The notes under the pieces: model-generated | Seen by the model: the letters and a program-made list of their open reading frames with translations, nothing else | Told to the model about the DNA's origin: nothing | Database searches by the model: none | Made by a program: the position numbers and the translations under genes | In this document: positions 1-64,000 of the stretch, piece after piece | Layout of the letters: every line of letters starts with the position of its first letter | Numbering within the stretch: position 1 is the stretch's first letter | Assembly (NCBI GenBank): GCA_964415465.1 | Contig: CAYQAL010000001.1 | Span: 66,749-130,748, forward strand | From: an uncultured Gammaproteobacteria bacterium | GTDB lineage: Bacteria; Patescibacteriota; Patescibacteriia; 2-12-FULL-60-25 | Length of the DNA stretch: 64,000 bases | Direction of reading: 5' to 3'

Positions 1-423
1 GGCTTTGGAGGTGGAAGAATGAACGGTAGAAGCCATGTCGATTTCTTTTGTGTATGTGTCGAAATTGTCGTCGTAGGTTTTTTCGATCAACTGCTCCAAG
101 GCTTCTTGATTGGTGAGGACGAGTTGGTCGCCTAATTCACGTTCCGTGTCTTGGCGTGCGCGGTACCAGGCCCATTCGTCGGTATAGGCATACCAGCTGT
201 ACTCCCAGAGGCGATCTTCTTCTTCGTGAAATTGCGAATGGGCTTCTTCCTCGCCTAACTCAAGTAGACGCTCAAGATGTGCGAGGAGCGCAGGTGGTTC
301 CTTACTTTCTTCGCCACGTTCACGTCGAAAGGTCTCTTCGATGATGTAGTGCGAGAGAAGCGAGCGATGAACGAGTGTGAGTTGTTCGTGGGTAAGACCA
401 AGAGAGTAGAAGGCGTCTGTCAT
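1..423 (-). CDS. hypothetical protein (partial; C-terminus lies left of the window)
   Basis: Open frame from ATG at 423 to the window edge (MTDAFYSLGLTHEQL...). ATGA start/stop overlap with the upstream gene at 420-423. Absent from the ORF track because no stop falls in the window. Confidence 0.5.
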   Translation of the reverse strand, partial: MTDAFYSLGLTHEQLTLVHRSLLSHYIIEETFRRERGEESKEPPALLAHLERLLELGEEEAHSQFHEEEDRLWEYSWYAYTDEWAWYRARQDTERELGDQLVLTNQEALEQLIEKTYDDNFDTYTKEIDMASTVHSSTSKA

Positions 424-908
424 AGAGGCTTGGGAGAAGCGCTACTAGGTTGCGGTACGATTGGGTCAGGGGTTCGTACTCGTAGCTCAAAGCACTTCTC
501 ACCGATGGGATGGGCCCAGTTGATCAGGTCGCCATACGGTCGAGGAGTGTTTTGCGAGCGGTCGGTTTCTGTTTCAAATGTGGCGCACAGTTCGTAGGTT
601 GGATCGGTCGCTGAGCGAACCCGATACGTGTAGGACGCGCCGGTCTTTGGATCAGTGACCTGAGTGGCAAGGTGTGGCTGATTCCTGACGAGCGTAGCGA
701 GATCGGGCGGGAGGGTCTTTTGGGCGGTCTGGTAGTAAGCATCCACGGCGTAGCTGATTGATTGTAGGCTCGTGATGCGCTGTTCGTCGAGCGCTTCTCG
801 ACGTCGTTCTGCGGGAGAGCCAGCGACAAACAGTCCACCAAAAATCGCTGCGACTACCGTGATGCAGAAGCTCCAGCGCAGAATGCGAATAGCAAGAGGC
901 GTGCGCAT
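420..908 (-). CDS. hypothetical membrane-anchored protein
   Basis: ORF track 420..962 trimmed to ATG 908 (MRTPLAIRILRWSFCITVVAAIFGG..., one N-terminal TM helix), 2 nt after the stop of the upstream gene. No family recognised. Confidence 0.5.
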   Translation of the reverse strand: MRTPLAIRILRWSFCITVVAAIFGGLFVAGSPAERRREALDEQRITSLQSISYAVDAYYQTAQKTLPPDLATLVRNQPHLATQVTDPKTGASYTYRVRSATDPTYELCATFETETDRSQNTPRPYGDLINWAHPIGEKCFELRVRTPDPIVPQPSSASPKPL

Positions 909-909
909 A

Positions 910-1563
910 TTAGGCTTTGTGATCTTCTTCATCGCGGCGCAGATCCCAGAGGTAATAGCCAAAGGCAGTACCGGCGATGATGAGAACGATCAGGACTTTT
1001 AAGAGGAAACGTGCGCCGAGTTCGCCTCCCAACAGGGAAGAGACGAGTGTGATCAGGTCGATGATAATCGTGACGGCAGCGACGAATAGTGTGAGGTACG
1101 TCAGCCATTTGCGCACTTTGGATTTTCGTTTTTGTGGGTCACGTGTGAGTGCTCGTTCAAGGACATGATTCAAGACCAAGAAAATGGGGAACGTGATAAG
1201 AAGCGACGCAGTTGAGGTGCGAATGGTTGAAAGGACGTTCGTGTATTGATAGGGGTTATTCAGCATGTCTGGGAGTGCTCGGTTGACGAGGGAAAAGAGC
1301 AGGCTGCCAAACGACACCGCGGTAATGTAGAGCGTTAAAAACAAGACGAGATATAAGAAGGCTTCACGAGCCGGGAGATAGGGTTCGCGACGGGGAACAG
1401 GGAGCGAAAATCCATCGATTTCAACAAATTTGTCGAGCGCAGCGTTGATTTCTTCTTCTGGCCAGCCGGCTTGCGTGAGGGCGGCGGCAATCTTGTGTTT
1501 GGACTCGCCTTGTTCGAGTGCGCGTCGAAGAAACGGCTGTAAATCGTAGGCCATATACAACAA
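910..1563 (-). CDS. multi-pass membrane protein with a small N-terminal soluble domain (DUF5671-like, from memory only)
   Basis: 217-aa ORF with about 4 hydrophobic helices after an N-terminal hydrophilic domain. First gene of a three-gene minus-strand cluster. Confidence 0.5.
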   Translation of the reverse strand: MLYMAYDLQPFLRRALEQGESKHKIAAALTQAGWPEEEINAALDKFVEIDGFSLPVPRREPYLPAREAFLYLVLFLTLYITAVSFGSLLFSLVNRALPDMLNNPYQYTNVLSTIRTSTASLLITFPIFLVLNHVLERALTRDPQKRKSKVRKWLTYLTLFVAAVTIIIDLITLVSSLLGGELGARFLLKVLIVLIIAGTAFGYYLWDLRRDEEDHKA

Positions 1564-1596
1564 GGCTACGTCGAAAGAGCGGGGCTGTCGAGTTGC

Positions 1597-2184
1597 TTAT
1601 TCAGCTCGCTTCGCGGCTTCCAGTTGCGTCTGGATGAGCCCAAGTAGTGCTTCTTTTCCGGTGCCGGTGCGGGCAGAGAAGAAGACGGCGGATGCGTTCA
1701 CGCCTTGGCGGATAAGAGCATGTTGAAGTTGGGCTTTTTCGGATTGCGAAAGTTTGTCTGATTTATTGACGACCAAGATCCACGGGAGCTTTTGTTCTTG
1801 TAAATAGAGGGCCATTTCTCCATCGAGAGGAGAGGAGAGTCCGACGGCGGCATCGATCACAAGGAGAATCAGCGTGGGTGGCATGAGCAGGGTGTCGTAG
1901 ATCATCTGCTCAAGTTCTTCACGTTCTTTTTTGGATTGCTTGGCGAAACCGTACCCTGGCAAGTCCAATAACGAAAACGACTTTCCAAAGGTGTAGCGGT
2001 TGATGAGGCGTGTGCGGCCTGGGGTGTTACTCGTGCGGGCGAGGTCTTTTTGACCACCCAAACGGTTCACGAGGCTGGATTTTCCCACGTTCGACCGGCC
2101 CACCAAGACGATGTGGGGGAGGGTGCTGGGCAGATCCTTAGGGCTTGGGTAGCTGCGTTCAAAGGCGGCCGGGGTGATAGACAT
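1597..2184 (-). CDS. engB: ribosome biogenesis GTP-binding protein YsxC/EngB
   Basis: G1 GRSNVGKSSLVN, G3 DLPGYG, G4 NKSDK; typical ~195-aa length. Confidence 0.9.
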   Translation of the reverse strand: MSITPAAFERSYPSPKDLPSTLPHIVLVGRSNVGKSSLVNRLGGQKDLARTSNTPGRTRLINRYTFGKSFSLLDLPGYGFAKQSKKEREELEQMIYDTLLMPPTLILLVIDAAVGLSSPLDGEMALYLQEQKLPWILVVNKSDKLSQSEKAQLQHALIRQGVNASAVFFSARTGTGKEALLGLIQTQLEAAKRAE

Positions 2185-2191
2185 GTCGGAG

Positions 2192-2197
2192 AGAGTA
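2192..2197 (-). promoter_or_regulatory. -10-like TACTCT 7 nt upstream of the engB ATG (leaderless-type arrangement)
   Basis: Minus-strand TACTCT followed by ctccgac then ATG; no SD. Confidence 0.3.
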
Positions 2198-2242
2198 GCA
2201 AACTTGGCAGAAATCCCCTAGAGAGGCATCCTACAAGGCACT

Positions 2243-3391
2243 ATGTCTACCTGGAATGAGATTCAACAAGCTTCGATTGACTTGCACCGAAAGAACAAAG
2301 GCGTGATTCAGATGCAGCCGAAGGTATCCGTGGAAAATCGTGCCGATTTGACCCTTGTTTATACGCCAGGGGTGGGAGCGGTTTCGAGTTTGATTGCTGA
2401 ACACCCAGAGCAGGCGGATGAATTGACCTGGCGTAAGAATACGGTGGCCGTCATCTCTGATGGATCGGCTGTCTTGGGGCTTGGAAACATTGGTCCAGCC
2501 GCCGCTCTTCCCGTTATGGAAGGGAAGTGCGCGATCTTTAAGCGTTTTGCAGGAATCGATGCCGTGCCATTGGTATTGAACACGCAGGACACCGAAGAGA
2601 TCATTAAGATCTGCACGGCTCTTGCGCCAAGTTTTGGAGCGCTCCAGTTTGAAGATATTTCTGCACCACGTTGTTTTGAGATTGAGCGTCGTGTGCAGGA
2701 GGCGTTAGACATCCCGGTTATGCACGACGACCAACATGGAACAGCGATTGTGTCGTTAGCGGCGCTCCTGAATGCCACGAAGGTGGTCGAAAAAAAGTTG
2801 AAAGACTGTCGTGTGATATTGAATGGAGCCGGTGCGGCTGGAACGGCGATCGCGAAGCTGCTCAACGTGTATGGCGTGAAGCAGTTGATTGCAGTAGATC
2901 GTACGGGGGCGATCTTTGCTGGTCGGGGTGATTTGAATCCAGAGAAACAAGCCTTGGCTGAGATTACGAATAAAGAGCGTCGAAATGGATCGTTGCTTGA
3001 TGTCGCAAAGGATGCCGATATTTTGATTGGCATTAGCGCGGCAGGTGCGTTCTCACCAGAGGTTGTGAAAGTCATGGCGAAAGATCCAATTGTGATTGCG
3101 CTCGCCAACCCGGTTCCAGAGATCTTGCCTGATGTTGCGAAAGAAGCGGGTGTAGCTGTGCTTGCAACGGGTCGGAGTGATTTCGCGAACCAGGTGAACA
3201 ATGCGTTGTGTTATCCAGGGTTGTTCCGTGGGATGTTGGACCATGATGTAAAGAAAGTGACGGATGAGATCAAGCTACGTGCTGCTCATGCAATTGCTTC
3301 GATGGTGCCAAATCCAACGGCGGACCGCATCATTCCAGCGATGTTTGATGAGGGATTGATGGAAACGGTTGCGAAGAGTGTTATCGGTTAA
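2243..3391 (+). CDS. NAD(P)-dependent malic enzyme (short form)
   Basis: YTPGV, SDGSAVLGLGNIG, FEDISAPRCFEIE, HDDQHGTAIV and NGAGAAG Rossmann motifs; 382 aa. Confidence 0.9.
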   Translation: MSTWNEIQQASIDLHRKNKGVIQMQPKVSVENRADLTLVYTPGVGAVSSLIAEHPEQADELTWRKNTVAVISDGSAVLGLGNIGPAAALPVMEGKCAIFKRFAGIDAVPLVLNTQDTEEIIKICTALAPSFGALQFEDISAPRCFEIERRVQEALDIPVMHDDQHGTAIVSLAALLNATKVVEKKLKDCRVILNGAGAAGTAIAKLLNVYGVKQLIAVDRTGAIFAGRGDLNPEKQALAEITNKERRNGSLLDVAKDADILIGISAAGAFSPEVVKVMAKDPIVIALANPVPEILPDVAKEAGVAVLATGRSDFANQVNNALCYPGLFRGMLDHDVKKVTDEIKLRAAHAIASMVPNPTADRIIPAMFDEGLMETVAKSVIG

Positions 3392-3439
3392 CAAGTGCAC
3401 AGATTGATCGTGGTATACTAAGACCGATACTCGGTCCTT

Positions 3440-4126
3440 ATGATCCTTTTGGAACACGTCTCCAAGGTTTATTCATCAGGTGACCCTGCCTTGCAGGATG
3501 TGTCATTGCATATCGAAGCAGGCGAATTTGTCTCGATTGTGGGGCAAAGTGGCGCTGGAAAGACCACGTTGGCAAAGTTATTGATTGCCGAAGAACGTCC
3601 ATCGAGTGGGCGAATTGTGATTGGCGGCTGGGACATTACGCGTATCAAACCGCGTGATATTCCGTATCTTCGGCGTCAGTTAGGGGTAGTCTTCCAAGAT
3701 TACAAGCTGCTTCGTCAAAAGACGGTGTACGAAAATGTGGCGTTTGCATTGGAGGTGGCTGGCGCTTCCGCAAAACGTATTCGTGAGGTTGTGCCACAAG
3801 TGTTGTCGATCGTTGGTCTCACTGACAAAGCCCATCGCTTTCCAACCCAGATTTCCGGAGGAGAGCAGCAACGCGTCGTAATCGCGCGTTCATTGGTCCA
3901 TCGTCCAAAGGTCTTGCTCGCTGACGAGCCGACCGGGAACCTCGACACGGTCAACACGCAAGAGATCATGAACCTGCTCATGAAGATCAATGCCTTTGGA
4001 ACAACGATCGTGCTGGTGACGCACAACCGTGAAATCGTGAACTCGATTCGCCGTCGGGTGATTACACTGAAAGATGGGCGCGTCGCGACGGACCAAGAGA
4101 AAGGAAAATATCATTTGCCTGTATGA
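3440..4126 (+). CDS. ftsE: cell division ATP-binding protein FtsE
   Basis: Walker A GQSGAGKTT, signature ISGGEQQRV, Walker B LLADEPTGNLD. Overlaps the downstream ftsX by 4 nt. Confidence 0.9.
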   Translation: MILLEHVSKVYSSGDPALQDVSLHIEAGEFVSIVGQSGAGKTTLAKLLIAEERPSSGRIVIGGWDITRIKPRDIPYLRRQLGVVFQDYKLLRQKTVYENVAFALEVAGASAKRIREVVPQVLSIVGLTDKAHRFPTQISGGEQQRVVIARSLVHRPKVLLADEPTGNLDTVNTQEIMNLLMKINAFGTTIVLVTHNREIVNSIRRRVITLKDGRVATDQEKGKYHLPV

Positions 4127-5034
4127 TCCGCACTGCGCTTCGTGTGTTGAAAGCTTCGGTTCGCAATATCTGGCGCAACGGCTGGATCAGTTTGGCGACG
4201 GTCTTTGTGTTTGCGCTCGCATTATTGTCGGTCAACGTTCTGTTGGGAGTACAGTCGATCGTTGATTCAGTGGCGCGCTCGTTAGAAGAGCGAGTTGATA
4301 TCACGGTAACCTTTAAACCAGATACACCAGCCGCCGTTGTCTCGCAGGCGCGATTCTTCGTTCGCTCGTTGTCACAAGTGAAAGACATTCAAGAGATTAC
4401 GCCCGAGCAAGCGCTGCAAGAATTCAAAGAGCTACACAAAAATGATCCAAACGTGTTGGAAGCGCTGAATGAAGTTGGGGGGAATCCGTTGGGAGCGAAG
4501 CTCGTAGTAAAGGCGCGACATCCGGATGAATACCCATTCCTCGTGCAGGCAATCCAAAATCCACAGTATCAACCATACATCGAGCGTCAGACCTACGACC
4601 GTCATGAAGGGGCGATTGCGCTGGTCGAAAAGGCGGGTCGCCAAGTACGTCTCTTTGCCTCGGCCTTAATCGCGTTGTTCGCCTGTTTTGGATTACTCAT
4701 GGCGTTTAACGCGATTCGTGTAGCGATTTATACGCAGCGCGATGAAATTGCGATTATGCGCTTGGTAGGTGCGTCAAATTCGTTTATTCGAGGCCCATTT
4801 ATCTTAGAAGGGTTGTGGTTGGCGCTGATTGCCTTTTCGCTGTCAGCGGTAGGGACCTATTTGTTGATTACCTGGACCGAGCCAATGTTCATTCGAGCCC
4901 TTGGTGTAGATGGGGGAATCCGGGCCTTTTTCGAAAGCCGTTTGGTGCAGATTGCGGGAATCGAAGCCGGCGTCTTGGTTCTTTTGGCGATGCTCTCTTC
5001 CGGAATTGCGGCGGGCAGGTATAGTAAGCGATAA
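4123..5034 (+). CDS. ftsX: cell division permease FtsX
   Basis: N-terminal TM helix, large extracytoplasmic domain, C-terminal 3-TM FtsX fold; translationally coupled to ftsE. Confidence 0.85.
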   Translation: MIRTALRVLKASVRNIWRNGWISLATVFVFALALLSVNVLLGVQSIVDSVARSLEERVDITVTFKPDTPAAVVSQARFFVRSLSQVKDIQEITPEQALQEFKELHKNDPNVLEALNEVGGNPLGAKLVVKARHPDEYPFLVQAIQNPQYQPYIERQTYDRHEGAIALVEKAGRQVRLFASALIALFACFGLLMAFNAIRVAIYTQRDEIAIMRLVGASNSFIRGPFILEGLWLALIAFSLSAVGTYLLITWTEPMFIRALGVDGGIRAFFESRLVQIAGIEAGVLVLLAMLSSGIAAGRYSKR

Positions 5035-5036
5035 CC

Positions 5037-6743
5037 GTGTCTATGAAGTTGTTCTCTCCTGAGGGGAAAAAATCTACAGAACCAGGTGAAGCGCCTAAAA
5101 ACGCTCCAAAGGCGCCTATCTTGGAAGTGTCAGCAGTACCTACGTCGGTGTCTGAAACTCAGGGATCGGATCAGTTCACAGAGGCGGAATTAGCGCGGCT
5201 GGGGCTCCGCTCAATGCGGCCCAACCGCCGCAAAACGGCGGCTTTTTCTGGTCTTCTGGGGGCGGTATTGGTGGCTGCTGCAAAATTAGGCGTGGGCCAT
5301 GCGGATACGCAGGAGGTTCATCCACGAGATCTGCAAGAGACGGTACGGCGGGCGTCTGATGTAACACCTGAAGAATCACGAACGGAGACTCAGACCGCTG
5401 TTCAGGAACAAGAAGGGCGGATTCGTGTTGAAGCGCACGGCATGTTGGAAGGAATAGGCATGACGGACCAAGAGTTCGCCACCCGAACGCGCCAGGTGTT
5501 TGCTCCTTTTTTGAGAGAAGGAACCTATCGTTTCACGTTCACCAATCAATCACATCATTACACGCCAGAGTACTTTGGAATTCATGGAGATCAGGGTCAC
5601 TCCGGTCGTGGGCATGGACGTGGTGTAACGCAAACTCGCCCGAATCATGAATCTGGAGGGTGGTATGAAATGGCGAGCCACCGCTTTGTTGGCGAACAAG
5701 GACATCATATTACGTTGCGCCGTGACGGCCTTGATCCGACGAGGGATTACATGGACATTCAAGGTTTCTGGAGTAACGCGCTCCATGAAGTGATTCATGG
5801 TCTAGGCCATGAGAACAAGGCGGCATTTGAAGCACGCGTTCGGTCACGTCATCGCATTCCTTATCCATACACGGAGCACTTTTTAGATGTTCCACATGGA
5901 CAAACGCCGGACTATGGGCACATGGCGGACGAGTATCGCTCGAAGACGTACGAGATGATTTTTCAGGTTCGAAACGTTCCTCCGGGGAGCACGATGGAGG
6001 CAGAGGCAATTCGGATTATCCGGGAACGCTTTCCAAGTGTGTCGACATCGGTGGTCCGGAGCGATGTGAGAGCGGCCCTATCTCTTTTACCTGACGCACG
6101 TTGGGTAGAAGTTATTCGTGAATATCACGCGTTGGTGAAGCGCTCAAGTGATCAATTCGAACGTCAGATGCTCCATCGCCGAATCATAAGTCAGGTGCCA
6201 GATGCGGAATTGGCAACTCAGCTGTCTCAGCTACTTGATCAGGGACAGCGGACACTCACTGCACGTATTCTCGATCATCGTGAAAACGTAAGTGAACCGA
6301 TTCTGGTGCGTGAGTTAGTTCGGGATGTACGTGAATACCACCAGGGACTCATTGATGGTCTAGAGACAGAGATGGCAAGACAGCATCCAGAGCTTGTGCC
6401 CATGCTGCAAGCGTGGAAAGACATGGCCCGTTTTACGGCAGAGCGTGGTCGATTTCATCGTGGTCAGCTCGAGGCGTCGGAGCGCGACGACGAATATGCG
6501 ACATCTGGTCGTGGGAGAGATGTTATTATCCGTCCGATGACGGATCAATATCGAATGTCCCAATTCCGCTTTGAACTTCAAGCCGTCTCGCCGACGAACT
6601 TTGTCCAAGCCTGGAATCGCTTGTCACCAGAGGTGCGTGCCCAGATTCGCCCAACGCTTGAACAGATGGCGCGACTGGTCTCGCATACTGAGCCATTACC
6701 GCCGTTCTTTGCGACACGTGCAGAACAGGCTCAAATTCAATAA
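5037..6743 (+). CDS. membrane-anchored HExxH (zincin-like) protein with a long helical C-terminal region
   Basis: Starts 2 nt after the ftsX stop (GTG 5037 or ATG 5043). Single TM helix AAFSGLLGAVLVAAAKLGVG, motif LHEVIHGLGHEN. No family recognised. Confidence 0.6.
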   Translation: MSMKLFSPEGKKSTEPGEAPKNAPKAPILEVSAVPTSVSETQGSDQFTEAELARLGLRSMRPNRRKTAAFSGLLGAVLVAAAKLGVGHADTQEVHPRDLQETVRRASDVTPEESRTETQTAVQEQEGRIRVEAHGMLEGIGMTDQEFATRTRQVFAPFLREGTYRFTFTNQSHHYTPEYFGIHGDQGHSGRGHGRGVTQTRPNHESGGWYEMASHRFVGEQGHHITLRRDGLDPTRDYMDIQGFWSNALHEVIHGLGHENKAAFEARVRSRHRIPYPYTEHFLDVPHGQTPDYGHMADEYRSKTYEMIFQVRNVPPGSTMEAEAIRIIRERFPSVSTSVVRSDVRAALSLLPDARWVEVIREYHALVKRSSDQFERQMLHRRIISQVPDAELATQLSQLLDQGQRTLTARILDHRENVSEPILVRELVRDVREYHQGLIDGLETEMARQHPELVPMLQAWKDMARFTAERGRFHRGQLEASERDDEYATSGRGRDVIIRPMTDQYRMSQFRFELQAVSPTNFVQAWNRLSPEVRAQIRPTLEQMARLVSHTEPLPPFFATRAEQAQIQ

Positions 6744-6752
6744 GCTTCCCTT

Positions 6753-7211
6753 ATGTTAGCCCTGCTTTTTTCTGCCAATTACGACCTTCTCGGCGAACTA
6801 ACCTTCGAAGAGGGGCGGAGTACGCGCATTTCTTTATCAACGCAAGGCGATGAGGTATTACAGGATACAATCAAGGGCTGGCAGACGCGTGGAATCCCAT
6901 TGCGCGAAACCTTTGAATATACCGAGCAGCAAGCTGGTGAAGAGGTGCGGACGGTTTCCACCGGCGAACGACTGGTGTTGCTCACATCCGCAGAAGCAGA
7001 GTGGGCGTTCTTCTGTTGGGCTTCAGATGCGGGCTACATCGCCTTAAAAATGCCTGAGCGTTTGCTCGTTCAATGGCAAAAGCTGTCTCACATTCCACTC
7101 GATCCAGAAGAGCGCTTCGCAAGTCTTCAGGCCTTGTTGACGGCCCCGCACGCCTTGCTTGAGGCGTGGGAGCAGGGGATGGATAGTGTCCTTCAGACAA
7201 CTCATGGTTGA
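6753..7211 (+). CDS. hypothetical cytoplasmic protein
   Basis: 152-aa ORF tightly packed between neighbouring genes; its stop overlaps the photolyase start. Confidence 0.5.
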   Translation: MLALLFSANYDLLGELTFEEGRSTRISLSTQGDEVLQDTIKGWQTRGIPLRETFEYTEQQAGEEVRTVSTGERLVLLTSAEAEWAFFCWASDAGYIALKMPERLLVQWQKLSHIPLDPEERFASLQALLTAPHALLEAWEQGMDSVLQTTHG

Positions 7212-8553
7212 TCCACGACGAACGAGAGCTTTGAACGACCGCCCTGAACAGAGCGGTCCAGTTCTGTATTGGATGGATCGTGAGCGCCGTGCGGCTGATA
7301 ATTGGGCGCTGTTGTATGCGGAAGAGCGCGCCCGAGCGAACGGAGTGCCACTGGTTGTGGTGTATGCATTGCCGAAGACATTTCTGGATGCAACCTGGCG
7401 TTCGTATGCCGTCTTGATAAAGGGGCTGCAAGAAACAGCGCGTGAGCTAAAAGAAAGGGGAATTTCGTTTGTATTCAGGATTGGTGAGCCTGATGAGGTG
7501 GTGACTGAGCTTGTGAAAGAGGTGGGAGTTGGATTGCTCATAACGGATTTCTCGCCGCTCCGTGTTCCTCGCGCCTGGCGTACAAAACTCGCTCGAACGC
7601 TCACGTGTGCCTTTGTAGAAGTAGACGCACGAAATGTCGTTCCGTGCTGGATTGCGTCGCCAAAGCTCGAATTTGCGGCACGTACCATTCGGCCGAAGAT
7701 TCATGCCTTGCTTCCAACGTTTTTAACGCCGTTTCCACTCCGGTCTTCGGAATCGTTGCCTCGATTGAAGACCGTTCCGCAGTCTGACACGTGGGAAGCG
7801 GTTGAAGCACGGGTCGAGGTTGATCGCACTGTTCAACCGGTCGAGTGGTTTGAGCCGGGTGAAGCGGCTGCGGAAAAGGCATTGCATGCGTTTATAAAAA
7901 GTAGGTTAGTTGGTTACGACAAGGGTCGCAATGATCCAAACCAAGATGCACAATCCGGATTATCGCCCTACTTACATTATGGGCACCTGTCGGCACAGCG
8001 CGTGGCACTCGAAGTGCAAAAAGCCATTGTGCCAAGCCATGATAAAGACGCGTTTCTCGAAGAGCTGATTGTTCGTCGCGAGTTGTCTGATAACTTCTGC
8101 TTGTATCAGCCGCACTACGATTCGACAGAAGGCTTTCCCGACTGGGCGAAAAAAACACTCGATGCCCATCGAAAGGACGCGCGTGAATACATCTATTCCT
8201 ATCACGCGTTTGAACAAGCCAAGACGCATGACTCACTTTGGAACGCTGCCCAGCAAGAAATGCTTCAAACCGGAAAAATGCATGGGTATCTTCGGATGTA
8301 CTGGGCGAAGAAAATCCTTGAATGGACCAAGACGCCAGAAGACGCGATGAAGATTGCGATTAAGCTGAATGATCGGTACGAACTCGATGGACGTGATTCA
8401 AACGGTTACACGGGAATCGCCTGGTCGATTGGAGGCGTGCATGATCGTCCCTGGTTTAATCGAGCGATCTTCGGGGCGATTCGGTTCATGAGCGCCAATG
8501 GAGCAAAAGGCAAATTCGCTGTTGAGGCCTATGTAAAACGCTGGACTCCTTAG
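7204..8553 (+). CDS. phr: deoxyribodipyrimidine photolyase, class II
   Basis: VLYWMDRERRAADNWALLYA, SGLSPYLHYGHLSAQRV, GKMHGYLRMYWAKKILEW, NGYTGIAWSIGGVHDRPW. Start trimmed to ATG 7204, an 8-nt overlap with the upstream gene. Confidence 0.85.
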   Translation: MVDPRRTRALNDRPEQSGPVLYWMDRERRAADNWALLYAEERARANGVPLVVVYALPKTFLDATWRSYAVLIKGLQETARELKERGISFVFRIGEPDEVVTELVKEVGVGLLITDFSPLRVPRAWRTKLARTLTCAFVEVDARNVVPCWIASPKLEFAARTIRPKIHALLPTFLTPFPLRSSESLPRLKTVPQSDTWEAVEARVEVDRTVQPVEWFEPGEAAAEKALHAFIKSRLVGYDKGRNDPNQDAQSGLSPYLHYGHLSAQRVALEVQKAIVPSHDKDAFLEELIVRRELSDNFCLYQPHYDSTEGFPDWAKKTLDAHRKDAREYIYSYHAFEQAKTHDSLWNAAQQEMLQTGKMHGYLRMYWAKKILEWTKTPEDAMKIAIKLNDRYELDGRDSNGYTGIAWSIGGVHDRPWFNRAIFGAIRFMSANGAKGKFAVEAYVKRWTP

Positions 8554-8580
8554 AAAGTCCAGCGTTTTCTGATTTCTGCT

Positions 8581-10395
8581 CTACGTTTTCTTTGACCCAC
8601 TCGTTTTGGCGAGGGCCATTGCCTCGGTGATCAATTCATCAATGTAGGCGAGGCCTTGTTCCCAGAAGCTCGGGTCGCGCAAGTCGATGCCGAATGGCTT
8701 CAGGAAGTCAGCCGGTGTTTTAGATCCACCTGCGCTGAGGAGTTCATGGTATTTCTTCACGAATGAAGCACCTTCTTTTCGATAGCGTGCAAAGAGCGAC
8801 AGGGTCAGAATCTCGCCGAACGCGTACGAATACACGTAGAACGGCGTATGGATGAAGTGGCCAATGTACTCCCACCAATAGCCGTAGTCATCGCGCATGT
8901 TCACTGAGTTGCCGAACATTTCGCGCTGACGTACGAGCCAACGCGTATTGATCTCTTCGGTGGTAAGCTCGCCTTTTTCTTGACCAAGCGCATGCAGGTC
9001 TTGCTCGAAGCGATACATGGCCGTCTGACGGAAGACGGTTGAGAACGTTTCTTCAATCTTCTGGAGGTAGAGCGCGAGCTTTTCTTTTGGATCCGTGATC
9101 TTTTCACGCAGTGCATCGAACACGAGCATTTCACCGAATACACTGGCCGTTTCGGCAAAGGTGAGCGGCATATCGAAGTTGAGGTAGCTTTGCTTGCGTG
9201 CCAAGCAGGCATGAACGGCATGACCAAGCTCGTGTGCCAACGTAGTGACGTCGTCGATGCCGCCCTTATAGTTCACGAGTACGTACGGATGAAGGTCGGT
9301 TGTGTTGAACATGCAGAAGGCACCGCCGCGTTTTCCGCTCCGTACCCCAGCATCGATCCATTTCTTATCGAAGAATTCACGCGCATGGTCCGCAAAGCTT
9401 GGAGAAAAGCGGTTGAAGGCATCAAGTACAATCTTTTTCGCTTGCTCAAACGTGAAGCTCGTTTTGTTCTCTGGAAGAGGAGCGTAGCGATCGTAATCAC
9501 AGAGCTCGGGGAGCTTTAGTAGCTGTTTTTTGAACCGATAATACTTGGCGACCATTCCATAGTGTTTGGTAATCGCTTCACTCATGGCATCCACGGTTGC
9601 TTGATCCGTTTCGTTGGACAAGTGTTGTGCCGCTTCAGGCGAAGCGTAGTTGCGGTAGCGGTCGAGCGTACGCTTATGCTGAAGAAGCGTGTTCGTAATG
9701 AACGTCATGCGATGCGCTTGTTCTTTGAGTCCGGTCGTCATGCTGTCGGCGGCCGCTTTGCGAATCTTGCGATTCGTATCATGCATGCCATGAAGCACGG
9801 CTTCTTGCGACAGGGTTGGTGTTTTGCTCTTACTCGTTGGCGATGCGTACTTAAAACGCGACAGCTCTTCTTCGTGTAAGCGTGTGAAGGCACCACCACT
9901 GCTTACGGAAAGATCGTTCAACAATTGCTCACGCGCCTCGTCTAAGCGATGTGGCTTGTAGTCGCGAATGCGGGACAAGTAATGCGAGTAGTTCGCGAGT
10001 TCTTTGGCTTTGATCAAGTTGACGAGCATTTTGTCAGGCAGTGCGCCGAGCTCCAATTCGAAGAACAAAAAATAGCGAGAGATTTCGAGGCTTTTAACGT
10101 CCACTTTTTGCAGGAAGGCGCCATTCTCTGGTTTGAGCGAGTCAGCGGCGTGCACGAGCGCTGCATAGATCTGTGGCTTCGCATATTCTTCAACTAGACG
10201 TTCGTACGTGCGAATCACGTTCTTGAGTTTCGCTGGTTGCTTGGCGAGGCCGGCGAGTTTTCCTTTGTAGGTTTTTTGGAAGCGTTCGGCTTGTGTTTTG
10301 CAGGTGGTGAGCGTTGCCTCGATCTTTGGATCACTGATCGAAGAAAACAGGTCCGACAGATCCCAGGCGGGCAGAGAAAGGGGTTTGGAAGGCAT
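8581..10395 (-). CDS. pepF: oligoendopeptidase F (M3B)
   Basis: HELGHAVH zinc motif in a 604-aa M3-like protein. Confidence 0.9.
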   Translation of the reverse strand: MPSKPLSLPAWDLSDLFSSISDPKIEATLTTCKTQAERFQKTYKGKLAGLAKQPAKLKNVIRTYERLVEEYAKPQIYAALVHAADSLKPENGAFLQKVDVKSLEISRYFLFFELELGALPDKMLVNLIKAKELANYSHYLSRIRDYKPHRLDEAREQLLNDLSVSSGGAFTRLHEEELSRFKYASPTSKSKTPTLSQEAVLHGMHDTNRKIRKAAADSMTTGLKEQAHRMTFITNTLLQHKRTLDRYRNYASPEAAQHLSNETDQATVDAMSEAITKHYGMVAKYYRFKKQLLKLPELCDYDRYAPLPENKTSFTFEQAKKIVLDAFNRFSPSFADHAREFFDKKWIDAGVRSGKRGGAFCMFNTTDLHPYVLVNYKGGIDDVTTLAHELGHAVHACLARKQSYLNFDMPLTFAETASVFGEMLVFDALREKITDPKEKLALYLQKIEETFSTVFRQTAMYRFEQDLHALGQEKGELTTEEINTRWLVRQREMFGNSVNMRDDYGYWWEYIGHFIHTPFYVYSYAFGEILTLSLFARYRKEGASFVKKYHELLSAGGSKTPADFLKPFGIDLRDPSFWEQGLAYIDELITEAMALAKTSGSKKT

Positions 10396-10405
10396 ACGTC
10401 GACTG

Positions 10406-10411
10406 AGTGTA
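10406..10411 (-). promoter_or_regulatory. -10-like TACACT 10 nt upstream of the pepF ATG
   Basis: Minus-strand ttTACACTcagtcgacgtATG; no SD. Confidence 0.35.
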
Positions 10412-10443
10412 AAAGACGGAGCTGAAATAGGCTAGGAGCCGTC

Positions 10444-10896
10444 TTATAGAGCGTTTTTCAGCACTGCTTCTACCACCTTGAACATCTCCTTGTACTGCGG
10501 ATACGGAATGTAATTCATGACTTCAGACAGCGGGACGAACATTCGTTCGCGCATAACGCCTTCGTCTGGATCAGGCTGGCGTTGATCGATTGCGACAACC
10601 GTTGCGATAAACCGCAGCTGATAGGCTTTGAGCACTCCATCTTCGAAGACTTCCTGATAGCCGATGAAGCGCGGATTCTCGACGCGCACATTTGTCTCTT
10701 CGTAGACTTCTCGAATAACCGTTTGTTCGTAGGTCTCGCCTGGCTCTGGTTGTCCGCCGGGAATATTCCAAGGGCGGTCAGGATGTTTTTGAAGGAGGAC
10801 GCGCTGTTGGTTATCCAGACACACGCCGTAGGCTTGTTTGATAGGGGAAAGTCCCTCCCACGACGAGGCGGGAACGAAGGTAAAGGTTTCAGGCAT
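10444..10896 (-). CDS. NUDIX hydrolase
   Basis: Nudix box GGQPEPGETYEQTVIREVYEETN. Confidence 0.85.
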   Translation of the reverse strand: MPETFTFVPASSWEGLSPIKQAYGVCLDNQQRVLLQKHPDRPWNIPGGQPEPGETYEQTVIREVYEETNVRVENPRFIGYQEVFEDGVLKAYQLRFIATVVAIDQRQPDPDEGVMRERMFVPLSEVMNYIPYPQYKEMFKVVEAVLKNAL

Positions 10897-10940
10897 GAAA
10901 AAAGTGTAGCAAGAAAGAGCGCGTTCTTTAAAATAAGATG

Positions 10941-10983
10941 GGCCCGGCCACCGTGTTCGTCCTCGCGAACGGGTGGCCGGGCC
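10941..10983 (-). terminator. GC-rich hairpin terminator
   Basis: GGCCCGGCCACC...GGTGGCCGGGCC: a 12-bp perfect stem plus an inner GTTCG/CGAAC stem, followed on the minus strand by a T-rich tract. Confidence 0.6.
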
Positions 10984-11003
10984 TTGGGTGGGGGAGCTTC
11001 CCC

Positions 11004-11153
11004 CTACGGCTTCTGCCTCTGTCGCTCCCTCAGGTTGAGGAGGTTCTTGGTGTTGCCCTCCTTGGTCCGTCGGCGCCGGCTGCGCTTGCGGTTCCGGTTC
11101 GGGTCGTCCTGCTTCTTCTTGCCCTTCGCTTCGTGATCTTCGTATCCGCTCAT
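11004..11153 (-). CDS. 49-aa highly basic small protein (MSGYEDHEAKGKKKQDDPNRNRKRSRRRRTKEGNTKNLLNLRERQRQKP)
   Basis: AGGAGG SD 8 nt upstream of the ATG. Nearly all codons end in G or C, unlike host genes. Lies 25 nt downstream of the ABC-F stop and is followed by a hairpin. Below the ORF-track size cutoff. Confidence 0.55.
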   Translation of the reverse strand: MSGYEDHEAKGKKKQDDPNRNRKRSRRRRTKEGNTKNLLNLRERQRQKP

Positions 11154-11178
11154 GGCAGACACCTCCTGGGGCAGGAAC

Positions 11179-12954
11179 CTAGCTCATTTCTTGAAAGTTT
11201 GCAAGCTTTTCAAGCTCTTCTTGAATTCGAATCCATTCGTGCTCTGTGTGGGCCAGAATCGTTTCAGCCTGGTGGAGTTCTTTTTGTCGTTCGATCGAGT
11301 AGCCCGTAGGATCCTTCAGATAGGCATCTAACAGCGCCTGACGCTTCTTTCCATAGTCATCCAGCTGCTTTTCGATCGTTTTTAATTGACGCTTGAGCTC
11401 TTGTGTTCGTTCATGCCGGTCACGCTTTTCTTGCTTGCGTGCTTCTTCGGCGAAGTCTGTTTCATCCATTGGGACCATCTCACGACGCGTATCCGAAACA
11501 TACTCTTCGTAGCCACGTGGGTCCAAGCCGGCACGGCCGTTTCGTACTTCGAGCAGGTGGGTAGCGAGTGTCTTAACGAACGTACGTGAGTGACTCACGA
11601 AGAGCACGGTTCCTTTCCAACGAGTGAGCGCTTCGGCGAGCGCCTCCGTTGTCTCCATGTCCAAATGGTTCGTCGGTTCGTCAAGTAATAAAATATCAGG
11701 ACGCCCTAAGAGGAGACCGGCCAAACACAGACGCGAACGTTCGCCACCACTCAATACCCCGATGGGTTTATCGAGGTCATCTTCACGAAACAGAAAGTCA
11801 CTTGCGAGTTGAAGAAGGTCTTGTCTCACGACCGCTTGATCAGAAGCGAGTTCCAAGTGGCGCATGACGGTGAGGCTTGGATCAAGCGACTCTGTGACGT
11901 GCTGTGCGTAGACGGCGGCCTTCAAGCGATTAGCGAGTGTAAACGTTCCATCAAGCGGAGCAATTTGTTCTGAGAGTGTTTTTAACAGCGTTGATTTTCC
12001 TTGGCCGTTTTCCCCAACAATCGCCACGCGCTCTCCACGCTGGATTTCAAACGTAATGCCAGAAGCGACCGTTCGATCTGGGTAACCAATACTCAGTTCA
12101 TGCGTACGGAGCGCAAACGTCTTCCGAAACTCCACTTGAGGAATCCGGAGTCGAATGGTTGGGAGTGGGGGATCAATCTCAAGCGTGTTCAGTTTCCGGA
12201 GTTGCTTCATCTTGGATTGTGCTTGCGTTGCCTTCGAGGCTTTGGCACGGAAGCGCGTGATGAATTCTTCTAGGTGCGCCCGTTGCTCTTCGACGTTTTT
12301 ATTGAAACGCTCACGCATTTGATCGCGTTCTTCTTTGTAGCGCTGATAGGTGTCGACATCGCCTGGGAAGCTTGTGGCTTTTCCACGCTCAAGCTCAACC
12401 GTTCGATCACAGACGTTCCGCAAAAACGTACGATCGTGGGAAATAATCAAACATGCGTGACGAAACTCGTTCAACCACGCTTCAAGCAAGAATTGCGTTT
12501 GAAGGTCAAGGTGGTTGGTCGGTTCATCAAGGAGGAGAAGGGCTGGGTCTTGCAGCGCGAGCAACGTCAGCAAGATGCGCATGCGATAACCACCAGACAA
12601 ATCGTTACAGGGACGTGCTAGATGCTCTCTCTTCAGTCCAAAGCGTGAAGCCTCTTTCGCGCAGGTCCAGCTGGGTTTGCCGCTCTTTTCCTCTAGATAG
12701 GCTTCGACGGTTACGTTGTCTGGAAACTCTGCATGCTGCTCCAGATAGCCAATTGTACAACTATCAAATTTCAGGACTTCCCCTTGATCAGCCGCCTCCT
12801 TACCCGCAATGATGCGCATGAGCGTAGATTTCCCAGCGCCATTCCGCCCAATCAATCCAATCTTTTGCCCATCAGCAACGCTAAACGCTACTCCATCAAG
12901 GACGTGTTGGAGTCCGTACGACTTGGTGAGTCCTTGAATCTGGAGCAATGTCAT
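11179..12954 (-). CDS. ABC-F family ATPase (two ABC cassettes, no TM domain; translation-factor type)
   Basis: Walker A GRNGAGKST and GENGQGKST, signatures LSGGYRMR and LSGGERSR, charged C-terminal coiled coil. Confidence 0.9.
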   Translation of the reverse strand: MTLLQIQGLTKSYGLQHVLDGVAFSVADGQKIGLIGRNGAGKSTLMRIIAGKEAADQGEVLKFDSCTIGYLEQHAEFPDNVTVEAYLEEKSGKPSWTCAKEASRFGLKREHLARPCNDLSGGYRMRILLTLLALQDPALLLLDEPTNHLDLQTQFLLEAWLNEFRHACLIISHDRTFLRNVCDRTVELERGKATSFPGDVDTYQRYKEERDQMRERFNKNVEEQRAHLEEFITRFRAKASKATQAQSKMKQLRKLNTLEIDPPLPTIRLRIPQVEFRKTFALRTHELSIGYPDRTVASGITFEIQRGERVAIVGENGQGKSTLLKTLSEQIAPLDGTFTLANRLKAAVYAQHVTESLDPSLTVMRHLELASDQAVVRQDLLQLASDFLFREDDLDKPIGVLSGGERSRLCLAGLLLGRPDILLLDEPTNHLDMETTEALAEALTRWKGTVLFVSHSRTFVKTLATHLLEVRNGRAGLDPRGYEEYVSDTRREMVPMDETDFAEEARKQEKRDRHERTQELKRQLKTIEKQLDDYGKKRQALLDAYLKDPTGYSIERQKELHQAETILAHTEHEWIRIQEELEKLANFQEMS

Positions 12955-13011
12955 TGCCCAAGATTCTGCCTTATTTATTGATCTATTGCCAGTTTTTCTT
13001 TTGACCTGTGA

Positions 13012-13485
13012 TTATTGTTGCATGCGTCGCATCACCAATGGATCACTGCCGGCTGGTCTGATTTGAATGTTGGAGGCTGTGAGACTGCCGTCTGAGTTGG
13101 CGGTCCCCATAACGGTGACGTTCGTGCCGTTCGTAAGATCGTTCATACTGCCATCGGTCATCTTTCCGATGCGAGTGGAAGAAGAGGTGAGGACGATCTT
13201 CGAGCCGCCATCCATGAGCTTGAGCGTAATACCCGAGTCGTCTTTGCTCACGATCTCGCCATTCGAAAACCCACCTCCGTTTGAAGCACCGTTGACCATA
13301 CCTCCAGCGAACCGGCCTCCACCGGCACCATTTGGTTGCCCAGCGCGTTGAGCTCCATTTGGAAATCCAGGCCGTCCGTTTGCTGGCGCTGCTTCTGGTT
13401 TGGCGTAGACCATGCCTCCGTAAAACCCAAGCCCACCTGCTGCGACAATACTTACGATAAGAGAGATGATGAATTTATTATTCAT
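13012..13485 (-). CDS. secreted or membrane-anchored Gly/Asn-rich protein with a C-terminal beta-rich domain
   Basis: ORF track trimmed to ATG 13485 (MNNKFIISLIVSIVAAGG...), which overlaps the permease stop by 8 nt. The C-terminal ~70 aa resembles that of ORF 17422..17871. Confidence 0.6.
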   Translation of the reverse strand: MNNKFIISLIVSIVAAGGLGFYGGMVYAKPEAAPANGRPGFPNGAQRAGQPNGAGGGRFAGGMVNGASNGGGFSNGEIVSKDDSGITLKLMDGGSKIVLTSSSTRIGKMTDGSMNDLTNGTNVTVMGTANSDGSLTASNIQIRPAGSDPLVMRRMQQ

Positions 13486-14698
13486 AACGTAATGCTTCAA
13501 TAGGATTAAGGTTCGCAGCCCGCGAAGCGGGGTAGAAGCCAAAGACCAAGCCGATCCCAACGGACACGCCAACCGCGAGGGCCACCGATGTCCACGAGAC
13601 AACCGTCGGCATCTGCATGAGTGAACTCAAGATCTTAGAGATGCCGTAGCCGAGGAGGATTCCGATCGCTCCGCCCATCAGTGTGAGCAGAATCGCTTCG
13701 CCTAAGAATTGATTCACGATTTCCGTCTTCTCAGCCCCGATCGCTTGGCGAAGGCCGATCTCGCGCGTGCGCTCAGTGACAGTGGTGAGCATCATGTTCA
13801 TGATGCCAATGCCGCCAACCAAGAGGGAGATGCCAGCGATTGAGGCGAGAAGAGCAGTGAAAGTATCAGTGATGCTTGAAGCGGCGCTCACGAGGTCTGA
13901 CTGGTTCAAGATGGTGAAATCAGCTCGATCCGGGGTTGGGATTTTATGCCGTTCAAGTAAGACGTTTGTGACCGCTTCTTGGGCGGCGGTCATTGAGGCG
14001 GCGTTCGTAGCCTGAACGCTGATGGTACTAATTGAATCATTGCCTGTGAGAAAGGCATTCAGTGTTGTGATGGGAATAAAGACGGTGTCATCTTGGTTCG
14101 CAAAGCCCGACCCACCTTTCGCGGCTGTAATACCAATGACGGTGAAATCGATGCCGTTTACACGGATGCGTTCACCGATCGGTGTTGTGCCTTCCCCGAA
14201 TAAGTCAGTTCGCGTCGTCGGACCCAGGACGGCAACTTTTGCCTTGGACGCAACCTGTGCGTCAGTAAAGAACGCACCGGTTTCCAGACTGACATTTCGG
14301 ACGCTGAGATACGCTGGGCTTGTTCCGAGAACCTGTGTATTCGTGTTTTTTCCTCGAGCGGTGACTTGATAGCGACGAGACGATTCAGGGGACACGGCTA
14401 AAACACCGGGAGTCCCGTGTAGGGCCGTCGCATCCTCAAGTGTGAGTGTTTGGGCTGAGCCACGGCCAGCGCTGACGGTCACGCCGGCGCCGCGTTGAGC
14501 GCCTGGCATGACGATAAGCAGGTTCGAGCCGATGGATTGAATGTTCGACTCGATTTGCGCCTTGGCGCCTTGCCCGATCGATAGCATGGCAATGACGGAA
14601 GCAATGCCGATGACGATCCCGAGCATCGTTAATCCAGAGCGGACTTTGTTCGAAGACACCCCTAAGTAAATTTCAGCGACTTGATCAGTGAGCTTCAT
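13478..14698 (-). CDS. MacB/FtsX-type ABC transporter permease
   Basis: N-terminal TM helix, large periplasmic-type domain, C-terminal FtsX-like 3 TM helices; 4-nt overlap with the ATPase gene. Confidence 0.85.
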   Translation of the reverse strand: MKLTDQVAEIYLGVSSNKVRSGLTMLGIVIGIASVIAMLSIGQGAKAQIESNIQSIGSNLLIVMPGAQRGAGVTVSAGRGSAQTLTLEDATALHGTPGVLAVSPESSRRYQVTARGKNTNTQVLGTSPAYLSVRNVSLETGAFFTDAQVASKAKVAVLGPTTRTDLFGEGTTPIGERIRVNGIDFTVIGITAAKGGSGFANQDDTVFIPITTLNAFLTGNDSISTISVQATNAASMTAAQEAVTNVLLERHKIPTPDRADFTILNQSDLVSAASSITDTFTALLASIAGISLLVGGIGIMNMMLTTVTERTREIGLRQAIGAEKTEIVNQFLGEAILLTLMGGAIGILLGYGISKILSSLMQMPTVVSWTSVALAVGVSVGIGLVFGFYPASRAANLNPIEALRYE

Positions 14699-15402
14699 AC
14701 ATGGGCAATCTGTTGGCGGACCTGTGTATTCGCTCGATCTTCTACGAGTTCACCGTCGCGAATTACGAGAATTCGTTCGGCGTGTTCTGCGACGTATGGT
14801 TCATGGGTAATGAGCACGATCGTGCGTCCTTGGCGGTGGAGTTTTTGGAATGTCCCGAGAACCAAGTCGCCCGTTTTTGAATCGAGGTTCCCAGTTGGTT
14901 CATCAGCCAAAATAATCGCCGGATCGTTCACAAGTGCACGAGCGATAGCAACGCGCTGCATTTGTCCACCTGATAATTGATTGGAGAGGTTTAGGTGTTT
15001 GTCTTCCGTCAGACCAGCGTCAATGAGCGCTTGGCCTGCGCGTTTTGCCCGTTCTTCACGTTCGACTTTGGCGTACACTAACGGTAGCGATACATTTCTG
15101 AGTGCGCTGGTGCGAGGAAGGAGGTGAAATGCCTGGAACACAAAGCCGATTTTGGTTTTTCGAATGCGTGCTAGCTCATCCGCGGGAAGGGAAGAGACGT
15201 CGACGCCATCCAAGAGATACGTTCCAGACGTAGGCGTATCGAGCGCCCCAATGATATGCATGAGCGTTGATTTGCCCGAGCCAGATGGTCCCATGATGGC
15301 CACGAATTCACCTTTTTTGATCGAAAACGAAACACCCTTTAAGACACGCGTTGTCTCTTTTCCGGTGCTATATTCTTTTATCAAGTCGCGCGCTTCAATC
15401 AT
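14695..15402 (-). CDS. ABC transporter ATP-binding protein (MacB/LolD-like)
   Basis: GPSGSGKST, LSGGQMQRVAIARAL, ILADEPTGNLD. Confidence 0.9.
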   Translation of the reverse strand: MIEARDLIKEYSTGKETTRVLKGVSFSIKKGEFVAIMGPSGSGKSTLMHIIGALDTPTSGTYLLDGVDVSSLPADELARIRKTKIGFVFQAFHLLPRTSALRNVSLPLVYAKVEREERAKRAGQALIDAGLTEDKHLNLSNQLSGGQMQRVAIARALVNDPAIILADEPTGNLDSKTGDLVLGTFQKLHRQGRTIVLITHEPYVAEHAERILVIRDGELVEDRANTQVRQQIAHV

Positions 15403-15405
15403 AGA

Positions 15406-17415
15406 TTAGCGCCCGACTTGGCGAACAAAGTTCCCGCCGCCAGCTGGAGCTCCTCCTCCGCCTCCGCTAAGCCCTGGAATACGTAATCCACCAACCGCAC
15501 CACCAGTTTGTGTTCCGGTACGAGCTGCGGCCGCTGCGGTCTGAGCTGGATCGATTGTTCGAGTCACGATGTACTCACCTTCCTGAAGGCCCGACGTGAT
15601 TTCGGTGAGCTGATCGTTCGCGAGTCCTGTTTCAACCGGGCGCGTTTCTGGTTCTGTTGGAGCGACGACTCCTTGAGGATTGTTCAAGGCAGATGTGTCT
15701 ACGCCACGGAGAATCTGAACGCTGCCACCTGTGCGGAGTGCTACATTTGGAATGGTGACCACATCCGTCGCGGTGTTTGTGATAATCGCTGCTGAGACAC
15801 TCATGCCCGGCTTGATACGATCATCTTGCGTCATGAAGAGGATCTTCACGCTGTAGTTCACGACGCCTTGCGTGACGGTCCCAATCGAATCAACTTCATT
15901 CACCGTTCCAGCGATGGTGAGGTCGGGGATCGCGTCGAACGTGAGCGTGGCTTTTTGTCCTCCCTTTACCTTAGACACGTCCACTTCGTTCAAGCTGATC
16001 TGAGCGATCTTTCCATGCGTAAGCAGTGTTGCGAGAGCCGTCGAAGCCGAAACCTGGTCGTGTTCTTTTACGGCAACTTTTGCGACAACGCCTTCGAATG
16101 GTGCGCGAATCGTATAGTTTTTGAGAAGCTCTTGAGCGTCGCGTAGTTTATTTTGCGCATCTGCAACACTCGCTCGACGTTGTGAAACGGTATTCTGAGA
16201 ACTCGCGATATCGAGTGGATCGGTTCCACGTTTTAGTTTTGCGAGCGAAGCCTTAGCTTCGGCGACGCGTTCCTCGGCAGAAGCAATTTCTTGTGGAGTT
16301 GCGCCTTTCTTTAATTTGTCCAAGTTCAAACGCGCTTTTTCCAAATTTCGCACGCCTGTGCGGTACGCCTCACGGGCGCTTTCAAGTGATTGAGTCAGGG
16401 AGGTGATGGATGTGAGTTTCGTTGTGATACTCGATCGATCCGAAAGAGCGGTGCTTTTCAGTCCATTCAAAGCACTCTCACTTAATGCCGCCGATGAAAC
16501 GGTGTTTTGCAGCACATCATAGACGCCTTGTGTAAGCGGATCCATCAAGTCGAGCGTACGTTTTGCTTTCTGAATAGCTTCATCGATTTTGTCGGTCGAT
16601 TCGTTTTGAGCGAGAAGCGCATCCGTGAGGGTCTTGAGCTCTCGCACGGGTTGGCGTGCCTGAGCATACAGCATCCGAGTATTCTGAAGTTTTCTTGAAT
16701 CCTGAGCAGACAGAAACGTTTCGTAGGAATCGTTGGCCATTGTCCGATCAACTCCCAACACATCATCCGCGCTATTTAGCACCTGGCTTACCGTTTGTGA
16801 AAGTGCTTTCAAGGTTGGAACCGCATTGTTGTAGGCATCTCGTAATCCTTTCGGCGTTACTCCATCTGAGGAAGTTTCTACATTCTCTTCTTGAGCCTGA
16901 ATATCAGCCTCTGCCTGACGAAGATCGAGTGCGTCTGGTGGTTCACGAAGTTGTTGAAGAGCGCGCTCCGCTTGACGGACACTGTTCTCCGCTTGAAGGA
17001 GTGTCACCTGGTCTGGCGGTTGCTGAAGTTTTCGCAACGACAACTCAGCTGATGCCAGAGAAATCTGTGCATCGCTTACGCTACGACTGGCATCGCGAAT
17101 TGTTTTTTGTGCTTCTTTCGGGTCGAGTTCAAATAACGGCTGACTGCTCGAAACGCTTTGTCCGGCTTGAACCAAAATCTTCACGAGCTCGGCAGAGACG
17201 CTTGGTTTGATGTCGATTTGATTTTGTCCGGATACCTGACCGCTCCCCGAGATGGTTGTAATGATCGTTCCACGACTGGCGGCGGCGAGCACATAGCGGA
17301 GCGGTTCTTTTGGTGTGCGTGTTTTTGCCCAGGCCGTGCCACCGCCGATCACAAGAACGCCAGCAACAACCAAAAGAACTTTGTGCTTCAAAAGCGTTGT
17401 ACGAAGTGCGGGCAT
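15406..17415 (-). CDS. HlyD/MacA-family periplasmic adaptor with an extended coiled coil and a Gly-rich tail
   Basis: N-terminal TM helix, long Q/A/L-rich coiled coil, C-terminal beta-barrel-like region; sits immediately upstream of the MacB-like pair. Confidence 0.8.
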   Translation of the reverse strand: MPALRTTLLKHKVLLVVAGVLVIGGGTAWAKTRTPKEPLRYVLAAASRGTIITTISGSGQVSGQNQIDIKPSVSAELVKILVQAGQSVSSSQPLFELDPKEAQKTIRDASRSVSDAQISLASAELSLRKLQQPPDQVTLLQAENSVRQAERALQQLREPPDALDLRQAEADIQAQEENVETSSDGVTPKGLRDAYNNAVPTLKALSQTVSQVLNSADDVLGVDRTMANDSYETFLSAQDSRKLQNTRMLYAQARQPVRELKTLTDALLAQNESTDKIDEAIQKAKRTLDLMDPLTQGVYDVLQNTVSSAALSESALNGLKSTALSDRSSITTKLTSITSLTQSLESAREAYRTGVRNLEKARLNLDKLKKGATPQEIASAEERVAEAKASLAKLKRGTDPLDIASSQNTVSQRRASVADAQNKLRDAQELLKNYTIRAPFEGVVAKVAVKEHDQVSASTALATLLTHGKIAQISLNEVDVSKVKGGQKATLTFDAIPDLTIAGTVNEVDSIGTVTQGVVNYSVKILFMTQDDRIKPGMSVSAAIITNTATDVVTIPNVALRTGGSVQILRGVDTSALNNPQGVVAPTEPETRPVETGLANDQLTEITSGLQEGEYIVTRTIDPAQTAAAAARTGTQTGGAVGGLRIPGLSGGGGGAPAGGGNFVRQVGR

Positions 17416-17421
17416 ACCATG

Positions 17422-17871
17422 TTAGCGACGTGGGAACAGGCGAATCAAGTGCGCTTCAATCTGACCTTGTTCGTTCGGCGCGCCAAAGACGCCTACTTCT
17501 GTGTTTGGTTGAATGTCTTGAAGCGTTGCAGTGCCACGCTCAGTGCGAATCGCGGTGGACGAGGTAATCAAGACGTTCTGTTCAAATGTATCCTGGCCAT
17601 CAATCACAAGATTTGTGCCAGTTGCTGAGAGCACGCGTCCGAAGACGCCATTGGGAAGAGGCATTGAGACACGTTTTGGAAGTGGTCGAATCATTCGATC
17701 GCCACGATGCGAGCGCATCATCTCTGGATAATGGTTGGACCAATTGGAGAAGTGGCGCATGCGTCGTTCGCTGGCTTTGACGCCTGCTAAAAATGAAACG
17801 CACATTAAGATAAGAACGGCCAAAATTCCCAGGATAATCTGTGCGACTCGTGAAGTGATGAGTGGTTGCAT
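17422..17871 (-). CDS. membrane-anchored small protein, paralogous C-terminal domain to 13012..13485
   Basis: N-terminal TM helix. The C-terminal pattern ...ITSSTAIRT...VGVFG...IEAHLIRL mirrors ...LTSSSTRIG...VTVMG...LTASNIQI. Confidence 0.55.
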   Translation of the reverse strand: MQPLITSRVAQIILGILAVLILMCVSFLAGVKASERRMRHFSNWSNHYPEMMRSHRGDRMIRPLPKRVSMPLPNGVFGRVLSATGTNLVIDGQDTFEQNVLITSSTAIRTERGTATLQDIQPNTEVGVFGAPNEQGQIEAHLIRLFPRR

Positions 17872-17898
17872 AAAAACAGACGGATAGAGGAAGAAGCG

Positions 17899-18309
17899 TT
17901 AGGTGAGTTGAGGGGAAAGAGTGTGACGCACTTCGCGCAAACGTAAACTAAACCCGATGGTGCAGGTCAAACACAGGATGACGCCAAGTCCAAGCAGAAT
18001 GGATTGAACAGGAGCGGTTTCAATGAGGCTCCAGGTTGTTTCTTGAAGGTTGGAGAATAAAATATCCGGATCAGAGATGATAAGGCGCGCGAGAGGGACG
18101 AAGGACGACTCTTGAAGATCAAGCCAGATGGCTTGCCAGGACCAGAGAAGATAACTGGCAAGGCTGAGGGTTGCGACGAACGCAATGCTTGCTTCAATCC
18201 AGATTTGCCGCAGCATCGATCGTTCTATTTCGGCCATAATGGACGCCTGAAGTCGGTCAGGGGCGTCTGGACTCGCTAGATGGGCCTTCAAAAACACGCG
18301 CTCTTGCAT
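17899..18309 (-). CDS. putative anti-sigma factor (membrane protein)
   Basis: Position directly downstream of the ECF sigma gene; short cytoplasmic N-terminus followed by TM helices. No motif-level support. Confidence 0.45.
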   Translation of the reverse strand: MQERVFLKAHLASPDAPDRLQASIMAEIERSMLRQIWIEASIAFVATLSLASYLLWSWQAIWLDLQESSFVPLARLIISDPDILFSNLQETTWSLIETAPVQSILLGLGVILCLTCTIGFSLRLREVRHTLSPQLT

Positions 18310-18337
18310 ATTGCTACCGATAGTACGACCAAAATGG

Positions 18338-18925
18338 CTATTTTGGTGCAGATTCTCCTAACAGGCGGTCGACGATGGTCCGAAGAGACAAAAGGGCGCG
18401 TCGATAGCGGCTTTTTACCGTATTTAAGGGTTCGTGGACGGTTTCGGCGATCTCTTGAAAGGTCAGGTCTTCACCTTCGTGAAGAAGGAGAATCGTACGG
18501 GTTTTTTCTGGAAGTTCCTTCAGAGCCGTTTCAAGTAGTTGTGCGCGGTCATCGCGCTCGAGTAGTTCAGGTGGGAGTGGACGTTCATCTTCAATCCGAT
18601 CTTGGAAGGCTTCTTCGATCGGCGATTGTTCGTCGAGCGTAGAAAAAGGGATCGCTTTTTTCTTTTTGAGGTAATCAAAGGTGGTGTTGCGTGCGATGGT
18701 GAAAATCCAGCTTTTAAATGAACGCTCGGCTTGAAACGAGGAAAGTTTGCGCCAGGCTTTCACACAGGTTTCTTGAACCAGGTCTTCCGCGATGGTTGAT
18801 TCTCCACACAACCGTAACACAAAACGATACAGCGGTCCGGTATAACGCGTAAGCAGGGCATTAAATGCCTGAGGGTCACCTTTGAGGTGTCGCTCGACGA
18901 GTTCCGCATCGGTGAGAAGAGGCAT
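18338..18925 (-). CDS. RNA polymerase sigma-70 factor, ECF subfamily
   Basis: Region 2 (EDLVQETCVKAWRKL) and region 4 HTH (LTFQEIAETVHEPLNTVKSR). Confidence 0.9.
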   Translation of the reverse strand: MPLLTDAELVERHLKGDPQAFNALLTRYTGPLYRFVLRLCGESTIAEDLVQETCVKAWRKLSSFQAERSFKSWIFTIARNTTFDYLKKKKAIPFSTLDEQSPIEEAFQDRIEDERPLPPELLERDDRAQLLETALKELPEKTRTILLLHEGEDLTFQEIAETVHEPLNTVKSRYRRALLSLRTIVDRLLGESAPK

Positions 18926-18932
18926 TAGGCAT

Positions 18933-18938
18933 ACGCTA
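18933..18938 (-). promoter_or_regulatory. -10-like TAGCGT 7 nt upstream of the sigma-factor ATG
   Basis: Minus-strand gggTAGCGTatgcctaATG; no SD. Confidence 0.3.
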
Positions 18939-18986
18939 CCCTCTTCTCACGGTGACGACAATCAACGTGCGGTGGATGTTTGGTCG

Positions 18987-19793
18987 TTATTTATTTCCGA
19001 CAACATTGATGAAGGGCAAGCTCGAACCAGGGACCATCGTTTGTGGAAGTTGTCCATCCCATTTCTTCACGGCTTCGACCTGAACTTCAAGTGCCTTAAG
19101 TGCGACGTATTTGTCGTTGTTCGCGGCTTCGGACTGAAGTTTAATTGCCGTAGCTTCGGCTTGGGCTTGTGCAACGCGTTGCTCCGCCTGAATCTTGGCG
19201 GTCTTTAATTCATTCTCTGCACGCTTTGAATCTTGTTCCGCGACTTGTTTACGCTCGATCGCGGCTTCAAAGGCGGGAGAAAACGACTCATTTACCATGG
19301 AGAACTGGCTCACAATAATGTGATTTGGAGCAACCGAAGCGCGCACCGTTTCTTCAATCTCGTTTTGAACGAGGGCACGTTGATTCAAGATTTCTTCGGC
19401 GGTGTATTTTGCGATCGTCTGCTTAATCGCTGCTTCTAAAGAAGGCTGAATAACCTTCTCTTCGAAAGCTGTCCCAATTTCTTGGTAGATTTTTCCGACT
19501 TGTACGGGATCAAGCTGATAGAGCAGAGCGCTTTCGATCGTGACGACCTGTAAATCCTTCGAGTACGCCTCAGAGGCTTCAAGGGTATATTTCGTGCTTC
19601 GCACATCCATCTTCACGACACTCTCCGCAATTGGCACAACAAGATGAAGTCCTGGCTCAAAGACGCGGCCTTCGAAGGCACCCCAGCGAAGCACAACACC
19701 ACGTTCTCCAGCATCGACGGTTGTAAATGGATTGATGATAAAAAGAATAATAAGAGCGGCCAACACCAAGAGGGCGGTGAGGAATTTTTTCAT
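18987..19793 (-). CDS. SPFH/band-7 (prohibitin-like) protein
   Basis: N-terminal TM helix, SPFH core, A/E/Q-rich C-terminal coiled coil. Confidence 0.85.
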   Translation of the reverse strand: MKKFLTALLVLAALIILFIINPFTTVDAGERGVVLRWGAFEGRVFEPGLHLVVPIAESVVKMDVRSTKYTLEASEAYSKDLQVVTIESALLYQLDPVQVGKIYQEIGTAFEEKVIQPSLEAAIKQTIAKYTAEEILNQRALVQNEIEETVRASVAPNHIIVSQFSMVNESFSPAFEAAIERKQVAEQDSKRAENELKTAKIQAEQRVAQAQAEATAIKLQSEAANNDKYVALKALEVQVEAVKKWDGQLPQTMVPGSSLPFINVVGNK

Positions 19794-19848
19794 AGATATC
19801 CCTAGTTTGCCGGGTGGGCGAGGCCTTGAGAAGGGGATGGTTTTTTGA

Positions 19849-19885
19849 TTGACGGCAGGCGCCTTCGTCCGTATGATAGCGCCAC
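19849..19885 (+). promoter_or_regulatory. tRNA-Gln promoter: TTGACG-17-TATGAT followed by AGCGCCAC
   Basis: Hexamers at 19849-19854 and 19872-19877. Shares a TTGATTGAC -35 context and a GC-rich discriminator with the other tRNA promoters. Confidence 0.5.
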
Positions 19886-19896
19886 AATTCGTTTAT

Positions 19897-19970
19897 TCCG
19901 GGATCGTCTAATGGTAGGACAACGGCCTTTGAAGCCGTGTATCTTGGTTCGAATCCAAGTCCCGGAGCCA
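19897..19970 (+). tRNA. tRNA-Gln (anticodon TTG)
   Basis: Cloverleaf by hand: acceptor TCCGGGA/TCCCGGA (U1-A72), anticodon arm ACGGC-CTTTGAA-GCCGT, T-loop TTCGAAT, G73, encoded CCA. Confidence 0.9.
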
Positions 19971-19971
19971 T
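19953..19971 (+). repeat. direct repeat copy 1 (tRNA-Gln 3' end)
   Basis: ATCCAAGTCCCGGAGCCAT. 15 of 19 nt, including an exact 10-mer CCGGAGCCAT, recur at 20330-20348. Confidence 0.6.
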
Positions 19972-19973
19972 CG

Positions 19974-20002
19974 AAAAACCATCGTAAAAAAGGTGGTTTT
20001 TT
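19974..20002 (+). terminator. intrinsic terminator after tRNA-Gln
   Basis: AAAAACCATC-loop-GGTGGTTTTTT stem-loop with a T-run. Confidence 0.5.
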
Positions 20003-20016
20003 GCTATCTTTTCCAT

Positions 20017-20325
20017 ATGGCACCATATCAATCTTTTAAACTGCTCTTAGTAGAAGCTGTAGGGTTATCAAAGAATGGATTTCACTTCTTTTTGGGAGCC
20101 TTGGCTTATTTGATGACCGTAGCGATTTTCAAGATTAAATTCACATCAGCCAAATCGTTGATTGCACCAATCGTCCTTGCGCTGCTCATGGAAATCATGG
20201 ATTTTCGTGACGCAACCGCCTTTGATATGAAGCTGGATTGGGCAGACAGCCTGAAAGACGTCTTATTAACCGTATCGTCACCTTTGATTATTTGGGCATC
20301 TCTAAATTTGCGTAATAAGTTCTAA
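20017..20325 (+). CDS. small 3-TM membrane protein, unknown function
   Basis: ORF track 19993..20325 trimmed to ATG 20017 because 19993 lies inside the tRNA terminator. Lower GC than the backbone. Confidence 0.5.
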   Translation: MAPYQSFKLLLVEAVGLSKNGFHFFLGALAYLMTVAIFKIKFTSAKSLIAPIVLALLMEIMDFRDATAFDMKLDWADSLKDVLLTVSSPLIIWASLNLRNKF

Positions 20326-20329
20326 CAGC

Positions 20330-20348
20330 GTCCACGATCCGGAGCCAT
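20330..20348 (+). repeat. direct repeat copy 2 (att-like remnant of the tRNA-Gln 3' end)
   Basis: GTCCACGATCCGGAGCCAT matches 19953-19971 at 15 of 19 positions, including the exact 10-mer. Confidence 0.6.
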
Positions 20349-20392
20349 AAGCTGGTGTTCCTGGTAACCCAGGTGCGTCGCTAAAAACCAAC

Positions 20393-20421
20393 ACCCCATC
20401 ACTGAAAAGTGGTGGGGTTTT
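20393..20421 (+). terminator. intrinsic terminator
   Basis: ACCCCATCACT-GAAA-AGTGGTGGGGT: 11-bp stem followed by TTT. Confidence 0.5.
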
Positions 20422-20453
20422 GCGATTAGTAGATCGAGTGCTAGTCTCTAAAT

Positions 20454-21179
20454 ATGAAATGGGAGCAATGTTTTGTTAATGTTTGCGATTCAGTATTTCG
20501 AATTAGAATTACATCGAGCGGAGGCCGATTTACCGGAACCGGTTTTGTTGCCGGTGTGTATGAAGTCAATCAAAAATTGAGCTGTGTGTTAGCCACCGCA
20601 AAACATCTTGTGATTAAATTGCGTGAAGACGAAAATGTTTTGTGGGAAGTTCAAAAAATAAACTGGCATGGTGATGTGGTGGGCGAGGTGAAGTTCGAGT
20701 CGAATATAAGCAAACTCGGTAACGGACCAGTAAGACTGTACCAAGATACGGACATAGCAATGCTAGCGATACCCATAGTTGATTTTCCTATCAAGCCAGT
20801 TAGGATCATCCATCCCTCTTACGAAGTTTACCCTGGCACACGGGTTGGTTGGGCTGGATTTCCTTCTTTTACGAGAAAAAGAACTAATGACAGGCAATAT
20901 CCTTGCTATTTTGAAGGTGTTATTTCATCAGTAGTTATAGAGAAAGGACGCTTATTCTATTTTGTCGATGGTCACGGTGGCGAGGGCGTAAGCGGCGGAC
21001 CACTATGGTATTGGAACGACGAGCAATCAAATTACGAAGTCATTGGAATTTGTAGCCAATATTTAAAGGCAGGCGATACGAACCTTGCTGCTCCAGGAAT
21101 GGTTGTATTTGAGTCAGTGAAGCCACTAATTACCTACCTAAGTACTTCAAGTGAAATAACGATGAATATTATTCATTAA
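20454..21179 (+). CDS. trypsin-like serine protease without a signal peptide
   Basis: Putative triad H in TAKHL, D in DTDIAML, S in GEGVSGGPLW (GDSGGP-like). AT-rich gene, about 35-45% GC by eye. Confidence 0.7.
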   Translation: MKWEQCFVNVCDSVFRIRITSSGGRFTGTGFVAGVYEVNQKLSCVLATAKHLVIKLREDENVLWEVQKINWHGDVVGEVKFESNISKLGNGPVRLYQDTDIAMLAIPIVDFPIKPVRIIHPSYEVYPGTRVGWAGFPSFTRKRTNDRQYPCYFEGVISSVVIEKGRLFYFVDGHGGEGVSGGPLWYWNDEQSNYEVIGICSQYLKAGDTNLAAPGMVVFESVKPLITYLSTSSEITMNIIH

Positions 21180-21274
21180 TTTTTTAAAAAGCTTACTATA
21201 TACTTTAAAACCTTCTCAAGAGCCCCTCAAACTCCTTGCAAAGCCTAGTCTGCAACCAGCCCGTCGAGCCACGC

Positions 21275-21310
21275 AAAACCGACCTCAAATGAAGGTCGGT
21301 TTTGTCATTT
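21275..21310. terminator. bidirectional intrinsic terminator
   Basis: AAAACCGACC-loop-GGTCGGTTTT flanked by an A-run and a T-run. Confidence 0.6.
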
Positions 21311-21342
21311 TTCAAGAACTGAAATACCGCGCTCCCTGGGGA

Positions 21343-21363
21343 GTACCGCAAGGGGTGCGGTAC
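21343..21363 (-). terminator. GC hairpin downstream of the island-2 genes
   Basis: GTACCGCA-AGGGG-TGCGGTAC: 8-bp perfect stem with no clear T-run. Confidence 0.4.
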
Positions 21364-21390
21364 GTCAGGGGCGCGGCGTGAGTGCCGACC

Positions 21391-21543
21391 CTACTGCTTG
21401 GCGGGGAAGCAGAAGAGCAGGGGCCTCCCACCCTGCTTCGTCTGCCTCCCGCTTGCCTTCCAGTGCACGATCATCTCGCGCGTCTTCTGGAAGAGGAGGG
21501 TGAGGTCCTGGGGCGCGGTCTCTTCGGTGTATGTGGCTTCCAT
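21391..21543 (-). CDS. 50-aa small protein (MEATYTEETAPQDLTLLFQKTREMIVHWKASGRQTKQGGRPLLFCFPAKQ)
   Basis: GGAGA SD 6 nt upstream of the ATG; 15 nt after the stop of the upstream gene; below the ORF-track cutoff. Confidence 0.5.
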   Translation of the reverse strand: MEATYTEETAPQDLTLLFQKTREMIVHWKASGRQTKQGGRPLLFCFPAKQ

Positions 21544-21558
21544 GGCGTCTCTCCTGAC

Positions 21559-22128
21559 TCAGGGGCTTCGGATGATCTCCGTTCCCTGCTGGATGATGAT
21601 GGTGTTGCCGGGTGTCTCGAGGAACGACATGAGGTCGTCGACCTGCTCCGGCGTCTTCTCGAGGAAGCGGCGTCGGAGGAGCTCCTCGATCGCCGGGGCG
21701 TTCGCGACGATCCAGACGGTGTCGGTGCGCTCGGCGGCCGCGGTGATGGGGGACCTCGAGCGTTCGATGCCGTTCGCGGCGAGGAGCGCTTCGTCGCTCA
21801 ACGCTGTGGTCAGCATGATCGCCGCATAGCCGTCGGCGTGCGGCACAGTCTTGTCGATCGGGCCTGGCACGACGAGCGTTGCGAGCTTGTCGGGGCGATC
21901 GCGCCACCGCACTCGCATGGCCTCGTTGTCGATCCCGATCACGAACTTGGCGTTGAGGACGTAGGCCTCCTGGATCGCGGCGGTCACCTGTCCCTGCGTC
22001 AGTCTCTGACCGTCAGGAAGTCCGGCTTGCCGTTCGCGGATCAGCCGACTCGCGATCTCGAACAGCCGAGTGCGGCTCTCGAGTCTGCGAAGAGAGAGGG
22101 GAGAGGTATCATCTGAGGCGCCGGTCAT
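21559..22128 (-). CDS. 189-aa hypothetical protein with high-GC (actinobacterial-like) codon usage
   Basis: ORF track 21559..22227 trimmed to ATG 22128 (MTGASDDTSPL...), preceded by GGAGA at 6 nt. Third codon positions are overwhelmingly G or C. No family recognised. Confidence 0.7.
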   Translation of the reverse strand: MTGASDDTSPLSLRRLESRTRLFEIASRLIRERQAGLPDGQRLTQGQVTAAIQEAYVLNAKFVIGIDNEAMRVRWRDRPDKLATLVVPGPIDKTVPHADGYAAIMLTTALSDEALLAANGIERSRSPITAAAERTDTVWIVANAPAIEELLRRRFLEKTPEQVDDLMSFLETPGNTIIIQQGTEIIRSP

Positions 22129-22385
22129 AGCATTCTCCGTGGCAGGTCTCGCCAGAATCGGCGAGAGGGGGGTCGGGTGAGCGGTGAGTCCTAAGCTTCT
22201 CTCCTTAGATAAGATATAAGAAGACAAAATGAGGCATCACCACTCTGTAAAAGGAACCGGAAACAATAACAAAATATAGGATTTTGTCAATCGAAAGGTC
22301 TATTTTTAGCTAAGAACTAGCTTGATTGCTTGCCTTTTAGAGGCTTGGGCGTACACTGAGCACCTCTTCTATTCTTCTCTTCTCT

Positions 22386-24008
22386 ATGTCTCTTCAGACG
22401 CTGCTTGGTCGAATGCGTGAAAACTGGAAGTCCGGCCTAACGGTTTCCTTGGTTTCGATTCCACTCTCCGTTTCTTTAGCGGTTGCTTCTCAATCTACTC
22501 CGACAGCAGGTATTATCACGGCGATTTGGGCGGGGCTCATGGCCTCGATTTTTGGAGGGAGTAATTTTAATATCATTGGTCCTACAGGAGCTCTGTCTGG
22601 ATTTCTTGCGACCTACGCGATCGTGCATGGTGCACACACCTTGCCGATGCTTGCGTTAGTAACAGGGGTGTTCGTGTTGATTGCCTATGTGTTCAAGCTT
22701 GAGAAATTCCTCGTGTTTGTTCCAGGAAGTGCGGTTCATGGCTTCACCTTAGGCGTCGCTTTTATTATCGCCTTCAACCAATTCAATTTCGCGCTTGGCT
22801 TGTCCGGTTTGCCAAAGCATGAAGCGTTTATTGATAACTTGTTTGAGTCGTTCCGTCATATTGGTGCGTTGAACCCACAGATCTTCGTGATGTTCTTGAT
22901 CTTCTTGGCGTTGATGTTTGTAATGTTGAAAGTGATCCCAAAAATTCCAGGAGCGATTGTCTTGGCTCCGATTGGTATTTTAATTGGGTATTTGTCGCAG
23001 AAGGGGATCGTGCCAGTCGCTGTGCAAACCTTGGGCTCTCGTTACCCAGACATGACGCCAAAGTTGTTTGAGATGCCCACGTTCTTTTTTCATTCCTCGT
23101 TGATTACCGCTGGGTTAGCCGTTGCGGTGATCGCGATTTTGGAAACGATGCTTTCTGCCAAAATCGCAGACGGCATGACGAAGACGAAGCACAATAAGCG
23201 CAAGGAAATGTTCGGCTTGGGCGTGGCGAACTTAGCATCCGGATTGATGGGCGGTATTCCTGCCACGGCGGCCTTGGCACGTACGTCTCTTAATGTAAAA
23301 ACAGGAGCGACGAGTAAAATGTCGGCAACGATCAGTAGTGTCGCCATTGCGATCATTTCGATCTTCTTACTTACGACGTTCCGCTACATTCCACTCGCGG
23401 TCATTGCAGCTATCTTGGTTTTCGTCGCCTTCCGCATGATTGAGCGCGAACACTTTGTTCGTATGTTCCATTCGGACAAGAAAAATTTCGTGATCGCTCT
23501 TTTGGTAGCGATTGCGACGATCTGGATTGATCCGATTGTCGGTATCTTGATTGGAACAGCAATCGCTCTCTTGATTTTCGTGGAGAAGCTATCACGTGGT
23601 CAATTTGAACTGATCGTTGATAATGAAGACCACAAATTTACCGAAAAAATCACCTCAGAAACGCTCGAGAAGATCGAGAAAGTTGGAGATACCATTATCT
23701 ACTCAATCAAAGGACAGTTGGCGTATATCAATGGTCAATCTCACATTGCACGCTTTGAGCAAGGATTGAACGCCTACAAACACATCGTCCTTCGTCTACG
23801 TGAACTGTCATTTATCGACCTGGATGGCGTGGATGCATTCGATGAAATCGTTCATCTCATCCAATCTCAAGGAAAAAAAGTCTTAGTCTCCGGGGCGAGT
23901 CCGCTAGTGAGTGAATTGCTCCAAGAGAGTCATGCCTATAAGAAGCTGGAACAAGAAGGGGCGGTCTTTACACGTACGAGTGAGGCTTTGAAAACGCTTG
24001 GTTATTAA
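22386..24008 (+). CDS. SulP-family anion transporter with a C-terminal STAS domain
   Basis: 540 aa, multi-pass SulP-type membrane core, C-terminal STAS-like fold (IVLRLRELSFIDLDGVDAFDEI). Confidence 0.9.
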   Translation: MSLQTLLGRMRENWKSGLTVSLVSIPLSVSLAVASQSTPTAGIITAIWAGLMASIFGGSNFNIIGPTGALSGFLATYAIVHGAHTLPMLALVTGVFVLIAYVFKLEKFLVFVPGSAVHGFTLGVAFIIAFNQFNFALGLSGLPKHEAFIDNLFESFRHIGALNPQIFVMFLIFLALMFVMLKVIPKIPGAIVLAPIGILIGYLSQKGIVPVAVQTLGSRYPDMTPKLFEMPTFFFHSSLITAGLAVAVIAILETMLSAKIADGMTKTKHNKRKEMFGLGVANLASGLMGGIPATAALARTSLNVKTGATSKMSATISSVAIAIISIFLLTTFRYIPLAVIAAILVFVAFRMIEREHFVRMFHSDKKNFVIALLVAIATIWIDPIVGILIGTAIALLIFVEKLSRGQFELIVDNEDHKFTEKITSETLEKIEKVGDTIIYSIKGQLAYINGQSHIARFEQGLNAYKHIVLRLRELSFIDLDGVDAFDEIVHLIQSQGKKVLVSGASPLVSELLQESHAYKKLEQEGAVFTRTSEALKTLGY

Positions 24009-24027
24009 GTAGAGATCTAGTTAAATG

Positions 24028-24062
24028 CAAACATACCCAGGATTTATTCCTGGGTATGTTTG
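24028..24062 (+). terminator. perfect 15-bp hairpin after the SulP gene
   Basis: CAAACATACCCAGGA-TTTAT-TCCTGGGTATGTTTG. Confidence 0.6.
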
Positions 24063-24167
24063 AATCCTTTCGCTACCAAACGTACTGATAGAGATAGGAC
24101 TTGGCCGTTGAGTCAGCTGGCCAGGCCGGTTCGTTACCACCGCAGGTTTGCGATGGACGACGAGTAT

Positions 24168-24407
24168 TTACGGATACTCACAGCCGGAGGAAGCGTTTTC
24201 GGCGCTTCGCCGTGAACGTTGATCCGAGCGTTCCTCGGCCAGCTTCTTCGCCGTCTCCATCGTTCGCGCTATGTACCTCTTCTGTGAGGTGTGCACGATG
24301 GAGCGACTTCGGCTGGTTGAGTGTTCGATAGAAATCTTCGCCTTCTGTCGTCTTGGATCGGACGACGGGTTCCTGGTTGACGAGGGCAGAACATCCAGGT
24401 TCTTCAC
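24168..24407 (-). CDS. 79-aa Ser/Arg/Lys-rich ORF, GTG start overlapping the stop of mini-ORF e
   Basis: GTGA overlap with the upstream mini-ORF. Best GC3 of the three minus frames by hand count. No family recognised. Confidence 0.25.
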   Translation of the reverse strand: MKNLDVLPSSTRNPSSDPRRQKAKISIEHSTSRSRSIVHTSQKRYIARTMETAKKLAEERSDQRSRRSAENASSGCEYP

Positions 24408-24439
24408 CTGAGTCGGAAGTCGCGCCAGGTCTTAGACAT
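24404..24439 (-). CDS. mini-ORF e: MSKTWRDFRLR*
   Basis: ATG with the context gaagggattgaaagcc. Shares TGGCGCGACTT with mini-ORF d. Its TGA stop overlaps the GTG of the 79-aa ORF. Confidence 0.3.
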   Translation of the reverse strand: MSKTWRDFRLR

Positions 24440-24598
24440 GGCTTTCAATCCCTTCGACTATTCCCGATCGCGCCGCGTGACCCGCGTGGGCTCAGCCGCG
24501 ATCGGTACGCGTGAGTCTTCGCCGTAGAATGACTCACTGCCAGGCAGGTCAATTGCAGGAAGTTCTCACCTTACGGCAGATGAGTTCTTCCGACGTCC

Positions 24599-24625
24599 CT
24601 ATACGAGACAAAAGTCGCGCCACAT
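24599..24625 (-). CDS. mini-ORF d: MWRDFCLV*
   Basis: AAGGAG 10 nt upstream of the ATG; WRDF motif shared with mini-ORFs a and e. Confidence 0.3.
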   Translation of the reverse strand: MWRDFCLV

Positions 24626-25036
24626 GGCTTGCGAACTCCTTTCTCATCGAACCTCTCGAGCGGCTCCAGTCGATCGGGATGATCGAATCGAGCAGCTAGT
24701 CGAGGTGAGGTGCGTAGCGAGTGGATCCGTGGATCGGAAACGCTTGGAGCAGCCCCTCGTAGGAGTTGTGGTGGAGAGCGAAGGTGCTGCCCAGCGTTGT
24801 GGGCGTGGGGTGGGGCTTGTGTGAGTCGTCGCGGACGCCCACGGTTGGAGGCGCTTACTGTCCTTTCAGCGCCTACCGCACTTTGCCACGCGGCGGTGGG
24901 CTCGAGGTCTCGTGGCGCGAGACGGGTCGAGCAGGGATTGGTGTCCGGACCCCTCAGATCCGGCCGGGTTGATACGCGCCGCGTCGTTGCCGACGCAGGT
25001 TCTTCCCGGAGGAGGCGACAGAAAGCCACTCGGTCG

Positions 25037-25066
25037 CTACATGAACGGATCGCGTGAAAGCAGCAT
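25037..25066 (-). CDS. mini-ORF c: MLLSRDPFM*
   Basis: AAGGAG 7 nt upstream. Identical peptide to mini-ORF b; the three nucleotide differences are all at third codon positions. Confidence 0.35.
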   Translation of the reverse strand: MLLSRDPFM

Positions 25067-25187
25067 CTGCTTTCTCCTTCCTTGTTGCCCGTCGTATCGT
25101 CGCTGTCCGTGCGCCGTGTGCTGGACGCGTTGACGGGGTTGAGGTTGTGTGGAGCTTTGCCGATATTTCTATCGGCGACCTAAGTCG

Positions 25188-25217
25188 CTACATGAATGGA
25201 TCACGTGAGAGCAGCAT
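25188..25217 (-). CDS. mini-ORF b: MLLSRDPFM*
   Basis: AAGGAG 6 nt upstream; a conserved ~47-nt block shared with copy c, 151 bp away. Confidence 0.35.
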   Translation of the reverse strand: MLLSRDPFM

Positions 25218-25352
25218 GCTCTTCTCCTTGCAGTGGCCAGCACCCACATCGTTGCCCGTCGCGTTGGGCGCCATGATGTCGGTGGGTGCGGGGCGGGTGT
25301 CTATTTTCGGGTTGTTCTCCACGTTCCGTTGGTACGGCCGCGGAAAACAACC

Positions 25353-25391
25353 CTAGGTACCCAGACGCCAGTCACGCCAGATGCAGCTCAT
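25353..25391 (-). CDS. mini-ORF a: MSCIWRDWRLGT*
   Basis: AAGGAG 6 nt upstream, preceded by the hairpin GGGGA-ATCG-TCCCC. Confidence 0.3.
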   Translation of the reverse strand: MSCIWRDWRLGT

Positions 25392-25592
25392 GGAGTGCTC
25401 CTTGGTTGTTGGGGACGATTCCCCGTTCCGCGCTGCCTTGTCGTTGAGCCGAGTAGTCGCCGAAGCGACCGTGCTCTGTGACCGCGTTGCAGCGCGACCT
25501 AATAATATACTACAAATCTCAACTTTTGTCAATGTATTTGAATATTTTTGCCTAAATAAACAGAAAAACTCATTCCGAGGCTAGCTCAGATT

Positions 25593-25601
25593 TGCTATAC
25601 T
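25593..25601 (+). promoter_or_regulatory. extended -10 TGCTATACT upstream of the nuclease gene
   Basis: TTCCGA-17-TATACT with an upstream TGn; the ATG lies 17 nt downstream with no SD. Confidence 0.35.
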
Positions 25602-25618
25602 TTTTTTCATCACTTGCT

Positions 25619-26236
25619 ATGCCTGTCCCTTCTTCCTTTACAACAAAACGACTCATTCGTTTGGTAGGTGCGCTCTGTGTCGTCCTTTTATTTGGTGCGG
25701 CCCAACTTTGGCAGAGTGAAGGAAAATTGAGTTTACCGAGTACAGAAACAGCTTCGCTTGAAGGAACGGAGCAGTATTACACCGCTTCTACAACCAGAGG
25801 GGTCCTGGCGCTTGTCACGCGCACCGTGGATGGCGATACGATTGATGCAAAGATCGAGTCTTCTGGTGAAGTGGTAAAAGTTCGCTTTCTTGGGATGAAT
25901 ACGCCTGAGTCGGTTGATCCGCGTCGTCCCGTGCAATGTTTTGGAAAAGAGGCGTCGAATCGTTTGAAGGAGTTAATCGAGGGAAAGAACGTGTTACTGA
26001 TTGATGATCCAAAGGCTGACGATCGCGATAAATATGGGCGTTGGTTACGAAATGTTGTCCGTGTAGAAGATAGCTTGGATGTAAATGCGACGCTGGTGGC
26101 ACAAGGTTATGCGAATGCGTATCTTTCGTTTCCGTTGGATGCGAAACGTAAAGCACAGATCCGTGCTCTAGAAGAGGAGGCAAAAACAAACAAGCGCGGC
26201 CTTTGGAGTCCTTCAACGTGCGAAGGAAAAAAATAA
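25619..26236 (+). CDS. secreted thermonuclease (staphylococcal nuclease fold)
   Basis: N-terminal TM/signal sequence, then VDGDTIDA...VRFLGMNTPES...DKYGRWL...GYA motifs. Start trimmed to ATG 25619. Confidence 0.85.
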   Translation: MPVPSSFTTKRLIRLVGALCVVLLFGAAQLWQSEGKLSLPSTETASLEGTEQYYTASTTRGVLALVTRTVDGDTIDAKIESSGEVVKVRFLGMNTPESVDPRRPVQCFGKEASNRLKELIEGKNVLLIDDPKADDRDKYGRWLRNVVRVEDSLDVNATLVAQGYANAYLSFPLDAKRKAQIRALEEEAKTNKRGLWSPSTCEGKK

Positions 26237-26247
26237 AGTCGATAGTC

Positions 26248-26335
26248 AAACTGGCGAGAGGGACGTACTCACCCGGTCCGCAAGCGCTTCGCTAACACCA
26301 TTGCTCCCGGGTTCGCACATCCCTCTCGCCAGTTT
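26248..26335. terminator. long compound hairpin between convergent genes (bidirectional terminator candidate)
   Basis: 16-bp perfect outer stem AAACTGGCGAGAGGGA/TCCCTCTCGCCAGTTT, inner ACCCGG/CCGGGT stem, A-run upstream and T-run downstream. Confidence 0.55.
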
Positions 26336-26345
26336 TCTTTTTGAT

Positions 26346-27230
26346 TTATCTTAAGCCACGTAGGAACGATTCCCCGGACATGGGCTTTTTCCCCTCAGGT
26401 TGAACTTCATCTAAAGCGAGAATTGATCCAGTAGCACAGGAGATTTGAAGTTCGTTTATGTTTTGTTGGGTTGTGACATGTGCTTTCAGAACTTTCAAAC
26501 GTTTTCCTTTGTATTCAATCGTTGTGCCTGGCCAAGGGGTATAGGCGCGGACGAGTCGTTCCATTTGTTCGGCGGATTGCGTGGTTGGATCAAGCTTTCC
26601 ATCTTCACGAGACAAGAGTTTGACGAACGTAGCTTTACTGTGATCTTGCTCAATAGGGGAGATGGTTCCTTCGAGATACGCGTGGAGTGTTTTGATTAAT
26701 TGCGGTGCCGCTTCTTTGAACATGCGATCGCTGAGCGTGACGGTGGTTTCGTTTGGATGAAGTTTGGTCAGCGTTTGAGACAAAATGGATCCGTGATCCA
26801 TCTGGGCATCCATGAGCATGATCGTGTTTCCCGTTTCGGTGAGTCCATCGCGAATGGCGGCGGTCATAGGAATCGCGCCACGATAGGCTGGCAAAAGCGA
26901 AGGATGAACATTTAAGACGCCACGTGGATACAGGTCGAGGACGCGTTGCGAAATGATCTGGCCGAAACTCGCTACGATCGCAACGTCGGCGTTGAGCGTT
27001 GCAAGTGTGCTGTATGCTTCGTCAGATTTTACTTGTTCAAACTGAAATACCGGCAGGTTGAGCTGCTCAGCGAGAGGTTTCATCGGCGGGGGCGTGAGGG
27101 CTCCACTTCTTCCCGTTGGGCGATCTGGCTGCGTGACAACTCCAACCACCGTGAGTGAAGGATCTTGAACGAGCGCTTCTAAACATGGCGCAACGAAGGC
27201 GGACGTTCCGTAAAAAACAACGCGAATCAT
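26346..27230 (-). CDS. fmt: methionyl-tRNA formyltransferase
   Basis: N-terminal formyltransferase fold, HPSLLPAYRG motif; sits in a def-fmt operon context. Confidence 0.9.
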   Translation of the reverse strand: MIRVVFYGTSAFVAPCLEALVQDPSLTVVGVVTQPDRPTGRSGALTPPPMKPLAEQLNLPVFQFEQVKSDEAYSTLATLNADVAIVASFGQIISQRVLDLYPRGVLNVHPSLLPAYRGAIPMTAAIRDGLTETGNTIMLMDAQMDHGSILSQTLTKLHPNETTVTLSDRMFKEAAPQLIKTLHAYLEGTISPIEQDHSKATFVKLLSREDGKLDPTTQSAEQMERLVRAYTPWPGTTIEYKGKRLKVLKAHVTTQQNINELQISCATGSILALDEVQPEGKKPMSGESFLRGLR

Positions 27231-27239
27231 GATGAGATA

Positions 27240-27722
27240 TTAGATGCGTGAGTTGCTGCCTTTTACCATCTTGGTCGCTTTATCAATAAACAAGATGCCA
27301 TCTAAGTGGTCGATTTCATGTTGAAACACGATCGCGGGGAATCCCTTCAGATCCATCACAACACGTTTGCCATGGCGGTTAATGGCTTCGACGGTTACTT
27401 TTTTATGACGTGGAACGATGCCGTACTGCTTTGGAACGCTGAGACAGCCTTCTTCGCTTTCAACCATCCCCTCGGATGTTTTGGTGAGCACGGGGTTCAT
27501 GTAGCACTCAGGACGAGCTCCTGTGTTGACGACGATCGCGCGAATGTTGCGGCCAACCTGAGGGGATGCGATTCCAACGCCATCTTCGACAAACATGGTT
27601 CGAACCAGCTTGTCGAGGTAGGCCTGAAATTCAGGGGTAGTGATTTCTTCAACCGAAAGTTCGACCGAGCGCTCGCGAAGGCTCGGGGTCGGAATCGTCA
27701 CAATCGGAAACGTATCTTGCAT
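27240..27722 (-). CDS. def: peptide deformylase
   Basis: GIASPQVG, EGCLS and QHEIDHLDG motifs. Confidence 0.9.
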   Translation of the reverse strand: MQDTFPIVTIPTPSLRERSVELSVEEITTPEFQAYLDKLVRTMFVEDGVGIASPQVGRNIRAIVVNTGARPECYMNPVLTKTSEGMVESEEGCLSVPKQYGIVPRHKKVTVEAINRHGKRVVMDLKGFPAIVFQHEIDHLDGILFIDKATKMVKGSNSRI

Positions 27723-27733
27723 GACAAGCTAGG

Positions 27734-29473
27734 CTACTTGAAAAACGCGATTGGATCAAGGTCAATAAGCGCTGAGGCGGCTAAGGGTTGTAAGAGTTCA
27801 ACAAGCGAAGATTCGCTGATTTCGGGGCTAAACAAGAGATGGACCACGGAGCGTGCGCCTGAGCCCGGTCGTCGAAATTCGACCGGAAACGGGCCTTCAA
27901 TTGTCCCTTGTTCACGAAGAAGTTGTTTGGCTTGGGTGAGCCAGGTGGCGACAGCGGCGTCTGTTCCATCGATCAGACATTTCACGCGTCGCCAGGTTGG
28001 CGGATAATGGAAGAGCCGACGTGTTTCGAGCTCGGCGTCGGACGTTTGTTTTACCCCATCAGCGGTTTTCCAGGCCGGCCAGGTTTCAAGATCTTGTTCA
28101 GGTGTTTGAATGATAAGCCGTCCTTCGGCGCGGCGCACACGATTCATCAAGCGACGAGCCGCAATCATCCGACGCTCGGTGCGGCGAACATCTTCAATCG
28201 CGCCGCCGAATAGGTGGCTCAGGGTGAGAGCGACCAAGCTCTTGGGAGGAATCGGCTGCTCCAACAACTCATTGGTTGTATCTCGCCAATCGATGACAAT
28301 CGCTGGTTCAGCGCGTGACCAAGCTTTTTTCAGTTGTTCGATACCAGGAATCGCTTTGCCTAAGTCAGCGCTCCCACAAGAGTCGCAGGTAAGAGGAAGG
28401 GCTTGCGTATGACCACACGAGCGGCAGACGGCACGCGTCTCTTCAGCGGCAACGGGTGCGCCGCAATGCGCACAGGTCGCCTGCCAACTGCAATCACGGC
28501 AGGTGAGGCGTCCAGCTCGACCGCGAATTGGATGGATGACAATAACTGGTCCTTCGTGTTCCTGGATGGCGAGCGCTGTGTCGGCCTGGATGCTCGGCGT
28601 CGCTGAACGCCCGCCTGGATGAAAGGCGTGAACATCTAAGGTGCAGTCGATATCTGGCGCGGTTGTGTTGGCATGAAGCGGAGGTGTTAAGCCAAACGCT
28701 TCCACGCGCACACCGGCGTACTTAGCAGCCCAGCCTGCTATACGACGGGCATCGTACCGTGGGGCCTGTTCGTCTTGTTTGTGATCGTCATTCTCTGGTT
28801 CATCAATCAAGACCAGATCGACGGTTGGGGCGAGCCAGGCGCCTAAGCGTGTTGCGATGACACAGGGGGTTTCGCCCGAAACGCAGCGAGACCAATTGGC
28901 AAAATAGGCGCCATGGGCGAGATCACCATGCAAGGGGAGAGGATCGGGCGTTACGGCTTGTAGGGCCTGACGAAAGAGGTCGATGCGTTGCGTCCAAGGT
29001 GTGAGAATAAGCACGCGCTGACCCTGGTTTAACGCCTCTTTGGCGCGCTCTATCAGTTCTGTTTCATGATCTACACTCCAATATGCATGAGCGCTCCCTG
29101 TTTTTTCTGAGAATGTTTTTGCCCCTCGTGTAGGAGTTTCCTGCTTTGGAAACCGTTTAGGGAGCGTATCCAGCCAAGCGTGCAAGACGGTCGGTAATGA
29201 AGAAAATGTGCGTTCAGCCACCCAGGTCAGCAGCTCAAGGCAGGCCGGGGGAAGCGTAAGCGATGCGGGGATTGGTCCAACAATCGGTTTTGCTCGACTC
29301 GCAAAGGCGCTCGTTGGTTTAATCGATCGAATAACCGCTTCCGTAGTATGGCCGCGTAATAAAATATAGACGAACTGTCCTACTTGATAAGATGTTTTTG
29401 TTTCATCAAACGAATAATCAAACCCATCTAAGCCGAAGGGCGTTCTGCGAATGGGAATAACTTCAGCAAACAT
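27734..29473 (-). CDS. priA: primosomal protein N' (PriA)-like, with a degenerate ATPase motif I
   Basis: N-terminal 3'-DNA-binding-like region and Cys4-Cys4 zinc fingers (CRDCSWQATCAHCGAPV...CRSCGH...CDSCGS). LIDEPE stands in place of DEEH. No GSGKT P-loop where one is expected. Confidence 0.75.
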   Translation of the reverse strand: MFAEVIPIRRTPFGLDGFDYSFDETKTSYQVGQFVYILLRGHTTEAVIRSIKPTSAFASRAKPIVGPIPASLTLPPACLELLTWVAERTFSSLPTVLHAWLDTLPKRFPKQETPTRGAKTFSEKTGSAHAYWSVDHETELIERAKEALNQGQRVLILTPWTQRIDLFRQALQAVTPDPLPLHGDLAHGAYFANWSRCVSGETPCVIATRLGAWLAPTVDLVLIDEPENDDHKQDEQAPRYDARRIAGWAAKYAGVRVEAFGLTPPLHANTTAPDIDCTLDVHAFHPGGRSATPSIQADTALAIQEHEGPVIVIHPIRGRAGRLTCRDCSWQATCAHCGAPVAAEETRAVCRSCGHTQALPLTCDSCGSADLGKAIPGIEQLKKAWSRAEPAIVIDWRDTTNELLEQPIPPKSLVALTLSHLFGGAIEDVRRTERRMIAARRLMNRVRRAEGRLIIQTPEQDLETWPAWKTADGVKQTSDAELETRRLFHYPPTWRRVKCLIDGTDAAVATWLTQAKQLLREQGTIEGPFPVEFRRPGSGARSVVHLLFSPEISESSLVELLQPLAASALIDLDPIAFFK

Positions 29474-30264
29474 CAGAGGAGTTCAAATTCGGCCGTGTAC
29501 ATACCAACGCCGAAAGGGGCTTCGTAGCACAACACGTTGGGCTTCACGTGTATCTTTTGAATGGCCCCGAGCAACATCGAAATTGGCTGAGCGGCGCACT
29601 GTTTGGCGTCGGTCAACGTCTGTTGGCTCAGTGCAAGAATTGGAGCTGGGTCTACCTGCTCAACAGCTGATTTCACAGCGGCTTCAAAGGCGGGTCCCGC
29701 TTCGTTCACCCCGTGCTGTGATCGTTCGTTGGCGTGATGCGAGAGGTCGGCGGCGGCAAAAAGAGCGACACGACGGGTGTCGTCGTGAATGGTTTGCATC
29801 ACTTCCTGGCCAAATTTGGCATGTTCCTCGTTCGAGAGTCCAGAAATGCTGAGCGGAACGATTTTTACATTTGGTAGGTGGCTTAACAAAAAGTACAGCG
29901 AGATCGTCATGCCGTAGTCCAGCTTCTCTTCACTCATCAAAGAGAAAGGGATGCTGGTTTCTCGCATGTGTCGATGGAGGTGATCGATGAACAGTGAATC
30001 ACCTTTGGCTTTGACCGTTGTGCCGTGATCACCAAATTCTTTCAGATTACCTGTGTAGCTTGGAGCGATGTTGCAGCTAAACCCATCCGGATAGTACGCC
30101 GCATGTGATGAAACCAACACCAGTGTATCGGGTTTCGCCGTATAGAGATGCTCTTCGAGGGTTCGATAGGCATCGAGTGTGTGAGTTAATTCACCGCAAT
30201 GTTCTTTTCCGATGGTCGGAATGAGCAGTGGGGAATGGGGGGCGATGGCAGAAAAGACAAGCAT
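29473..30264 (-). CDS. LigB-family protein (class III extradiol dioxygenase subunit B / Memo-like fold)
   Basis: N-terminal APHSPLL, SSHAAYY, DYG, DLSHH motifs. ATGA overlap with the priA start. Confidence 0.6.
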   Translation of the reverse strand: MLVFSAIAPHSPLLIPTIGKEHCGELTHTLDAYRTLEEHLYTAKPDTLVLVSSHAAYYPDGFSCNIAPSYTGNLKEFGDHGTTVKAKGDSLFIDHLHRHMRETSIPFSLMSEEKLDYGMTISLYFLLSHLPNVKIVPLSISGLSNEEHAKFGQEVMQTIHDDTRRVALFAAADLSHHANERSQHGVNEAGPAFEAAVKSAVEQVDPAPILALSQQTLTDAKQCAAQPISMLLGAIQKIHVKPNVLCYEAPFGVGMYTAEFELL

Positions 30265-30274
30265 ACAAAAAGGG

Positions 30275-31765
30275 TTAGAGAGCAGAGGAAATAGCGACGC
30301 GAGCTATGGTGTCTTCTTCAAGCTCAAGTGGGGCGTGTGGGCGGACGACAGGGCCAAGAGCGTAGGCTTCGATCACGCGATCCGGCAGTATGACGACATT
30401 TTTCCATTCATACCCAAGCTCGTTGAAGTCGGCTTCGCTCGTAATTGGTCGGCGCTGGCCGTCCTCGATGACGTAGACGGAAGAGGCTTTTTTCCCGCGA
30501 ACGAGCTCACCATCTTGTAATCCATAAGCTTTCCCTTCTGGGATAGCGCTAAGTTGTTTTGTCGTCCAGCTACGTGCAGTACGACCACGGAAGTATAAGT
30601 TCAAGAACGTGATATCAGGAATGCGTTGGCGAACGCCGTTCTCAATATACCAGTACACCTTGCTCGTATCTTTTACGAGCAAGCCAGTTGGATAGGTTGT
30701 TGAGGTCGTGATGTCTGGACCGTCGGTATAGCTTGCGAGATCAGCTGGAGCTGCCTCAACTAATTCGTCCTCGTTGAAGCCGAATTTTTCAAACGCTTTG
30801 CTTTGGATGAGACGCTTCGTTGTTCCTACGAGTAAGTAACGTGTTCCATCCGTCAGCTGAACGAGCGAATAGTTTGGGAAGCTGACGGGTGCCCCTAAGC
30901 GGTAGCCACTCAAACGGCTGTCATCAACCGCGACAATTTTACTCGTATCAATGAGCGAAGCGGCGACGGCAGCGTTTTTGATCAAGCGTTTTTCGCTGAA
31001 GCGAAGCAAGTAGATCTCGCCTGAGGTTTTTCCGCGGACGATCGTGCCTTCTGGGAAGCGGAGCGTAAACCAACGCTGCCAGATTTTCCACAGATTGAAG
31101 TTTCCGGCGATGTGCGGGGTGTAGCTATAAAGCATCGCTGTCGCATTGTTGACAGGTGTCACACTCCGTCCGCTGATTGTCACGGTTTTGCCAGGCGCTT
31201 GTCCGGCGATCGTTGCGCCGCGTCCTAAGATTTGGATGAGATACTTTTCGCGATGTTGTTTCGCGGCCCACTCGAGCTGGCTCGCGAAGCCCTTAAACTC
31301 CTGGAGTCGCGGATCATTCATCGAGCAGTTATCACAGATCGCGTAGCCTGTCGCCCAGTCGTATTGCTTTTGCGTTGGGTCAGGATCGTCAACCAGGCTT
31401 TGCTCTTTTTGAAGAAGTGCTAAGAGATAGCGTGGATTGATTTGATAGGTCGTTGCAACGCGCCACAAGATTTCAGACGCCTTTCGTTCTACGCCGTCGA
31501 TATCCGTGGTGCGATAACGCGCTAATGTCCCAGGTCGCGACTCCAAAAAGGACTGAACGTCGCCCAGCTGCATCTCACCGAGTCCAAAAATATCTTTATC
31601 GTCTAAGACGTAGTTTGGGTTGAACTCGGCTTGAGTTGTTTCAAAAACGTCCGTAGAGGAGGCAGTTTGCGCGAGCACGCTGGAAGCGCTTCCTCCGGCT
31701 AATGGGAAAAGCAAGGCAAGACTCACGAGTCGTTTTTTCCAAACAGCGGCCATAGGACGAGACAT
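30275..31765 (-). CDS. secreted hypothetical protein (possible cell-wall associated)
   Basis: Signal-like N-terminus. The segment INPRYLLALLQKEQSLV resembles wall-hydrolase accessory regions (weak, from memory). Confidence 0.55.
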   Translation of the reverse strand: MSRPMAAVWKKRLVSLALLFPLAGGSASSVLAQTASSTDVFETTQAEFNPNYVLDDKDIFGLGEMQLGDVQSFLESRPGTLARYRTTDIDGVERKASEILWRVATTYQINPRYLLALLQKEQSLVDDPDPTQKQYDWATGYAICDNCSMNDPRLQEFKGFASQLEWAAKQHREKYLIQILGRGATIAGQAPGKTVTISGRSVTPVNNATAMLYSYTPHIAGNFNLWKIWQRWFTLRFPEGTIVRGKTSGEIYLLRFSEKRLIKNAAVAASLIDTSKIVAVDDSRLSGYRLGAPVSFPNYSLVQLTDGTRYLLVGTTKRLIQSKAFEKFGFNEDELVEAAPADLASYTDGPDITTSTTYPTGLLVKDTSKVYWYIENGVRQRIPDITFLNLYFRGRTARSWTTKQLSAIPEGKAYGLQDGELVRGKKASSVYVIEDGQRRPITSEADFNELGYEWKNVVILPDRVIEAYALGPVVRPHAPLELEEDTIARVAISSAL

Positions 31766-31823
31766 GGCAGAAATGGTACCTCACCGGTTCGCCACGTGCT
31801 AGCATAGGAGCGACCATAGCCGC

Positions 31824-33455
31824 ATGCCACGTTTTTCCCTCGCCAACCTACCGATCTCGGTGCTCCTTCTCTGGGGAGCGTTATTTGCGAGTGCGCTTGT
31901 CCTTCCGAGCGTCAATACAGGGATTTTTGCCTCACCAGACGAGACAGCGGTGGCGGTATCGATACAGCGTCTTCAGGCGACAGGAAGCGCGACTGTACCG
32001 GAACCACTAGCCGTTGAAGCTCCCTGGCTTCATCCGAGAAGCTACGTGGCGACAGGCGAGTCGCTGGTCCCGGTTGGATTTTTGGGTTGGCCCTGGTGGT
32101 TGGCACGGATTGGATTTTTGCCGATGACGGTGTTGGCTTGGGTTGCAAGTATCGTAGCTGTCTCGGGTTGTGTCCCGTGGTATCTGCTTCTTCGAAAGAG
32201 GTTTGGAGGAACAGCTGCTTGGTGGGGAACGGCGCTCGCCTGGACGTTTCCGGCGGTTCTTCTCTACGTAAACCGATCACTCTTCAGCCACTTGCCTCAG
32301 TACTCGTTGGTGTTGTGGTCGTTATGGTTCCTGGTAACCACGTTTACAGATGAGCTGAGCTTGAATAAGCGACTCGTTCGTCAGCTGCTGAGTGGGTTGT
32401 TATTTGGAATCGCCCTGTCATTTCGGCCCATGGAAACGATCTGGTTGGTACCAGTGTTTTTATTGACGCTTGCTCAATTTGGAAAGATCCAGTGGAGAAC
32501 CCTTCTGCTCGTCGCTGCGGCAACGGTGGTTGGGGTCCTGCCATTATTTTGGGCTCAAGTCCATACCTACGGAAGTTGGTTTCAGGTTGGGTATTGGATT
32601 CAGTCGAATACGGATCCTGCAGCCGTTGCTATTCCTCAGCTTGTGACCGGGGCGGCGAAGCCGTGGTACTTGGTCTTCGCTCCCTATGGCCTTCATCCAC
32701 GCAACGCGCTCTGGAACGTGCGTTCGTTTTTCCTGAGTTATCTCTGGCCATGGGCCGTCGTAACAGGCGTACTCGTTCTGTATGCCGTCTCCCGCCAGCT
32801 TGCCTTGTTCCGTGAGCATGTTCAGAGCCGAAATAAACAGGTGATGTCTCTGGTGCGTACTCTCCTTGTCTTGGGGGCGGTCGTGGGCTGGCTTCTGCTT
32901 ATCTATGGAAGCGGACTGTACGCGGACCATGTGAGGCCGGGAGCCGTTACGCTTGCTAACTCGTTTCTTCGGTATACGCTTCCCTTTGGGTTTGTGTTCG
33001 CGTGGGCGGTTGCCGCGTTCCGTCAGCGTCTCGAGCAGACGCGTTTCCCTCAAGCTCGTCGGCTGTTTTCTGCTGCGGCTGCGTGTCTACTCATATTCGG
33101 CGTTTTTACCGCGTTCGCGCGCGATGAAGAGGGGATTCTCGCTACTCGAAAAGAGCTCGGAACCTACACAACTATCCGTGCAGCAGCTCTGAAGGCCTTT
33201 CAACCGAATGACGTGATCCTCTCCGAACGTTCCGACAAGATTTTCTTCCCTGTCTTTAAAGTCGCGACGCCGTTACCAACCAAAGAGCAGCTCTCGCATC
33301 TAGCTCAAGCTTCCTCTTCAACGGCGATCGGTCTCTTCCGTCGACCGCTATCCCTCACCGAGCGCGACGACTGGCGCAAGATGGGGTACGATGTGCGTGA
33401 AGTGCAGGCGTTCGAGCGTGAACGTCTCTATCGACTCACCCCTTTTCTCCGATGA
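31824..33455 (+). CDS. GT39/GT83-like (ArnT/PMT-type) membrane glycosyltransferase
   Basis: More than 10 TM helices, with an SPDE motif in the first extracytoplasmic loop. Confidence 0.6.
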   Translation: MPRFSLANLPISVLLLWGALFASALVLPSVNTGIFASPDETAVAVSIQRLQATGSATVPEPLAVEAPWLHPRSYVATGESLVPVGFLGWPWWLARIGFLPMTVLAWVASIVAVSGCVPWYLLLRKRFGGTAAWWGTALAWTFPAVLLYVNRSLFSHLPQYSLVLWSLWFLVTTFTDELSLNKRLVRQLLSGLLFGIALSFRPMETIWLVPVFLLTLAQFGKIQWRTLLLVAAATVVGVLPLFWAQVHTYGSWFQVGYWIQSNTDPAAVAIPQLVTGAAKPWYLVFAPYGLHPRNALWNVRSFFLSYLWPWAVVTGVLVLYAVSRQLALFREHVQSRNKQVMSLVRTLLVLGAVVGWLLLIYGSGLYADHVRPGAVTLANSFLRYTLPFGFVFAWAVAAFRQRLEQTRFPQARRLFSAAAACLLIFGVFTAFARDEEGILATRKELGTYTTIRAAALKAFQPNDVILSERSDKIFFPVFKVATPLPTKEQLSHLAQASSSTAIGLFRRPLSLTERDDWRKMGYDVREVQAFERERLYRLTPFLR

Positions 33456-34915
33456 GTAAACGCGTTCCTTGGTTTCTTGCCTGGATGTTTCTCCTGCCGT
33501 GGCTTGTGGCCGGGTTGGTTGTCTTGATCTTGGTCTTAAAGCACATCCCACCGAGCGGTGTCTGGCAAGAGTCATTTGCTTTTGATGGATCTTCTCCTTG
33601 GCTCGCGACGTTTCTTCCGTCTGATCGCGTAACTCGTCCAGAGCGACAGTCTGATGGGTCGGTGGCGCAGCGGATTGTGGCAGAACCAGTGTATGCTTCA
33701 GCGCGCGTTCCGATTGTGGCGGATACGGCGGCACTCACACTCGAGGCGAAGGTTCATCGTCAGCCGCTCATAGAGCTTGGCGGAAGTCAGGATCTGCTTG
33801 GTTCGACTGAGACACTCCCTGTGTGGAGCGAAGTATTGTCTAAAGGTTGGCGAAGAGTTGCGAAGGGTAATCTCGTTGGCTACGTCCGTGATGGATTGCC
33901 GGATGATCGCTTGTGGAATGCTCCCGCAGATCGTGTGCTTCTCTGGCATGCCTCGACGACGCTTGGAACAGAGATTGAGCTACCGACGGTAGAACGATCC
34001 GTCGCGCTCTCATTGCGCGGGTCGCATGACGTGTACTTTATCCCAACGCGTGGCGCGAACTTTTTCCGCTTCCGTGTTCAAGACATGAATCGTGCGCGCA
34101 AAGGAGGAAATACCCTGTCATTCCGTCTCTTAGTCGGCGATGAAGTCGTCTGGACCGATGTCATGACGTTCCCAACACGAACGGAAAACGCGCCAAGCTC
34201 TGTCTTTGAAAAACGGATTCAATTTAATGCCTTAGAGCCGGGAACGTATCGTTTAGCCTTATCGGCTGATGATGATGTTTTCTTGCGTGGAGTGGCAACG
34301 AACATTCGTCATTGGGTGGTGGGCCCTCGTCTTTACGTGGGAGATCAGACGGGCTACGCCACTACCACCTATCCGCTTCACGCTTGGACGAATTCCCAGC
34401 ACCTTTCAGCTGAGACGCGTCATCGAGAAGGGTTGCAAACAGTGCACTTAGGGCAGGCGACAGTTGAACTTGAACAAACGCATTCAGTGTATCGTTTGTC
34501 GCGCGCTCCGTCTGAGCGAGCGGGTGACCGGGTGATCGATGCGCCAGCTGGTGATTTGTTACTCTATGGGGATGGCTTTTTTGCCTTTGAACCAGACGCA
34601 CTGTTTCTTCCAAAGCCTCGTCGTCTCACCGATCAATCTGATCCAATCGCGGAGGGGATCGAGGTTATCCAAACGTCGTATCTTCCTCCGGAAATACTCC
34701 CGGATGGCTGGATTCGGTTAACGGCTAGTGTCCCATTGCTCCAAGATATCGATCGTGTTCGTTGGACATTAGGTTTACCTGGAATCACGACGCGCCAAGG
34801 CTGGGTTGAGGTTCGTCGTGCGGAGGTTCGCTATACGCGCCATCCGGCCACCACGTGGCGTGACTGGTGGAAACTCGGTCGACGTGAACTTGCCGCCGCC
34901 TGGCACCGCCTATGA
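33452..34915 (+). CDS. membrane-anchored hypothetical protein
   Basis: 4-nt overlap with the upstream glycosyltransferase gene; N-terminal TM helix; no motif recognised. Confidence 0.6.
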   Translation: MSKRVPWFLAWMFLLPWLVAGLVVLILVLKHIPPSGVWQESFAFDGSSPWLATFLPSDRVTRPERQSDGSVAQRIVAEPVYASARVPIVADTAALTLEAKVHRQPLIELGGSQDLLGSTETLPVWSEVLSKGWRRVAKGNLVGYVRDGLPDDRLWNAPADRVLLWHASTTLGTEIELPTVERSVALSLRGSHDVYFIPTRGANFFRFRVQDMNRARKGGNTLSFRLLVGDEVVWTDVMTFPTRTENAPSSVFEKRIQFNALEPGTYRLALSADDDVFLRGVATNIRHWVVGPRLYVGDQTGYATTTYPLHAWTNSQHLSAETRHREGLQTVHLGQATVELEQTHSVYRLSRAPSERAGDRVIDAPAGDLLLYGDGFFAFEPDALFLPKPRRLTDQSDPIAEGIEVIQTSYLPPEILPDGWIRLTASVPLLQDIDRVRWTLGLPGITTRQGWVEVRRAEVRYTRHPATTWRDWWKLGRRELAAAWHRL

Positions 34916-35286
34916 ACTTCAAACAGGTCCTTCATGCCTATGGAAAAGGTTGGTTGTGGCACGGCTCACAAGCGTTTGCTGTTCTGTTGTTGATCTTGGT
35001 ATTGCTTGAACGTTTTGTTCCGGGAGCGGTCCTGGGACATGGTCCGCTTTTTTTGGCAGTGCCGCTTCTTGTATTGTGTCTCACCGTTCACCCCGTAGCC
35101 GAAACTCCTGCGCGCCCGTGGCTGTTAGTTGATCTCTGGGCGATCGTCGCGCTCTGTCTTGGGAGAATTGGGCTGGAACTTCTGAATGGGAATGCGCTCG
35201 CTTGGCTCTTAGCGGGCTTTGCTTCGCTCCTGGTTGTCGCGTTTTTGTGCATCTTCTCTCGTTCGTCGGTTGACGCTCTCTCATGA
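34912..35286 (+). CDS. small multi-pass membrane protein
   Basis: 4-nt overlap with the upstream gene; 3-4 hydrophobic helices. Confidence 0.5.
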   Translation: MNFKQVLHAYGKGWLWHGSQAFAVLLLILVLLERFVPGAVLGHGPLFLAVPLLVLCLTVHPVAETPARPWLLVDLWAIVALCLGRIGLELLNGNALAWLLAGFASLLVVAFLCIFSRSSVDALS

Positions 35287-35307
35287 GACGCGTTACGTTT
35301 TCAGTCT

Positions 35308-35724
35308 ATGAGTGACTCTTGCTTGTTTTGTCGCATTGTCGATGGATCGATCCCATCAACGCGTGTCTACGAAGACGAAGCGGTCGTTGCATTTCTTGAC
35401 CTCCATCCAACCACGACGGGGCATACGCTTGTGATTCCACGCAAGCACTCTGCTGCGATTCTCGACACGGATCCAGCTGTGCTTCAGGTGCTTCTTCCGT
35501 CTATTCAACGTGTCGCACGCGGCATCTGTAAAGCGCTTCAAGTGGACGGCTTTAATGTGCATCAAAATAACGGCAGTGTAGCCGGTCAGGTGATCCCACA
35601 TCTTCACTTTCATATCATCCCTCGACGCCCCGACGACGGACTCCACCCTTGGCCAGACATGACGAATCCACCAGACGATCGTGAAGCGCTGGCTCAGCGA
35701 ATCGCTGAAGCCATTCAGTCCTAG
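35308..35724 (+). CDS. HIT-family (histidine triad) protein
   Basis: CLFCRI and HLHFHIIPR motifs. Confidence 0.9.
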   Translation: MSDSCLFCRIVDGSIPSTRVYEDEAVVAFLDLHPTTTGHTLVIPRKHSAAILDTDPAVLQVLLPSIQRVARGICKALQVDGFNVHQNNGSVAGQVIPHLHFHIIPRRPDDGLHPWPDMTNPPDDREALAQRIAEAIQS

Positions 35725-37034
35725 ATTCCAGGTAAGCGGAAGATGCCTTGCTGATCCCCCCGTTTCCCAACCGCGAAAATCGTGGTTCCTTGCACGGCCA
35801 CATCCCAGACCTCATCGAACACGCCAAGCTGGACCGGGCGTGGATCTTGGCCGTTATCTAGCGGGAGTGCGAACACGCTTTGAGCGTCTGCGACATATAA
35901 AACGCCTCCGTCATCATTCCAAACCGCATTCCGAATAGGCGTGCTTTGGCGCCAAACCACCGTTTCCGGTGTTTCTGGATTCCAGAGGCGAATTTCATGC
36001 TCATTCACAAAGGCGGCACGAGGATTGTCCGTATCAGGACTCCAGCGTGGATAATCACCCTCTGCCCGCATGGCGGTAGGGAGAACGCCAAGACGTAGCC
36101 GAATCCCGAGCCAGTGTATTCCATCTGACAAGAAGAGGTATGGGCGATGCCAATCATGAATCGACCAACGTCCATTCGGTAAAGAGAACAACCGTCCTAA
36201 AAATGAACTATCGGCTAAGAGTAATTGGTTGCTCGATGTTGTGACCCGTAATTCAATCGATCCACTCCGTTCTTCGATTCCAGTTGGAAGCGTTGTCCGT
36301 TCAATTTGTGCCCTCGCTACGTCCACGCTGAGCTGGCTTCGTCCTTGGAAGCCAATCAATTCATTTCCAGACCAGTGGTAGGTGCCGTTTGGGAGCGCTT
36401 CGACGGTTGTTCTAGCTCTTGCTGCCTGTACATACCAACTGCTCGGCATATCGCGTGTTCCCCCAATGAGAACTGCTTCTCCATCTGTTCGCCAGCGAAG
36501 CGGAGCGGAGGCATGTTCTCTGGGAAGGGGAATGGTGTTTGCTTGCTGTGTGGCGCTCCACCAGCCAACGCTTGTGCTGCTTGCCGTGGACTGGAAAGCG
36601 AGCAATCGTTCGCGTGTTGGGTCGCTTGCAAGTCGAACGTACGGCCCAGCCGAAATAAGCGTTGGTTCACCTTGACGCCAAAGGCGAATATGGTCTGTAA
36701 ACGCTACGCGCTCTGCTCGAACCAGAATCTCTTGTCGCCAGGTGCCATAGCCAGGTTTACTGACCTGTACGGAGTGCCAACCGGGAGGTATCTGTTGAAA
36801 CGTCACAGGCGTTTTTTCGCCCGTGTCTCGACCATCGATAAACACGACCCCTCCATTCGGGGTTGAATCGACGATAAGTGTCCCATTGCGCTCAACAGCT
36901 CCTTTCTTGAAGTTGTACCGGTAGCCCGATGTGTAAAAGACGAGCAAAGGCGCCGTTATACAGAAAATCGCGACGTACACCCAAGGAAGGATCCGTCGGA
37001 TGAGAGGCGCTCGGTAGGAATGTGTGCTCGACAT
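35721..37034 (-). CDS. PEGA-domain protein with a beta-propeller-like C-terminal region
   Basis: TM helix, then the PEGA pattern (VDSTPNGGVVFIDGRDTGEKTPVTF...GWHSVQVSKPGY). Start trimmed to the MSSTHSY methionine. Confidence 0.65.
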   Translation of the reverse strand: MSSTHSYRAPLIRRILPWVYVAIFCITAPLLVFYTSGYRYNFKKGAVERNGTLIVDSTPNGGVVFIDGRDTGEKTPVTFQQIPPGWHSVQVSKPGYGTWRQEILVRAERVAFTDHIRLWRQGEPTLISAGPYVRLASDPTRERLLAFQSTASSTSVGWWSATQQANTIPLPREHASAPLRWRTDGEAVLIGGTRDMPSSWYVQAARARTTVEALPNGTYHWSGNELIGFQGRSQLSVDVARAQIERTTLPTGIEERSGSIELRVTTSSNQLLLADSSFLGRLFSLPNGRWSIHDWHRPYLFLSDGIHWLGIRLRLGVLPTAMRAEGDYPRWSPDTDNPRAAFVNEHEIRLWNPETPETVVWRQSTPIRNAVWNDDGGVLYVADAQSVFALPLDNGQDPRPVQLGVFDEVWDVAVQGTTIFAVGKRGDQQGIFRLPGI

Positions 37035-37130
37035 GGTCTGCGCTAAACGATACACTCTTCTCGTTTCGGCCGACAAGCGACACACCGTCTCTTTCAGTAT
37101 TTATTCGCTTATTCTTGCTTTACTTCAGGT

Positions 37131-38402
37131 ATGGATCTGATCATTCAGGGAGGTCAAAAATTACAGGGAAACATTGCAGTCAATGGATCAAAGAACGCGG
37201 CCGGCCCCTTGATTGCGGCCTCTGTGCTCGTAAAAGGCAAGACGCGTTTTAGCAATGTCCCTCGCTTGACGGACGTCTTGAAGCTCCTAGAAATCCTCGA
37301 AGGCATGGGTGCGCGCATTGAATGGACGGGAGAGCATGATCTCGTCATCGATACCAAAGACTTGGATTCTTCCAAGCTCGATCGTAAGCGCATGAAGAGC
37401 ATGCGTTATTCGATTTTGCTCCTTGGTCCGATGCTCGCTCGCTTCCGCAAAGTGGTCGTTCCAGAACCAGGGGGCTGTAATATTGGCAATCGCCCAATCG
37501 AAACGCACTTGTTTGCGTTGACGTCGCTTGGCGCAACCAGCGAGCGCGATGCCGACGGTACCTTGTATCTTGAGGCTGAGAAATTGAAGGGTTCGTATGT
37601 CATCTTACCTGAGTTCAGTGTGACGGCGACGGAAACGTTGATCATGGCAGCAGCGGTGGCGAGTGGTACGACGTCGATTCGCTTGGCGGCAGCCGAACCA
37701 CACGTCACGGAGCTCTGTGAGTTCTTAAACCTGTGTGGCGCGAAGATTAAGGGCCAAGGAACGCACGATCTTGAAATTACTGGCGTCAAAGCCTTGCATG
37801 CGCCAAAGACGGTCTGGCCGGTCATGCCTGACATGATCGAAATGGGGACATTCGCAGCGGCAGCAGCGGTTACACGCGGAACGCTCGATATCGGCCCCGT
37901 TATCCCATCCCACTTGGATGCGACACGTTCTTTGCTTCGTCGCATTGGTGTCAAAGAAGAGATCAAAAAAGATCGCTGGCATGTGCAAGGCGTGGCTCAA
38001 ATGAAAGCATTCAAATTGCAGGCGATGATTTTTCCAGGCTTCCCAACCGACTTGCAGGCGTTATTTGGGTTGCTCGCAACTCAGTGTCATGGAACGAGCT
38101 TGATTCAAGAGCCGCTCTACGAGTCGCGTCTCGGGTATTTAAACGAATTAGCCAAAATGGGGGCGAATGTCGTGATCGCTGATCCGCATCGTGCGGTCGT
38201 GAGTGGTCCAACGCCACTGTATGGCACAGAAATCCGCAGCCTCGACTTGCGTGCGGGTGCAACGATGATTCTCGCTGGCCTCATTGCGGAAGGTGAAACC
38301 ATTATTCACGACGCTGAAATTATTGCTCGTGGCTATGAACATCTCGATGAACGGTTGCGCGGCGTCGGGGCGCAGATTCTCTCAGGCGCCGACCGGGTGT
38401 AA
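37131..38402 (+). CDS. murA: UDP-N-acetylglucosamine 1-carboxyvinyltransferase
   Basis: Full-length 423 aa; N-terminal GG.KL.G.I.VNGSKNAA pattern and EPSP-synthase-like repeats. Confidence 0.95.
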   Translation: MDLIIQGGQKLQGNIAVNGSKNAAGPLIAASVLVKGKTRFSNVPRLTDVLKLLEILEGMGARIEWTGEHDLVIDTKDLDSSKLDRKRMKSMRYSILLLGPMLARFRKVVVPEPGGCNIGNRPIETHLFALTSLGATSERDADGTLYLEAEKLKGSYVILPEFSVTATETLIMAAAVASGTTSIRLAAAEPHVTELCEFLNLCGAKIKGQGTHDLEITGVKALHAPKTVWPVMPDMIEMGTFAAAAAVTRGTLDIGPVIPSHLDATRSLLRRIGVKEEIKKDRWHVQGVAQMKAFKLQAMIFPGFPTDLQALFGLLATQCHGTSLIQEPLYESRLGYLNELAKMGANVVIADPHRAVVSGPTPLYGTEIRSLDLRAGATMILAGLIAEGETIIHDAEIIARGYEHLDERLRGVGAQILSGADRV

Positions 38403-38414
38403 GATCTGTGGCGT

Positions 38415-39716
38415 ATGACTGATCCTTCGTCTCCTTCTCGCGCGTCGCGTATTATCGCAACCCTTGTCCTCATTGGGCTAGGTTTTGTGGTTGGCCGCTA
38501 TTCTCATGGAACTGCAGCGAACGGGACGATTTTCCCGTGGAGAAATGCGAGTTCAACGGTTACGGTTCAGGGGGTGGGTCAGGCGATGCCGCGTGATCTT
38601 GCATCGGATGACATCGAGTTCCGTCGCTTCTGGGAGCTCTGGCGTTTGTTGAAACAAAAGTATTATCGTCAGCCGCTCACGGATGAAGCGCTCTTTTACG
38701 GAGCGATGGAAGGGCTCGCGAACGGAGCTGACGATCCTTACACGAGTTATTTTCCACCGTCTGAAGCCAAAGACTTTGAATCATCACTTCAGGGCGAGTT
38801 TCAGGGGATTGGTGCGGAGATTGGTTTAAAGGATGACCAGATTCAAATCATTGCACCGCTTCCAGATACCCCAGCTGAAAAAGCCGGGTTATTGGCGGGG
38901 GACTTGATTCTCAAAATCGACGACAAAGATACGACCGGAATGACGACAGAAGAGGCGGTAAAACTCATTCGGGGAGAGCGTGGAACAACCGTTACTTTGA
39001 ATGTCTATCGTGAAAGCCAGCGGAAGGGCCCCTTTGACGTTTCTATCCAGCGTGACATAATCCAAATCAAGAGCGTCAATTGGAGGATGGCGCCTGGATC
39101 AAAGCGAATTGCGATCATTGAGATCAGTAATTTTAGCCAAGATACCACTATTGCGTTCCGTGATGCCGTCCGCGAGATCTTAAAAAAAGATCCTCAGGGC
39201 CTCATCTTGGATCTCCGAAATAACCCGGGCGGCTATTTAACCGGAGCGGTTGATATTGCTGCTGAATGGGTTGGAAAAGAGGTGGTTGTGAAGGAGCAGC
39301 GTCAAGGCAGAATCATTGAAGAGTTGCGTGGAGAGGTATCGGCTCGCTTAGACCAGATCCCAACCATCGTGCTGGTGAACCAAGGTTCGGCCAGTGCCTC
39401 TGAGATTGTGGCTGGTGCGTTGCAAGATACGGGGAAAGCGCGACTCCTTGGGATGAAGACGTTCGGAAAAGGGTCGGTGCAGGAGTATGAGCCATTGTCA
39501 GATGGATCCGCGGTCAAGATTACGGTTGCTGAATGGGTGACGCCGCGTGGTCGAACGATTCAATCAGTTGGACTAGAACCAGATGTGTCCGTTGATCGGA
39601 CCGCCGAAGATTATGAAGCCAAACGCGACCCACAACTCGACCGAGCCTTGGAGCTTCTTACCAACCCGTCGAGTGCCACGACGAGCCTCCGGGTCCCAAC
39701 CACGACGGCCAGGTAA
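38415..39716 (+). CDS. carboxy-terminal processing protease (S41) with a PDZ domain
   Basis: PDZ segment GLLAGDLILKIDD, S41 segment NQGSASASEIVAGALQD, and a TM anchor. Confidence 0.9.
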   Translation: MTDPSSPSRASRIIATLVLIGLGFVVGRYSHGTAANGTIFPWRNASSTVTVQGVGQAMPRDLASDDIEFRRFWELWRLLKQKYYRQPLTDEALFYGAMEGLANGADDPYTSYFPPSEAKDFESSLQGEFQGIGAEIGLKDDQIQIIAPLPDTPAEKAGLLAGDLILKIDDKDTTGMTTEEAVKLIRGERGTTVTLNVYRESQRKGPFDVSIQRDIIQIKSVNWRMAPGSKRIAIIEISNFSQDTTIAFRDAVREILKKDPQGLILDLRNNPGGYLTGAVDIAAEWVGKEVVVKEQRQGRIIEELRGEVSARLDQIPTIVLVNQGSASASEIVAGALQDTGKARLLGMKTFGKGSVQEYEPLSDGSAVKITVAEWVTPRGRTIQSVGLEPDVSVDRTAEDYEAKRDPQLDRALELLTNPSSATTSLRVPTTTAR

Positions 39717-40191
39717 CGAGGCAAACCTTCCCTTCCAAGCCGTAACATCGGCGGGTGGGATTATTTATCGTCGTCGTGAAGGCAGGGTTGAGATGTTCTT
39801 TGTAAAGAATGCAACTGGACGCTGGACGTTTCCAAAAGGAAAGCAGCAGGCTCCGGAATCACTGGTTGAGGCGGCGATTCGTGAAATTCAAGAAGAAACA
39901 GGGCTGACAGGTCTTCGCCATATCGGTCCCATTGGGAGTACGATGTTTCGTTTCCGGCAGGAGGGAACATTGATTCGTAAAACGGTGCATTACTTTTTGT
40001 TCGAGGCGCCACCTGATGCCAAAGAGCAGATGACAGGGTTGGAGGGTGGAATGTGGGAGGCAGCCTGGGTGCCGCTTGAACGGGTGTTTGACGTGAGTAG
40101 TTATCGAAATTTGGATCGATTGTTGGCGCGGGCGCTGCGTATGATCGGTCAACAAGCGACCTCTCCCTCGTTGTCCACATCAAATTCCTGA
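39673..40191 (+). CDS. NUDIX hydrolase (start uncertain)
   Basis: Nudix box GKQQAPESLVEAAIREIQEETG. Candidate starts are ATG 39613, GTG 39673 and ATG 39793; the last would remove the first beta strand. Confidence 0.7.
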   Translation: MPRRASGSQPRRPGNEANLPFQAVTSAGGIIYRRREGRVEMFFVKNATGRWTFPKGKQQAPESLVEAAIREIQEETGLTGLRHIGPIGSTMFRFRQEGTLIRKTVHYFLFEAPPDAKEQMTGLEGGMWEAAWVPLERVFDVSSYRNLDRLLARALRMIGQQATSPSLSTSNS

Positions 40192-40257
40192 AACGTAAGC
40201 CAAAAACAATCAGTGTTCATCTAGACGGCAAACGTCAGAACGCATACCATTCAAGAT

Positions 40258-41979
40258 ATGCGTTCTTCGTTTTTTGTCCCTTTATCGATTATTGGAATTG
40301 CCAGCTGTCTTGTCGTGTCTGTGCATACAGCGCGAGCACAACAGCTCGTAGGAAATCAGGTTTCTATTCTCGCGACGCAGACTCCTGTCACGACGGTCGC
40401 TGATCTGGTTGAGACGACCTCTGCTCCTAAGTTTTTCCAGATGGCTGACGGTCGGTGGTATGACCCGCGAACAGGGTATACTGCGGTGAGTGAGCAGGCG
40501 CTTCGCGATCTGATTAACCCGCCTCCAACCCCTCCGGTCGTGGCGGAGCCAGTTCAGCCAACGCTTCCACCTGCACCAACGTTTTTCCAAATGGCTGACG
40601 GTCGGTGGTATGAGCCGCGTTCAGGGCTAACGGCCGCAAGTGAACAAGCCTTACGTGATTTGATCAATCCACCAACTACGCCACGCACGCCAACCGCTCC
40701 GCTTGAGGAGTTTCCGCTCGTGCAAGCCATTCGACGTGGGCAGGCGATGTTGCGTGAAGGGATGGTCCCGTCCTCGGCTTTGCTTGCAGAGCGTCCCGAT
40801 TGGGCGCCGGTTCGTTTGGCTGTGTGGCGTTCAGCTACCAACCAGATCGATTTGATCGATATTGAAAAGCGGGGAGCAGAGGTTCGTGGAACAGATCCCC
40901 GCATCAATGAGGTGAATGTGTTGCTGTCTCGCCAGCTGCAGAGCCAGTATAAACTCGCCTCTGATACGGATGTGGTAGTCGCGATCCGCTATCCGCTCTA
41001 TCACGAAGTTCCTTCAGGAAAAAAAGTGAAATATGAACGCGAAGACGTTGTCTATTCGCCGTACTCGCCGATGCTCCACACCGACGAAATGGTTCGTTTC
41101 GGCCAAGCCTGGTTGGATCAAGAGTTTCAAAAAGTCGTAGACGATTTACGCGCTCGTGGCATTCGTTCTAAGTTTGACCCATCCAAGCCATTGGCGGACC
41201 TGCTTTCAACAGAGGTCGCTCGTGCCATTTTAATTATCGAACATGCTGGCGAGCTGTCGCTCGAGAGAGATCCGGCGTCTGTGTATGCGCAAATGCTGGT
41301 CACGGTTGCGGCGAATGCGACGACTTCTTACGTATATAGCGATTCGCATGTTGGCGCTCAAGGCTTTGCGCAATTCATGCCATCAACCTATAAGCTTGTA
41401 GCAAAAGATACCTCGCTTGGGTTGCCGCAGGATGTGGAAACGGGTACACGTAATTTTGAGACGGCTATTAAGGCGCAATTGGTCTACCTCGATCGATTAT
41501 GGGGCGTGATGCCAGAGGTTGCGAAGACACTGCTTACGACGGACCCAGATCGCGCCGCGGAATACGTTGTCGCTGCGTATAACGGAGGAGAGGGGCGTAT
41601 CCAGAAAGCAGCTGCTGTGTGGGGAGATGTCTGGGCAACGCCAGATCAATCGAAAGTCAAAGCAGCACAGACCGCCGTGAATAATGCGACCGTAGAAGTG
41701 AAGAAGGCAAAGAAGGCTGTTACGGCGGCGAAAACAACGAAGGCGAAGACGGATGCGAACGCGGCTCTCAAAAAGGCAAATACCAAGCTCGCAAATGCCA
41801 CAGCAGAGTTGAATCGCCTTCAGGCGGCAACGTTGCGCGAAGAGACAATCGGCTACGTGGCGAAGTTCAAAAACGCGTTGAAGGGAATTCGACTCGTGAA
41901 AGCCTCGCTCAACGGGCAGTCGGCACCCGCTGTAAATATCGCGAGTGTGAGCTCGTCCACTTCTACAACGGCTCAATAA
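40258..41979 (+). CDS. secreted lytic-transglycosylase-like (SLT) protein with N-terminal repeats and a Lys/Ala-rich tail
   Basis: Signal peptide, 2x FFQMADGRWY(D/E)PR repeat, SLT-like AQGFAQFMPSTY. Confidence 0.65.
   Translation: MRSSFFVPLSIIGIASCLVVSVHTARAQQLVGNQVSILATQTPVTTVADLVETTSAPKFFQMADGRWYDPRTGYTAVSEQALRDLINPPPTPPVVAEPVQPTLPPAPTFFQMADGRWYEPRSGLTAASEQALRDLINPPTTPRTPTAPLEEFPLVQAIRRGQAMLREGMVPSSALLAERPDWAPVRLAVWRSATNQIDLIDIEKRGAEVRGTDPRINEVNVLLSRQLQSQYKLASDTDVVVAIRYPLYHEVPSGKKVKYEREDVVYSPYSPMLHTDEMVRFGQAWLDQEFQKVVDDLRARGIRSKFDPSKPLADLLSTEVARAILIIEHAGELSLERDPASVYAQMLVTVAANATTSYVYSDSHVGAQGFAQFMPSTYKLVAKDTSLGLPQDVETGTRNFETAIKAQLVYLDRLWGVMPEVAKTLLTTDPDRAAEYVVAAYNGGEGRIQKAAAVWGDVWATPDQSKVKAAQTAVNNATVEVKKAKKAVTAAKTTKAKTDANAALKKANTKLANATAELNRLQAATLREETIGYVAKFKNALKGIRLVKASLNGQSAPAVNIASVSSSTSTTAQ
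40431..40675 (+). repeat. intragenic tandem repeat (2 copies, 150-bp period)
   Basis: TTTTTCCA(G/A)ATGGCTGACGGTCGGTGGTATGA(C/G)CCGCG... occurs twice, encoding FFQMADGRWY.PR.G.TA.SEQALRDLINPP. Confidence 0.8.
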
Positions 41980-42009
41980 AAAAACGCCTAGGAAACTAGG
42001 CGTTTTTTT
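41978..42009. terminator. bidirectional intrinsic terminator between convergent genes
   Basis: AAAAACGCCTAG-GAAA-CTAGGCGTTTTT. Confidence 0.7.
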
Positions 42010-43187
42010 AATTCTTCGATGACGTTCTTTTGAAGATCGGTGTGAGGGAACGTTCCTCGAATGGTGAATACGGCCGTCTCTCGTGTCCCTGTGGCTTGGA
42101 ATGGGCGAGCGAGTTCGATGGCGGAAAGTGGTGGGACGGTGTGCAAGCGCGCCTGCAGGCTGTCAGCGCGATGGTGGAAGATGGTCACCGCCTTGGCTTC
42201 TGGAGCGTAGCGAATCAGTTCTTCGACAACACCATCCGTGGCGTCGATGTCGGTTCCGGCTTCGAGCAGGTCGCTTTCGGTGAGCGAGGTCCAAACGAGG
42301 CCGCTCACTGGATCATGCTCAATGCGAGACAGGGCAGCACCCCACAAGCGAAGCGAAGCAACCGAGCGAATACGCCAAATGCCATACACGACTTCTTCGC
42401 GACGCCCGCCGAGCGCTACTAGCTTCGCTGCCCGTTCGAGTGTTTCTGGTTGGAGATTGGCGGTACGGAAGGCACGCGTCTTGGAGACGATACCGGCGAG
42501 CAAGCATGTCGCCACATCGGCTGTCAGACGGTCAGCGGCCCAGGTCTCAAGCCAGGCGTGCACGACTTCAGCGGCAGATGATTTACGCAGGTCGACGAGG
42601 TTGATTTGTCCCCAATATTCGTTGGTGGCGCTACTGTCGATATTGATGATGACAGCGCGTGACAAGAAATCTGTTTCGCGACGGCTGAGTTCACCCAGAG
42701 ACTGCTTATCTGCAGCACCAATCGCAACGACGACATCGTAGCGATCATCGGCGGCGATGAAGCGAGCATCTTCGCCTTTCCATGACCCTTCTTTTGGTAA
42801 TAATGTAATATCAAGCATTCCGTCGCGTACATCGTAGAGAAGCTCTTGGAGCGGAACGCTCGAAACGTCGAGTTTAAAATGGTAGGCACGGAGCGCGCCA
42901 ACCTGCGAGCGAATGGTGAGGTCTTTGATCGGAAGAAACTCAGGTGCTTCTGCAAAGCCAGGGATCACGAGATCAAACGGTCGACCCTCGGCTTTCAAGC
43001 AAAGCGCTAGTGCGCACGCACTCGCCACCTCATCGAGCGATGGGTGTTCACAAGTGGTAACCAGGATCTGACGCGATTGTTTGAGGAGTTCAACCGCTTG
43101 TGTTTCCATGGTGCGTGCCATGCGTTTTTTATCCGAAATTACACAAATCGGACGAGGTAGCTTACGAACCTTCAAGGCTTCAGTCAA
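41988..43187 (-). CDS. DHH/DHHA1-family (NrnA-like) protein with degenerate catalytic motifs
   Basis: Overall NrnA-like layout, but HPSLDEVAS replaces the DHH-type motif and GGRRE replaces GGGH. Start uncertain. Confidence 0.5.
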   Translation of the reverse strand: MTEALKVRKLPRPICVISDKKRMARTMETQAVELLKQSRQILVTTCEHPSLDEVASACALALCLKAEGRPFDLVIPGFAEAPEFLPIKDLTIRSQVGALRAYHFKLDVSSVPLQELLYDVRDGMLDITLLPKEGSWKGEDARFIAADDRYDVVVAIGAADKQSLGELSRRETDFLSRAVIINIDSSATNEYWGQINLVDLRKSSAAEVVHAWLETWAADRLTADVATCLLAGIVSKTRAFRTANLQPETLERAAKLVALGGRREEVVYGIWRIRSVASLRLWGAALSRIEHDPVSGLVWTSLTESDLLEAGTDIDATDGVVEELIRYAPEAKAVTIFHHRADSLQARLHTVPPLSAIELARPFQATGTRETAVFTIRGTFPHTDLQKNVIEELKKRLVS

Positions 43188-43242
43188 GCGAACGAACCAA
43201 GACTTGTAAAGGCGTTACCTAGCATTTTTTGACCAGCTTTCG

Positions 43243-43248
43243 TACACT
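43243..43248 (+). promoter_or_regulatory. -10-like TACACT 11 nt upstream of the valS ATG
   Basis: cgTACACTgacctctatctATG; no SD. Confidence 0.35.
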
Positions 43249-43259
43249 GACCTCTATCT

Positions 43260-45911
43260 ATGCAGAACCCTCAGGAATTTCCGAAAAACTACGCCCCTCA
43301 AAGTGTTGAGGACGGCCTATACAAACGCTGGGAAGAGGCTGGGGTGTTTAACCCGGACACGTTGCCTGACCGTAACCAAACGGGCGAACCATACGCCATT
43401 ATGATGCCGCCACCGAACGTGACGGGGGTACTGCATTTGGGGCATTCGTTGGAGAACGCGCTTATGGATACGATGGTTCGCTTCCAGCGGTTGCGCGGCA
43501 AGCGGGCGATGATCGTTCCCGGAACAGATCACGCTGCGTTGCCAACGCAAGCGAAGGTCGAAAAACTCCTCATGCAGCAGGGGATGGCGAACCCACGTCA
43601 GGAGCTCGGTCGTGAAGGACTGCTTCAAAAGGTGCGTGAATTTGCAATGGGCTCTCAGGCGACTATTTTGAGTCAGGTAAAGAAAATGGGTACGAGCTGT
43701 GACTGGTCGCGCTTAGCCTTCACCTTTGATGATCCACGCAGTGAAACAGTGAACGAGATTTTTTGTCAGATGTATCGTGATGGATTGATCTATCGTGGGT
43801 ATCGGGTAGTGAACTGGTCCGTGAAAGGGCAATCGACCTGTTCTGATGATGAAGTTGTGTATGCGGAGCGTCCGTCGAAGATTTACACGTTCAAATATTC
43901 GGCCGATTTCCCAATTTCGATTGCTACGACTCGTCCAGAAACCAAGCTAGGAGATACCGCAGTGGCCGTTCATCCAAGTGATGAGCGCTATCAGCAGTAT
44001 ATTGGTCAAACCTTCACCGTTGATTTTGGGGCAAAGGAACCGCTTCAGATTAAAATTATCGCTGACGAAAACGTTGACAAGAATTTTGGAACAGGTGCGC
44101 TTGGCGTGACGCCAGCTCATAGCCCGATTGACTTCGAAATGTATGAGAAGCAGAAAGCGAAGGCGGATCCAATTGGCTTGATTCCAGTGATCGGTGCTGA
44201 CGGTCGTATGACAGAAGCGGCCGGTCTTCACTATCTTGGTCTCACGGTTGAGGAGGCGCGCGAGAAGGTGGTCATGCATCTCCGCGAGAAGGGTTTGCTC
44301 GAAAAAGAAGAAGAGATTGTCCAAAATGTCGGTACCTCCGATCGCTTTGGTGACGTGATTGAAGCGGTGCCTATGACGCAGTGGTGGCTCGACATGAACA
44401 AAGTGATTCCATCTCGCGGGAAGAGTTTGCGTGATTTGATGCGTGAAGCTGTGACGGATGGATTGGACGGAGACGCAAATGCGCGTGTCGCGATTCTGCC
44501 TGATCGCTACGAGAAACTGTACTTGGATCGTATTGAGCATCTTCGTGACTGGTGTTTGTCGCGTCAGATTTGGTGGGGTCATCGTATTCCGGTGTGGTAT
44601 CGCGGAGAAGAGATGGTGGCGTCACCTACTTCGCCGGGTGAAGGCTGGGAGCAGGATCCGGATACGCTCGATACCTGGTTCTCCTCAGCGACCTGGACGT
44701 TCTCAACGCTTGGTTGGCCGCATCAAACGAAAGATCTTGCCACCTATCATCCAACCCCTTGGATCCAGATGGGCTACGAGATTGTCTACCTCTGGATGAT
44801 GCGTATGATTTTGATGAGTACCTACGCGCTCAAGCAGATTCCATTCAAAACTGTTTATATTCACGGCATTCTTCGTGATGAACAGGGGAAGAAGTTCTCC
44901 AAGTCCGCTGGTAACAACATCGATCCACTCGAGATCATCGAGAAATATGGCTGTGATGCCTTGCGTTGGAGCGTCTTGATTGGAACGACGCCAGGCAATG
45001 ATTCACGTTTCTACGAGGAAAAAGTAGAGAGCGCTAAGAACTTGGTGAATAAGCTTTGGAATATTAGCCGTTACCTTTCGACGAACTTCTCTTCAGAGGA
45101 AGCAAATGTTGAAAATGGAAAAGAGACCTTTGCTGACCAGTGGCTGAAACTTCGTTTAGCAGAAGTTGTATCGTCTGTGACGAAGAAGATGGAGGCTTCA
45201 CAGTTCTCTTCGGCGGGGGAAGAGCTGCGCGACTTTACTTGGTCTGAACTTGCCGACTGGTATTTGGAAATTGCTAAAGTAGAGAAGGGAAAGTCGGCGA
45301 TTTTGCGTGAGACTTTGAAAACGATTCTGATTCTTTGGCACCCATTCATGCCCTTTGTGACGGAAGAAATTTGGCGCTTGGTGGGCTATGAAGGATTGTT
45401 GGCTGTGGCTGAATGGCCAACGCAGCCAGTCGTGGCCGGCGGGGAAGGAATCTTGGAGAGCTTTGCCGCTTTACAAACAATGGTCACTGATATTCGCCGT
45501 ACGCGGGCTGAACGTGGCATTGAACCAGGCAAACTGCTTGAATGTGCCGTGAAAACAACAGACCCACTACGCGCGACGATAGAAGCGAATGCCGACTGGA
45601 TGAAGCGTCTTGCAATGCTGTCTTCGCTGAACTGCGTGAACGAGCTCCCTGCTGGATGGGAAGCAGTTGGGTCGGGCATCTCAACGATCGCTCTGAATCT
45701 CGACGCGGCGATTGATCGCGCAGCTGAACGTGAAAAAGCAGAGAAAGAATTGAAAGAAGTCGAAGCGTACTTAGCGTCGCTAGAACAGAAACTAGCGAAT
45801 CAAGAGTTCGTGACCAAAGCGCCAGCTAAGGTCATTGATGATATGAAGAGGAAGCAGGCTGAAGCGTTGGGGAAGCAAGAAGTACTTCGGAAGAAGCTTG
45901 TTAAGGGGTAA
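43260..45911 (+). CDS. valS: valyl-tRNA synthetase
   Basis: HLGH and KFSKS class I motifs, editing domain, C-terminal coiled coil; 883 aa. Confidence 0.95.
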   Translation: MQNPQEFPKNYAPQSVEDGLYKRWEEAGVFNPDTLPDRNQTGEPYAIMMPPPNVTGVLHLGHSLENALMDTMVRFQRLRGKRAMIVPGTDHAALPTQAKVEKLLMQQGMANPRQELGREGLLQKVREFAMGSQATILSQVKKMGTSCDWSRLAFTFDDPRSETVNEIFCQMYRDGLIYRGYRVVNWSVKGQSTCSDDEVVYAERPSKIYTFKYSADFPISIATTRPETKLGDTAVAVHPSDERYQQYIGQTFTVDFGAKEPLQIKIIADENVDKNFGTGALGVTPAHSPIDFEMYEKQKAKADPIGLIPVIGADGRMTEAAGLHYLGLTVEEAREKVVMHLREKGLLEKEEEIVQNVGTSDRFGDVIEAVPMTQWWLDMNKVIPSRGKSLRDLMREAVTDGLDGDANARVAILPDRYEKLYLDRIEHLRDWCLSRQIWWGHRIPVWYRGEEMVASPTSPGEGWEQDPDTLDTWFSSATWTFSTLGWPHQTKDLATYHPTPWIQMGYEIVYLWMMRMILMSTYALKQIPFKTVYIHGILRDEQGKKFSKSAGNNIDPLEIIEKYGCDALRWSVLIGTTPGNDSRFYEEKVESAKNLVNKLWNISRYLSTNFSSEEANVENGKETFADQWLKLRLAEVVSSVTKKMEASQFSSAGEELRDFTWSELADWYLEIAKVEKGKSAILRETLKTILILWHPFMPFVTEEIWRLVGYEGLLAVAEWPTQPVVAGGEGILESFAALQTMVTDIRRTRAERGIEPGKLLECAVKTTDPLRATIEANADWMKRLAMLSSLNCVNELPAGWEAVGSGISTIALNLDAAIDRAAEREKAEKELKEVEAYLASLEQKLANQEFVTKAPAKVIDDMKRKQAEALGKQEVLRKKLVKG

Positions 45912-46020
45912 AGCGGTTGACAAAAACCAAGAAATAAGGCTAACTGAGCGGTTCGCTTGCGCGCAATGCAGGTGACCCGCTCTTTGGTCTAGAGGTCTAA
46001 TACGGCTTTGTTTTAGGGAA

Positions 46021-46093
46021 GGGGCTGTAGCTCAGCGGGTAGAGCAGGGAATTTAAAATTCCTAGGTCGCCGGTTCGAATCCGGTCAGTTCCA
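46021..46093 (+). tRNA. class-I tRNA with anticodon TAA (nominally Leu) and a tRNA-Ala-like G3:U70 acceptor stem; no encoded CCA
   Basis: Hand-folded: GGGGCTG/CAGTTCC acceptor, D arm GCTC-AGCGGGTA-GAGC, anticodon arm GGGAA-TTTAAAA-TTCCT, 5-nt variable loop, T arm GCCGG-TTCGAAT-CCGGT, A73. Confidence 0.7.
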
Positions 46094-46164
46094 CCGTCCG
46101 ATGTTAGTCGCGAATCCCCCTAACGCGCATTTGGACAACGCAGGGTGCTCGTGACCCTGCGTCT

Positions 46165-46236
46165 GGGGTAGTAGCTCAATGGCAGAGCGCCCGGGTTTAG
46201 CCCCGGGAGGTGAGGGTTCGAATCCCTTCTGTTCCA
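46165..46236 (+). tRNA. tRNA-like gene with a non-canonical anticodon arm (CCCGGG-TTTAGC-CCCGGG) and a G3:U70 acceptor stem; no encoded CCA
   Basis: Acceptor GGGGTAG/CTGTTCC with three wobble pairs, D arm GCTC-AATGGCA-GAGC, T arm GAGGG-TTCGAAT-CCCTT, A73. The anticodon loop can only be 6 or 8 nt. Confidence 0.55.
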
Positions 46237-46327
46237 CAAAGAAATGTCTCTTTGAGAGGCTCGATTGGTCACGCTGACCGGTCGGGCCTCTTCCTATTTT
46301 AAGCCAAAATCCGTAAGATGGGCCGGT

Positions 46328-47539
46328 ATGTCTACGCCTATTGTTGATCCCCAGAAATTGGACTGGCTGTTGAATCACGGAGTGGAAGAGATCCTTCCTT
46401 CAAAAGAGGCTTTTCGTGAAAAACTGCTCCGTGGAGAGCGTATTCGTTTGTATTACGGCATCGATCCAACGGGGCCAACCATTCATATCGGTCATTTGAT
46501 TCCACTCATGAAAGTGGCGGAACTTCAGGAACTTGGACATGAAATTATTATTCTGATTGGAGATTTTACCGGCATGATCGGCGATCCAACGGATAAAGGA
46601 GCCACACGTAAGCAATTAACGCGTGAGCAGGTCTTGGAAAATTGCCGACTGTATAAGGAACAGATTGGACACATTATTAAATTCGATGGGCCAAACGCAG
46701 CCCAGCTCCGGTTCAATAGTGATTGGCTCGCGAAACTCACGTTCGCAGAGGTCATTGAATTATCAGCCCACTTCACGGTTCAGCAAATGATTGAGCGCGA
46801 CATGTTCGAAAAGCGTATCGCGGAGGGTAAGCCAGTCCATCTACATGAATTCTTTTACCCGCTCATGCAGGGCTACGATTCCGTTGCCTTGGATGTAGAT
46901 CTGGAAGTTGGTGGAAACGACCAGACGTTCAACATGTTGGCTGGACGCACGCTGTTGCGTGAAATGAAGAGTAAAGAAAAGTTCGTGATGCGCTGTCGTT
47001 TGCTGACCGATCCAACCGGAAAAAAGATGGGAAAGTCAGAAGGGAACATGATTGCGCTTACTGATAGTCCAACGGATGCGTACGGAAAAATTATGAGCTG
47101 GACCGACGGAATGATTATTCCGGGTTTTGAGATTTTGACGAAGTTATCTCAGGCGGAGGTTGATGCACGCAAGGCGCGGATCGAAGCGGGCGAAAATCCA
47201 ATGGTCTTTAAGCGTGAATTGGCGGAACTCGTCGTTGCATGGGCGTTTAGTCCAGAAGGGGCAAGGCAAGCGGCCGAGCACTTCACACAAGTTCACCAGC
47301 AGGGAGAGCGACCAGAAGAAATGGCGGAAGTGAAGCTCGAAGAAGCCGAACTGCCTATTTTGGACCTGCTTGTTCGTGCGAATATCGTTCCGTCCAAGAG
47401 TGAAGCGCGCCGCCAAGTGGAACAGAAGGCCGTGCGTGTCGATGATGTCGTGATCGAGGATATTAATGCCACGATTGCGCTTCATGATGGGTTGGTTATT
47501 CAAAAGGGTAAGCGCTCGTTTGTGAAGATTGTAAAATAA
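46328..47539 (+). CDS. tyrS: tyrosyl-tRNA synthetase
   Basis: HIGH (TIHIGHLIP), KMSKS (KKMGKS), C-terminal S4-like domain. Start trimmed to ATG 46328. Confidence 0.95.
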   Translation: MSTPIVDPQKLDWLLNHGVEEILPSKEAFREKLLRGERIRLYYGIDPTGPTIHIGHLIPLMKVAELQELGHEIIILIGDFTGMIGDPTDKGATRKQLTREQVLENCRLYKEQIGHIIKFDGPNAAQLRFNSDWLAKLTFAEVIELSAHFTVQQMIERDMFEKRIAEGKPVHLHEFFYPLMQGYDSVALDVDLEVGGNDQTFNMLAGRTLLREMKSKEKFVMRCRLLTDPTGKKMGKSEGNMIALTDSPTDAYGKIMSWTDGMIIPGFEILTKLSQAEVDARKARIEAGENPMVFKRELAELVVAWAFSPEGARQAAEHFTQVHQQGERPEEMAEVKLEEAELPILDLLVRANIVPSKSEARRQVEQKAVRVDDVVIEDINATIALHDGLVIQKGKRSFVKIVK

Positions 47540-47540
47540 T

Positions 47541-49307
47541 ATGAGCGCGTTGTACGCCTGGAATGAGTGGTCCGCAGCACTCGCAAAGCGAATCTCGGAT
47601 CTGCTTGGAACAACAGTAGAAGCGCGAGATATTACCCGACCGCAAGATGCGAACTGGGGCGAGTTATCGTTTGCGTGTTTTAAATATGCGAAGGCGCAAG
47701 GGAAGAATCCGGCAGAGCTCGCAACCTTCATCGCCACTCAGTTGAAAGAAGGCTTGCCATGGATCGAAGAAGCGACGGCGATGGGTCCGTACGTCAACGT
47801 AAAGCTTGTGACGGCCGCAGCGGTCGAGCGAGTGATTCAAGATGTGGAGACGTACGGCAAGAACTACGGAGTGGTTCCGCCAACCGGCGAGAAGCCGATC
47901 GTGTTTGAATACGCAAACCCAAATACGCACAAAGAAGTACACATTGGACACTTGCGTAACTTTACGTTGGGCGCGGCTGTGCAACGTGTCATGAAAGCGG
48001 CTGGTAGCTCCGTCATTCCCGTGAGTTATGTCAATGATGTTGGAACCAACGTTGGAAAGTGTTTGTGGCAGCTCGTGCGAACGCAGGGCTATGTCGTGAA
48101 GGAGTTGAATGAAGCGCAGGCAGAAGCGGTGCTTCAAGCTGTTCCAGAAGACAAGCGGACGGGAAAATACCTTGGCCAGATTTACACGGAAGCAACCGCG
48201 CTAGCAGAAGATGAAGCGAATACACCCGAAATTTCGTACGTGCAGACCCAGCTTGAGGCACATCATCCAGCGTGGGAGCGACTGTGGCGCGTGACGCGCG
48301 ACTGGTGTATTGACGAGCTTCATCGCATTTTTGCTGATCTTGGCGTTCAGATCGAGCGTCAATATTTGGAATCAACCTACCTCGATGAAAGCAGCCGGTT
48401 GGTGGATGAACTCTTGAAAACAGGGGTTGCCAAGGAGAGTCAGGGCGCTGTCATCGTCGACATGGAAGACAAGAAGCTAGGCGTGCTCGTGATGCGCAAG
48501 AGTGATGGAACGCTGCTGTACGCTGGAAAAGACTTAGCGCTGATGGATCAAAAGCTTCGAGACTACCCAGAAGCGAGTGCACTCGAAATGGTCGTTGATA
48601 TTCGTCAGGTACCATATTTCCGTCAGTTGAATGAGGTCATGCAGCGTCGTGGGTTCCCCGTTCCGATTGAGTCGTTTGGCTACGAGCTTGTGCGTTTGCC
48701 AGAAGGGGCCATGAGTAGTCGTAAAGGAACGATCGTGACGTATCAGGGGTTGCGTGATGCTGTGTACGCGTATGCGGAAGAAGGGGTGCGTACGCGCCAT
48801 GCGGATTGGACGACGGAACAGGTTCAGCAAACGGCTGACCATTTGGCCAAAGCGGGGTTGATCTTCGGTATGTTGAAGCAAGACAACGACAAGACGATCG
48901 TCTTCGATATGAAGGAGGCGCTGTCGTTTGATGGAGCAACGGGTCCGTACTGTCAGTACGCGATTGTGCGCCTGTCTTCGATTTTGCGGAAGGCGGCGAC
49001 GAAGGGCCTTCAGCCTTCGACAACAACATCAGCGGCTTTCAGTCATCCCTCAGAGAAAGCGCTCGCGTTGGCATTGGCTGCTTTCCCTTCGCTGATTCAA
49101 TTAGCTGGACGGGACCAGCGTCCGTCGGTGATCGCGCAATGGTGTGTTGAGACAGCGCAGCTTGTGAACGCCTTCTACCGCGATGTTCCGGTCTTGGATG
49201 CGACGCAGGGAGAGGCGGAAGCGCGTCTTCGCTTCGCTCAAACGGCAAAACAGGTGCTCATGCAGGGTCTTGCGCTTCTTGGCATCCCGACCCCAGAAGA
49301 AATGTAA
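47541..49307 (+). CDS. argS: arginyl-tRNA synthetase
   Basis: HIGH-type KEVHIGHLRN, DALR anticodon-binding C-terminus ending in M; 588 aa. Confidence 0.95.
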   Translation: MSALYAWNEWSAALAKRISDLLGTTVEARDITRPQDANWGELSFACFKYAKAQGKNPAELATFIATQLKEGLPWIEEATAMGPYVNVKLVTAAAVERVIQDVETYGKNYGVVPPTGEKPIVFEYANPNTHKEVHIGHLRNFTLGAAVQRVMKAAGSSVIPVSYVNDVGTNVGKCLWQLVRTQGYVVKELNEAQAEAVLQAVPEDKRTGKYLGQIYTEATALAEDEANTPEISYVQTQLEAHHPAWERLWRVTRDWCIDELHRIFADLGVQIERQYLESTYLDESSRLVDELLKTGVAKESQGAVIVDMEDKKLGVLVMRKSDGTLLYAGKDLALMDQKLRDYPEASALEMVVDIRQVPYFRQLNEVMQRRGFPVPIESFGYELVRLPEGAMSSRKGTIVTYQGLRDAVYAYAEEGVRTRHADWTTEQVQQTADHLAKAGLIFGMLKQDNDKTIVFDMKEALSFDGATGPYCQYAIVRLSSILRKAATKGLQPSTTTSAAFSHPSEKALALALAAFPSLIQLAGRDQRPSVIAQWCVETAQLVNAFYRDVPVLDATQGEAEARLRFAQTAKQVLMQGLALLGIPTPEEM

Positions 49308-49330
49308 GGAAAAAGCAATCCCTCTGTGTA

Positions 49331-49355
49331 AAACTCGGCTTCGCGGCCGAGTTTT
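49331..49355 (+). terminator. intrinsic terminator after argS
   Basis: AAACTCGGC-TTCGCG-GCCGAGTTTT. Confidence 0.65.
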
Positions 49356-49358
49356 ATA

Positions 49359-49367
49359 TGGTATCAT
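49359..49367 (+). promoter_or_regulatory. extended -10 TGGTATCAT upstream of the bactofilin gene
   Basis: TGn plus TATCAT, followed by CGGCAC. Confidence 0.35.
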
Positions 49368-49400
49368 CGGCACAATAAAGAACTTTGACCTGATCTGACT

Positions 49401-49838
49401 ATGTTTGGCACGAAACCGAATGACGGAGGAGTCTTCACGGTGGGAAAAAGTGATGGGGATCATTTGTCGGCCACGCTCATTGCTCGCGGTGTTCGGGTTG
49501 AAGGAGAATTTACGAGCCAAGGCGATGTCGCGATCGAAGGAGAGGTCTCCGGTACATTGAGTTGTTCCGGGGCGCTGACGGTTGGCGTCGAGGCAAAAAT
49601 TAAAGCAGATATCAAGGCGAACGACGTGGTGATTGCGGGAATCGTTGAGGGAAATATCACAGCCGCGCGTCGACTGGAGCTGAAATCAGGTGCACGCATT
49701 ACGGGTGATGTGACGTGTGAGGTGATCGTGGTGGAAGGCGGTGCATCCTTAAATGGAAAAGTTTCTTCTGGAAAGCGGTTAGTGGAAGTGCAGTCGCCGA
49801 ACAGTAAGCGCCCAGAACGCGCTTCAGCGACTGCCTAA
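49401..49838 (+). CDS. bactofilin-family cytoskeletal protein
   Basis: Repetitive beta-helix pattern (I.G.V.G.I...) typical of DUF583 bactofilins. Confidence 0.85.
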   Translation: MFGTKPNDGGVFTVGKSDGDHLSATLIARGVRVEGEFTSQGDVAIEGEVSGTLSCSGALTVGVEAKIKADIKANDVVIAGIVEGNITAARRLELKSGARITGDVTCEVIVVEGGASLNGKVSSGKRLVEVQSPNSKRPERASATA

Positions 49839-49853
49839 GGCGAGCGCCGAGGT

Positions 49854-50642
49854 ATGAACCCGGCGTACTCCTACGTCTACGATGAAACAGCCGCGTTGCC
49901 ACGCTACGCAACGGAGCTGGGTCGTATTGAAACGGAAGCGAGTCGTTGCGGGATTAATGGACGCATTGCGCGCTTAGGGGTCTTTCGCCAACCAAAAAAA
50001 GTCATCGAAGAGGCCGTAAACTATGGGGCGAAAACAATTGTGTTCGTTGGGACAGATCAAGCAGTCTATCACCATTTGGGCGCGTTGATTGAGTTGGACG
50101 TGACGATCGCTTTTTTGCCACTCGAAGCGAATAGCGGCCTTGGTTGGGCGCTCGGCGTTCCGACCGGGGCGAAGGGTGTTGAGATCATCGCTGGTCGACT
50201 GACAGAGACGATCGATGTCGGCTACTTGCAGGGCCAGCCTTTTTTAACAGAGATTTCGTTGCCGAACACGCCGGCAGCCATCGAAGTTGATAAAAAATAC
50301 CGAGTGAGCCCAGCGCAGCGCGGGTCGATTGCGATTCGGAATATTGGATCGCTCTACTGTTCCTCAAAAACGATTGCTGTGCCGACGGACGGCGTTCTTG
50401 AAGTCGTCCTTCAATCCGAGATGAAGAAGCAGGGGATTCGCAACTTTTTTCGCTCGGAGCTCGTTGAAACCAAGCTTTTACTCAAAGAGGGAACGGTGGT
50501 CTGCAAAGACGGCGTGCATGGGTTTGTAGATGGGACAGGGAATTTGTCAGGGACGAGCCTCCATTTTTCAATAAAACCAAAAGCAGCACGCATTATTATT
50601 GGCCGTAACTGTCAGTGGCGAAAGAATACAGAGGAGCGTTGA
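49854..50642 (+). CDS. DAGK/YegS-like kinase-fold protein with a degenerate GGDGT motif
   Basis: Layout resembles a diacylglycerol kinase catalytic domain, but VGTDQAV replaces GGDGT. Weak call. Confidence 0.45.
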   Translation: MNPAYSYVYDETAALPRYATELGRIETEASRCGINGRIARLGVFRQPKKVIEEAVNYGAKTIVFVGTDQAVYHHLGALIELDVTIAFLPLEANSGLGWALGVPTGAKGVEIIAGRLTETIDVGYLQGQPFLTEISLPNTPAAIEVDKKYRVSPAQRGSIAIRNIGSLYCSSKTIAVPTDGVLEVVLQSEMKKQGIRNFFRSELVETKLLLKEGTVVCKDGVHGFVDGTGNLSGTSLHFSIKPKAARIIIGRNCQWRKNTEER

Positions 50643-50719
50643 CGGTTGGTGTCAAATCTTGCCTAATACCCCTGTTCCAAGCCGCTGGGGTTTTGGGATC
50701 TCTGGAGGTAATACCGCCG

Positions 50720-51034
50720 ATGCCGTCGAAACTCGCCTTGTGCGCCTTCGTGCTTTGCTGCGATCACGAGCTGCCCCGACAGGCGCTGCTCACTGATCAC
50801 GGCCTGTCCATTCAGCCGCCGACTCGACGATCGTCGGGTTCGGATCCGCTTCGTCCACCGTTCGAACGAGTGACGATGCGCTGCTGGGCTGTCTGCTCGC
50901 ACAGTGGATCGTGTGGATGCGGCTGCCGTGTGCCGATCTTCGGTCACGGTCGCCACCCTGATCAGTACCAGCCGGCGCGCGACCCGCGCTTCCTGCCGCG
51001 GATCATCGTCGCTCCCCACCGCCTCGCTGCCTGA
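50720..51034 (+). CDS. 104-aa Cys/Pro/Arg-rich ORF (coding status uncertain)
   Basis: GGAGG 11 nt upstream of the ATG and a 12-bp hairpin downstream. GC3 about 72% by hand count, only marginally better than an antisense frame. Confidence 0.3.
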   Translation: MPSKLALCAFVLCCDHELPRQALLTDHGLSIQPPTRRSSGSDPLRPPFERVTMRCWAVCSHSGSCGCGCRVPIFGHGRHPDQYQPARDPRFLPRIIVAPHRLAA

Positions 51035-51071
51035 TCACGGTGGTGCGAGGCGTTCTACGCCCGCACCCGAC

Positions 51072-51109
51072 GTGCTCGCCCCCTCGGCAGCCCACTCGGG
51101 GGCGGGCAC
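51072..51109 (+). terminator. GC-rich hairpin at the end of island 3
   Basis: GTGCTCGCCCCC-14 nt-GGGGGCGGGCAC: 12 bp including one G:U pair, followed by TTCGTT. Confidence 0.45.
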
Positions 51110-51113
51110 TTCG

Positions 51114-51150
51114 TTGACCATTTTGAATACATCCGATAGGATACGGCCAC
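51114..51150 (+). promoter_or_regulatory. tRNA-Leu promoter: TTGACC-17-TAGGAT followed by ACGGCCAC
   Basis: The 14-nt TAGGATACGGCCAC is identical to the one upstream of the initiator tRNA at 58639-58652. Confidence 0.5.
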
Positions 51151-51164
51151 ATCGAAAGATTTTT

Positions 51165-51251
51165 GGGCAAGTGGCGAAATTGGCAGACGCACTACCTTGA
51201 GGTGGTAGCACCCGCAAGGGTATGAGAGTTCAAGTCTCTCCTTGCCCACCA
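51165..51251 (+). tRNA. tRNA-Leu (anticodon GAG), class II
   Basis: Acceptor GGGCAAG/CTTGCCC, anticodon arm CTACC-TTGAGGT-GGTAG, long variable arm, T-loop TTCAAGT, A73, encoded CCA. Confidence 0.9.
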
Positions 51252-51253
51252 TG

Positions 51254-51298
51254 AAAACATTCCCTATACCGCGCGGTACTGGGGATGTTTTCTTTTTT
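51254..51298 (+). terminator. intrinsic terminator after tRNA-Leu
   Basis: AAAACATTCCC...GGGGATGTTTT stem followed by a T-run. Confidence 0.65.
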
Positions 51299-51328
51299 GG
51301 CTCTCTTTACGCTCTGATTCACCCTCGT

Positions 51329-51334
51329 TATAGT
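51329..51334 (+). promoter_or_regulatory. -10-like TATAGT 9 nt upstream of the asnS ATG
   Basis: TTTACG-17-TATAGT-gccagaact-ATG; no SD. Confidence 0.35.
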
Positions 51335-51343
51335 GCCAGAACT

Positions 51344-52663
51344 ATGTCTCAGTCGATTCGCGATTTCGGATCTTTGGTGGGTCAGACGGTTGAAGTACAG
51401 GGGTGGGCCTATAACGTCCGTTCCAGCGGCTCGATCGCTTTTTTGCAATTGCGTGATGGGTCGGGCTTTACGCAGGCGGTTGTGGCCAAACAATCGATCG
51501 ATGAGGCTTCGTGGCAAGCGGCGGTTGATACAACGATCGAATCATCCGTCATTGTAGAAGGGACGGTGACAAAACACCCAAAACAAGAAAACGTCTACGA
51601 ATTGCAAGCAACGAAAGTGACACTTCTTCACAAGTCGGACGAATATCCGATTGGAAAAAAAGAGCACGGACCAGATTTCTTGTTCGACAATCGCGATTTG
51701 TACCTGCGTTCCAAAACCCCGTGGGCCGTGTTACGTATCCGTGATCGTGTGTTCTTTTCGATCGAACAATTCTTCCATGAGGAAGGGTTCATCCGTTTTG
51801 ATACGCCAATCATTCAGCCGACGAGTTGTGAAGATACAACGCAGCTCTTCACCGTGAACTACTACGACACACCCGCCTATCTTTCCCAGTCTGGTCAGCT
51901 CTACAGTGAAGCGGGGATTATGGGCTTCGGAAAGGTCTATGATTTTGGTCCGGTCTTCCGTGCGGAAAAGAGTAAAACGCGTCACCACTTGTCTGAGCTG
52001 TGGATGATGGATGCAGAAATGGCCTTCCATGACCAAGCGATGAACATGGCTGTGCAGGAACGGATGGTGAAACGCATTGTCAAAGACGTTCTTGAGCAGT
52101 GCCAAGAAGAGCTTAAGATTTTAGAACGTGACACGACGATTTTGCAGCGTCTTGTAAATGAACCGTTCGTCCACCTTAAGCACATGGAGGCGAAGCGGAT
52201 CTTGAAAGAAGAGGGTCTGATTACCAAAGAGGTCTACGACGACAGTTACTGGTACGACGACATGTCGACGGAAGAAGAGATCGCGCTTGGGAACAAGTAT
52301 CAGCTCCCGATTTTTATTGAAGATTATCCAGCCGAAGTAAAAGCCTTCTACATGAAGCGCTTTACGGACGAAGGTGGCCGCCTCCGCGCGCGTTGTGCGG
52401 ACTTGATTGCACCAGAAGAAGGCCGCGAAATTATCGGCGGCAGTCAGCGTGAAGAAAGCTACGAGAAGCTGAAGCAAGAAATTCTCGACCATCACTACCC
52501 GCTCGAAAAATACGAATGGTACTTGAACACGCGTAAGTACGGAACGGTTCCTCACGCCGGTTTCGGTATCGGTCTCGAGCGTACCGTCCGCTGGATCTGC
52601 GGCGTTCACCACATTCGCGAAACAATCGCCTTCCCAAGAATGCTGAACCGGATGGAGCCGTAA
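51344..52663 (+). CDS. asnS: asparaginyl-tRNA synthetase
   Basis: Class IIb layout with an OB fold, motif 3 GFGIGLERTV.W.CG..HIRE.I.FPR. Start trimmed out of the tRNA to ATG 51344. A separate aspS is present. Confidence 0.85.
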   Translation: MSQSIRDFGSLVGQTVEVQGWAYNVRSSGSIAFLQLRDGSGFTQAVVAKQSIDEASWQAAVDTTIESSVIVEGTVTKHPKQENVYELQATKVTLLHKSDEYPIGKKEHGPDFLFDNRDLYLRSKTPWAVLRIRDRVFFSIEQFFHEEGFIRFDTPIIQPTSCEDTTQLFTVNYYDTPAYLSQSGQLYSEAGIMGFGKVYDFGPVFRAEKSKTRHHLSELWMMDAEMAFHDQAMNMAVQERMVKRIVKDVLEQCQEELKILERDTTILQRLVNEPFVHLKHMEAKRILKEEGLITKEVYDDSYWYDDMSTEEEIALGNKYQLPIFIEDYPAEVKAFYMKRFTDEGGRLRARCADLIAPEEGREIIGGSQREESYEKLKQEILDHHYPLEKYEWYLNTRKYGTVPHAGFGIGLERTVRWICGVHHIRETIAFPRMLNRMEP

Positions 52664-52674
52664 ACACAAAAAAT

Positions 52675-52800
52675 ATTTCTGGTTGGCGAGAGCGTATTTC
52701 TCGTAGGAGACATTGTGCGAGCGACGGCGAGTACATAAGTGAGACGCGAGCACGCAAGCGAGCGGTCTCCGGAGAGAAATATGTCGAGTCAGCCAGAAAT
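52675..52800. repeat. 126-nt imperfect inverted-repeat element with a purine-rich ~53-nt apical loop
   Basis: Arms ATTTCTGG...GTATTTCTC...GGAGAC pair with GTCTCC...GAGAAATAT...CCAGAAAT in helices of 8, about 8, 10 and 6 bp. Confidence 0.5.
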
Positions 52801-52808
52801 GCTACACT
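52800..52808 (+). promoter_or_regulatory. extended -10 TGCTACACT 9 nt upstream of the ATG at 52818
   Basis: TGn plus TACACT, then agacgccgt, then ATG; no SD. Confidence 0.35.
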
Positions 52809-52817
52809 AGACGCCGT

Positions 52818-53834
52818 ATGCTTCCAAAGGGTCCGATGTCTTGTTTGGCTGTTCTCGCCATTCCGGTGGCGCTGGTTTTACTGGTCGTTGTGTTGGGCGG
52901 TTACTTGTTGAAATTTCTTTCTTCCTCGGATTCACCCTCATCCGCGCCAGCAGCAAATACAACATCGACTCAATCAACTGAGCAGACGCCAGCTCCATCT
53001 CTCGCTTCACGTTTACCATCAGCTGTTCCAGGGACAACCACGTTTCTGGTGGCGACGGTTTCAAGTGATGTAGCAAAAGAAGAGCTCTACTCGGTTGATG
53101 CGGCTGGTCAGGCGACGCGTATAGAGGCGCCTCAAGGGTTTCGACCAGAGCAGTGGAAGACGGCGGGTATTACCCTTATGCCGCCACTTGAATCTGTCAC
53201 GGGCTCACCTTGGCGCGTAACAGGGGAGGGTTGGAATGTTCCCCTCCGCACGCGAAGCGGCTCGGTTTGGCAGGACCCAGTTATTCTTGGGTTGTTTTCA
53301 AGTGGTCGGCTAGCGGTTGTAGCCTACCGTAATCAGCGCGCGCTCTTATCGGTGAGCAAAGCGGGCGATATTCAAGTAGTTGAGGTTCTAGACGATGCAC
53401 TTAGCCCGCTTACGGCAGAGGGGAGCTTCGCTTGGTTTGTGCGCGCGCCTCAGTTAGCAGATGTGTCGTTAGAAGCGTTGCCACAAGGCCCAAGTGAGCT
53501 TGTGCGCATCTCTGAGCGTGGAACAAGTTCTACCGTGGCTCAAGATCCAGGATTGATTTTAGAGCTCGTGCCTGGTCCTACGGGATCTTCGTTGGCCTAT
53601 CTTTCGTCAGATGGATCGCTGGTTCTTTTGAAAGGCGACAAACTCCACACGCCGTTGAAAGGGGTCCGTCCTCAGGTGTGGCTCGACGATCGCTACCTCC
53701 TCGTGTCGGATGGAAAGGGTCTCGGATGGGTGGATAGTGAAGAACCAGAACGAGTTGGATTCATCACAGAATTCAAGCAATTTATTCGCGGAGCTACCGT
53801 ATCCACGGCTTCTTCGCGACCTGTGGTAAACTAG
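52818..53834 (+). CDS. membrane-anchored hypothetical protein
   Basis: 338-aa ORF with an N-terminal TM helix, an S/T/P linker and a beta-rich remainder. Confidence 0.55.
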   Translation: MLPKGPMSCLAVLAIPVALVLLVVVLGGYLLKFLSSSDSPSSAPAANTTSTQSTEQTPAPSLASRLPSAVPGTTTFLVATVSSDVAKEELYSVDAAGQATRIEAPQGFRPEQWKTAGITLMPPLESVTGSPWRVTGEGWNVPLRTRSGSVWQDPVILGLFSSGRLAVVAYRNQRALLSVSKAGDIQVVEVLDDALSPLTAEGSFAWFVRAPQLADVSLEALPQGPSELVRISERGTSSTVAQDPGLILELVPGPTGSSLAYLSSDGSLVLLKGDKLHTPLKGVRPQVWLDDRYLLVSDGKGLGWVDSEEPERVGFITEFKQFIRGATVSTASSRPVVN

Positions 53835-53840
53835 CACTAT

Positions 53841-54098
53841 ATGCCTCCTGCTTCTTCGTCCCTTCGTACTGGCTGGATTACGGTTTGGATCGCTCTTGGC
53901 GTGATCGCGCTCATGTTGTTTGTTGCGTTGCCAATCGCTGTTACGCGTCGTGCTAGCGCTGAATTTGCTCGCTACCAAGCGTGTCTGGAGCCAACCCGAA
54001 ACCAGGATTGTCGCCCCTCGATTGTGTGGTACATGAATGGCTGGAGCTTGGAAGCCACGAGCTCGACCCAGTCCATCCCGCTTACACCCACCAACTAA
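53841..54098 (+). CDS. small membrane protein
   Basis: 85-aa ORF with one TM helix, 6 nt after the upstream stop. Confidence 0.45.
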   Translation: MPPASSSLRTGWITVWIALGVIALMLFVALPIAVTRRASAEFARYQACLEPTRNQDCRPSIVWYMNGWSLEATSSTQSIPLTPTN

Positions 54099-54150
54099 GC
54101 CTTATCATTGCTCTGCCTACGCCCGTATGGTGAGATACGGGAACACTCTT

Positions 54151-54156
54151 TAGTCT
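54151..54156 (+). promoter_or_regulatory. -10-like TAGTCT 8 nt upstream of the aspS ATG
   Basis: TAGTCT-tcattttt-ATG; no SD. Confidence 0.3.
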
Positions 54157-54164
54157 TCATTTTT

Positions 54165-55565
54165 ATGCCACGAACGATGATTCGCGAGACGGTGAACCAG
54201 ATTGGGGAAACCGTGACCTTGAAAGGTTGGATCCATTCACGCCGAGACATGGGAAAGTTGGCGTTTTTGGATCTTCGCGATCGTTCAGGAATCGCGCAGG
54301 TTGTATTGGTGCCAGCCGAGCTCACCGAAACGAGCCGAGAGGCGATGAAAGAGCTCCGTTCGGAATATTGCATTTCTGTTACCGGGATCGTGCAGAAACG
54401 CGGCGAAAAACAAATCAATCCAGACCTTCCAACGGGAACCGTTGAGATTTTGGCGAAGGAGCTTGAGGTGCTGAATCCTTCCAAAACTCTTCCCTTTGAA
54501 ATTGAAAACACAGCTGGTATTAATGAAGAGTTGCGCTTGAAACACCGTTACCTTGATTTACGCAGTCAGCGCATGCGAAAAAACCTCGAGCTACGCGATA
54601 AACTCATCACGTTTTTCCGGGACTTCTTGCATGGAGAAGGATTTATCGAAATTGAGACACCTATTCTCACAAAGGGTACTCCAGAAGGATCGCGTGAATA
54701 CCTTGTTCCTTCTCGTTTGCATGATGGACAGTTCTACGTACTTCCTCAGTCGCCTCAGCAGTTCAAGCAGTTGTGTATGGTCGGAGGATTGGAGCGATAC
54801 TTCCAGATCGCTCGCTGTTTCCGCGACGAAGACCAGCGTGGCGATCGTCAACCAGAATTTACTCAGCTCGATTTGGAAATGTCATTCGTGACTCAGGAGG
54901 ATGTGCTTCAGTTGAACGAGCGCATGATGATTGAAATGGTGAAGCAAGTTGCTCCAGAAAAGCACATTGCGCAGATTCCATTCCCACGAATTAGCTATCG
55001 CGAATCGATGGAGACATATGGAAACGACAAACCAGACCTACGTGTAAACAAGAATGATCCGAACGAATTGGCGTTTTGCTGGGTCGTGGATTTCCCGATG
55101 TTCGAAGACGATGGAGAAGGTGGCGTACAGGCCGCTCACCATCCGTTCTGCATGCCTCACCCGGATGATCTTGAATTGCTTGAGACGGAACCGATGAAGG
55201 TTCGGGCTTCTTCGTATGACTTGGTATTGAACGGATATGAGCTTTCGTCTGGCTCGATTCGTATCCATAAGCGTGAATTGCAAAATCGTATTTTCCAGTT
55301 ATTGGGTTTACCTGACGATTTGATCCAAGCACGATTTGGTCACATGTTAGAAGCCTTTGAATTTGGCGCTCCACCTCATGGCGGAATGGCACCTGGAATC
55401 GATCGTATCGTGATGATCCTGGCGAATGAACCAAACATCCGTGAAGTCATTCCGTTTCCAAAGACAGGAGACGCACGCGATCCGCTTATGGGCGCGCCTT
55501 CACCAATTGAAGAAAAGCGCCTCGTTGAAGCGCATATCGCTCTTCGTCCAACGGACAAGAAATAA
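54165..55565 (+). CDS. aspS: aspartyl-tRNA synthetase, bacterial type but lacking the GAD insertion domain
   Basis: OB fold, QLDLEMSF, DKPDLR followed after only ~8 aa by WVVDFPMFEDDGEGG, and motif 3 GGMAPGIDRIVM. 466 aa from ATG 54165. Confidence 0.9.
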   Translation: MPRTMIRETVNQIGETVTLKGWIHSRRDMGKLAFLDLRDRSGIAQVVLVPAELTETSREAMKELRSEYCISVTGIVQKRGEKQINPDLPTGTVEILAKELEVLNPSKTLPFEIENTAGINEELRLKHRYLDLRSQRMRKNLELRDKLITFFRDFLHGEGFIEIETPILTKGTPEGSREYLVPSRLHDGQFYVLPQSPQQFKQLCMVGGLERYFQIARCFRDEDQRGDRQPEFTQLDLEMSFVTQEDVLQLNERMMIEMVKQVAPEKHIAQIPFPRISYRESMETYGNDKPDLRVNKNDPNELAFCWVVDFPMFEDDGEGGVQAAHHPFCMPHPDDLELLETEPMKVRASSYDLVLNGYELSSGSIRIHKRELQNRIFQLLGLPDDLIQARFGHMLEAFEFGAPPHGGMAPGIDRIVMILANEPNIREVIPFPKTGDARDPLMGAPSPIEEKRLVEAHIALRPTDKK

Positions 55566-55583
55566 GAGTCGCTGTTCTTTCTC

Positions 55584-56294
55584 ATGTCCTTTGCCGTACG
55601 ACTCGCCGCATTCGAAGGTCCTTTGGACCTTCTTTTGCAGCTCGTTGAATCGGCCAAGCTTGAGATCACGGATGTTTCGTTGATTGAGGTGACGGAACCG
55701 TTTCTCGCACACCTCGAGGAGCATCGGGCGAGCATTCCCACCGAAGAGCTCGCCGACTTCTTGGTGATTGCCTCAAAGTTGGTCTACTTGAAGTCGAAGG
55801 CCTTGCTCCCAACGCTCGTTGATCCCGCGCTCGAAGAAGGGCCAGACTTGGCTTCACAGCTTCGCGCCTATCAGGCGTTTGCGAATGCGGCCAAGCAATT
55901 CGCGGAACGTCTACGCACAGGTGTCGGTGCCTACAGCCGTGCGAAAGCCATGACACCTCCCTTGGATCTCCAAACATCACTCCCAGCTTCGTGTACGGTT
56001 GAGGCGCTGCAAACGGTGTATCTGGGTATCATCAAACGGCTTCAGCCCGTCCTTCGCTTGCCAAAAGTAGCGATCGAGCGCGTCGTAACGATTGAAGAGA
56101 AGATGTCGTCGCTCGTCACGCGCGTCCGAAGCGCGATGCGTGTGTCCTTCCATCGTTTTCTGGCTGAATCAGAAACGCGCATGGAGGCGGTCGTGTCGTT
56201 CTTGGCCTTACTTGAGCTTCTCCATCGTCACGAAATTAAGATTGAGCAACCTGACTTGTTTGCCGATATTCATGTGTCTTCGCATTCCGTATGA
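55584..56294 (+). CDS. scpA: segregation and condensation protein A
   Basis: FEGPLDLLLQLV N-terminal motif; overlaps scpB by 4 nt. Confidence 0.85.
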   Translation: MSFAVRLAAFEGPLDLLLQLVESAKLEITDVSLIEVTEPFLAHLEEHRASIPTEELADFLVIASKLVYLKSKALLPTLVDPALEEGPDLASQLRAYQAFANAAKQFAERLRTGVGAYSRAKAMTPPLDLQTSLPASCTVEALQTVYLGIIKRLQPVLRLPKVAIERVVTIEEKMSSLVTRVRSAMRVSFHRFLAESETRMEAVVSFLALLELLHRHEIKIEQPDLFADIHVSSHSV

Positions 56295-56848
56295 ACTCCC
56301 TTGATCGACGCATCGAAGCGATTCTCTTCGCCATCGCCCGACCAATTCAACAAAAAGAACTGGCTACGATGTTGTCTGCATCTCCAGACGAGATTCGTGT
56401 CGCCAGCACTGAATTGAAGGAGCGTCTTGAGGTATCAGCGAGTGGCCTTCAGCTCGTGATGCAGGGGAATGAACTCGAACTCGTGACCCATGGTGACATG
56501 GGAGAGGATGTACGCTTGGCGTTGAAGCAGGAAGCGTCGTCTGAATTGTCCAAAGCGGCGCTCGAGACGCTCGCGATCTTGGCTTACCGTGGTCCGCTCA
56601 CTCGTCCAGAGATCGAACAGGTTCGTGGGGTTCAATCTGCGCTTATGTTGCGCAACCTGATGCTTCGTGGACTGGTTGAACAGCACGACGAAGAACGCCT
56701 CGGCCAGCCAACCTATCGTGTGACGCTGAACTTCTTCAAGCAGCTCGGTCTGACCTCGGCTGACAGTCTTCCAGACTACGAAACCCTTCGCCATTCGCCG
56801 ACCGTCGTCCAGATCCTCGACGAATTAACGGCTCCAAAGGTATCATAG
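56291..56848 (+). CDS. scpB: segregation and condensation protein B
   Basis: IEAILFA N-terminus and tandem winged-helix pattern. Confidence 0.85.
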   Translation: MNSLDRRIEAILFAIARPIQQKELATMLSASPDEIRVASTELKERLEVSASGLQLVMQGNELELVTHGDMGEDVRLALKQEASSELSKAALETLAILAYRGPLTRPEIEQVRGVQSALMLRNLMLRGLVEQHDEERLGQPTYRVTLNFFKQLGLTSADSLPDYETLRHSPTVVQILDELTAPKVS

Positions 56849-56853
56849 ACCCC

Positions 56854-57795
56854 ATGTTTGCCGAGTCCTTTGTGACGTTGGGCGCACTGCTCGCCCTTCA
56901 AGCCCCGCTTGCCCGGGATTTGCCAACCGCCATCGCGGCTGTTGATGCGCTCCCTGCGGCTCGCTACGTTGCCCCAGCCGCTCCCGTTCCAAAGAAAACC
57001 GAGGTTGAGCGCTTGGGGATCGACGTTTCGGCGGAGTCAGCGTGTGTGATCGACGTGGCGACGGGCCGCATCCTCTTCGAAAAGGACGCCAACAAACCAC
57101 ACCCAATCGCAAGCCTCACGAAGCTCATGACGGCGATGACCCTGCTCGACGATCGTCCGGACATGAAAGAGATGCTCACGGTTCTCCCAGGAGATGACCC
57201 GCGCGAAGGAAAAACGGTCTTACCAATCGGAGGAAGGTTCACTCGTGAAGAATTGTTCGATTCGCTTTTGATTGGATCCGTGAATATCGCTGGCAACACC
57301 TTAGCGCGTTCCTCGGAAGGGGGAATGGAAGGGTTCGTGAAGCGCATGAATGAAAAGGCGAAAGAGCTCCATCTCTTGCAGGCAACATTTGTTGAACCAA
57401 CCGGTCTTGAGCCAGCGAACCAAGCTTCCGCGCGTGATGTGGCCACGATTCTGCGTATGGCTTTGTCCTATCCAGAAATTCGCGAAACAACAGAGCGCTC
57501 AGCGTTAACCCTGCCGAACCGTGCCACGGGCAAGCCTATCGAGATCAGTTCAACGAACTTATTGCTTGGATCATTCCTCAATAAGAACCCGTATCGGATC
57601 GTGGCTGCAAAAACCGGCTCATTGCCAGAGGCGGGGTTCTGTCTCGCTCAGGCCACACGTAAGGAAGGGGCGGGTGAGGTGATCTCGGTTGTGTTAGGTA
57701 GTAATAATTATTTCGCCCGTTTCCAGGATGCGAAAGCCCTGACCTTTTGGGCCTTCGACGCCTATCGCTGGCCCACCAATCCAAGAGCCCAGTAA
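56854..57795 (+). CDS. D-alanyl-D-alanine carboxypeptidase (S11, PBP5-like)
   Basis: SxxK ASLTK, SxN GSVN, KTG KTGS. Confidence 0.85.
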   Translation: MFAESFVTLGALLALQAPLARDLPTAIAAVDALPAARYVAPAAPVPKKTEVERLGIDVSAESACVIDVATGRILFEKDANKPHPIASLTKLMTAMTLLDDRPDMKEMLTVLPGDDPREGKTVLPIGGRFTREELFDSLLIGSVNIAGNTLARSSEGGMEGFVKRMNEKAKELHLLQATFVEPTGLEPANQASARDVATILRMALSYPEIRETTERSALTLPNRATGKPIEISSTNLLLGSFLNKNPYRIVAAKTGSLPEAGFCLAQATRKEGAGEVISVVLGSNNYFARFQDAKALTFWAFDAYRWPTNPRAQ

Positions 57796-57819
57796 TATCA
57801 GGCTAAGGTAACCTGCTTC

Positions 57820-57848
57820 TTGCCAGGATCCCAGCTGATTGTTAGACT
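57820..57848 (+). promoter_or_regulatory. candidate promoter TTGCCA-17-TAGACT, ~120 nt upstream of tRNA-CAT
   Basis: Hexamers at 57820-57825 and 57843-57848. Confidence 0.35.
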
Positions 57849-57977
57849 CGAGTCCGTTCGAAAAGAACCGTTTGCGTGTAGTGTCTGTTCGTTATTGCGA
57901 AGCAAAGCGCAGGCGTGACGCAGACCCAAGTGAGCGCCGTAGGCGTGAACGGGTGGTCAGCGTCACTAGCCGAGCAA

Positions 57978-58054
57978 GGCGGGGTAGCTCAGTTGGTTAG
58001 AGCGAAGGACTCATAAGCCTTAGGTCGGCGGTTCGATTCCGCCCCCCGCTACCA
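57978..58054 (+). tRNA. tRNA with anticodon CAT (elongator Met or lysidine-modified Ile2; not distinguishable by eye)
   Basis: Acceptor GGCGGGG/CCCCGCT (G1:U72), anticodon arm AAGGA-CTCATAA-GCCTT with an A31/G39 mismatch, T-loop TTCGATT, A73, encoded CCA. Confidence 0.85.
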
Positions 58055-58060
58055 ACAAAC

Positions 58061-58090
58061 CCATCCGAGAAATCGGGTGGTTTTGTTTTT
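58061..58090 (+). terminator. intrinsic terminator after tRNA-CAT
   Basis: CCATCCGA-GAAA-TCGGGTGG followed by TTTTGTTTTT. Confidence 0.65.
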
Positions 58091-58128
58091 AGGCGAATTC
58101 TGCTACTCTCTTGGCATTCAATGAGCGT

Positions 58129-58605
58129 ATGTTCATCACGACCCATGCTCTGATCGGTGCGTTAGTGGCAAACGCGTTTCCTCATCATCCGGTGCTGTCC
58201 TTTGGCTTGGGTATGGCGTCACACTTTTTGACGGATATCATCCCACACGGAGATTCAAAGCTGTATAAAGACTACATCAGTGGTTCCAAGAAAAAAGTTC
58301 GTAAAGCCTTTGCGTATGTTCTGTTGGATGGAGTGGCCGCTATTTATACGGTTTTGTTTCTCTTAAACGTTGGTTCGGCGCCAGATCGCCTCACATTATC
58401 GCTCGGTATTGCTGGTGGTGTCTTGCCTGATTTGTTGGTTGGATTGTACGAAGTAACGCGAATCCCAGGGTTGCGTTGGTTTCATCGCCTTCATTTCTTC
58501 TTCCATAACTTGATTACGTCTCGCAAAGGGGATGTGGCGTTTCACTCGGGGTTGGCGATTCAATTTGGATTACTGGCACTCGTCTGTGTAAAGCTGTTTG
58601 ATTAA
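58129..58605 (+). CDS. membrane-bound metal-dependent hydrolase-like protein (YdjM/DUF457-like)
   Basis: THALIGA and HFLTDIIPHGD motifs, 4 TM helices. Start trimmed to ATG 58129. Confidence 0.5.
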   Translation: MFITTHALIGALVANAFPHHPVLSFGLGMASHFLTDIIPHGDSKLYKDYISGSKKKVRKAFAYVLLDGVAAIYTVLFLLNVGSAPDRLTLSLGIAGGVLPDLLVGLYEVTRIPGLRWFHRLHFFFHNLITSRKGDVAFHSGLAIQFGLLALVCVKLFD

Positions 58606-58614
58606 TTGTCTTGA

Positions 58615-58652
58615 TTGACAGAAGCGGGTGATGTTCGCTAGGATACGGCCAC
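58615..58652 (+). promoter_or_regulatory. initiator-tRNA promoter: TTGACA-18-TAGGAT followed by ACGGCCAC
   Basis: Same TAGGATACGGCCAC module as at 51137-51150. Confidence 0.5.
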
Positions 58653-58662
58653 GACAATTTGT

Positions 58663-58739
58663 AGCGGGGTAGAGCAGCCAGGTAGCTCGTCGGGCCCATA
58701 ACCCGAAGGCCGCCGGTTCAAATCCGGCCCCCGCAACCA
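58663..58739 (+). tRNA. initiator tRNA-fMet (anticodon CAT)
   Basis: Close to the E. coli tRNA-fMet as recalled: three G-C pairs closing the anticodon stem, 1:72 mismatch (A1/A72), encoded CCA. The anticodon loop reads CCCATAA, i.e. C at position 33. Confidence 0.9.
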
Positions 58740-58743
58740 AGTG

Positions 58744-58778
58744 AAACACATCGTGAAAGCGGTGTGTTTTTCTTTTTG
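58744..58778 (+). terminator. intrinsic terminator after the initiator tRNA
   Basis: AAACACATCG-loop-CGGTGTGTTT followed by a T-run. Confidence 0.65.
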
Positions 58779-58917
58779 TTCTCTCAGATATTCGATAAGT
58801 TTTGTATTCTAATATTTACTTTTTCCTCGGGCTGGCTTATGCTATTCGCTATTCCTTGGGTCTCAAGGGACAAAACTCGAGAAGGTCGGAAGCAGCCTCA
58901 AGAGGAGGGATTGGGAC

Positions 58918-59544
58918 ATGGCGAAGACGGCGGCCAGTGTGCGTTCAGCTCCACAGTCTCAGATCATGGTCGCAGCCTCGGCTGACGAGACGGCGGAGGA
59001 CATCATCCTCCACGCGCTCAAGCCCTGGACGCGGGGTGTTCGTCGGCGGACCTTGAAATGGTCCGCGAGGAAGGAGGATGAGAAGAAGCGCCAAGCCGCT
59101 GAGTCCGAGCTCCCGCCCCAGCGCCTGCAGATCCTGCGAGCGCTCGCCACGCTGGTGGCAGTCTCGTCGGACGACGTCGAGCACGGCTACACGGCCACCC
59201 AGATCCTGGCGTTCGGCCTGGCGCTCTACCCCGACTCCCTCCTGTTCCAGGAGGCAGATGGGTCGATCGTCATCCCGACGACCAAACTCCTCACCGCCAA
59301 GCTCTCCGGGCAGGGAGAGGGCACGCTGCAGTACAGCGGCTACATCCGCTGCCTGCACGAGTCGACCGGCGTCAAGAACACGATCGGCGACGGGGAGCGA
59401 ACGCGACTGCGCGTTCACCTCACTACGAAGGGTGCACAGTCGGCCCTCGACGACGGTTGGCTCCCACCGCTCGCCGGCTACATGCAGACGCTCCTGCGGC
59501 GCGCCCAGCGTCGCATGAGCCTCGGTGTCCTCACCATGGTCTGA
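58918..59544 (+). CDS. 208-aa putative winged-helix DNA-binding protein with high-GC codon usage
   Basis: GAGGAGGG SD upstream of the ATG; very high GC3. wHTH-like segments LQILRALATL...GYTATQILAFGL...RVHLTTKGAQSAL. Antisense shadow ORFs rejected. Confidence 0.65.
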   Translation: MAKTAASVRSAPQSQIMVAASADETAEDIILHALKPWTRGVRRRTLKWSARKEDEKKRQAAESELPPQRLQILRALATLVAVSSDDVEHGYTATQILAFGLALYPDSLLFQEADGSIVIPTTKLLTAKLSGQGEGTLQYSGYIRCLHESTGVKNTIGDGERTRLRVHLTTKGAQSALDDGWLPPLAGYMQTLLRRAQRRMSLGVLTMV

Positions 59545-59574
59545 GGATCGCTGACTCCCTGCTTCCGACCATCT

Positions 59575-59612
59575 CTACTGCCCGCATTCGGTGCTCCGCG
59601 TGCGGGCAGTAG
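59575..59612 (+). terminator. GC-rich hairpin after the island-5 gene
   Basis: CTACTGCCCGCA-14 nt-TGCGGGCAGTAG: 12-bp perfect stem. Confidence 0.55.
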
Positions 59613-59644
59613 TGTCTCAAAAGGAGATGTTTTCTTGTGACACA

Positions 59645-59673
59645 AAAAGCCCCGCATAAAGCGAGGCTTTTTG
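59645..59673. terminator. bidirectional intrinsic terminator next to tRNA-Leu(CAA)
   Basis: AAAAAGCCCCGC-ATAAA-GCGAGGCTTTTT. Confidence 0.6.
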
Positions 59674-59760
59674 TGGTGCCGGGAGAGAGAATCGAACTCT
59701 CATGACCTTGCGATCGCAGGATTTTGAGTCCTGTGCGTCTACCAATTCCGCCATCCCGGC
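59674..59760 (-). tRNA. tRNA-Leu (anticodon CAA), class II
   Basis: Reverse complement folds as GCCGGGA/TCCCGGC acceptor, CAGGA-CTCAAAA-TCCTG anticodon arm, long variable arm, T-loop TTCGATT, A73, CCA. Confidence 0.9.
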
Positions 59761-59819
59761 TCGTTATTTGTCCAGCAGAGAATAGCGGGTTCTTGGGGAC
59801 AGAGTCAAGCCGTGGCTTG

Positions 59820-59828
59820 TGGTATACT
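59820..59828 (+). promoter_or_regulatory. extended -10 TGGTATACT 9 nt upstream of the antiporter ATG
   Basis: TGn plus TATACT, then cagggcgac, then ATG. Confidence 0.35.
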
Positions 59829-59837
59829 CAGGGCGAC

Positions 59838-61544
59838 ATGACGCTCTTTGGAGAACTCTCGGTGCTCTTTCTAGCTGCCGCCGCGCTCGCTTTGTGTTTT
59901 CAGCGATTGCGGTTGCCGACCGTTGTTGCGTATCTAGTGACCGGCCTCGTGCTCGGCCCCTTTGCGTTAGGTCTTTTACAGGCCTCAGAGCTGTTCGAGC
60001 TCCTGGCGCAAGTTGGTATGTGCGCGCTGCTGTTTTCCGTCGGGTTACACGTAAACGGCAAGGCGCTCAAAGAGCTAGGAAAAACCGTTTTGAAAGTGGG
60101 ACTGCTCCAGATCAGTTTGAATGTAGCGATCGGACTCGTCATTGGTCGCGTGGTCGGATTTGGATGGTTCGCTTCGGGTTTGTTGGGGGCAGCCTTGTCC
60201 TTCAATAGCACCGTATTGGCATTACGTTCGTTGGGTGATCGTGGCGACTTGAATCGTTCACATGGAAAGATCACGACGGGTATCTTGTTGCTCCAAGATG
60301 TCTTTGCCACGATTGTATTGTTGGTGGTTGGAATCGCACCGTTGCAAGGTGGGGGAATGGAAGTCATGTTTGTCATTCTAAAAGGCTTAGGATTGCTTGC
60401 GGCGGTCACTCTTCTTGCCCGAACGATTTTGCCTAAGATCATTGACCAGGCTGCTCGTTCTCAGGAATTGCTCGCCATCGGTTCGCTCGCGTTTGCGCTT
60501 GGCATGTCGCTGGTCTTTCACGAAGTCGGCTGGTCGTATGAAATTGGTGCGCTTCTGGCTGGTGTCTGTTTGGCGAACACGGTCTATCGGTTCGAGATTG
60601 AGTCGAAACTTAAACCAATGCGCGAGCTGTTCTTGGTTGTGTTCTTCGTTCTCTTGGGAAGTAAAATCGATATTACGAGCCTTCGTTCTGGTTGGGCGAT
60701 CGCAGCCGTATTGATTCCAACGATTATTTTGATCAATCCTTGGTTTGTCGGGCGTTTGATGCGGCACTTTGGTCAGGCGCGTTCCCCCTCGTTCTTGGTC
60801 GGGATCCATTTGTCGCATTTGAGCGAGTTTTCGTTACTCTTACTGTTCGTGGCCAGTCGCTCGATCCAACTTCCTACCAATTTCACGTCGGCTATTACGG
60901 TAGCGGTGGCCTGTACCATGTTGGGTGGCAGCTTGCTCATGACCCATGCTGAACGGGTGCGCCAGTTCGTAGAGTGGCTCTTCCGGATCAAGCCAGAAGC
61001 GAAGTCGATTCAAGAAACCAAAGGCGAGGAATACGACGTCATTTTATTTGGCTGTCATCGAGTGGGAAGCGACTTCCTCCCGGCCTTCAAAAAGATGAAG
61101 GCAGACTATCTAGTGGTAGATTTTGACCCAGAAGCGATCGCTGACCTTGAAGAAAATGGCATTCCTTGTCGGTACGGCGATGCAGAAGATCTTGGATTTT
61201 TGCGTGAGATCGGAACAGATAAGGCTAAACTCATCATTTCAACGATCCCAAGCATCCGAGTAAATACGGCTATTTTAAATCTGCGCCGCGCTCATCGGCC
61301 GGCCGGAACCCTCATTTTTGTGGCGCATACGGTAAATGAAGCCTTGGCATTGTATCGTCAGGGGGCGACCTATGTGATTTTGCCTCATGTACTGGGCGGA
61401 AATTACGCCTCTCAGCTGGTTGAGTCCTTTGGGTTAAGGCGAGAGGCCTTTACCCAAGAACGGACCCGTCACATCGCTCATTTAAAGCGCCGTGGCGACT
61501 ATGTTTCGGCGGTTCCGATGCTGTCCCACGGCCGCTGGCGGTAA
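59838..61544 (+). CDS. CPA2 (Kef-type) cation:proton antiporter with a C-terminal RCK/TrkA-N domain
   Basis: About 12-TM Na_H exchanger core, then a Rossmann-like DVILFGCHRVGSDF...VVDFDPE segment. Start trimmed out of the tRNA to ATG 59838. Confidence 0.85.
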   Translation: MTLFGELSVLFLAAAALALCFQRLRLPTVVAYLVTGLVLGPFALGLLQASELFELLAQVGMCALLFSVGLHVNGKALKELGKTVLKVGLLQISLNVAIGLVIGRVVGFGWFASGLLGAALSFNSTVLALRSLGDRGDLNRSHGKITTGILLLQDVFATIVLLVVGIAPLQGGGMEVMFVILKGLGLLAAVTLLARTILPKIIDQAARSQELLAIGSLAFALGMSLVFHEVGWSYEIGALLAGVCLANTVYRFEIESKLKPMRELFLVVFFVLLGSKIDITSLRSGWAIAAVLIPTIILINPWFVGRLMRHFGQARSPSFLVGIHLSHLSEFSLLLLFVASRSIQLPTNFTSAITVAVACTMLGGSLLMTHAERVRQFVEWLFRIKPEAKSIQETKGEEYDVILFGCHRVGSDFLPAFKKMKADYLVVDFDPEAIADLEENGIPCRYGDAEDLGFLREIGTDKAKLIISTIPSIRVNTAILNLRRAHRPAGTLIFVAHTVNEALALYRQGATYVILPHVLGGNYASQLVESFGLRREAFTQERTRHIAHLKRRGDYVSAVPMLSHGRWR

Positions 61545-61621
61545 GCCTTGCGACGCAACCGTTCCTCCTTTACACTGACGGCGTTTGAGAGCGTGCGCTT
61601 CTAACGAAAAGGTCCCTTGGT

Positions 61622-62410
61622 ATGGCGCGTATTATTTCCATCGTAAACCAAAAAGGCGGGGTAGGAAAAACGACCACGGCCATTAATTTGGGCGCGTATC
61701 TTGCAGAACTTGGGAAGTTCGTCTTGATTGTGGATTTGGATCCTCAGGCAAACGCGACTTCGGGGATCGGAATTGATCATCGTCAGATTGAGCGGGGGGT
61801 GTACGAGGCGGTGTTGGGTCAAGCGTCTTTCAAAGAGATTGCTCAGCCAACAGCTCACGTGGGTCTTCGGATCGCTCCAGCCACGAACGCGCTCGCTGGA
61901 TTGAACGTCGAATTGGTTCCATTGGAGAATCGTGAATTTAAGTTGCGTGATGCGTTGCGTGAAATTCGTAACGACTACGATTTTATTTTGATTGATTGTC
62001 CGCCAACGCTTGGGCTGATCACCTTGAATGGGTTGGTGGCTGGCGATGAAATTTTGATTCCGGTTCAGGCCGAGTACTACGCGCTTGAAGGTCTGGGTCA
62101 GCTCTTGGAGACGGTCCAGCTTGTTCAAGATCGCCTACGTCCAGAGGTCGACATTCTTGGGGCGGTCATTACGATGTACGATGGTCGTACAAAGTTATCG
62201 GATGACGTGCTGCAAGAGTTGTACAAATATTTCCCAAATAATATATTCCGTTCGGTGATTCCGCGAAATGTGCGTTTGGCTGAAGCGCCCTCATTCGGTC
62301 GAAGTATCGCGCATTTTGATGGTGGTTCAAAAGGAGCGAAGGCGTATGAACGGTTAGCGCGTGAAGTGTTGGAGCGTGAAGTCAATCATTACCATATTCG
62401 TACCTTATGA
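61622..62410 (+). CDS. parA: chromosome partitioning ATPase ParA/Soj
   Basis: Deviant Walker A NQKGGVGKTTT, DCPP motif; overlaps parB by 4 nt. Confidence 0.9.
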   Translation: MARIISIVNQKGGVGKTTTAINLGAYLAELGKFVLIVDLDPQANATSGIGIDHRQIERGVYEAVLGQASFKEIAQPTAHVGLRIAPATNALAGLNVELVPLENREFKLRDALREIRNDYDFILIDCPPTLGLITLNGLVAGDEILIPVQAEYYALEGLGQLLETVQLVQDRLRPEVDILGAVITMYDGRTKLSDDVLQELYKYFPNNIFRSVIPRNVRLAEAPSFGRSIAHFDGGSKGAKAYERLAREVLEREVNHYHIRTL

Positions 62411-63390
62411 TCCCATCTCGTCCTTCGGGCCTCGGTCGTGGCTTAGGAGCTATTATTCCGCCAAAGACGCCGAACGGGATGGCTCCGCCTCCAGCGCCAA
62501 CACAGAATGCTGATTTGCGTTCAGCGGCCGTGCCGCCTGTGCAGTCTGTTCAATCCGCTCCGCCAGTCCAACCAGCGGCAGAAAAAACAGAAGAGACGTC
62601 TCCAGAGTCGGGGATCCGCATTGTTCAAGTCTCCTTAGAACGAATTAAGCGTAATCCGTACCAGCCGCGTACGCATTTCTCGCACGATGAGTTGGAAGAG
62701 TTGATGGGAAGTATCAAGGAGCATGGCTTGTTGCAGCCGCTGGTTGTCACGCCGGCTGGAGCGGACGGAAGTTATCAGTTGATTGCTGGTGAACGTCGTT
62801 TCCGAGCGATGTCGATTTTGGGTGAGAAGACGGTGCCCGTTATTATCCGTGAAGCCACAGAGCAGCAGCAGCTTGAGCTCGCCATCATCGAAAACATTCA
62901 GCGCCAAGAGCTGAACGCGCTGGAAGAGGCAACAGCCTATGCCCGCTTGGCGGATGAATTTGGACTGACCCAAGAAGAGATTTCGCAGAAAGTTGGAAAG
63001 AGCCGTTCACAGGTCGCAAATACCATTCGTTTGTTGATGTTGCCAAAAGAGATCCGCGACGCGGTGACCGAAGGAAAAATTAGTGCCTCGAATGCGCGTA
63101 CCTTGCTTGCGCTACCAACCGATGAAGAGCGCTTGAAATTATTTCATACGTTAGTAAACGAAGGTCTGACAGTTCGTCAGGTGGAGGATCGCGTGTCCGT
63201 TCGTCGACCGGGCCAGAGTGTTAAAGATCCAAATCTCTCAGATCTTGAGTTCCGCCTGCGCGATCAACTTCACTGCCGAGTCGAGATTCGTAAAAATAGC
63301 CGCGGTGCGGGTGAAGTGCGCTTGCGCTTTACGTCTGAAGAAGAGCTTTCACGCTTGGCGAAGCTCTTAGGAGAAACAGCCTCCTCGTAA
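62407..63390 (+). CDS. parB: chromosome partitioning protein ParB/Spo0J
   Basis: NPYQPR, LLQPLVV, GERRFRA box and an HTH segment. Confidence 0.9.
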   Translation: MIPSRPSGLGRGLGAIIPPKTPNGMAPPPAPTQNADLRSAAVPPVQSVQSAPPVQPAAEKTEETSPESGIRIVQVSLERIKRNPYQPRTHFSHDELEELMGSIKEHGLLQPLVVTPAGADGSYQLIAGERRFRAMSILGEKTVPVIIREATEQQQLELAIIENIQRQELNALEEATAYARLADEFGLTQEEISQKVGKSRSQVANTIRLLMLPKEIRDAVTEGKISASNARTLLALPTDEERLKLFHTLVNEGLTVRQVEDRVSVRRPGQSVKDPNLSDLEFRLRDQLHCRVEIRKNSRGAGEVRLRFTSEEELSRLAKLLGETASS

Positions 63391-64000
63391 TTATTTCGTT
63401 GTCCCCGGCAAAATCCCTTTGATCCAGGTACCGATGCGTGACTTCGCCATTTGGCGGATTTTGGCTTTGGCGTGACGGGTTTTTACGAACTTAATCCAGT
63501 CAGGGTTCGGCCCTTTGCGATTTTTGTCGACAATGATGTCGATCATGTCACCGTTCTTCAGGATACGGTCGACGGGCGCGAGGTCTTCATTGATTTTGGC
63601 ACCAGTGCAGGTGTCACCGATTTGGCTGTGGATGGCATACGCGAAATCAACACAAGTGCTGCCTTCCGGTAAGTCGATGACATCGCCTTTTGGCGTGAAC
63701 ACGAAGATGCGATTCTGGAAGGCATCGATCTTCATTTCTTCTAGCGTGTGGAGTTTGTCTTTCTTGTCGCCAAGCTCTTGTTGAAGCTCGGCTAAATCAG
63801 ACACCCAGTTTGGGGCCTTATTTGAGTTTGGTTCAGAGCGCTTGCCGTTTTCATCGTAAGCCCAGTGCGCTGCAATACCATATTCGTTTTCCGCATGCAT
63901 GGCACGCGTACGAATCTGGAATTCAACAATTTCACCACCTTCGCAGAAGACGGTCGTATGAAGCGAGCGATAGCCGTTTGGTTTTGGCTGAGCGATGTAG
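63391..64000 (-). CDS. rel: RelA/SpoT-family (p)ppGpp synthetase/hydrolase (partial; N-terminus right of the window)
   Basis: EFQIRTRAMHAENEYGIAAHWAYD synthetase motif and a TGS domain (IFVFTPKGDVIDLPEGSTCVDFAY). The frame stays open to the window edge. Confidence 0.8.
   Translation of the reverse strand, partial: YIAQPKPNGYRSLHTTVFCEGGEIVEFQIRTRAMHAENEYGIAAHWAYDENGKRSEPNSNKAPNWVSDLAELQQELGDKKDKLHTLEEMKIDAFQNRIFVFTPKGDVIDLPEGSTCVDFAYAIHSQIGDTCTGAKINEDLAPVDRILKNGDMIDIIVDKNRKGPNPDWIKFVKTRHAKAKIRQMAKSRIGTWIKGILPGTTK

Follow-up and report, generated by a model that had tools for sequence, protein, structure and literature searches.

Five short patches of GC-rich DNA in the window, i.e., the 64,000-nucleotide stretch analysed in this study, raise the question of where such DNA comes from. 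The GC content of the whole window is 0.523 (52.3%), with a standard deviation of 0.047 among 200-bp windows, and the patches, referred to here as islands 1 to 5, are intergenic, reach 60 to 68% GC, and have abrupt edges. The initial annotation described them as five separate insertions, acquired repeatedly from a high-GC donor such as Actinomycetota.

Composition and translation signals of the islands

Log-likelihood segmentation (66% versus 51.5% GC) returned the five islands as its top segments, and four of them score above the maximum of 15.3 (mean, 9.3) observed for the best segment in 30 first-order Markov simulations, which served as the null. These are segments 21327-22184 (island 2; score = 35.5, GC = 0.657), 58920-59607 (island 5; score = 31.9, GC = 0.666), 50714-51107 (island 4; score = 22.3, GC = 0.683), and 24652-25499 (island 3; score = 17.3, GC = 0.623). 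Segment 10940-11112 of island 1 (score = 11.5, GC = 0.699) is marginal on GC alone and is rescued by its GC3. The discrete steps and the intergenic position of all five islands agree with the initial annotation, whereas its statement that the ORFs carry G or C at the third codon position holds for islands 1, 2, and 5 (GC3 of 0.84 to 0.90; z = 6.0 to 7.3 against a backbone value of 0.534±0.051) and fails for islands 3 and 4, in which third-position periodicity is not clean. Apart from the SD-led micro-ORFs of island 3, these two islands are non-coding or decayed.

The translation and termination signals of the islands also differ from those of the backbone, as had been claimed. An SD 4-mer precedes 5 of 55 backbone genes, as expected by chance (rate, 0.10); the backbone appears barely to use SD sites, and its genes may often be leaderless. 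By contrast, AGGAGG, GGAGA, AGGAGA, or GAGGAGG is found at all four island ORFs, and the count becomes 9/9 with the micro-ORFs of island 3, although the site is just a weak AAGGGA in one of these (against the backbone, Fisher p = 3e-4 to 7e-8). GC-rich hairpins lie 3' of the high-GC3 ORFs, whereas backbone terminators are A/T-flanked. The GC-normalised dinucleotide signature separates islands from backbone with a Delta* of 122 (null, 35±11). Islands 2 and 5 are alike (Delta* = 91) and are at 210 and 196 from the backbone, respectively, while islands 3 and 4 are much nearer to it (91 and 124).

Gene content and setting of the five loci

Island 1 (10938..11178, minus strand; GC of 0.70 over 10940-11112) contains a very basic 49-aa ORF (11004-11153, minus strand) with an AGGAGG SD, a GC3 of 0.88 (z = 6.8), and a third-position GC of 0.85 to 0.95 along its frame. 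The ORF is on the same strand as the ABC-F gene, 25 nt past the ABC-F stop, and is followed by a predicted GC hairpin (10939-10982, minus strand). The island is also present in three siblings (L010, L025, and L026). The source annotation has, in place of the 49-aa ORF, a 123-aa ORF that is spurious and lies on the other strand.

Island 2 is a slot for exchangeable cargo, which in the window consists of a 189-aa ORF (21559-22128; GGAGA SD, GC3 of 0.84) and a 50-aa ORF (21391-21543; AGGAGA SD, GC3 of 0.90), both on the minus strand. The slot is closed by a nested-hairpin terminator (21300..21375, minus strand; outer stem CGCGCCCCTG...CAGGGAGCGCG, then UAUUUCAG), the architecture of which recurs behind different ORFs in the window, L011, L006, L016, and L018. 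On the other side, a sigma-70-like promoter (22263..22290, minus strand; TTGACA-16-TGnTATTGT) is situated at the edge of the island, where the DNA is AT-rich; the region 22161-22285 is approximately 78 to 80% conserved in L011, falls within the homology to L018 as well, and is 72% similar to the promoter region of island 3. The ORFs have no match in Pfam, NCBIfam, PHROG, PADLOC, or PDB. Relatives are limited to P0001, P0057, P0058, and the L011 allele, all adjoining the SulP orthologue, and an HMMER scan of 1.84 billion representatives placed the family at this one slot in this lineage. The alleles of L011, L016, and L017 are 29 to 33% identical, L018 carries an unrelated GC-rich ORF at the slot, and L028 lacks the slot. 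Synonymous sites of SulP have reached saturation in comparisons of the window with L016, L017, and L018 (pS = 0.71 to 0.72), and every occupant of the neighbouring slot has a GC3 of 0.78 to 0.92. The strain-variable region holding island 2 starts exactly at the 3' end of tRNA-Gln (19897..19970, plus strand), i.e., at 19971, and the tRNA is 1.36 kb from the island. At the same tRNA end, L025 carries a serine-recombinase element with an FtsK/TraG-like gene, the GC of which is normal or low (0.41 to 0.51).

Island 3 (24025..25532, minus strand) is predicted to be one transcription unit, running from a promoter at 25532-25504 (TTGACA-17-TATATT) to a bidirectional terminator at 24025-24065. It shows no long-ORF periodicity and encodes five micro-ORFs on the minus strand, namely, MSCIWRDWRLGT (25391-25353), two copies of MLLSRDPFM (25217-25188 and 25066-25037), MWRDFCLV (24625-24599), and MSKTWRDFRLR (24439-24404), of which the first four have strict SD sites and the last has the weak AAGGGA. 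The MLLSRDPFM copies differ at three nucleotides, all synonymous as read from the sequence. In L028 and L017, this locus likewise carries micro-ORFs of the WRD[WF][RC]L type together with their SD sites, and the 305 kb of loci contain no others; a translated scan of metagenome contigs gave no match to the pattern, and Rfam gave none to the island. L018 lacks island 3.

Island 4 (50624..51110, no strand assigned; GC of 0.68) is a GC-rich filler between a 262-aa lipid-kinase-like gene and the promoter of tRNA-Leu(GAG) (51165..51251, plus strand), with no convincing gene, no codon periodicity, and no annotated gene on record. A GC hairpin at about 51079-51108 closes the island, and the tRNA promoter TTGACC begins at 51114; the end 5 nt before a tRNA-Leu -35 element that had been attributed to island 3 belongs to this patch. 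Backbone homology to L012, L013, and L014 is interrupted between 50623 and 51109-51113, where each of the three has its own unrelated filler (GC of 0.59 to 0.61). L012 has, in addition, tyrosine-recombinase fragments (GC of 0.60 to 0.65) between tRNA-Leu and AsnRS.

Island 5 (58850..59615, plus strand) lies between tRNA-Met (58663..58739, plus strand), which is upstream, and tRNA-Leu(CAA) (59674..59760, minus strand), which is convergent with it. Its 208-aa ORF (58918-59544, plus strand) has a GAGGAGG SD and a GC3 of 0.85, is bracketed by a 17-nt inverted repeat (58879-58895 and 59559-59575), and is followed by a GC hairpin without a U-tract (59575-59612). Conserved blocks of the protein include LQILRALA, DGSIVIPTT, and GWLPPLAGY. 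The island occupies the same site in L002, L003, and L004 (94.8% identity) and in L013 (100%) and is absent from L012; L005 has a 46%-identical homolog near the same KefC-like gene, and the family, which was found in relatives only, is at the same locus in a relative of about 76% backbone DNA identity. Islands 4 and 5 are the only ones that directly adjoin tRNA genes, and not three of the five as originally stated.

Relatives, recombination, and the origin of the islands

Two backbone proteins have matches of 90% identity or more in NCBI nr that are labelled 'Patescibacteria group bacterium'. Both junctions of islands 1, 2, 3, and 5 are reproduced in independent Logan and NCBI assemblies, which excludes chimeras at these four islands; L001, from the Logan assembly of DRR685534, matches 20393-26298 at 100% identity, a span that takes in islands 2 and 3 with the two junctions of each, and L013 is 100% identical across island 5. 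Diverged island copies with the same junctions are found in siblings of 90 to 96% identity. A chimera of assembly or binning, in which high-GC reads of another organism were spliced into the contig, could be suspected from the abrupt compositional steps and from island 4, the window's version of which is in no second assembly. Given the reproduced junctions, the presence of island 1 in siblings, the clade-conserved promoter and terminator of island 2, and the consensus promoter at the edge of island 3, the probability of such an artefact is negligible, and the initial annotation was right to discount it at islands 1, 2, 3, and 5.

Sibling comparison revealed kilobase-scale mosaics in which identical tracts alternate with tracts of 5 to 12% divergence, a pattern that shows rampant homologous recombination and fits a highly recombinogenic lineage that is prone to DNA uptake. 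The recombination tracts end within flanking genes, and island alleles share 29 to 33% amino acid identity, as compared with 76 to 98% for their neighbours. No homolog of the island proteins or DNA was found outside this lineage in 5.8 billion clusters, in the exhaustive HMMER scan, or among plasmids, phages, and viral contigs.

The explanation that we favour, with about even confidence, is that a Patescibacterial genome carries the islands as small accessory loci that vary between strains, with DNA derived from a high-GC gene pool. The codon-position GC of the island ORFs (about 0.64 / 0.47 / 0.85-0.90), their SD-dependent starts, and the dinucleotide signature match genes shaped in a genome of approximately 65 to 68% GC and not in the 52% GC backbone. 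The DNA lies at a small number of hot spots for recombination or integration: next to tRNA-Gln on its 3' side, in the gap that precedes tRNA-Leu(GAG), in the tRNA-Met/tRNA-Leu(CAA) gap, in the SulP flanks, and at the ABC-F operon tail. It appears to be wired into host expression by the predicted sigma-70-type consensus promoters at the AT-rich edges of islands 2 and 3 and, for island 1, probably by its same-strand position behind ABC-F. Once in place, the content would be handed on between related lineages through homologous recombination in the flanks, which are conserved; this would explain why, at identical junctions, siblings have alleles that are deeply divergent or fillers that are unrelated. 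The discrete GC steps, the GC3 and SD contrasts, the reproduced junctions, the presence, absence, and replacement of content among relatives, the sibling mosaics, the precedent for horizontal acquisition in Patescibacteria, and the traces of mobile elements that L012 and L025 show at these hot spots count in favour of this explanation. Counted against it are the lack of a donor in the searches above, the backbone-like dinucleotide signature of islands 3 and 4, the absence of att-type direct repeats and mobility genes from the window, and the age of the loci: SulP is saturated, and the slot occupants retain their high GC3, which neutral amelioration over that span should, by our estimate, have lowered to about 0.6. 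Since the GC-rich terminator of island 2 is clade-conserved and the SD sites of island 3 recur, part of the seemingly foreign grammar is native and functional.

That last point bears on a rather unlikely alternative, in which the islands are native, lineage-specific loci, i.e., old expression slots for fast-evolving small proteins and micro-peptides, where a local force such as selection on mRNA structure or stability, selection for SD-dependent translation, or GC-biased repair or conversion holds the GC near 65%. The constant loci of the families of islands 2 and 3 in relatives with a saturated SulP dS, the island-5 family at its locus in the 76% relative, the GC elevation throughout and in non-coding parts as well, the confinement of the island-2 and island-5 families to these places, and the conserved signals bracketing variable cargo are all in keeping with this, as are ordinary short-range substitution rates, which indicate no hypermutation. 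However, no known mechanism keeps a GC3 of 0.85 to 0.9 in a few genes of a 52% GC genome, biased gene conversion is impossible on the non-homologous fillers of sites 2 and 4, the crossover flanks are GC-poor (0.43), and islands 2 and 5 differ from the backbone in GC-normalised signature as much as an unrelated genome does. Close alleles differ at third positions mostly by S<->W and not by S<->S exchanges, which does not suggest strong purging of GC-to-AT changes. Polarisation with the one outgroup available (6 S->W, 3 W->S) favoured neither direction.

Repeated recent uptake from a high-GC actinobacterial host cell in five independent insertions, as first proposed, seems improbable to us. Actinobacteria are the hosts of cultured Saccharibacteria, the relatives carry the Patescibacteria label, sibling mosaics are strong, and all fillers, even the unrelated ones of siblings, shift to a GC of 0.59 to 0.68, which suggests one dominant high-GC source. 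Nothing points to Actinomycetota specifically, however: neither protein nor DNA matches this densely sampled phylum, its phages, or its plasmids, the island matches being confined to relatives, and the recombinase fragments at the sibling hot spot have no actinobacterial affinity. Random host fragments of 0.5 to 1.4 kb should usually match known protein families, and none does. Nor is a reading of five discrete and recent events supported, as the families of islands 2, 3, and 5 sit at the same loci in distant relatives, three loci are older than the clade radiation, the same rare family is always in the same slot, and sites 2 and 4 are filled differently in each sibling. Still less probable are decayed tRNA-targeting integrative elements (prophages or ICE/AICE-like) that lost their integrases and kept a few cargo genes. 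The tRNA contacts of islands 4 and 5, the tRNA-Gln border of the island-2 region, and the recombinases of L012 (GC-rich) and L025 speak for such elements; against them stand the absence of partial tRNA duplications, the low GC of the L025 element, the distance of islands 1 and 3 from tRNAs, and the lack of any PHROG or viral match. The data establish the composition and the grammar of the loci, the recurrence of four islands across assemblies, the hot-spot positions common to relatives, the replacement of alleles, and the mosaic pattern of recombination; from these we infer a foreign origin and its timing.

Comparison with known systems

Classical tRNA-adjacent genomic islands and islets, viewed within the Lawrence-Ochman amelioration framework, share with these loci an atypical composition, sharp borders, intergenic or tRNA-adjacent sites, presence/absence and content polymorphism in close relatives (here, for example, the siblings without island 2, 3, or 5), and ORFan cargo. 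The islands described here are very small (0.24 to 1.4 kb), are not accompanied by an integrase, att repeat, or transposase in the window, and have a higher GC than the core, the reverse of what is usual for accessory DNA, which tends to be AT-richer; their composition is undecayed while synonymous sites of the backbone are saturated. Short regulatory peptides and micro-ORFs such as the TnaC, Erm, and Msr leaders resemble the SD-led ORFs of 8 to 13 codons in island 3, with their cores WRD[WF][RC]L and MLLSRDPFM and copy variation that is synonymous or outside the core. Island 3 differs in having no downstream structural gene to regulate, five micro-ORFs on one predicted 1.45-kb transcript, and no Rfam family.

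Island 2 is reminiscent of integron-type cassettes, with a conserved promoter and a 3' stem-loop around cargo that differs by genome; it is, however, a single slot and not an array, without an IntI integrase or an attI/attC repeat family common to the islands, and its exchange is explained by homologous recombination into SulP (12% divergent tracts). In Patescibacteria, likewise a lineage of small genomes in which islands and transferred genes are established, up to 13% of the genome length has been attributed to horizontal acquisition, mostly from other Patescibacteria (PMC12455944), and Saccharibacteria acquired the arginine deiminase system (PMC8764695; PMC7427843). The genes in those reports are recognisable and can be traced to donors, for the most part other Patescibacteria, whereas every cargo gene here is an ORFan without a homolog outside the clade.

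Capsule and O-antigen loci and defence-island hot spots are hypervariable, and their alleles are replaced via flanking homology. The cargo here is only one or two small genes without a PADLOC match, and an extreme GC3 is common to all alleles. On the other hand, the loci resemble those systems in their constant position among relatives, in alleles that diverge far more than their neighbours, and in recombination tracts that stop in the flanking genes.

Composition and start signals of the GC-rich islands

The GC content of the window is 52.3%, with a standard deviation of 0.047 across 200-bp windows. The initial annotation described five high-GC islands, and a log-likelihood segmentation that contrasts 66% with 51.5% GC returned exactly those regions as its best five segments, i.e., 21327-22184 (island 2; score 35.5, GC 0.657), 58920-59607 (island 5; 31.9, 0.666), 50714-51107 (island 4; 22.3, 0.683), 24652-25499 (island 3; 17.3, 0.623), and 10940-11112 (island 1; 11.5, 0.699). 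The top segment score in 30 Markov simulations had a mean of 9.3 and a maximum of 15.3. As a compositional feature, the islands are judged to be real and significant. The discrete GC steps and the intergenic placement reported at first reading were also found: GC changes from approximately 0.40 to approximately 0.68 over a few bases in the raw sequence, and all five regions lie in gaps between genes.

Four ORFs were recognized in the islands, encoding 49 aa (11004-11153, minus strand; island 1), 189 aa and 50 aa (21559-22128 and 21391-21543, both on the minus strand; island 2), and 208 aa (58918-59544, plus strand; island 5). Their third-codon-position GC (GC3) is 0.84-0.90, which is 6-7 standard deviations above that of 55 ORFs from the backbone, i.e., the remaining genes of the window (0.534 ± 0.051). 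High GC3 had been attributed to the islands in general; in frame plots it holds for islands 1, 2, and 5 (third-position GC of 0.80-0.97), whereas a stable coding frame is missing from islands 3 and 4. The GC1/GC2/GC3 values of the island ORFs (approximately 0.56-0.66, 0.40-0.48, and 0.84-0.90, respectively) form the profile of a genome of approximately 65-70% GC; such a profile fits any high-GC phylum and does not single out Actinomycetota. The GC-normalised dinucleotide signature distance (delta*) to the backbone is 196-210 for islands 2 and 5, which are separated from each other by 91, and it is 91 and 124 for islands 3 and 4, which are much nearer the backbone. A composition distinct from that of the host genome, one of the characteristics of genomic islands, is therefore strongly developed in islands 1, 2, and 5 but less so in islands 3 and 4.

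The two classes of genes also differ in their start signals, as had been proposed. A Shine-Dalgarno (SD) site of the AGGAGG, GGAGA, or GAGGAGG type precedes all four island ORFs, whereas an SD 4-mer is found at 5 of the 55 backbone ORFs, a frequency equal to that in random 17-mers (0.10). Because 25 of the 55 backbone ORFs carry a TAnnnT box 5-11 nt upstream of the start codon (ATG), widespread leaderless mRNAs or SD-independent initiation are suggested for the backbone. Starts that illustrate this backbone pattern are at 59838, 52818, 53841, and 10395 (minus strand). Within the GC-rich patches, automated gene callers choose opposite-strand ORFs over the high-GC3, SD-led ones, as in the plus-strand calls of 123 aa at 10938-11309 of the window and of 215 aa at 9162-9809 of the sibling locus L011. 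As a result of such wrong or missing calls, protein databases lack part of the island protein set, and small proteins and micro-ORFs in these mis-annotated patches remain largely invisible there.

Organization of the individual loci

Island 2 is a minus-strand unit of two genes, for 189 aa and 50 aa, with a predicted sigma-70-like promoter (TTGACA-16-TGnTATTGT, 22290-22263, minus strand) in AT-rich DNA and a nested GC-rich terminator at its end, the outer stem of which is CCGCG(C/T)CCCTGA...TCAGG..GCGCGG followed by a U-rich tail. The promoter and the outer stem are kept in five genomes (the window, L011, L006, L016, and L018), and the locus thus behaves like an expression slot that stays in place next to the backbone gene SulP while its cargo can be exchanged. 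In L011, a 96% sibling, the slot holds a 204-aa allele that is 32% identical to the window protein (GC3 0.92), and the siblings L006 and L007 hold a copy that is 90% identical and carries a deletion of 290 bp. In more distant relatives, L016 (SulP 89% identical) and L017 (76%) carry P0057 (31% identical) and P0058 (29%), both of which adjoin the SulP orthologue and are divergently oriented as in the window, and L018 (87%) carries an unrelated membrane-anchored, SD-led ORF with a GC3 of 0.80. L028, with 86% DNA identity across the SulP region, has no slot and a pyrB-like gene instead. Between the window and L006, the island-2 dN is 0.033 and the dS is 0.115, and percent identity is the same as in the flank. 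As for an integron cassette, no integrase was found within the window and no repeat is common to the ends of different islands. The variable region around island 2 additionally contains accessory genes that are AT-rich, with a GC of 0.40-0.43 (19971-21250), namely, a 102-aa ORF and a gene for a 241-aa trypsin-like protein, which are replaced by other AT-rich genes in L011. The occurrence of such genes beside a GC-rich island indicates that the accessory pool of this lineage is compositionally bimodal.

Island 3, on the other side of SulP, is a single minus-strand unit that starts from a predicted near-consensus promoter (TTGACA-17-TATATT, 25532-25504) and ends at a bidirectional terminator (24025-24065) that also serves SulP. 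A long coding frame is lacking; the micro-ORFs of the unit encode MSCIWRDWRLGT, MLLSRDPFM (two copies), MWRDFCLV, and MSKTWRDFRLR, and a strict SD site is present at four of the five, MSKTWRDFRLR being preceded by no more than a weak AAGGGA. The two MLLSRDPFM copies differ at three positions, each time synonymously. A family with the core W-R-D-(W/F)-(R/C)-L and an upstream GGAG-type site comprises three copies in the window (24404-25391, minus strand, alongside the duplicated MLLSRDPFM), two in L028 (at 3258 and 3503; MDETHLWRDWRLE and MFRQPWRDFRLHRRFHG), and one in L017 (at 290; MDEIHLWRDFRLHC). All of these lie downstream of SulP, the sites in L028 and L017 are GGAGG, and the copies vary synonymously or outside the core. 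The recurrence of the SD sites in L017 and L028 implies that the anti-SD is still functional. No further members were found elsewhere in 305 kb of loci, and a pattern scan of metagenomes for MLLSRDPFM gave 0 matches. L018 lacks island 3 and has a Rieske-like gene at that place. Island 3 is 100% identical in L011; a recent sweep of the island was considered and rejected, since the zero-mismatch tract (23411-26298) runs well past it. In searches with Rfam covariance models, tRNAs alone scored above threshold, and no family matched the non-coding islands 3 and 4.

Island 4 is a 0.49-kb filler without a convincing gene, and none is recorded or called there. Homology to L012, L013, and L014 breaks at 50623 and restarts at 51109-51113, and each genome has its own filler at GC 0.59-0.61, with no tblastx similarity among the fillers. 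The patch that ends just before the tRNA-Leu promoter (TTGACC at 51114), originally given as island 3, is island 4. Adjacency to tRNA genes, which had been claimed for three islands, was found for islands 4 and 5, which directly abut tRNA genes, but for no other island. The promoters of tRNA-Leu(GAG) (51114-51150) and tRNA-Met (58615-58652) share TTGAC(C/A), a 17-18 nt spacer, and TAGGATACGGCCAC, and the discriminator region is identical within the shared sequence. At 46165-46237, 70 nt past tRNA-Leu(TAA), ARAGORN reports a tRNA-??? with an abnormal 2-nt 'anticodon', for which the Rfam tRNA score is 56 bits.

Island 1 encodes an extremely basic protein of 49 aa that begins 25 nt past the stop codon of a co-directional ABC-F gene and is followed by a GC hairpin; the island is present in all three examinable siblings. 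The 208-aa protein of island 5 contains the strongly conserved blocks LQILRALA, DGSIVIPTT, LRVHLT..GA, and GWLPPLAGY, which, judged from their sequence, may be winged-helix-like. Its ORF is bracketed by a 17-nt inverted repeat (58879-58895 and 59559-59575, 16 of 17 positions complementary), one arm of which is changed in L002-type alleles without a compensating change; the repeat may represent either 5'-3' UTR pairing or a relic terminal repeat. Island 5 occupies the same site in L002, L003, L004, and L013 and is absent from L012, and L005 has a 46%-identical homolog with a GC3 of 0.70 near the same KefC-like gene. Between the window and L002, the dS of island 5 is 0.098, which is lower than that of the neighbouring genes (0.29-0.80).

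Junctions, recombination among siblings, and homolog searches

The junctions of islands 1, 2, 3, and 5 recur in independent assemblies, and an assembly chimera is rejected for these four, in agreement with the initial annotation. The interval 20393-26298, with both junctions of islands 2 and 3, is matched at 100% identity by a Logan assembly of run DRR685534; the NCBI MAG contig L013 matches the whole of island 5 equally well (100%), and island 1 is contained in L010, L025, and L026. The island-4 version of the window was not re-found in other assemblies, and its break points are shared by three siblings. The window lies on an NCBI contig of 155,443 bp, and one sibling contig extends over 927,721 bp. 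A Patescibacterial host, as suggested at first, agrees with the NCBI nr entries MBP9762905.1 and MBP9762444.1, which are cluster mates (at least 90% identity) of two backbone proteins and are named '[Patescibacteria group bacterium]'. A search of genome contigs with the MacA-like backbone protein gave two distant Chloroflexi loci only, and the literature contained no mention of the run or assembly accessions.

Presence and content vary at conserved sites among close relatives, as is characteristic of genomic islands, whereas mobility genes and att or direct repeats were not found in the window. Terminal repeats that would mark a mobile-element family common to the islands were also looked for, and none was found. 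Signs of recombinases are present at the same hot spots in siblings only. In L012 (GCA_964567995.1), which is more distantly related, an extra 2 kb between tRNA-Leu and AsnRS (2516-4477, GC 0.60-0.65) contains two ORFs that are 30% identical to each other, one of which matches Phage_integrase weakly (E = 1.7e-4, under the Pfam cutoff); these tyrosine-recombinase fragments have generic XerD-like matches only (plasmids, phages), with no actinobacterial affinity. In L025 (GCA_964465335.1), an element of normal GC (0.41-0.51; positions 1-3095) is located at the 3' end of tRNA-Gln, corresponding to window position 19971, and carries genes for a 622-aa large serine recombinase, a 158-aa protein, and a 911-aa FtsK/TraG/DUF87-like protein. 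It looks like an integrative element in the hot spot that holds the variable region of island 2 in the window.

Across 3292-26298, comparison with L010, L011, L025, and L026 reveals zero-mismatch tracts of kilobase length alternating with tracts of 5-12% divergence, a mosaic that indicates very frequent homologous recombination in the population. The divergent tract containing the L011 island-2 allele reaches approximately 1 kb into SulP, which points to allele replacement through recombination with diverged relatives and not to a cassette-specific mechanism. Short-range substitution rates within islands 2 and 5 are ordinary in comparison with siblings. The proposal of five separate insertions is unsupported by these comparisons: the cargo at sites 2 and 4 differs from sibling to sibling, and some of the loci appear to be old fixed slots. 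At 8552-8572, between the M3 oligoendopeptidase and photolyase genes, L010, L025, and L026 carry an extra gene for 684 aa that the window lacks.

The island proteins, including their alleles, have no match in Pfam, NCBIfam, PHROGs, PADLOC, or PDB sequences, and the AlphaFold2 models are too poor for use (pLDDT of 34 for the 208-aa and 45 for the 189-aa protein). A word-indexed search of 5.8 billion clusters retrieved siblings only, i.e., P0001 for island 2 and P0002-P0004 for island 5. When the 189-aa protein was compared exhaustively with 1.84 billion representatives by phmmer, P0001 and the slot occupants P0057 and P0058 were returned; P0059, a weak partial match over 34 residues (E = 2.5e-4), was disregarded. 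Nothing was found for the L011 island-2 allele, because the gene caller took the opposite strand at that locus. No match to the islands came from 72,556 plasmids or 50,697 phages searched by tblastn and blastn, and scans of IMG/VR viral contigs with both protein families gave no relatives. Homologs pointing to a donor lineage were thus absent outside the clade in all of these searches. Actinomycetota, with their plasmids and phages, are heavily represented in the collections searched. Since no actinobacterial match of any kind (proteins, DNA, phages, or plasmids) was obtained nevertheless, the actinobacterial donor initially proposed has no positive support.

Origin and persistence of the island composition

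Every occupant of the SulP-adjacent slot has a GC3 of 0.78-0.92, and SulP is saturated at synonymous sites between the window and L016, L017, and L018 (pS of 0.71-0.72). From the share of exchanges between G or C (S) and A or T (W) among third-position differences in the backbone (approximately 86%), we estimate that neutral amelioration over this span should remove approximately 85% of an initial GC3 excess and leave a GC3 of approximately 0.6. The persistent GC3 leaves two possibilities: the cargo is renewed from a high-GC reservoir, or GC is held high locally. The former has to contend with the fact that the island-2 family is seen only in this slot and in this lineage. Substitutions polarised with L005 as the outgroup (6 S->W and 3 W->S) comprise too few sites. 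For the coding islands, a distinct origin is favoured by their dinucleotide signature after normalisation for GC.

We give about an even chance to the reading that the islands are accessory loci, GC-rich and SD-dependent, which lie at recombination hot spots, in part represent old fixed slots, and are shuffled among relatives by homologous recombination. It retains from the initial interpretation the foreign, non-chimeric DNA and the Patescibacterial host, which are reasonable, but drops the Actinomycetota donor and the five separate insertions. Its main rival, in which the loci are native and their composition is locally maintained, accommodates the confinement of the island-2 family to one lineage and conflicts with the dinucleotide signature; we consider it rather unlikely. 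It is improbable, in our judgment, that the Patescibacterial clade keeps a few fixed expression slots with native promoter and terminator, the cargo of which (rapidly turned-over ORFan proteins and WRD[WF][RC]L micro-peptides) stays at approximately 65% GC and SD-dependent over spans of synonymous saturation. Such slots would need an unsampled high-GC partner, possibly the physical host, that goes on supplying DNA to these sites in particular; otherwise, an undescribed local mechanism or selection would have to sustain, within one tiny genome, a second class of genes distinct in composition and translation. If a high-GC partner is the source, the slots would record in their sequence a flow of DNA from host to episymbiont in this uncultured Patescibacterium; local maintenance of the composition would point to an unknown force on synonymous sites.

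Horizontal acquisition in Patescibacteria has already been documented (PMC12455944; PMC8764695; PMC7427843), and compositional islands are routine. The islands described here are unusual in that their accessory DNA is GC-rich, not AT-rich, and thus GC-richer than the core, and in that they use another grammar of translation initiation than the rest of the genome. They also include a conserved micro-peptide locus, and their composition persists at fixed loci across deep divergence while siblings swap the content.

Follow-up and report, generated by a model that had tools for sequence, protein, structure and literature searches.

The island described here lies among the genes for SulP, an SNase nuclease, Fmt, Def, and PriA in the window, by which we mean the whole 64-kb stretch of DNA that was analyzed. 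On the minus strand, positions 24020 to 25500 are without a credible long open reading frame (ORF) and carry a promoter, a terminator hairpin, and five mini-ORFs, each led by a Shine-Dalgarno (SD) sequence (Table 1). A preliminary description of this DNA held that no believable long ORF exists here, and we found this to be so: the longest in the island is a 152-aa R/P-rich frame. That description placed the feature at 24404 to 25391. The feature is real, but this span is too narrow; it runs from about 25532 at the promoter to 24025 at the terminator. The GC content was rightly called high (58% for the island versus about 52% for the window), and the RNA strand of the island is C and A rich. 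The island recurs with 100% identity in L046 (Logan SRR30542704), an independent assembly, which excludes an assembly artifact. A second high-GC island 2 kb away (21300 to 22260) is an insert specific to the strain and has practically no relatives.

Table 1. Features of the island and the basis on which each was assigned
Feature	Position in window	Strand	Basis and details
Sigma-70-type promoter	25504..25532	-	TTGACA-17 nt-TATATT; preceded by an A/T-rich stretch
5′-terminal closed stem with inner UUCG-loop hairpin (GUCGC-UUCG-GCGAC)	25428..25497	-	MFE fold
Mini-ORF a, MSCIWRDWRLGT	25353..25391	-	AAGGAG 6 nt upstream; stop UAG
Mini-ORF b, MLLSRDPFM	25188..25217	-	AAGGAG 6 nt upstream; stop UAG
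Mini-ORF c, MLLSRDPFM	25037..25066	-	AAGGAG 7 nt upstream; stop UAG
Central structured RNA domain	24650..25030	-	Conservation and RNAalifold
Mini-ORF d, MWRDFCLV	24599..24625	-	AAGGAG 10 nt upstream; stop UAG
Mini-ORF e, MSKTWRDFRLR	24404..24439	-	AAGGGA 10 nt upstream; stop UGA
3′ structured RNA domain	24070..24403	-	RNAalifold: 100 pairs, 16 compensatory
Terminator hairpin, 18-nt arms, common to the convergent SulP gene	24025..24065		Inverted repeat, 94% complementary

We found homologous islands in six further lineages at the same site, 3′ of SulP and convergent with it. This makes seven syntenic lineages, with SulP identity down to 77%. The promoter matches the consensus at 11 of 12 positions, is the top site within 21000 to 26500, and is present at the equivalent place in L005, L016, L024, and L025. 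Transcription would be expected to start near 25497 to 25500. In the alignments, the inner 5′ hairpin is swapped for another stem, UCGGG-ACG-CCCGA, in L016, L024, and L025, and the outer stem changes from CUGC/GCAG to CUGG/CCAG in L005. The terminator hairpin has a compensatory change from A-U to C-G in L016, L024, L025, and L005; a terminator scan did not flag it because its minus-strand U-tract is weak. By prediction, the island is transcribed autonomously, from a promoter to a terminator of its own.

All five mini-ORFs lie on the minus strand at exactly the coordinates first given for them, and the SD sequences proposed upstream are there, with AAGGAG 6 to 10 nt before the ATG in ORFs a to d and a weaker AAGGGA in ORF e. 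The 11-mer TGGCGCGACTT common to ORFs d and e, the hairpin with a GCAA loop, the AGGCGCT/AGCGCCT stem, and the GATCCAC duplication, all noted earlier, were likewise confirmed in the sequence. We counted SD-led ORFs of 5 to 22 codons that start with ATG and contain [WS]RD. Five were observed in the island, compared with a mean of 0.006 and a maximum of 2 in 3,000 dinucleotide shuffles of it, which excludes a chance origin. Both strands of the whole window are without further SD-led [WS]RD mini-ORFs.

Mini-ORF a is confined to the lineage of the window: it is absent in L016, L024, and L025, and L005 has a degenerate remnant from which the start codon is gone. Mini-ORF b, part of a repeat that matches c at 91% identity, corresponds to MKASKDPFM in L016, L024, and L025. 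The position of ORF c is always directly 5′ of the central RNA domain, and its counterparts are MKWRDPFM in L005 and MRWRDPFM in L002. L016 and L024 have ORF d unchanged, L005 has MKEIFLWRDHFKQC in its place, and L025 has lost it; ORF e reads MWRDYRLR in L005. MSKTWRDFRLR and MLLSRDPFM each recur in four lineages.

The peptides were at first divided into two families, but we found that they form one, with the intermediates MKWRDPFM and MRWRDPFM bridging both. The shared core is [W/S]-[R/K]-D-x-hydrophobic (F, R, C, or L at the last position), and just three residues are shared by every copy. The distance from the core to the stop is nearly fixed at 3 to 5 residues, the N-terminal extension ranges from 0 to 6 residues, and the C terminus can be M, V, R, T, C, K, S, or A. 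Most copies have at most one Trp codon, ORF a has two, and Trp is replaced by Ser or Lys in ORFs b and c and in the L016 and L002 copies. A WRDW near the C terminus of a 487-aa ORF (33452 to 34915) was considered as a target of mimicry and rejected, since WRD occurs at about chance frequency.

The comparative case for translation draws on the seven lineages, four of which are close (SulP 96 to 98% identical). Between the window and L016, ORF c is identical at 27 of 30 positions, compared with only 38 of 66 in the region 21 to 100 nt upstream, and all of the differences are synonymous or stop to stop. The four variable sites of this ORF are all third positions (CTT/CTC, TCA/TCT, CCG/CCA, and TAG/TAA). 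ORF e is identical to its L025 counterpart at 34 of 36 positions (30 of 80 in the region 21 to 100 nt upstream), both differences are synonymous (TCT>TCG and CGC>CGT), and third positions make up four of its five variable sites. Across the W-R-D instances, Arg is encoded by CGT, CGC, or CGA and Asp by GAC or GAT, with first and second positions unchanged. ORFs c and e are conserved islands amid sequence that is elsewhere unalignable or neutral. This pattern indicates that the mini-ORFs are under purifying selection at the codon level and argues strongly that they are translated. The proposal of an array of peptide-coding units was borne out, with codon-periodic substitutions and with conservation of the peptides among homologs, the lack of which had been named as a possible refutation.

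The RNA between the mini-ORFs is conserved far above the four-fold sites of SulP, and indels break its reading frames. Identity to the window in the central domain was 0.90 for L016, 0.93 for L024, 0.88 for L025, and 0.68 for L005, compared with 0.60, 0.75, 0.61, and 0.30, respectively, at SulP four-fold sites. The domain contains a conserved unpaired C-rich tract (CCCCACC..GCCC), the motif ACYCGCUA..CACCYC.CCUCGA, and the hairpin GCUYGAU...AUCGAGC. Of the 93 pairs in its RNAalifold consensus, 17 show compensatory changes; shuffles gave 7.0 ± 2.1 (0 of 500 reached 17), and slid controls gave 3 to 10. RNA covariation had been put forward as a check, and compensatory pair changes are present in both the central and the 3′ domains. 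About 1.2 kb of conserved structured RNA accompanies the mini-ORFs in every case. The comparisons indicate that the RNA of the island is itself under purifying selection, with compensatory base pair changes.

The Rfam search that had been asked for was run and returned only tRNAs at the gathering score for the window. With Rfam 15, nothing relevant was found at 21000 to 26000 with an E value of ≤5, and the islands of L016, L002, L004, and L005 had no match at an E value of ≤0.1. An nhmmer profile of the central domain found no second copy in 465 kb of sequence. We rejected two candidate pairings: a long-range helix that would join GGCYUUCUG (spacer downstream of ORF c) to CAGAARGC (3′ domain), for which the L016 changes go the wrong way, and one between GUCGCGC at the 5′ end and GCGCGAC of the WRD codons, which is unsupported in L005.

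The GTGA overlap of ORF e with a 79-aa ORF (24407 to 24168), which belongs to the 3′ structured domain, was confirmed. The translational coupling that this overlap had suggested did not hold up: the length and frame of the ORF vary among homologs, and RNA structure is found instead. The ORF has 79 codons in the window, 30 in L005, and 44 in L016 (the last read from the alignment). The conserved block GACGACAGAARGCGAAG lies in different reading frames in the window and in L005, and the alignment shows 1-nt indels between the window and L016 in the 3′ domain. The indels, the frame switching, and the compensatory pairs in the same RNA led us to reject a coupled gene, and as judged from these alignments, the 79-aa ORF is noncoding. 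Across the island homologs, we observed 1-nt and 2-nt indels and frame switching, and among 5.8 billion proteins the only relatives of the shadow ORFs were other copies of the island. The lack of a conserved long reading frame indicates that the island is not protein coding. It had been considered that these blocks might be pseudogene debris of a longer protein gene in another frame; with no conserved frame and no other protein relatives, this check came out in favor of a functional reading.

Relatives carry one to four mini-ORFs per transcript, compared with five in the window, and L004 has two complete tandem units, each with its own promoter and terminator. Because the gene is modular, its relatives have fewer ORFs, and L004 has tandem units, the window version looks like a product of duplicated and fused units. 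The island is absent from the close relatives L001, L003, and L045, so the element is dispensable. It is also absent at loci whose SulP is 69 to 76% identical (L018 to L022 and L041 to L044), and a high-GC spot after SulP in L006, considered as a further copy, was an unrelated small ORF. We found no match to the island in 72,556 plasmids and 50,697 phage records (blastn, distant mode) and none in exact-pattern scans of IMG/VR with TGGCGNGAYCCNTTCATGTA and CCACNCGCTANNCACCNCNCCTCGA. A metagenome scan with one pattern, ACNCGCTANNCACCNCNCCTCGA, gave 13 matches, all by chance and dissimilar outside the pattern; the scan thus did not take the family past the SulP-linked clade. So far, it has been found only in a small group of Patescibacteria-like genomes.

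Our best explanation is that the island encodes a dual-function structured RNA with mini-ORFs that act in cis, to which we give a probability of roughly 0.45. The components of this explanation differ in strength. That the island is a structured RNA gene with translated and selected mini-ORFs is very probable. The cis-acting mechanism specifically is favored over action in trans, but we put it somewhat short of an even bet. The minus strand from about 25500 to 24020 would be a single gene that is autonomous and encodes a highly structured RNA of about 1.48 kb, and this RNA would double as a polycistronic mRNA for five tiny peptides, all from the same family. The gene would be modular, the unit being an SD-led ORF of 8 to 14 codons followed by structured RNA. 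Most likely, the mini-ORFs would work in cis in the manner of leader or arrest peptides. Lying 3 to 5 residues from the stop, the conserved motif of the nascent peptide would adjoin the peptidyl-transferase center and slow termination or elongation, so that a ribosome would be held at defined points of the RNA. The held ribosome would control the folding, the access of nucleases or Rho, or the 3′ extension of the downstream C-rich module, and this module, a structured riboregulator, would itself be the effector.

The characterized bacterial ORFs of at most 14 codons that are known to us encode leader or arrest peptides, such as MsrDL, ToiL, and PepNL. Such peptides acting at or near termination include MsrDL (MYLIFM), PepNL (14 aa), ToiL, TnaC, and ErmDL, and in MsrDL the penultimate Phe blocks accommodation of the release factor (PMC10314930, PMC11890864, PMC12121999). 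The mini-ORFs of the island resemble them in being SD led and 6 to 14 codons long, with a conserved peptide whose key residues lie a few positions from the stop, and the DPFM class ends TTC-ATG-stop, the last two codons of msrDL (ATGTATCTTATTTTCATGTAA). However, arrest and leader peptides each control an adjacent downstream gene through a terminator, an SD-sequestering hairpin, or Rho, whereas the island has no downstream gene or such hairpin and has several copies in series. Further points stand against cis action: no intrinsic terminator follows any mini-ORF, the stop of ORF c is 20 to 25 nt from the first conserved helix and beyond the footprint of a terminating ribosome, the resemblance to MsrDL amounts to two residues only, and several copies with a shared motif are just as compatible with peptides that act in trans through dosage. 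It is conceivable, though rather doubtful, that the island represents a new modular class, in which the 8- to 12-residue W-R-D peptides would be either ribosome-arrest modules, constitutive or ligand responsive, that steer a long regulatory RNA or micropeptides that act in trans.

Bacterial dual-function RNAs named in one review are RNAIII/hld, Psm-mec, Pel/SagA, SgrS/SgrT, SR1/SR1P, and rnTrpL/peTrpL; these have one ORF each, of 14 to 53 codons, in an RNA of about 100 to 510 nt, and in rnTrpL/peTrpL both the 14-residue leader peptide and its RNA are functional (PMC12612679). Like them, the island is autonomous, with its own promoter and terminator and small ORFs (here predicted to be translated), and like RNAIII it is rich in conserved stem-loops and contains unpaired C-rich tracts. 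Unlike them, it has up to five ORFs of 8 to 12 codons from one motif family in about 1.48 kb, and there is no sequence or Rfam relationship. A structured RNA with an array of conserved 8- to 12-codon mini-ORFs is undescribed for bacteria in Rfam and in the literature that we searched, and a full-text literature search for the peptide strings found nothing relevant.

If the dual-function explanation is correct, the island would be a long bacterial RNA, expressed from a strong promoter, in which a conserved fold is joined to a series of 8- to 12-codon ORFs of one peptide family, each initiated independently. In contrast, known dual-function RNAs have one ORF, and known leader peptides sit before a gene. 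It would widen the range of uses of the smallest translated bacterial ORFs, provide short, tractable peptides (WRDF.. and [R/K]DPFM-stop) as candidates for ribosome arrest, and add a regulatory RNA to an uncultivated group with reduced genomes. To our knowledge, almost no regulatory RNAs have been described for Patescibacteria-like genomes, and little is known of their regulation. The narrow distribution and the dispensability of the element limit its general importance.

Alternatively, the RNA may be mainly a polycistronic mRNA whose 8- to 14-residue peptides are the products, acting in trans as signals, inhibitors, or binders of RNA or protein. Extra ORFs would then raise the dose, and the structured RNA would serve only for stability and for independent initiation sites. 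We regard this as unlikely, although several observations fit it: up to five motif-sharing ORFs on one transcript with a copy number that varies from 1 to 5, strict conservation of the orthologous peptides (MSKTWRDFRLR and MLLSRDPFM), and a patchy presence in close relatives with diversification, typical of accessory genes for signaling or competition. The 14-residue leader peptide peTrpL can act in trans (PMC12612679). Drosophila tarsal-less/polished rice is a polycistronic micropeptide RNA with 11-residue peptides (PMC3136413, PMC11475943). The island is like it in being a noncoding-looking transcript of about 1.5 kb with four or five tandem mini-ORFs, each with its own initiation site, for similar peptides with a shared short motif. 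If its peptides act in trans, the island would be the first prokaryotic equivalent of this type of micropeptide RNA.

Plant ENOD40 and the staphylococcal PSM-alpha operon are further polycistronic micropeptide RNAs, and with peptides that act in trans the island would be comparable to the PSM-alpha operon as well. Tarsal-less/polished rice and ENOD40 are eukaryotic and are analogous, not related, to the island. PSM peptides are exported and amphipathic and have about 21 residues, whereas the island peptides are shorter and not amphipathic, and the inter-ORF RNA of the island is conserved and structured. In mccA, a bacterial gene of fewer than 10 codons, the peptide (the microcin C heptapeptide) is the product; MccA ends in Asn, and its gene adjoins mccB-E. 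In contrast, no such enzymes are near the island, none of its peptides ends in Asn, and we found no RiPP- or MccA-type maturation enzymes (ThiF/MccB, radical-SAM, or similar domains) among the neighbors. Genes for modifying enzymes, transporters, or receptors do not accompany the island. With MccA excepted, we know of almost no bacterial precedent for peptides of 8 to 9 residues that have no export signal. The few residues common to all copies, only three, also argue against peptides that act in trans, and such peptides leave the conserved, covarying 1.2 kb of inter-ORF RNA unexplained.

The dual-function explanation can also be weighed against a purely noncoding RNA, in which the SD-AUG-UGGCGNGAY blocks would be untranslated motifs, such as decoys for ribosome binding or sites bound by a protein (as in a CsrA-type sponge) or by another RNA. 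This would account for the strong structure and conservation, for the GGA-containing SD-like motif that occurs five times, and for GAYCCRTTCATGTAR, which is nearly invariant in its nucleotides, with Phe always encoded by TTC. However, the variation within the blocks is at third positions and synonymous (CGT/CGC/CGA, GAC/GAT, CCG/CCA, TCA/TCT/TCC, and CTT/CTC), and the sole core change at first plus second positions is conservative (CGN to AAR, Arg to Lys). Swaps of Trp to Ser and changes in ORF length always retain the ATG, the frame, and the stop, and every copy has a start, a spaced SD, and an in-frame stop despite saturated four-fold sites (0.30). A purely noncoding RNA is therefore improbable.

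The preliminary description had proposed a leader or attenuator with multiple upstream ORFs. Such an element could sense ribosome-targeting drugs, as erm or msrD leaders do with a +x+ motif, or amino acids, as trp leaders do. The R-L-R ending, which occurs only in ORF e and its L005 ortholog MWRDYRLR, resembles the ErmDL motif; the F-M-stop ending shared with MsrDL and the Trp codon in most copies also point in this direction. Nevertheless, this reading is very improbable, and the proposed macrolide link to erm leaders is unsupported. No gene lies downstream on the minus strand: only structured RNA, the terminator hairpin that ends the transcript, and the convergent SulP gene follow the last mini-ORF. 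Pfam and NCBIfam scans of the neighbors, to 5 kb on each side, found no gene for resistance or biosynthesis. The hairpins after the mini-ORF stops have no U-tracts and are not conserved between lineages, no SD-sequestering alternative hairpin follows the ORFs, and a terminator scan found no terminator-like site inside the island on the minus strand. An amino acid attenuator of the trp or his type also fits poorly, with no tandem sensed codons and no downstream biosynthetic operon; the lone Trp codon gives way to Ser or Lys in the DPFM copies that belong to the window lineage.

That the island is foreign high-GC DNA, as had been suggested, or pseudogene debris, a functionless remnant of an imported gene, is hardly credible: its GC content is above the genome average and the nearby island at 21300 to 22260 truly is a strain-specific insert, but this island occupies the same site in seven lineages whose SulP identity goes down to 77%, is conserved well beyond neutral sites, has stems with compensatory changes, maintains its promoter and terminator, has the same islands as its only protein-level relatives, and matches no plasmid or phage. 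The high GC content of the island fits a structured RNA.

Between the SulP gene and the staphylococcal-nuclease homologue lies an island of about 1.5 kb with a GC content of 56 to 66%, compared with 40 to 50% in the flanks and about 52% in the whole window. Its minus strand is C and A rich (A 0.25, C 0.31, G 0.27, T 0.18). The preliminary description, a model's reading of the sequence alone, had seen no credible long ORF here, and the longest frames on both strands are indeed R/P rich and no longer than 152 aa. Because the island has a promoter-like site at one end and an inverted repeat at the other, the predicted transcript would extend from roughly 25497 to 24020 and measure about 1.48 kb. 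The predicted fold of this transcript is dense (−627 kcal/mol), and UUCG- and GNRA-type loops are legible directly in the sequence. Together with the comparisons below, these features show what appears to be an autonomous, conserved, structured RNA gene with no downstream gene.

Features of the island and its surroundings (window positions)
Feature	Position	Strand	Remarks
tRNA-Gln	19897-19970
Trypsin-like peptidase	20454-21179	+	adjoins second high-GC island
Second high-GC island	21300-22290	−	61-68% GC
50-aa ORF	21543-21391	−	SD led
189-aa ORF	22128-21559	−	SD led
Promoter of second island	22290..22263
SulP gene	22386-24008	+	flanks island
Inverted repeat	24025-24065		18-nt arms; closes island and also convergent SulP gene
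3′ domain	24070-24403	−
Mini-ORF e	24439-24404	−
Mini-ORF d	24625-24599	−
Central domain	~24650-25030	−
Mini-ORF c	25066-25037	−
Mini-ORF b	25217-25188	−
Mini-ORF a	25391-25353	−
Promoter-like site	25532..25504	−	TTGACA, 17 nt, TATATT; 11/12 matches; top-scoring site in 21000-26500
Staphylococcal-nuclease homologue	25592-26236	+	Pfam SNase; other flank of island
PriA homologue	27734-29473	−	579 aa
487-aa ORF	33452-34915	+	no Pfam match
tRNA	46165-46237	+

The island carries five mini-ORFs, with exactly the coordinates and peptides first reported. AAGGAG does precede the ATG by 6 to 10 nt in a to d; e has AAGGGA instead. We scanned for ATG ORFs of 5 to 22 codons that contain [WS]RD and have an SD-like tetramer upstream. 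The island gave five matches, while 3,000 dinucleotide-preserving shuffles gave a mean of 0.006 and a maximum of 2. Extended to both strands of the entire 64-kb window, the scan again returned five, namely, mini-ORFs a to e themselves. An independent assembly (L046; Logan SRR30542704) contains an island 100% identical to that of the window. Mini-ORFs b and c form a 34-nt repeat (91% identical), a recent duplication inside the window lineage, to which a is specific. Most mini-ORF stop codons are UAG (4/5 in the window and 5/5 in the relatives L002 and L004), compared with 10 of the 57 long ORFs of the window, and e always ends in UGA; the UAG bias may be a simple effect of local base composition.

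Homologous islands were found at the same site in relatives, immediately beyond the 3′ end of SulP and in the opposite orientation; L024 and L025 were traced via a gene-caller-predicted "shadow" ORF inside the island. No island was present at the SulP site in L001 and L003 (SulP, 86 to 87%), in L045, whose SulP shares a 90%-identity cluster with that of L005, or at any examined locus with a SulP identity of ≤76%. Because the island is absent from these close relatives and from the more distant loci, the element would be limited, as far as could be seen, to a narrow clade and appears dispensable within it. No additional family member turned up in pattern scans of IMG/VR and the JGI metagenome collection, in blastn searches of plasmids and phages, or in Rfam.

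Loci with the island: SulP identity, conservation relative to the window, and mini-ORF peptides
Locus	SulP identity (%)	SulP four-fold sites	Central domain (25029-24650)	Peptides
Window				MSCIWRDWRLGT, MLLSRDPFM (x2), MWRDFCLV, MSKTWRDFRLR
L016/L017	97	0.60	0.90	L016: MKASKDPFM, MLLSRDPFM, MWRDFCLV, MSKTWRDFRLR
L024 (same place as L023)		0.75	0.93	same four as L016
L025 (also L026, L027)		0.61	0.88	as L016 without MWRDFCLV
L005	77	0.30	0.68	MKWRDPFM, MKEIFLWRDHFKQC, MWRDYRLR
L002	87			MKRDPFPA, MRWRDPFM
L004	77			MIWRDQFK, MKWQDPLS, MSSWRRLHHQA

The architecture of the island varies. L004 has two complete tandem units (11630-12830). In each, a separate promoter and a terminator hairpin enclose one or two mini-ORFs and a structured tail, at whose end lies the conserved hairpin CUUGAUC...GAUCGAG. 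In L002, a single transcript of about 700 nt contains the central domain and two mini-ORFs and ends in a terminator. Mini-ORFs d and e and the 3′ domain are extra features of the long forms (window, L016, L024, L025, and L005). Since the same 11-mer, GGTGAAGAACC, lies after ORF e in the window (at 24398-24408) and after the mini-ORF in unit two of L004 (at about 11815-11825), the sequences suggest that the long form arose through fusion of independent units. With two units in L004 and none in L001, L003, and L045, the island appears polymorphic in both presence and copy number among close relatives.

As a neutral yardstick, we used four-fold degenerate sites in SulP, the adjacent gene. The central domain exceeded it in all four comparisons, which marks the RNA as selected. 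The 5′ third (25391-25030) was about neutral (identity, 0.57). An RNAalifold consensus of the central domain from six sequences contained 93 pairs, with 90.6% of cells paired. Both sides had changed in 17 pairs, compared with 7.0 ± 2.1 in shuffles (0/500 reached 17) and 3 to 10 in controls with partners slid by 1 to 3 columns; from so few and related sequences, this covariation is supportive, not conclusive. Read directly from the alignment, a 5′ hairpin is exchanged for another stem, L005 has CUGG/CCAG in place of CUGC/GCAG in the outer 5′ stem, and the terminator stem has a compensatory change.

When the window is aligned with L016, L024, L025, and L005, many 1- and 2-nt indels appear within well-conserved sequence, and the conserved block GACGACAGAARGCGAAG lies in different reading frames in the window and L005. 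A 79-aa ORF overlapping the stop of e had been taken for a coupled gene. This does not hold: the ORF has 30 codons in L005 and 44 in L016 (read by hand from the alignment), its frame varies among homologues, and its region has a consensus structure of 100 pairs, 16 with compensatory changes. Searched with the shadow ORF, 5.8 billion predicted proteins yielded nothing but copies of the same islands. By these comparisons, the island is neither protein coding nor debris.

The mini-ORF peptides are conserved among homologues, as identical or same-core sequences. They had been divided into two families, but MKWRDPFM and MRWRDPFM bridge the two classes, so all belong to one family with the core [W/S]-[R/K]-D-x-(F/R/C/L). 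The core lies 3 to 5 residues from the stop codon, with 0 to 6 variable residues between it and the initiating Met. Between the window and L016, ORF c is identical at 27/30 positions and the sequence 21 to 100 nt upstream at only 38/66; ORF e in L025 retains 34/36 although the whole preceding spacer is replaced (30/80). The differences in c are synonymous (CTT/CTC, TCA/TCT, and CCG/CCA) or exchange TAG for TAA. Those in e are synonymous (TCT/TCG, CGC/CGT/CGA, and AGG/AGA) except for TTC/TAT, which conservatively replaces Phe by Tyr. By rough hand calculation, the chance that 4/4 variable sites of c are third positions is ~0.008, and that of ≥4/5 in e is ~0.03. Throughout the W-R-D instances, Arg is CGT/CGC/CGA and Asp is GAC/GAT, with first and second positions unchanged; within the core, only the replacement of Arg by Lys alters a first plus a second position. 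The SD, ATG, and in-frame stop are kept in every copy, even between lineages with saturated four-fold sites. This pattern shows the marks of codon-level purifying selection on the embedded mini-ORFs. Because of the local conservation, the synonymous differences, and the kept SD, ATG, and stop, we infer that the mini-ORFs are translated and that their peptide sequence matters; the case is strong, though indirect.

How would such peptides act? We tentatively favor action in cis, at a probability of about 0.4. In this model, the ribosome would be slowed by the nascent peptide close to the stop codon and, while parked there, would control folding, protection, or extension of the next RNA module. 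This is favored because the nameable characterized examples of such small bacterial ORFs serve as leader or arrest peptides, among them MsrDL (6 aa), ToiL, and PepNL (14 aa) (PMC10314930, PMC11890864, PMC12121999), with peTrpL (14 aa) acting in trans as well (PMC12612679); because the core is anchored to the stop codon, not the start; because the mini-ORFs were never found without conserved structured RNA; and because the DPFM class ends in TTC-ATG-stop like msrDL, where the penultimate Phe hinders release-factor accommodation (PMC10314930, PMC11890864, PMC12121999). However, the MsrDL resemblance comprises two residues only, which weakens the argument, and the 20 to 25 nt between the c stop codon and the first conserved helix are too long for direct unwinding by the ribosome. 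A terminator or SD-sequestering hairpin for a stalled ribosome to act on was not found after the mini-ORFs.

The main rival, which we rate as somewhat less probable than action in cis, is that the peptides are trans-acting products, a bacterial analogue of tarsal-less/polished rice or the PSM-alpha operon. Multiple ORF copies, presence/absence polymorphism, and diversification by lineage would all fit this. However, it leaves the conserved RNA unexplained and has almost no precedent at 8 to 9 residues. That the mini-ORFs are untranslated RNA motifs is improbable, as codon periodicity contradicts it. An attenuator, as the preliminary description suggested, is very improbable, whether of erm or trp type, because the downstream gene that defines attenuators is absent. 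Imported foreign DNA or debris is hardly credible given the shared site in relatives, the selection, and the lack of any blastn match to plasmids and phages.

By function, the island comes closest to bacterial dual-function RNAs, whose examples named in a review have a single ORF of 14 to 53 codons on an RNA of ≤510 nt (PMC12612679). For the mini-ORFs, short arrest peptides are the nearest class in mechanism, and the nearest parallel in architecture is a eukaryotic one, tal/pri, a polycistronic micropeptide RNA with 11-residue peptides (PMC3136413, PMC11475943). Because there is no match to any described RNA family in Rfam, no downstream gene, and no RiPP or microcin enzyme near the island, no membership in a known family can be claimed. 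The island is a real feature under selection, and neither Rfam nor the literature searched describes it. Its peptides are testable, and the island is narrowly distributed and dispensable.

The second high-GC island has its own promoter; over 32 nt, the sequence around this promoter is 72% identical to that around the promoter of the mini-ORF island. The two ORFs of the second island had no match in Pfam, NCBIfam, PHROG, or PADLOC, and of 5.8 billion proteins, only one is related to the 189-aa ORF. L046 holds different genes at this site, though its mini-ORF island is that of the window. The second island looks like a strain-specific insert beside tRNA-Gln, and "foreign high-GC DNA" may be correct for it. 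PADLOC matches hint at a defense context around both islands: the peptidase matches weakly (LmuA, 2e-6; RT-protease), and the nuclease matches the candidate "C3a212, SNc+LTD" at 2.8e-38.

Named SulP relatives are Magasanikbacteria, Uhrbacteria, Peribacteria, and Saccharibacteria MAGs (55 to 68% identity), and from these relatives only, the host would be Patescibacteria-like; the closest MAGs carry the record label "uncultured Gammaproteobacteria." The short PriA homologue scores far below NCBIfam cutoffs, which is compatible with a reduced, Patescibacteria-type genome. The 487-aa protein ends in ...TWRDWWKLGRRELAAAWHRL, resembling mini-ORF a (IWRDWRLGT). Since WRD occurs twice in ~18,000 codons, roughly the chance rate, this likeness is probably a coincidence. 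ARAGORN left the identity of the tRNA at 46165 undetermined, with a two-base anticodon call; Rfam scored it as a normal tRNA (56 bits).
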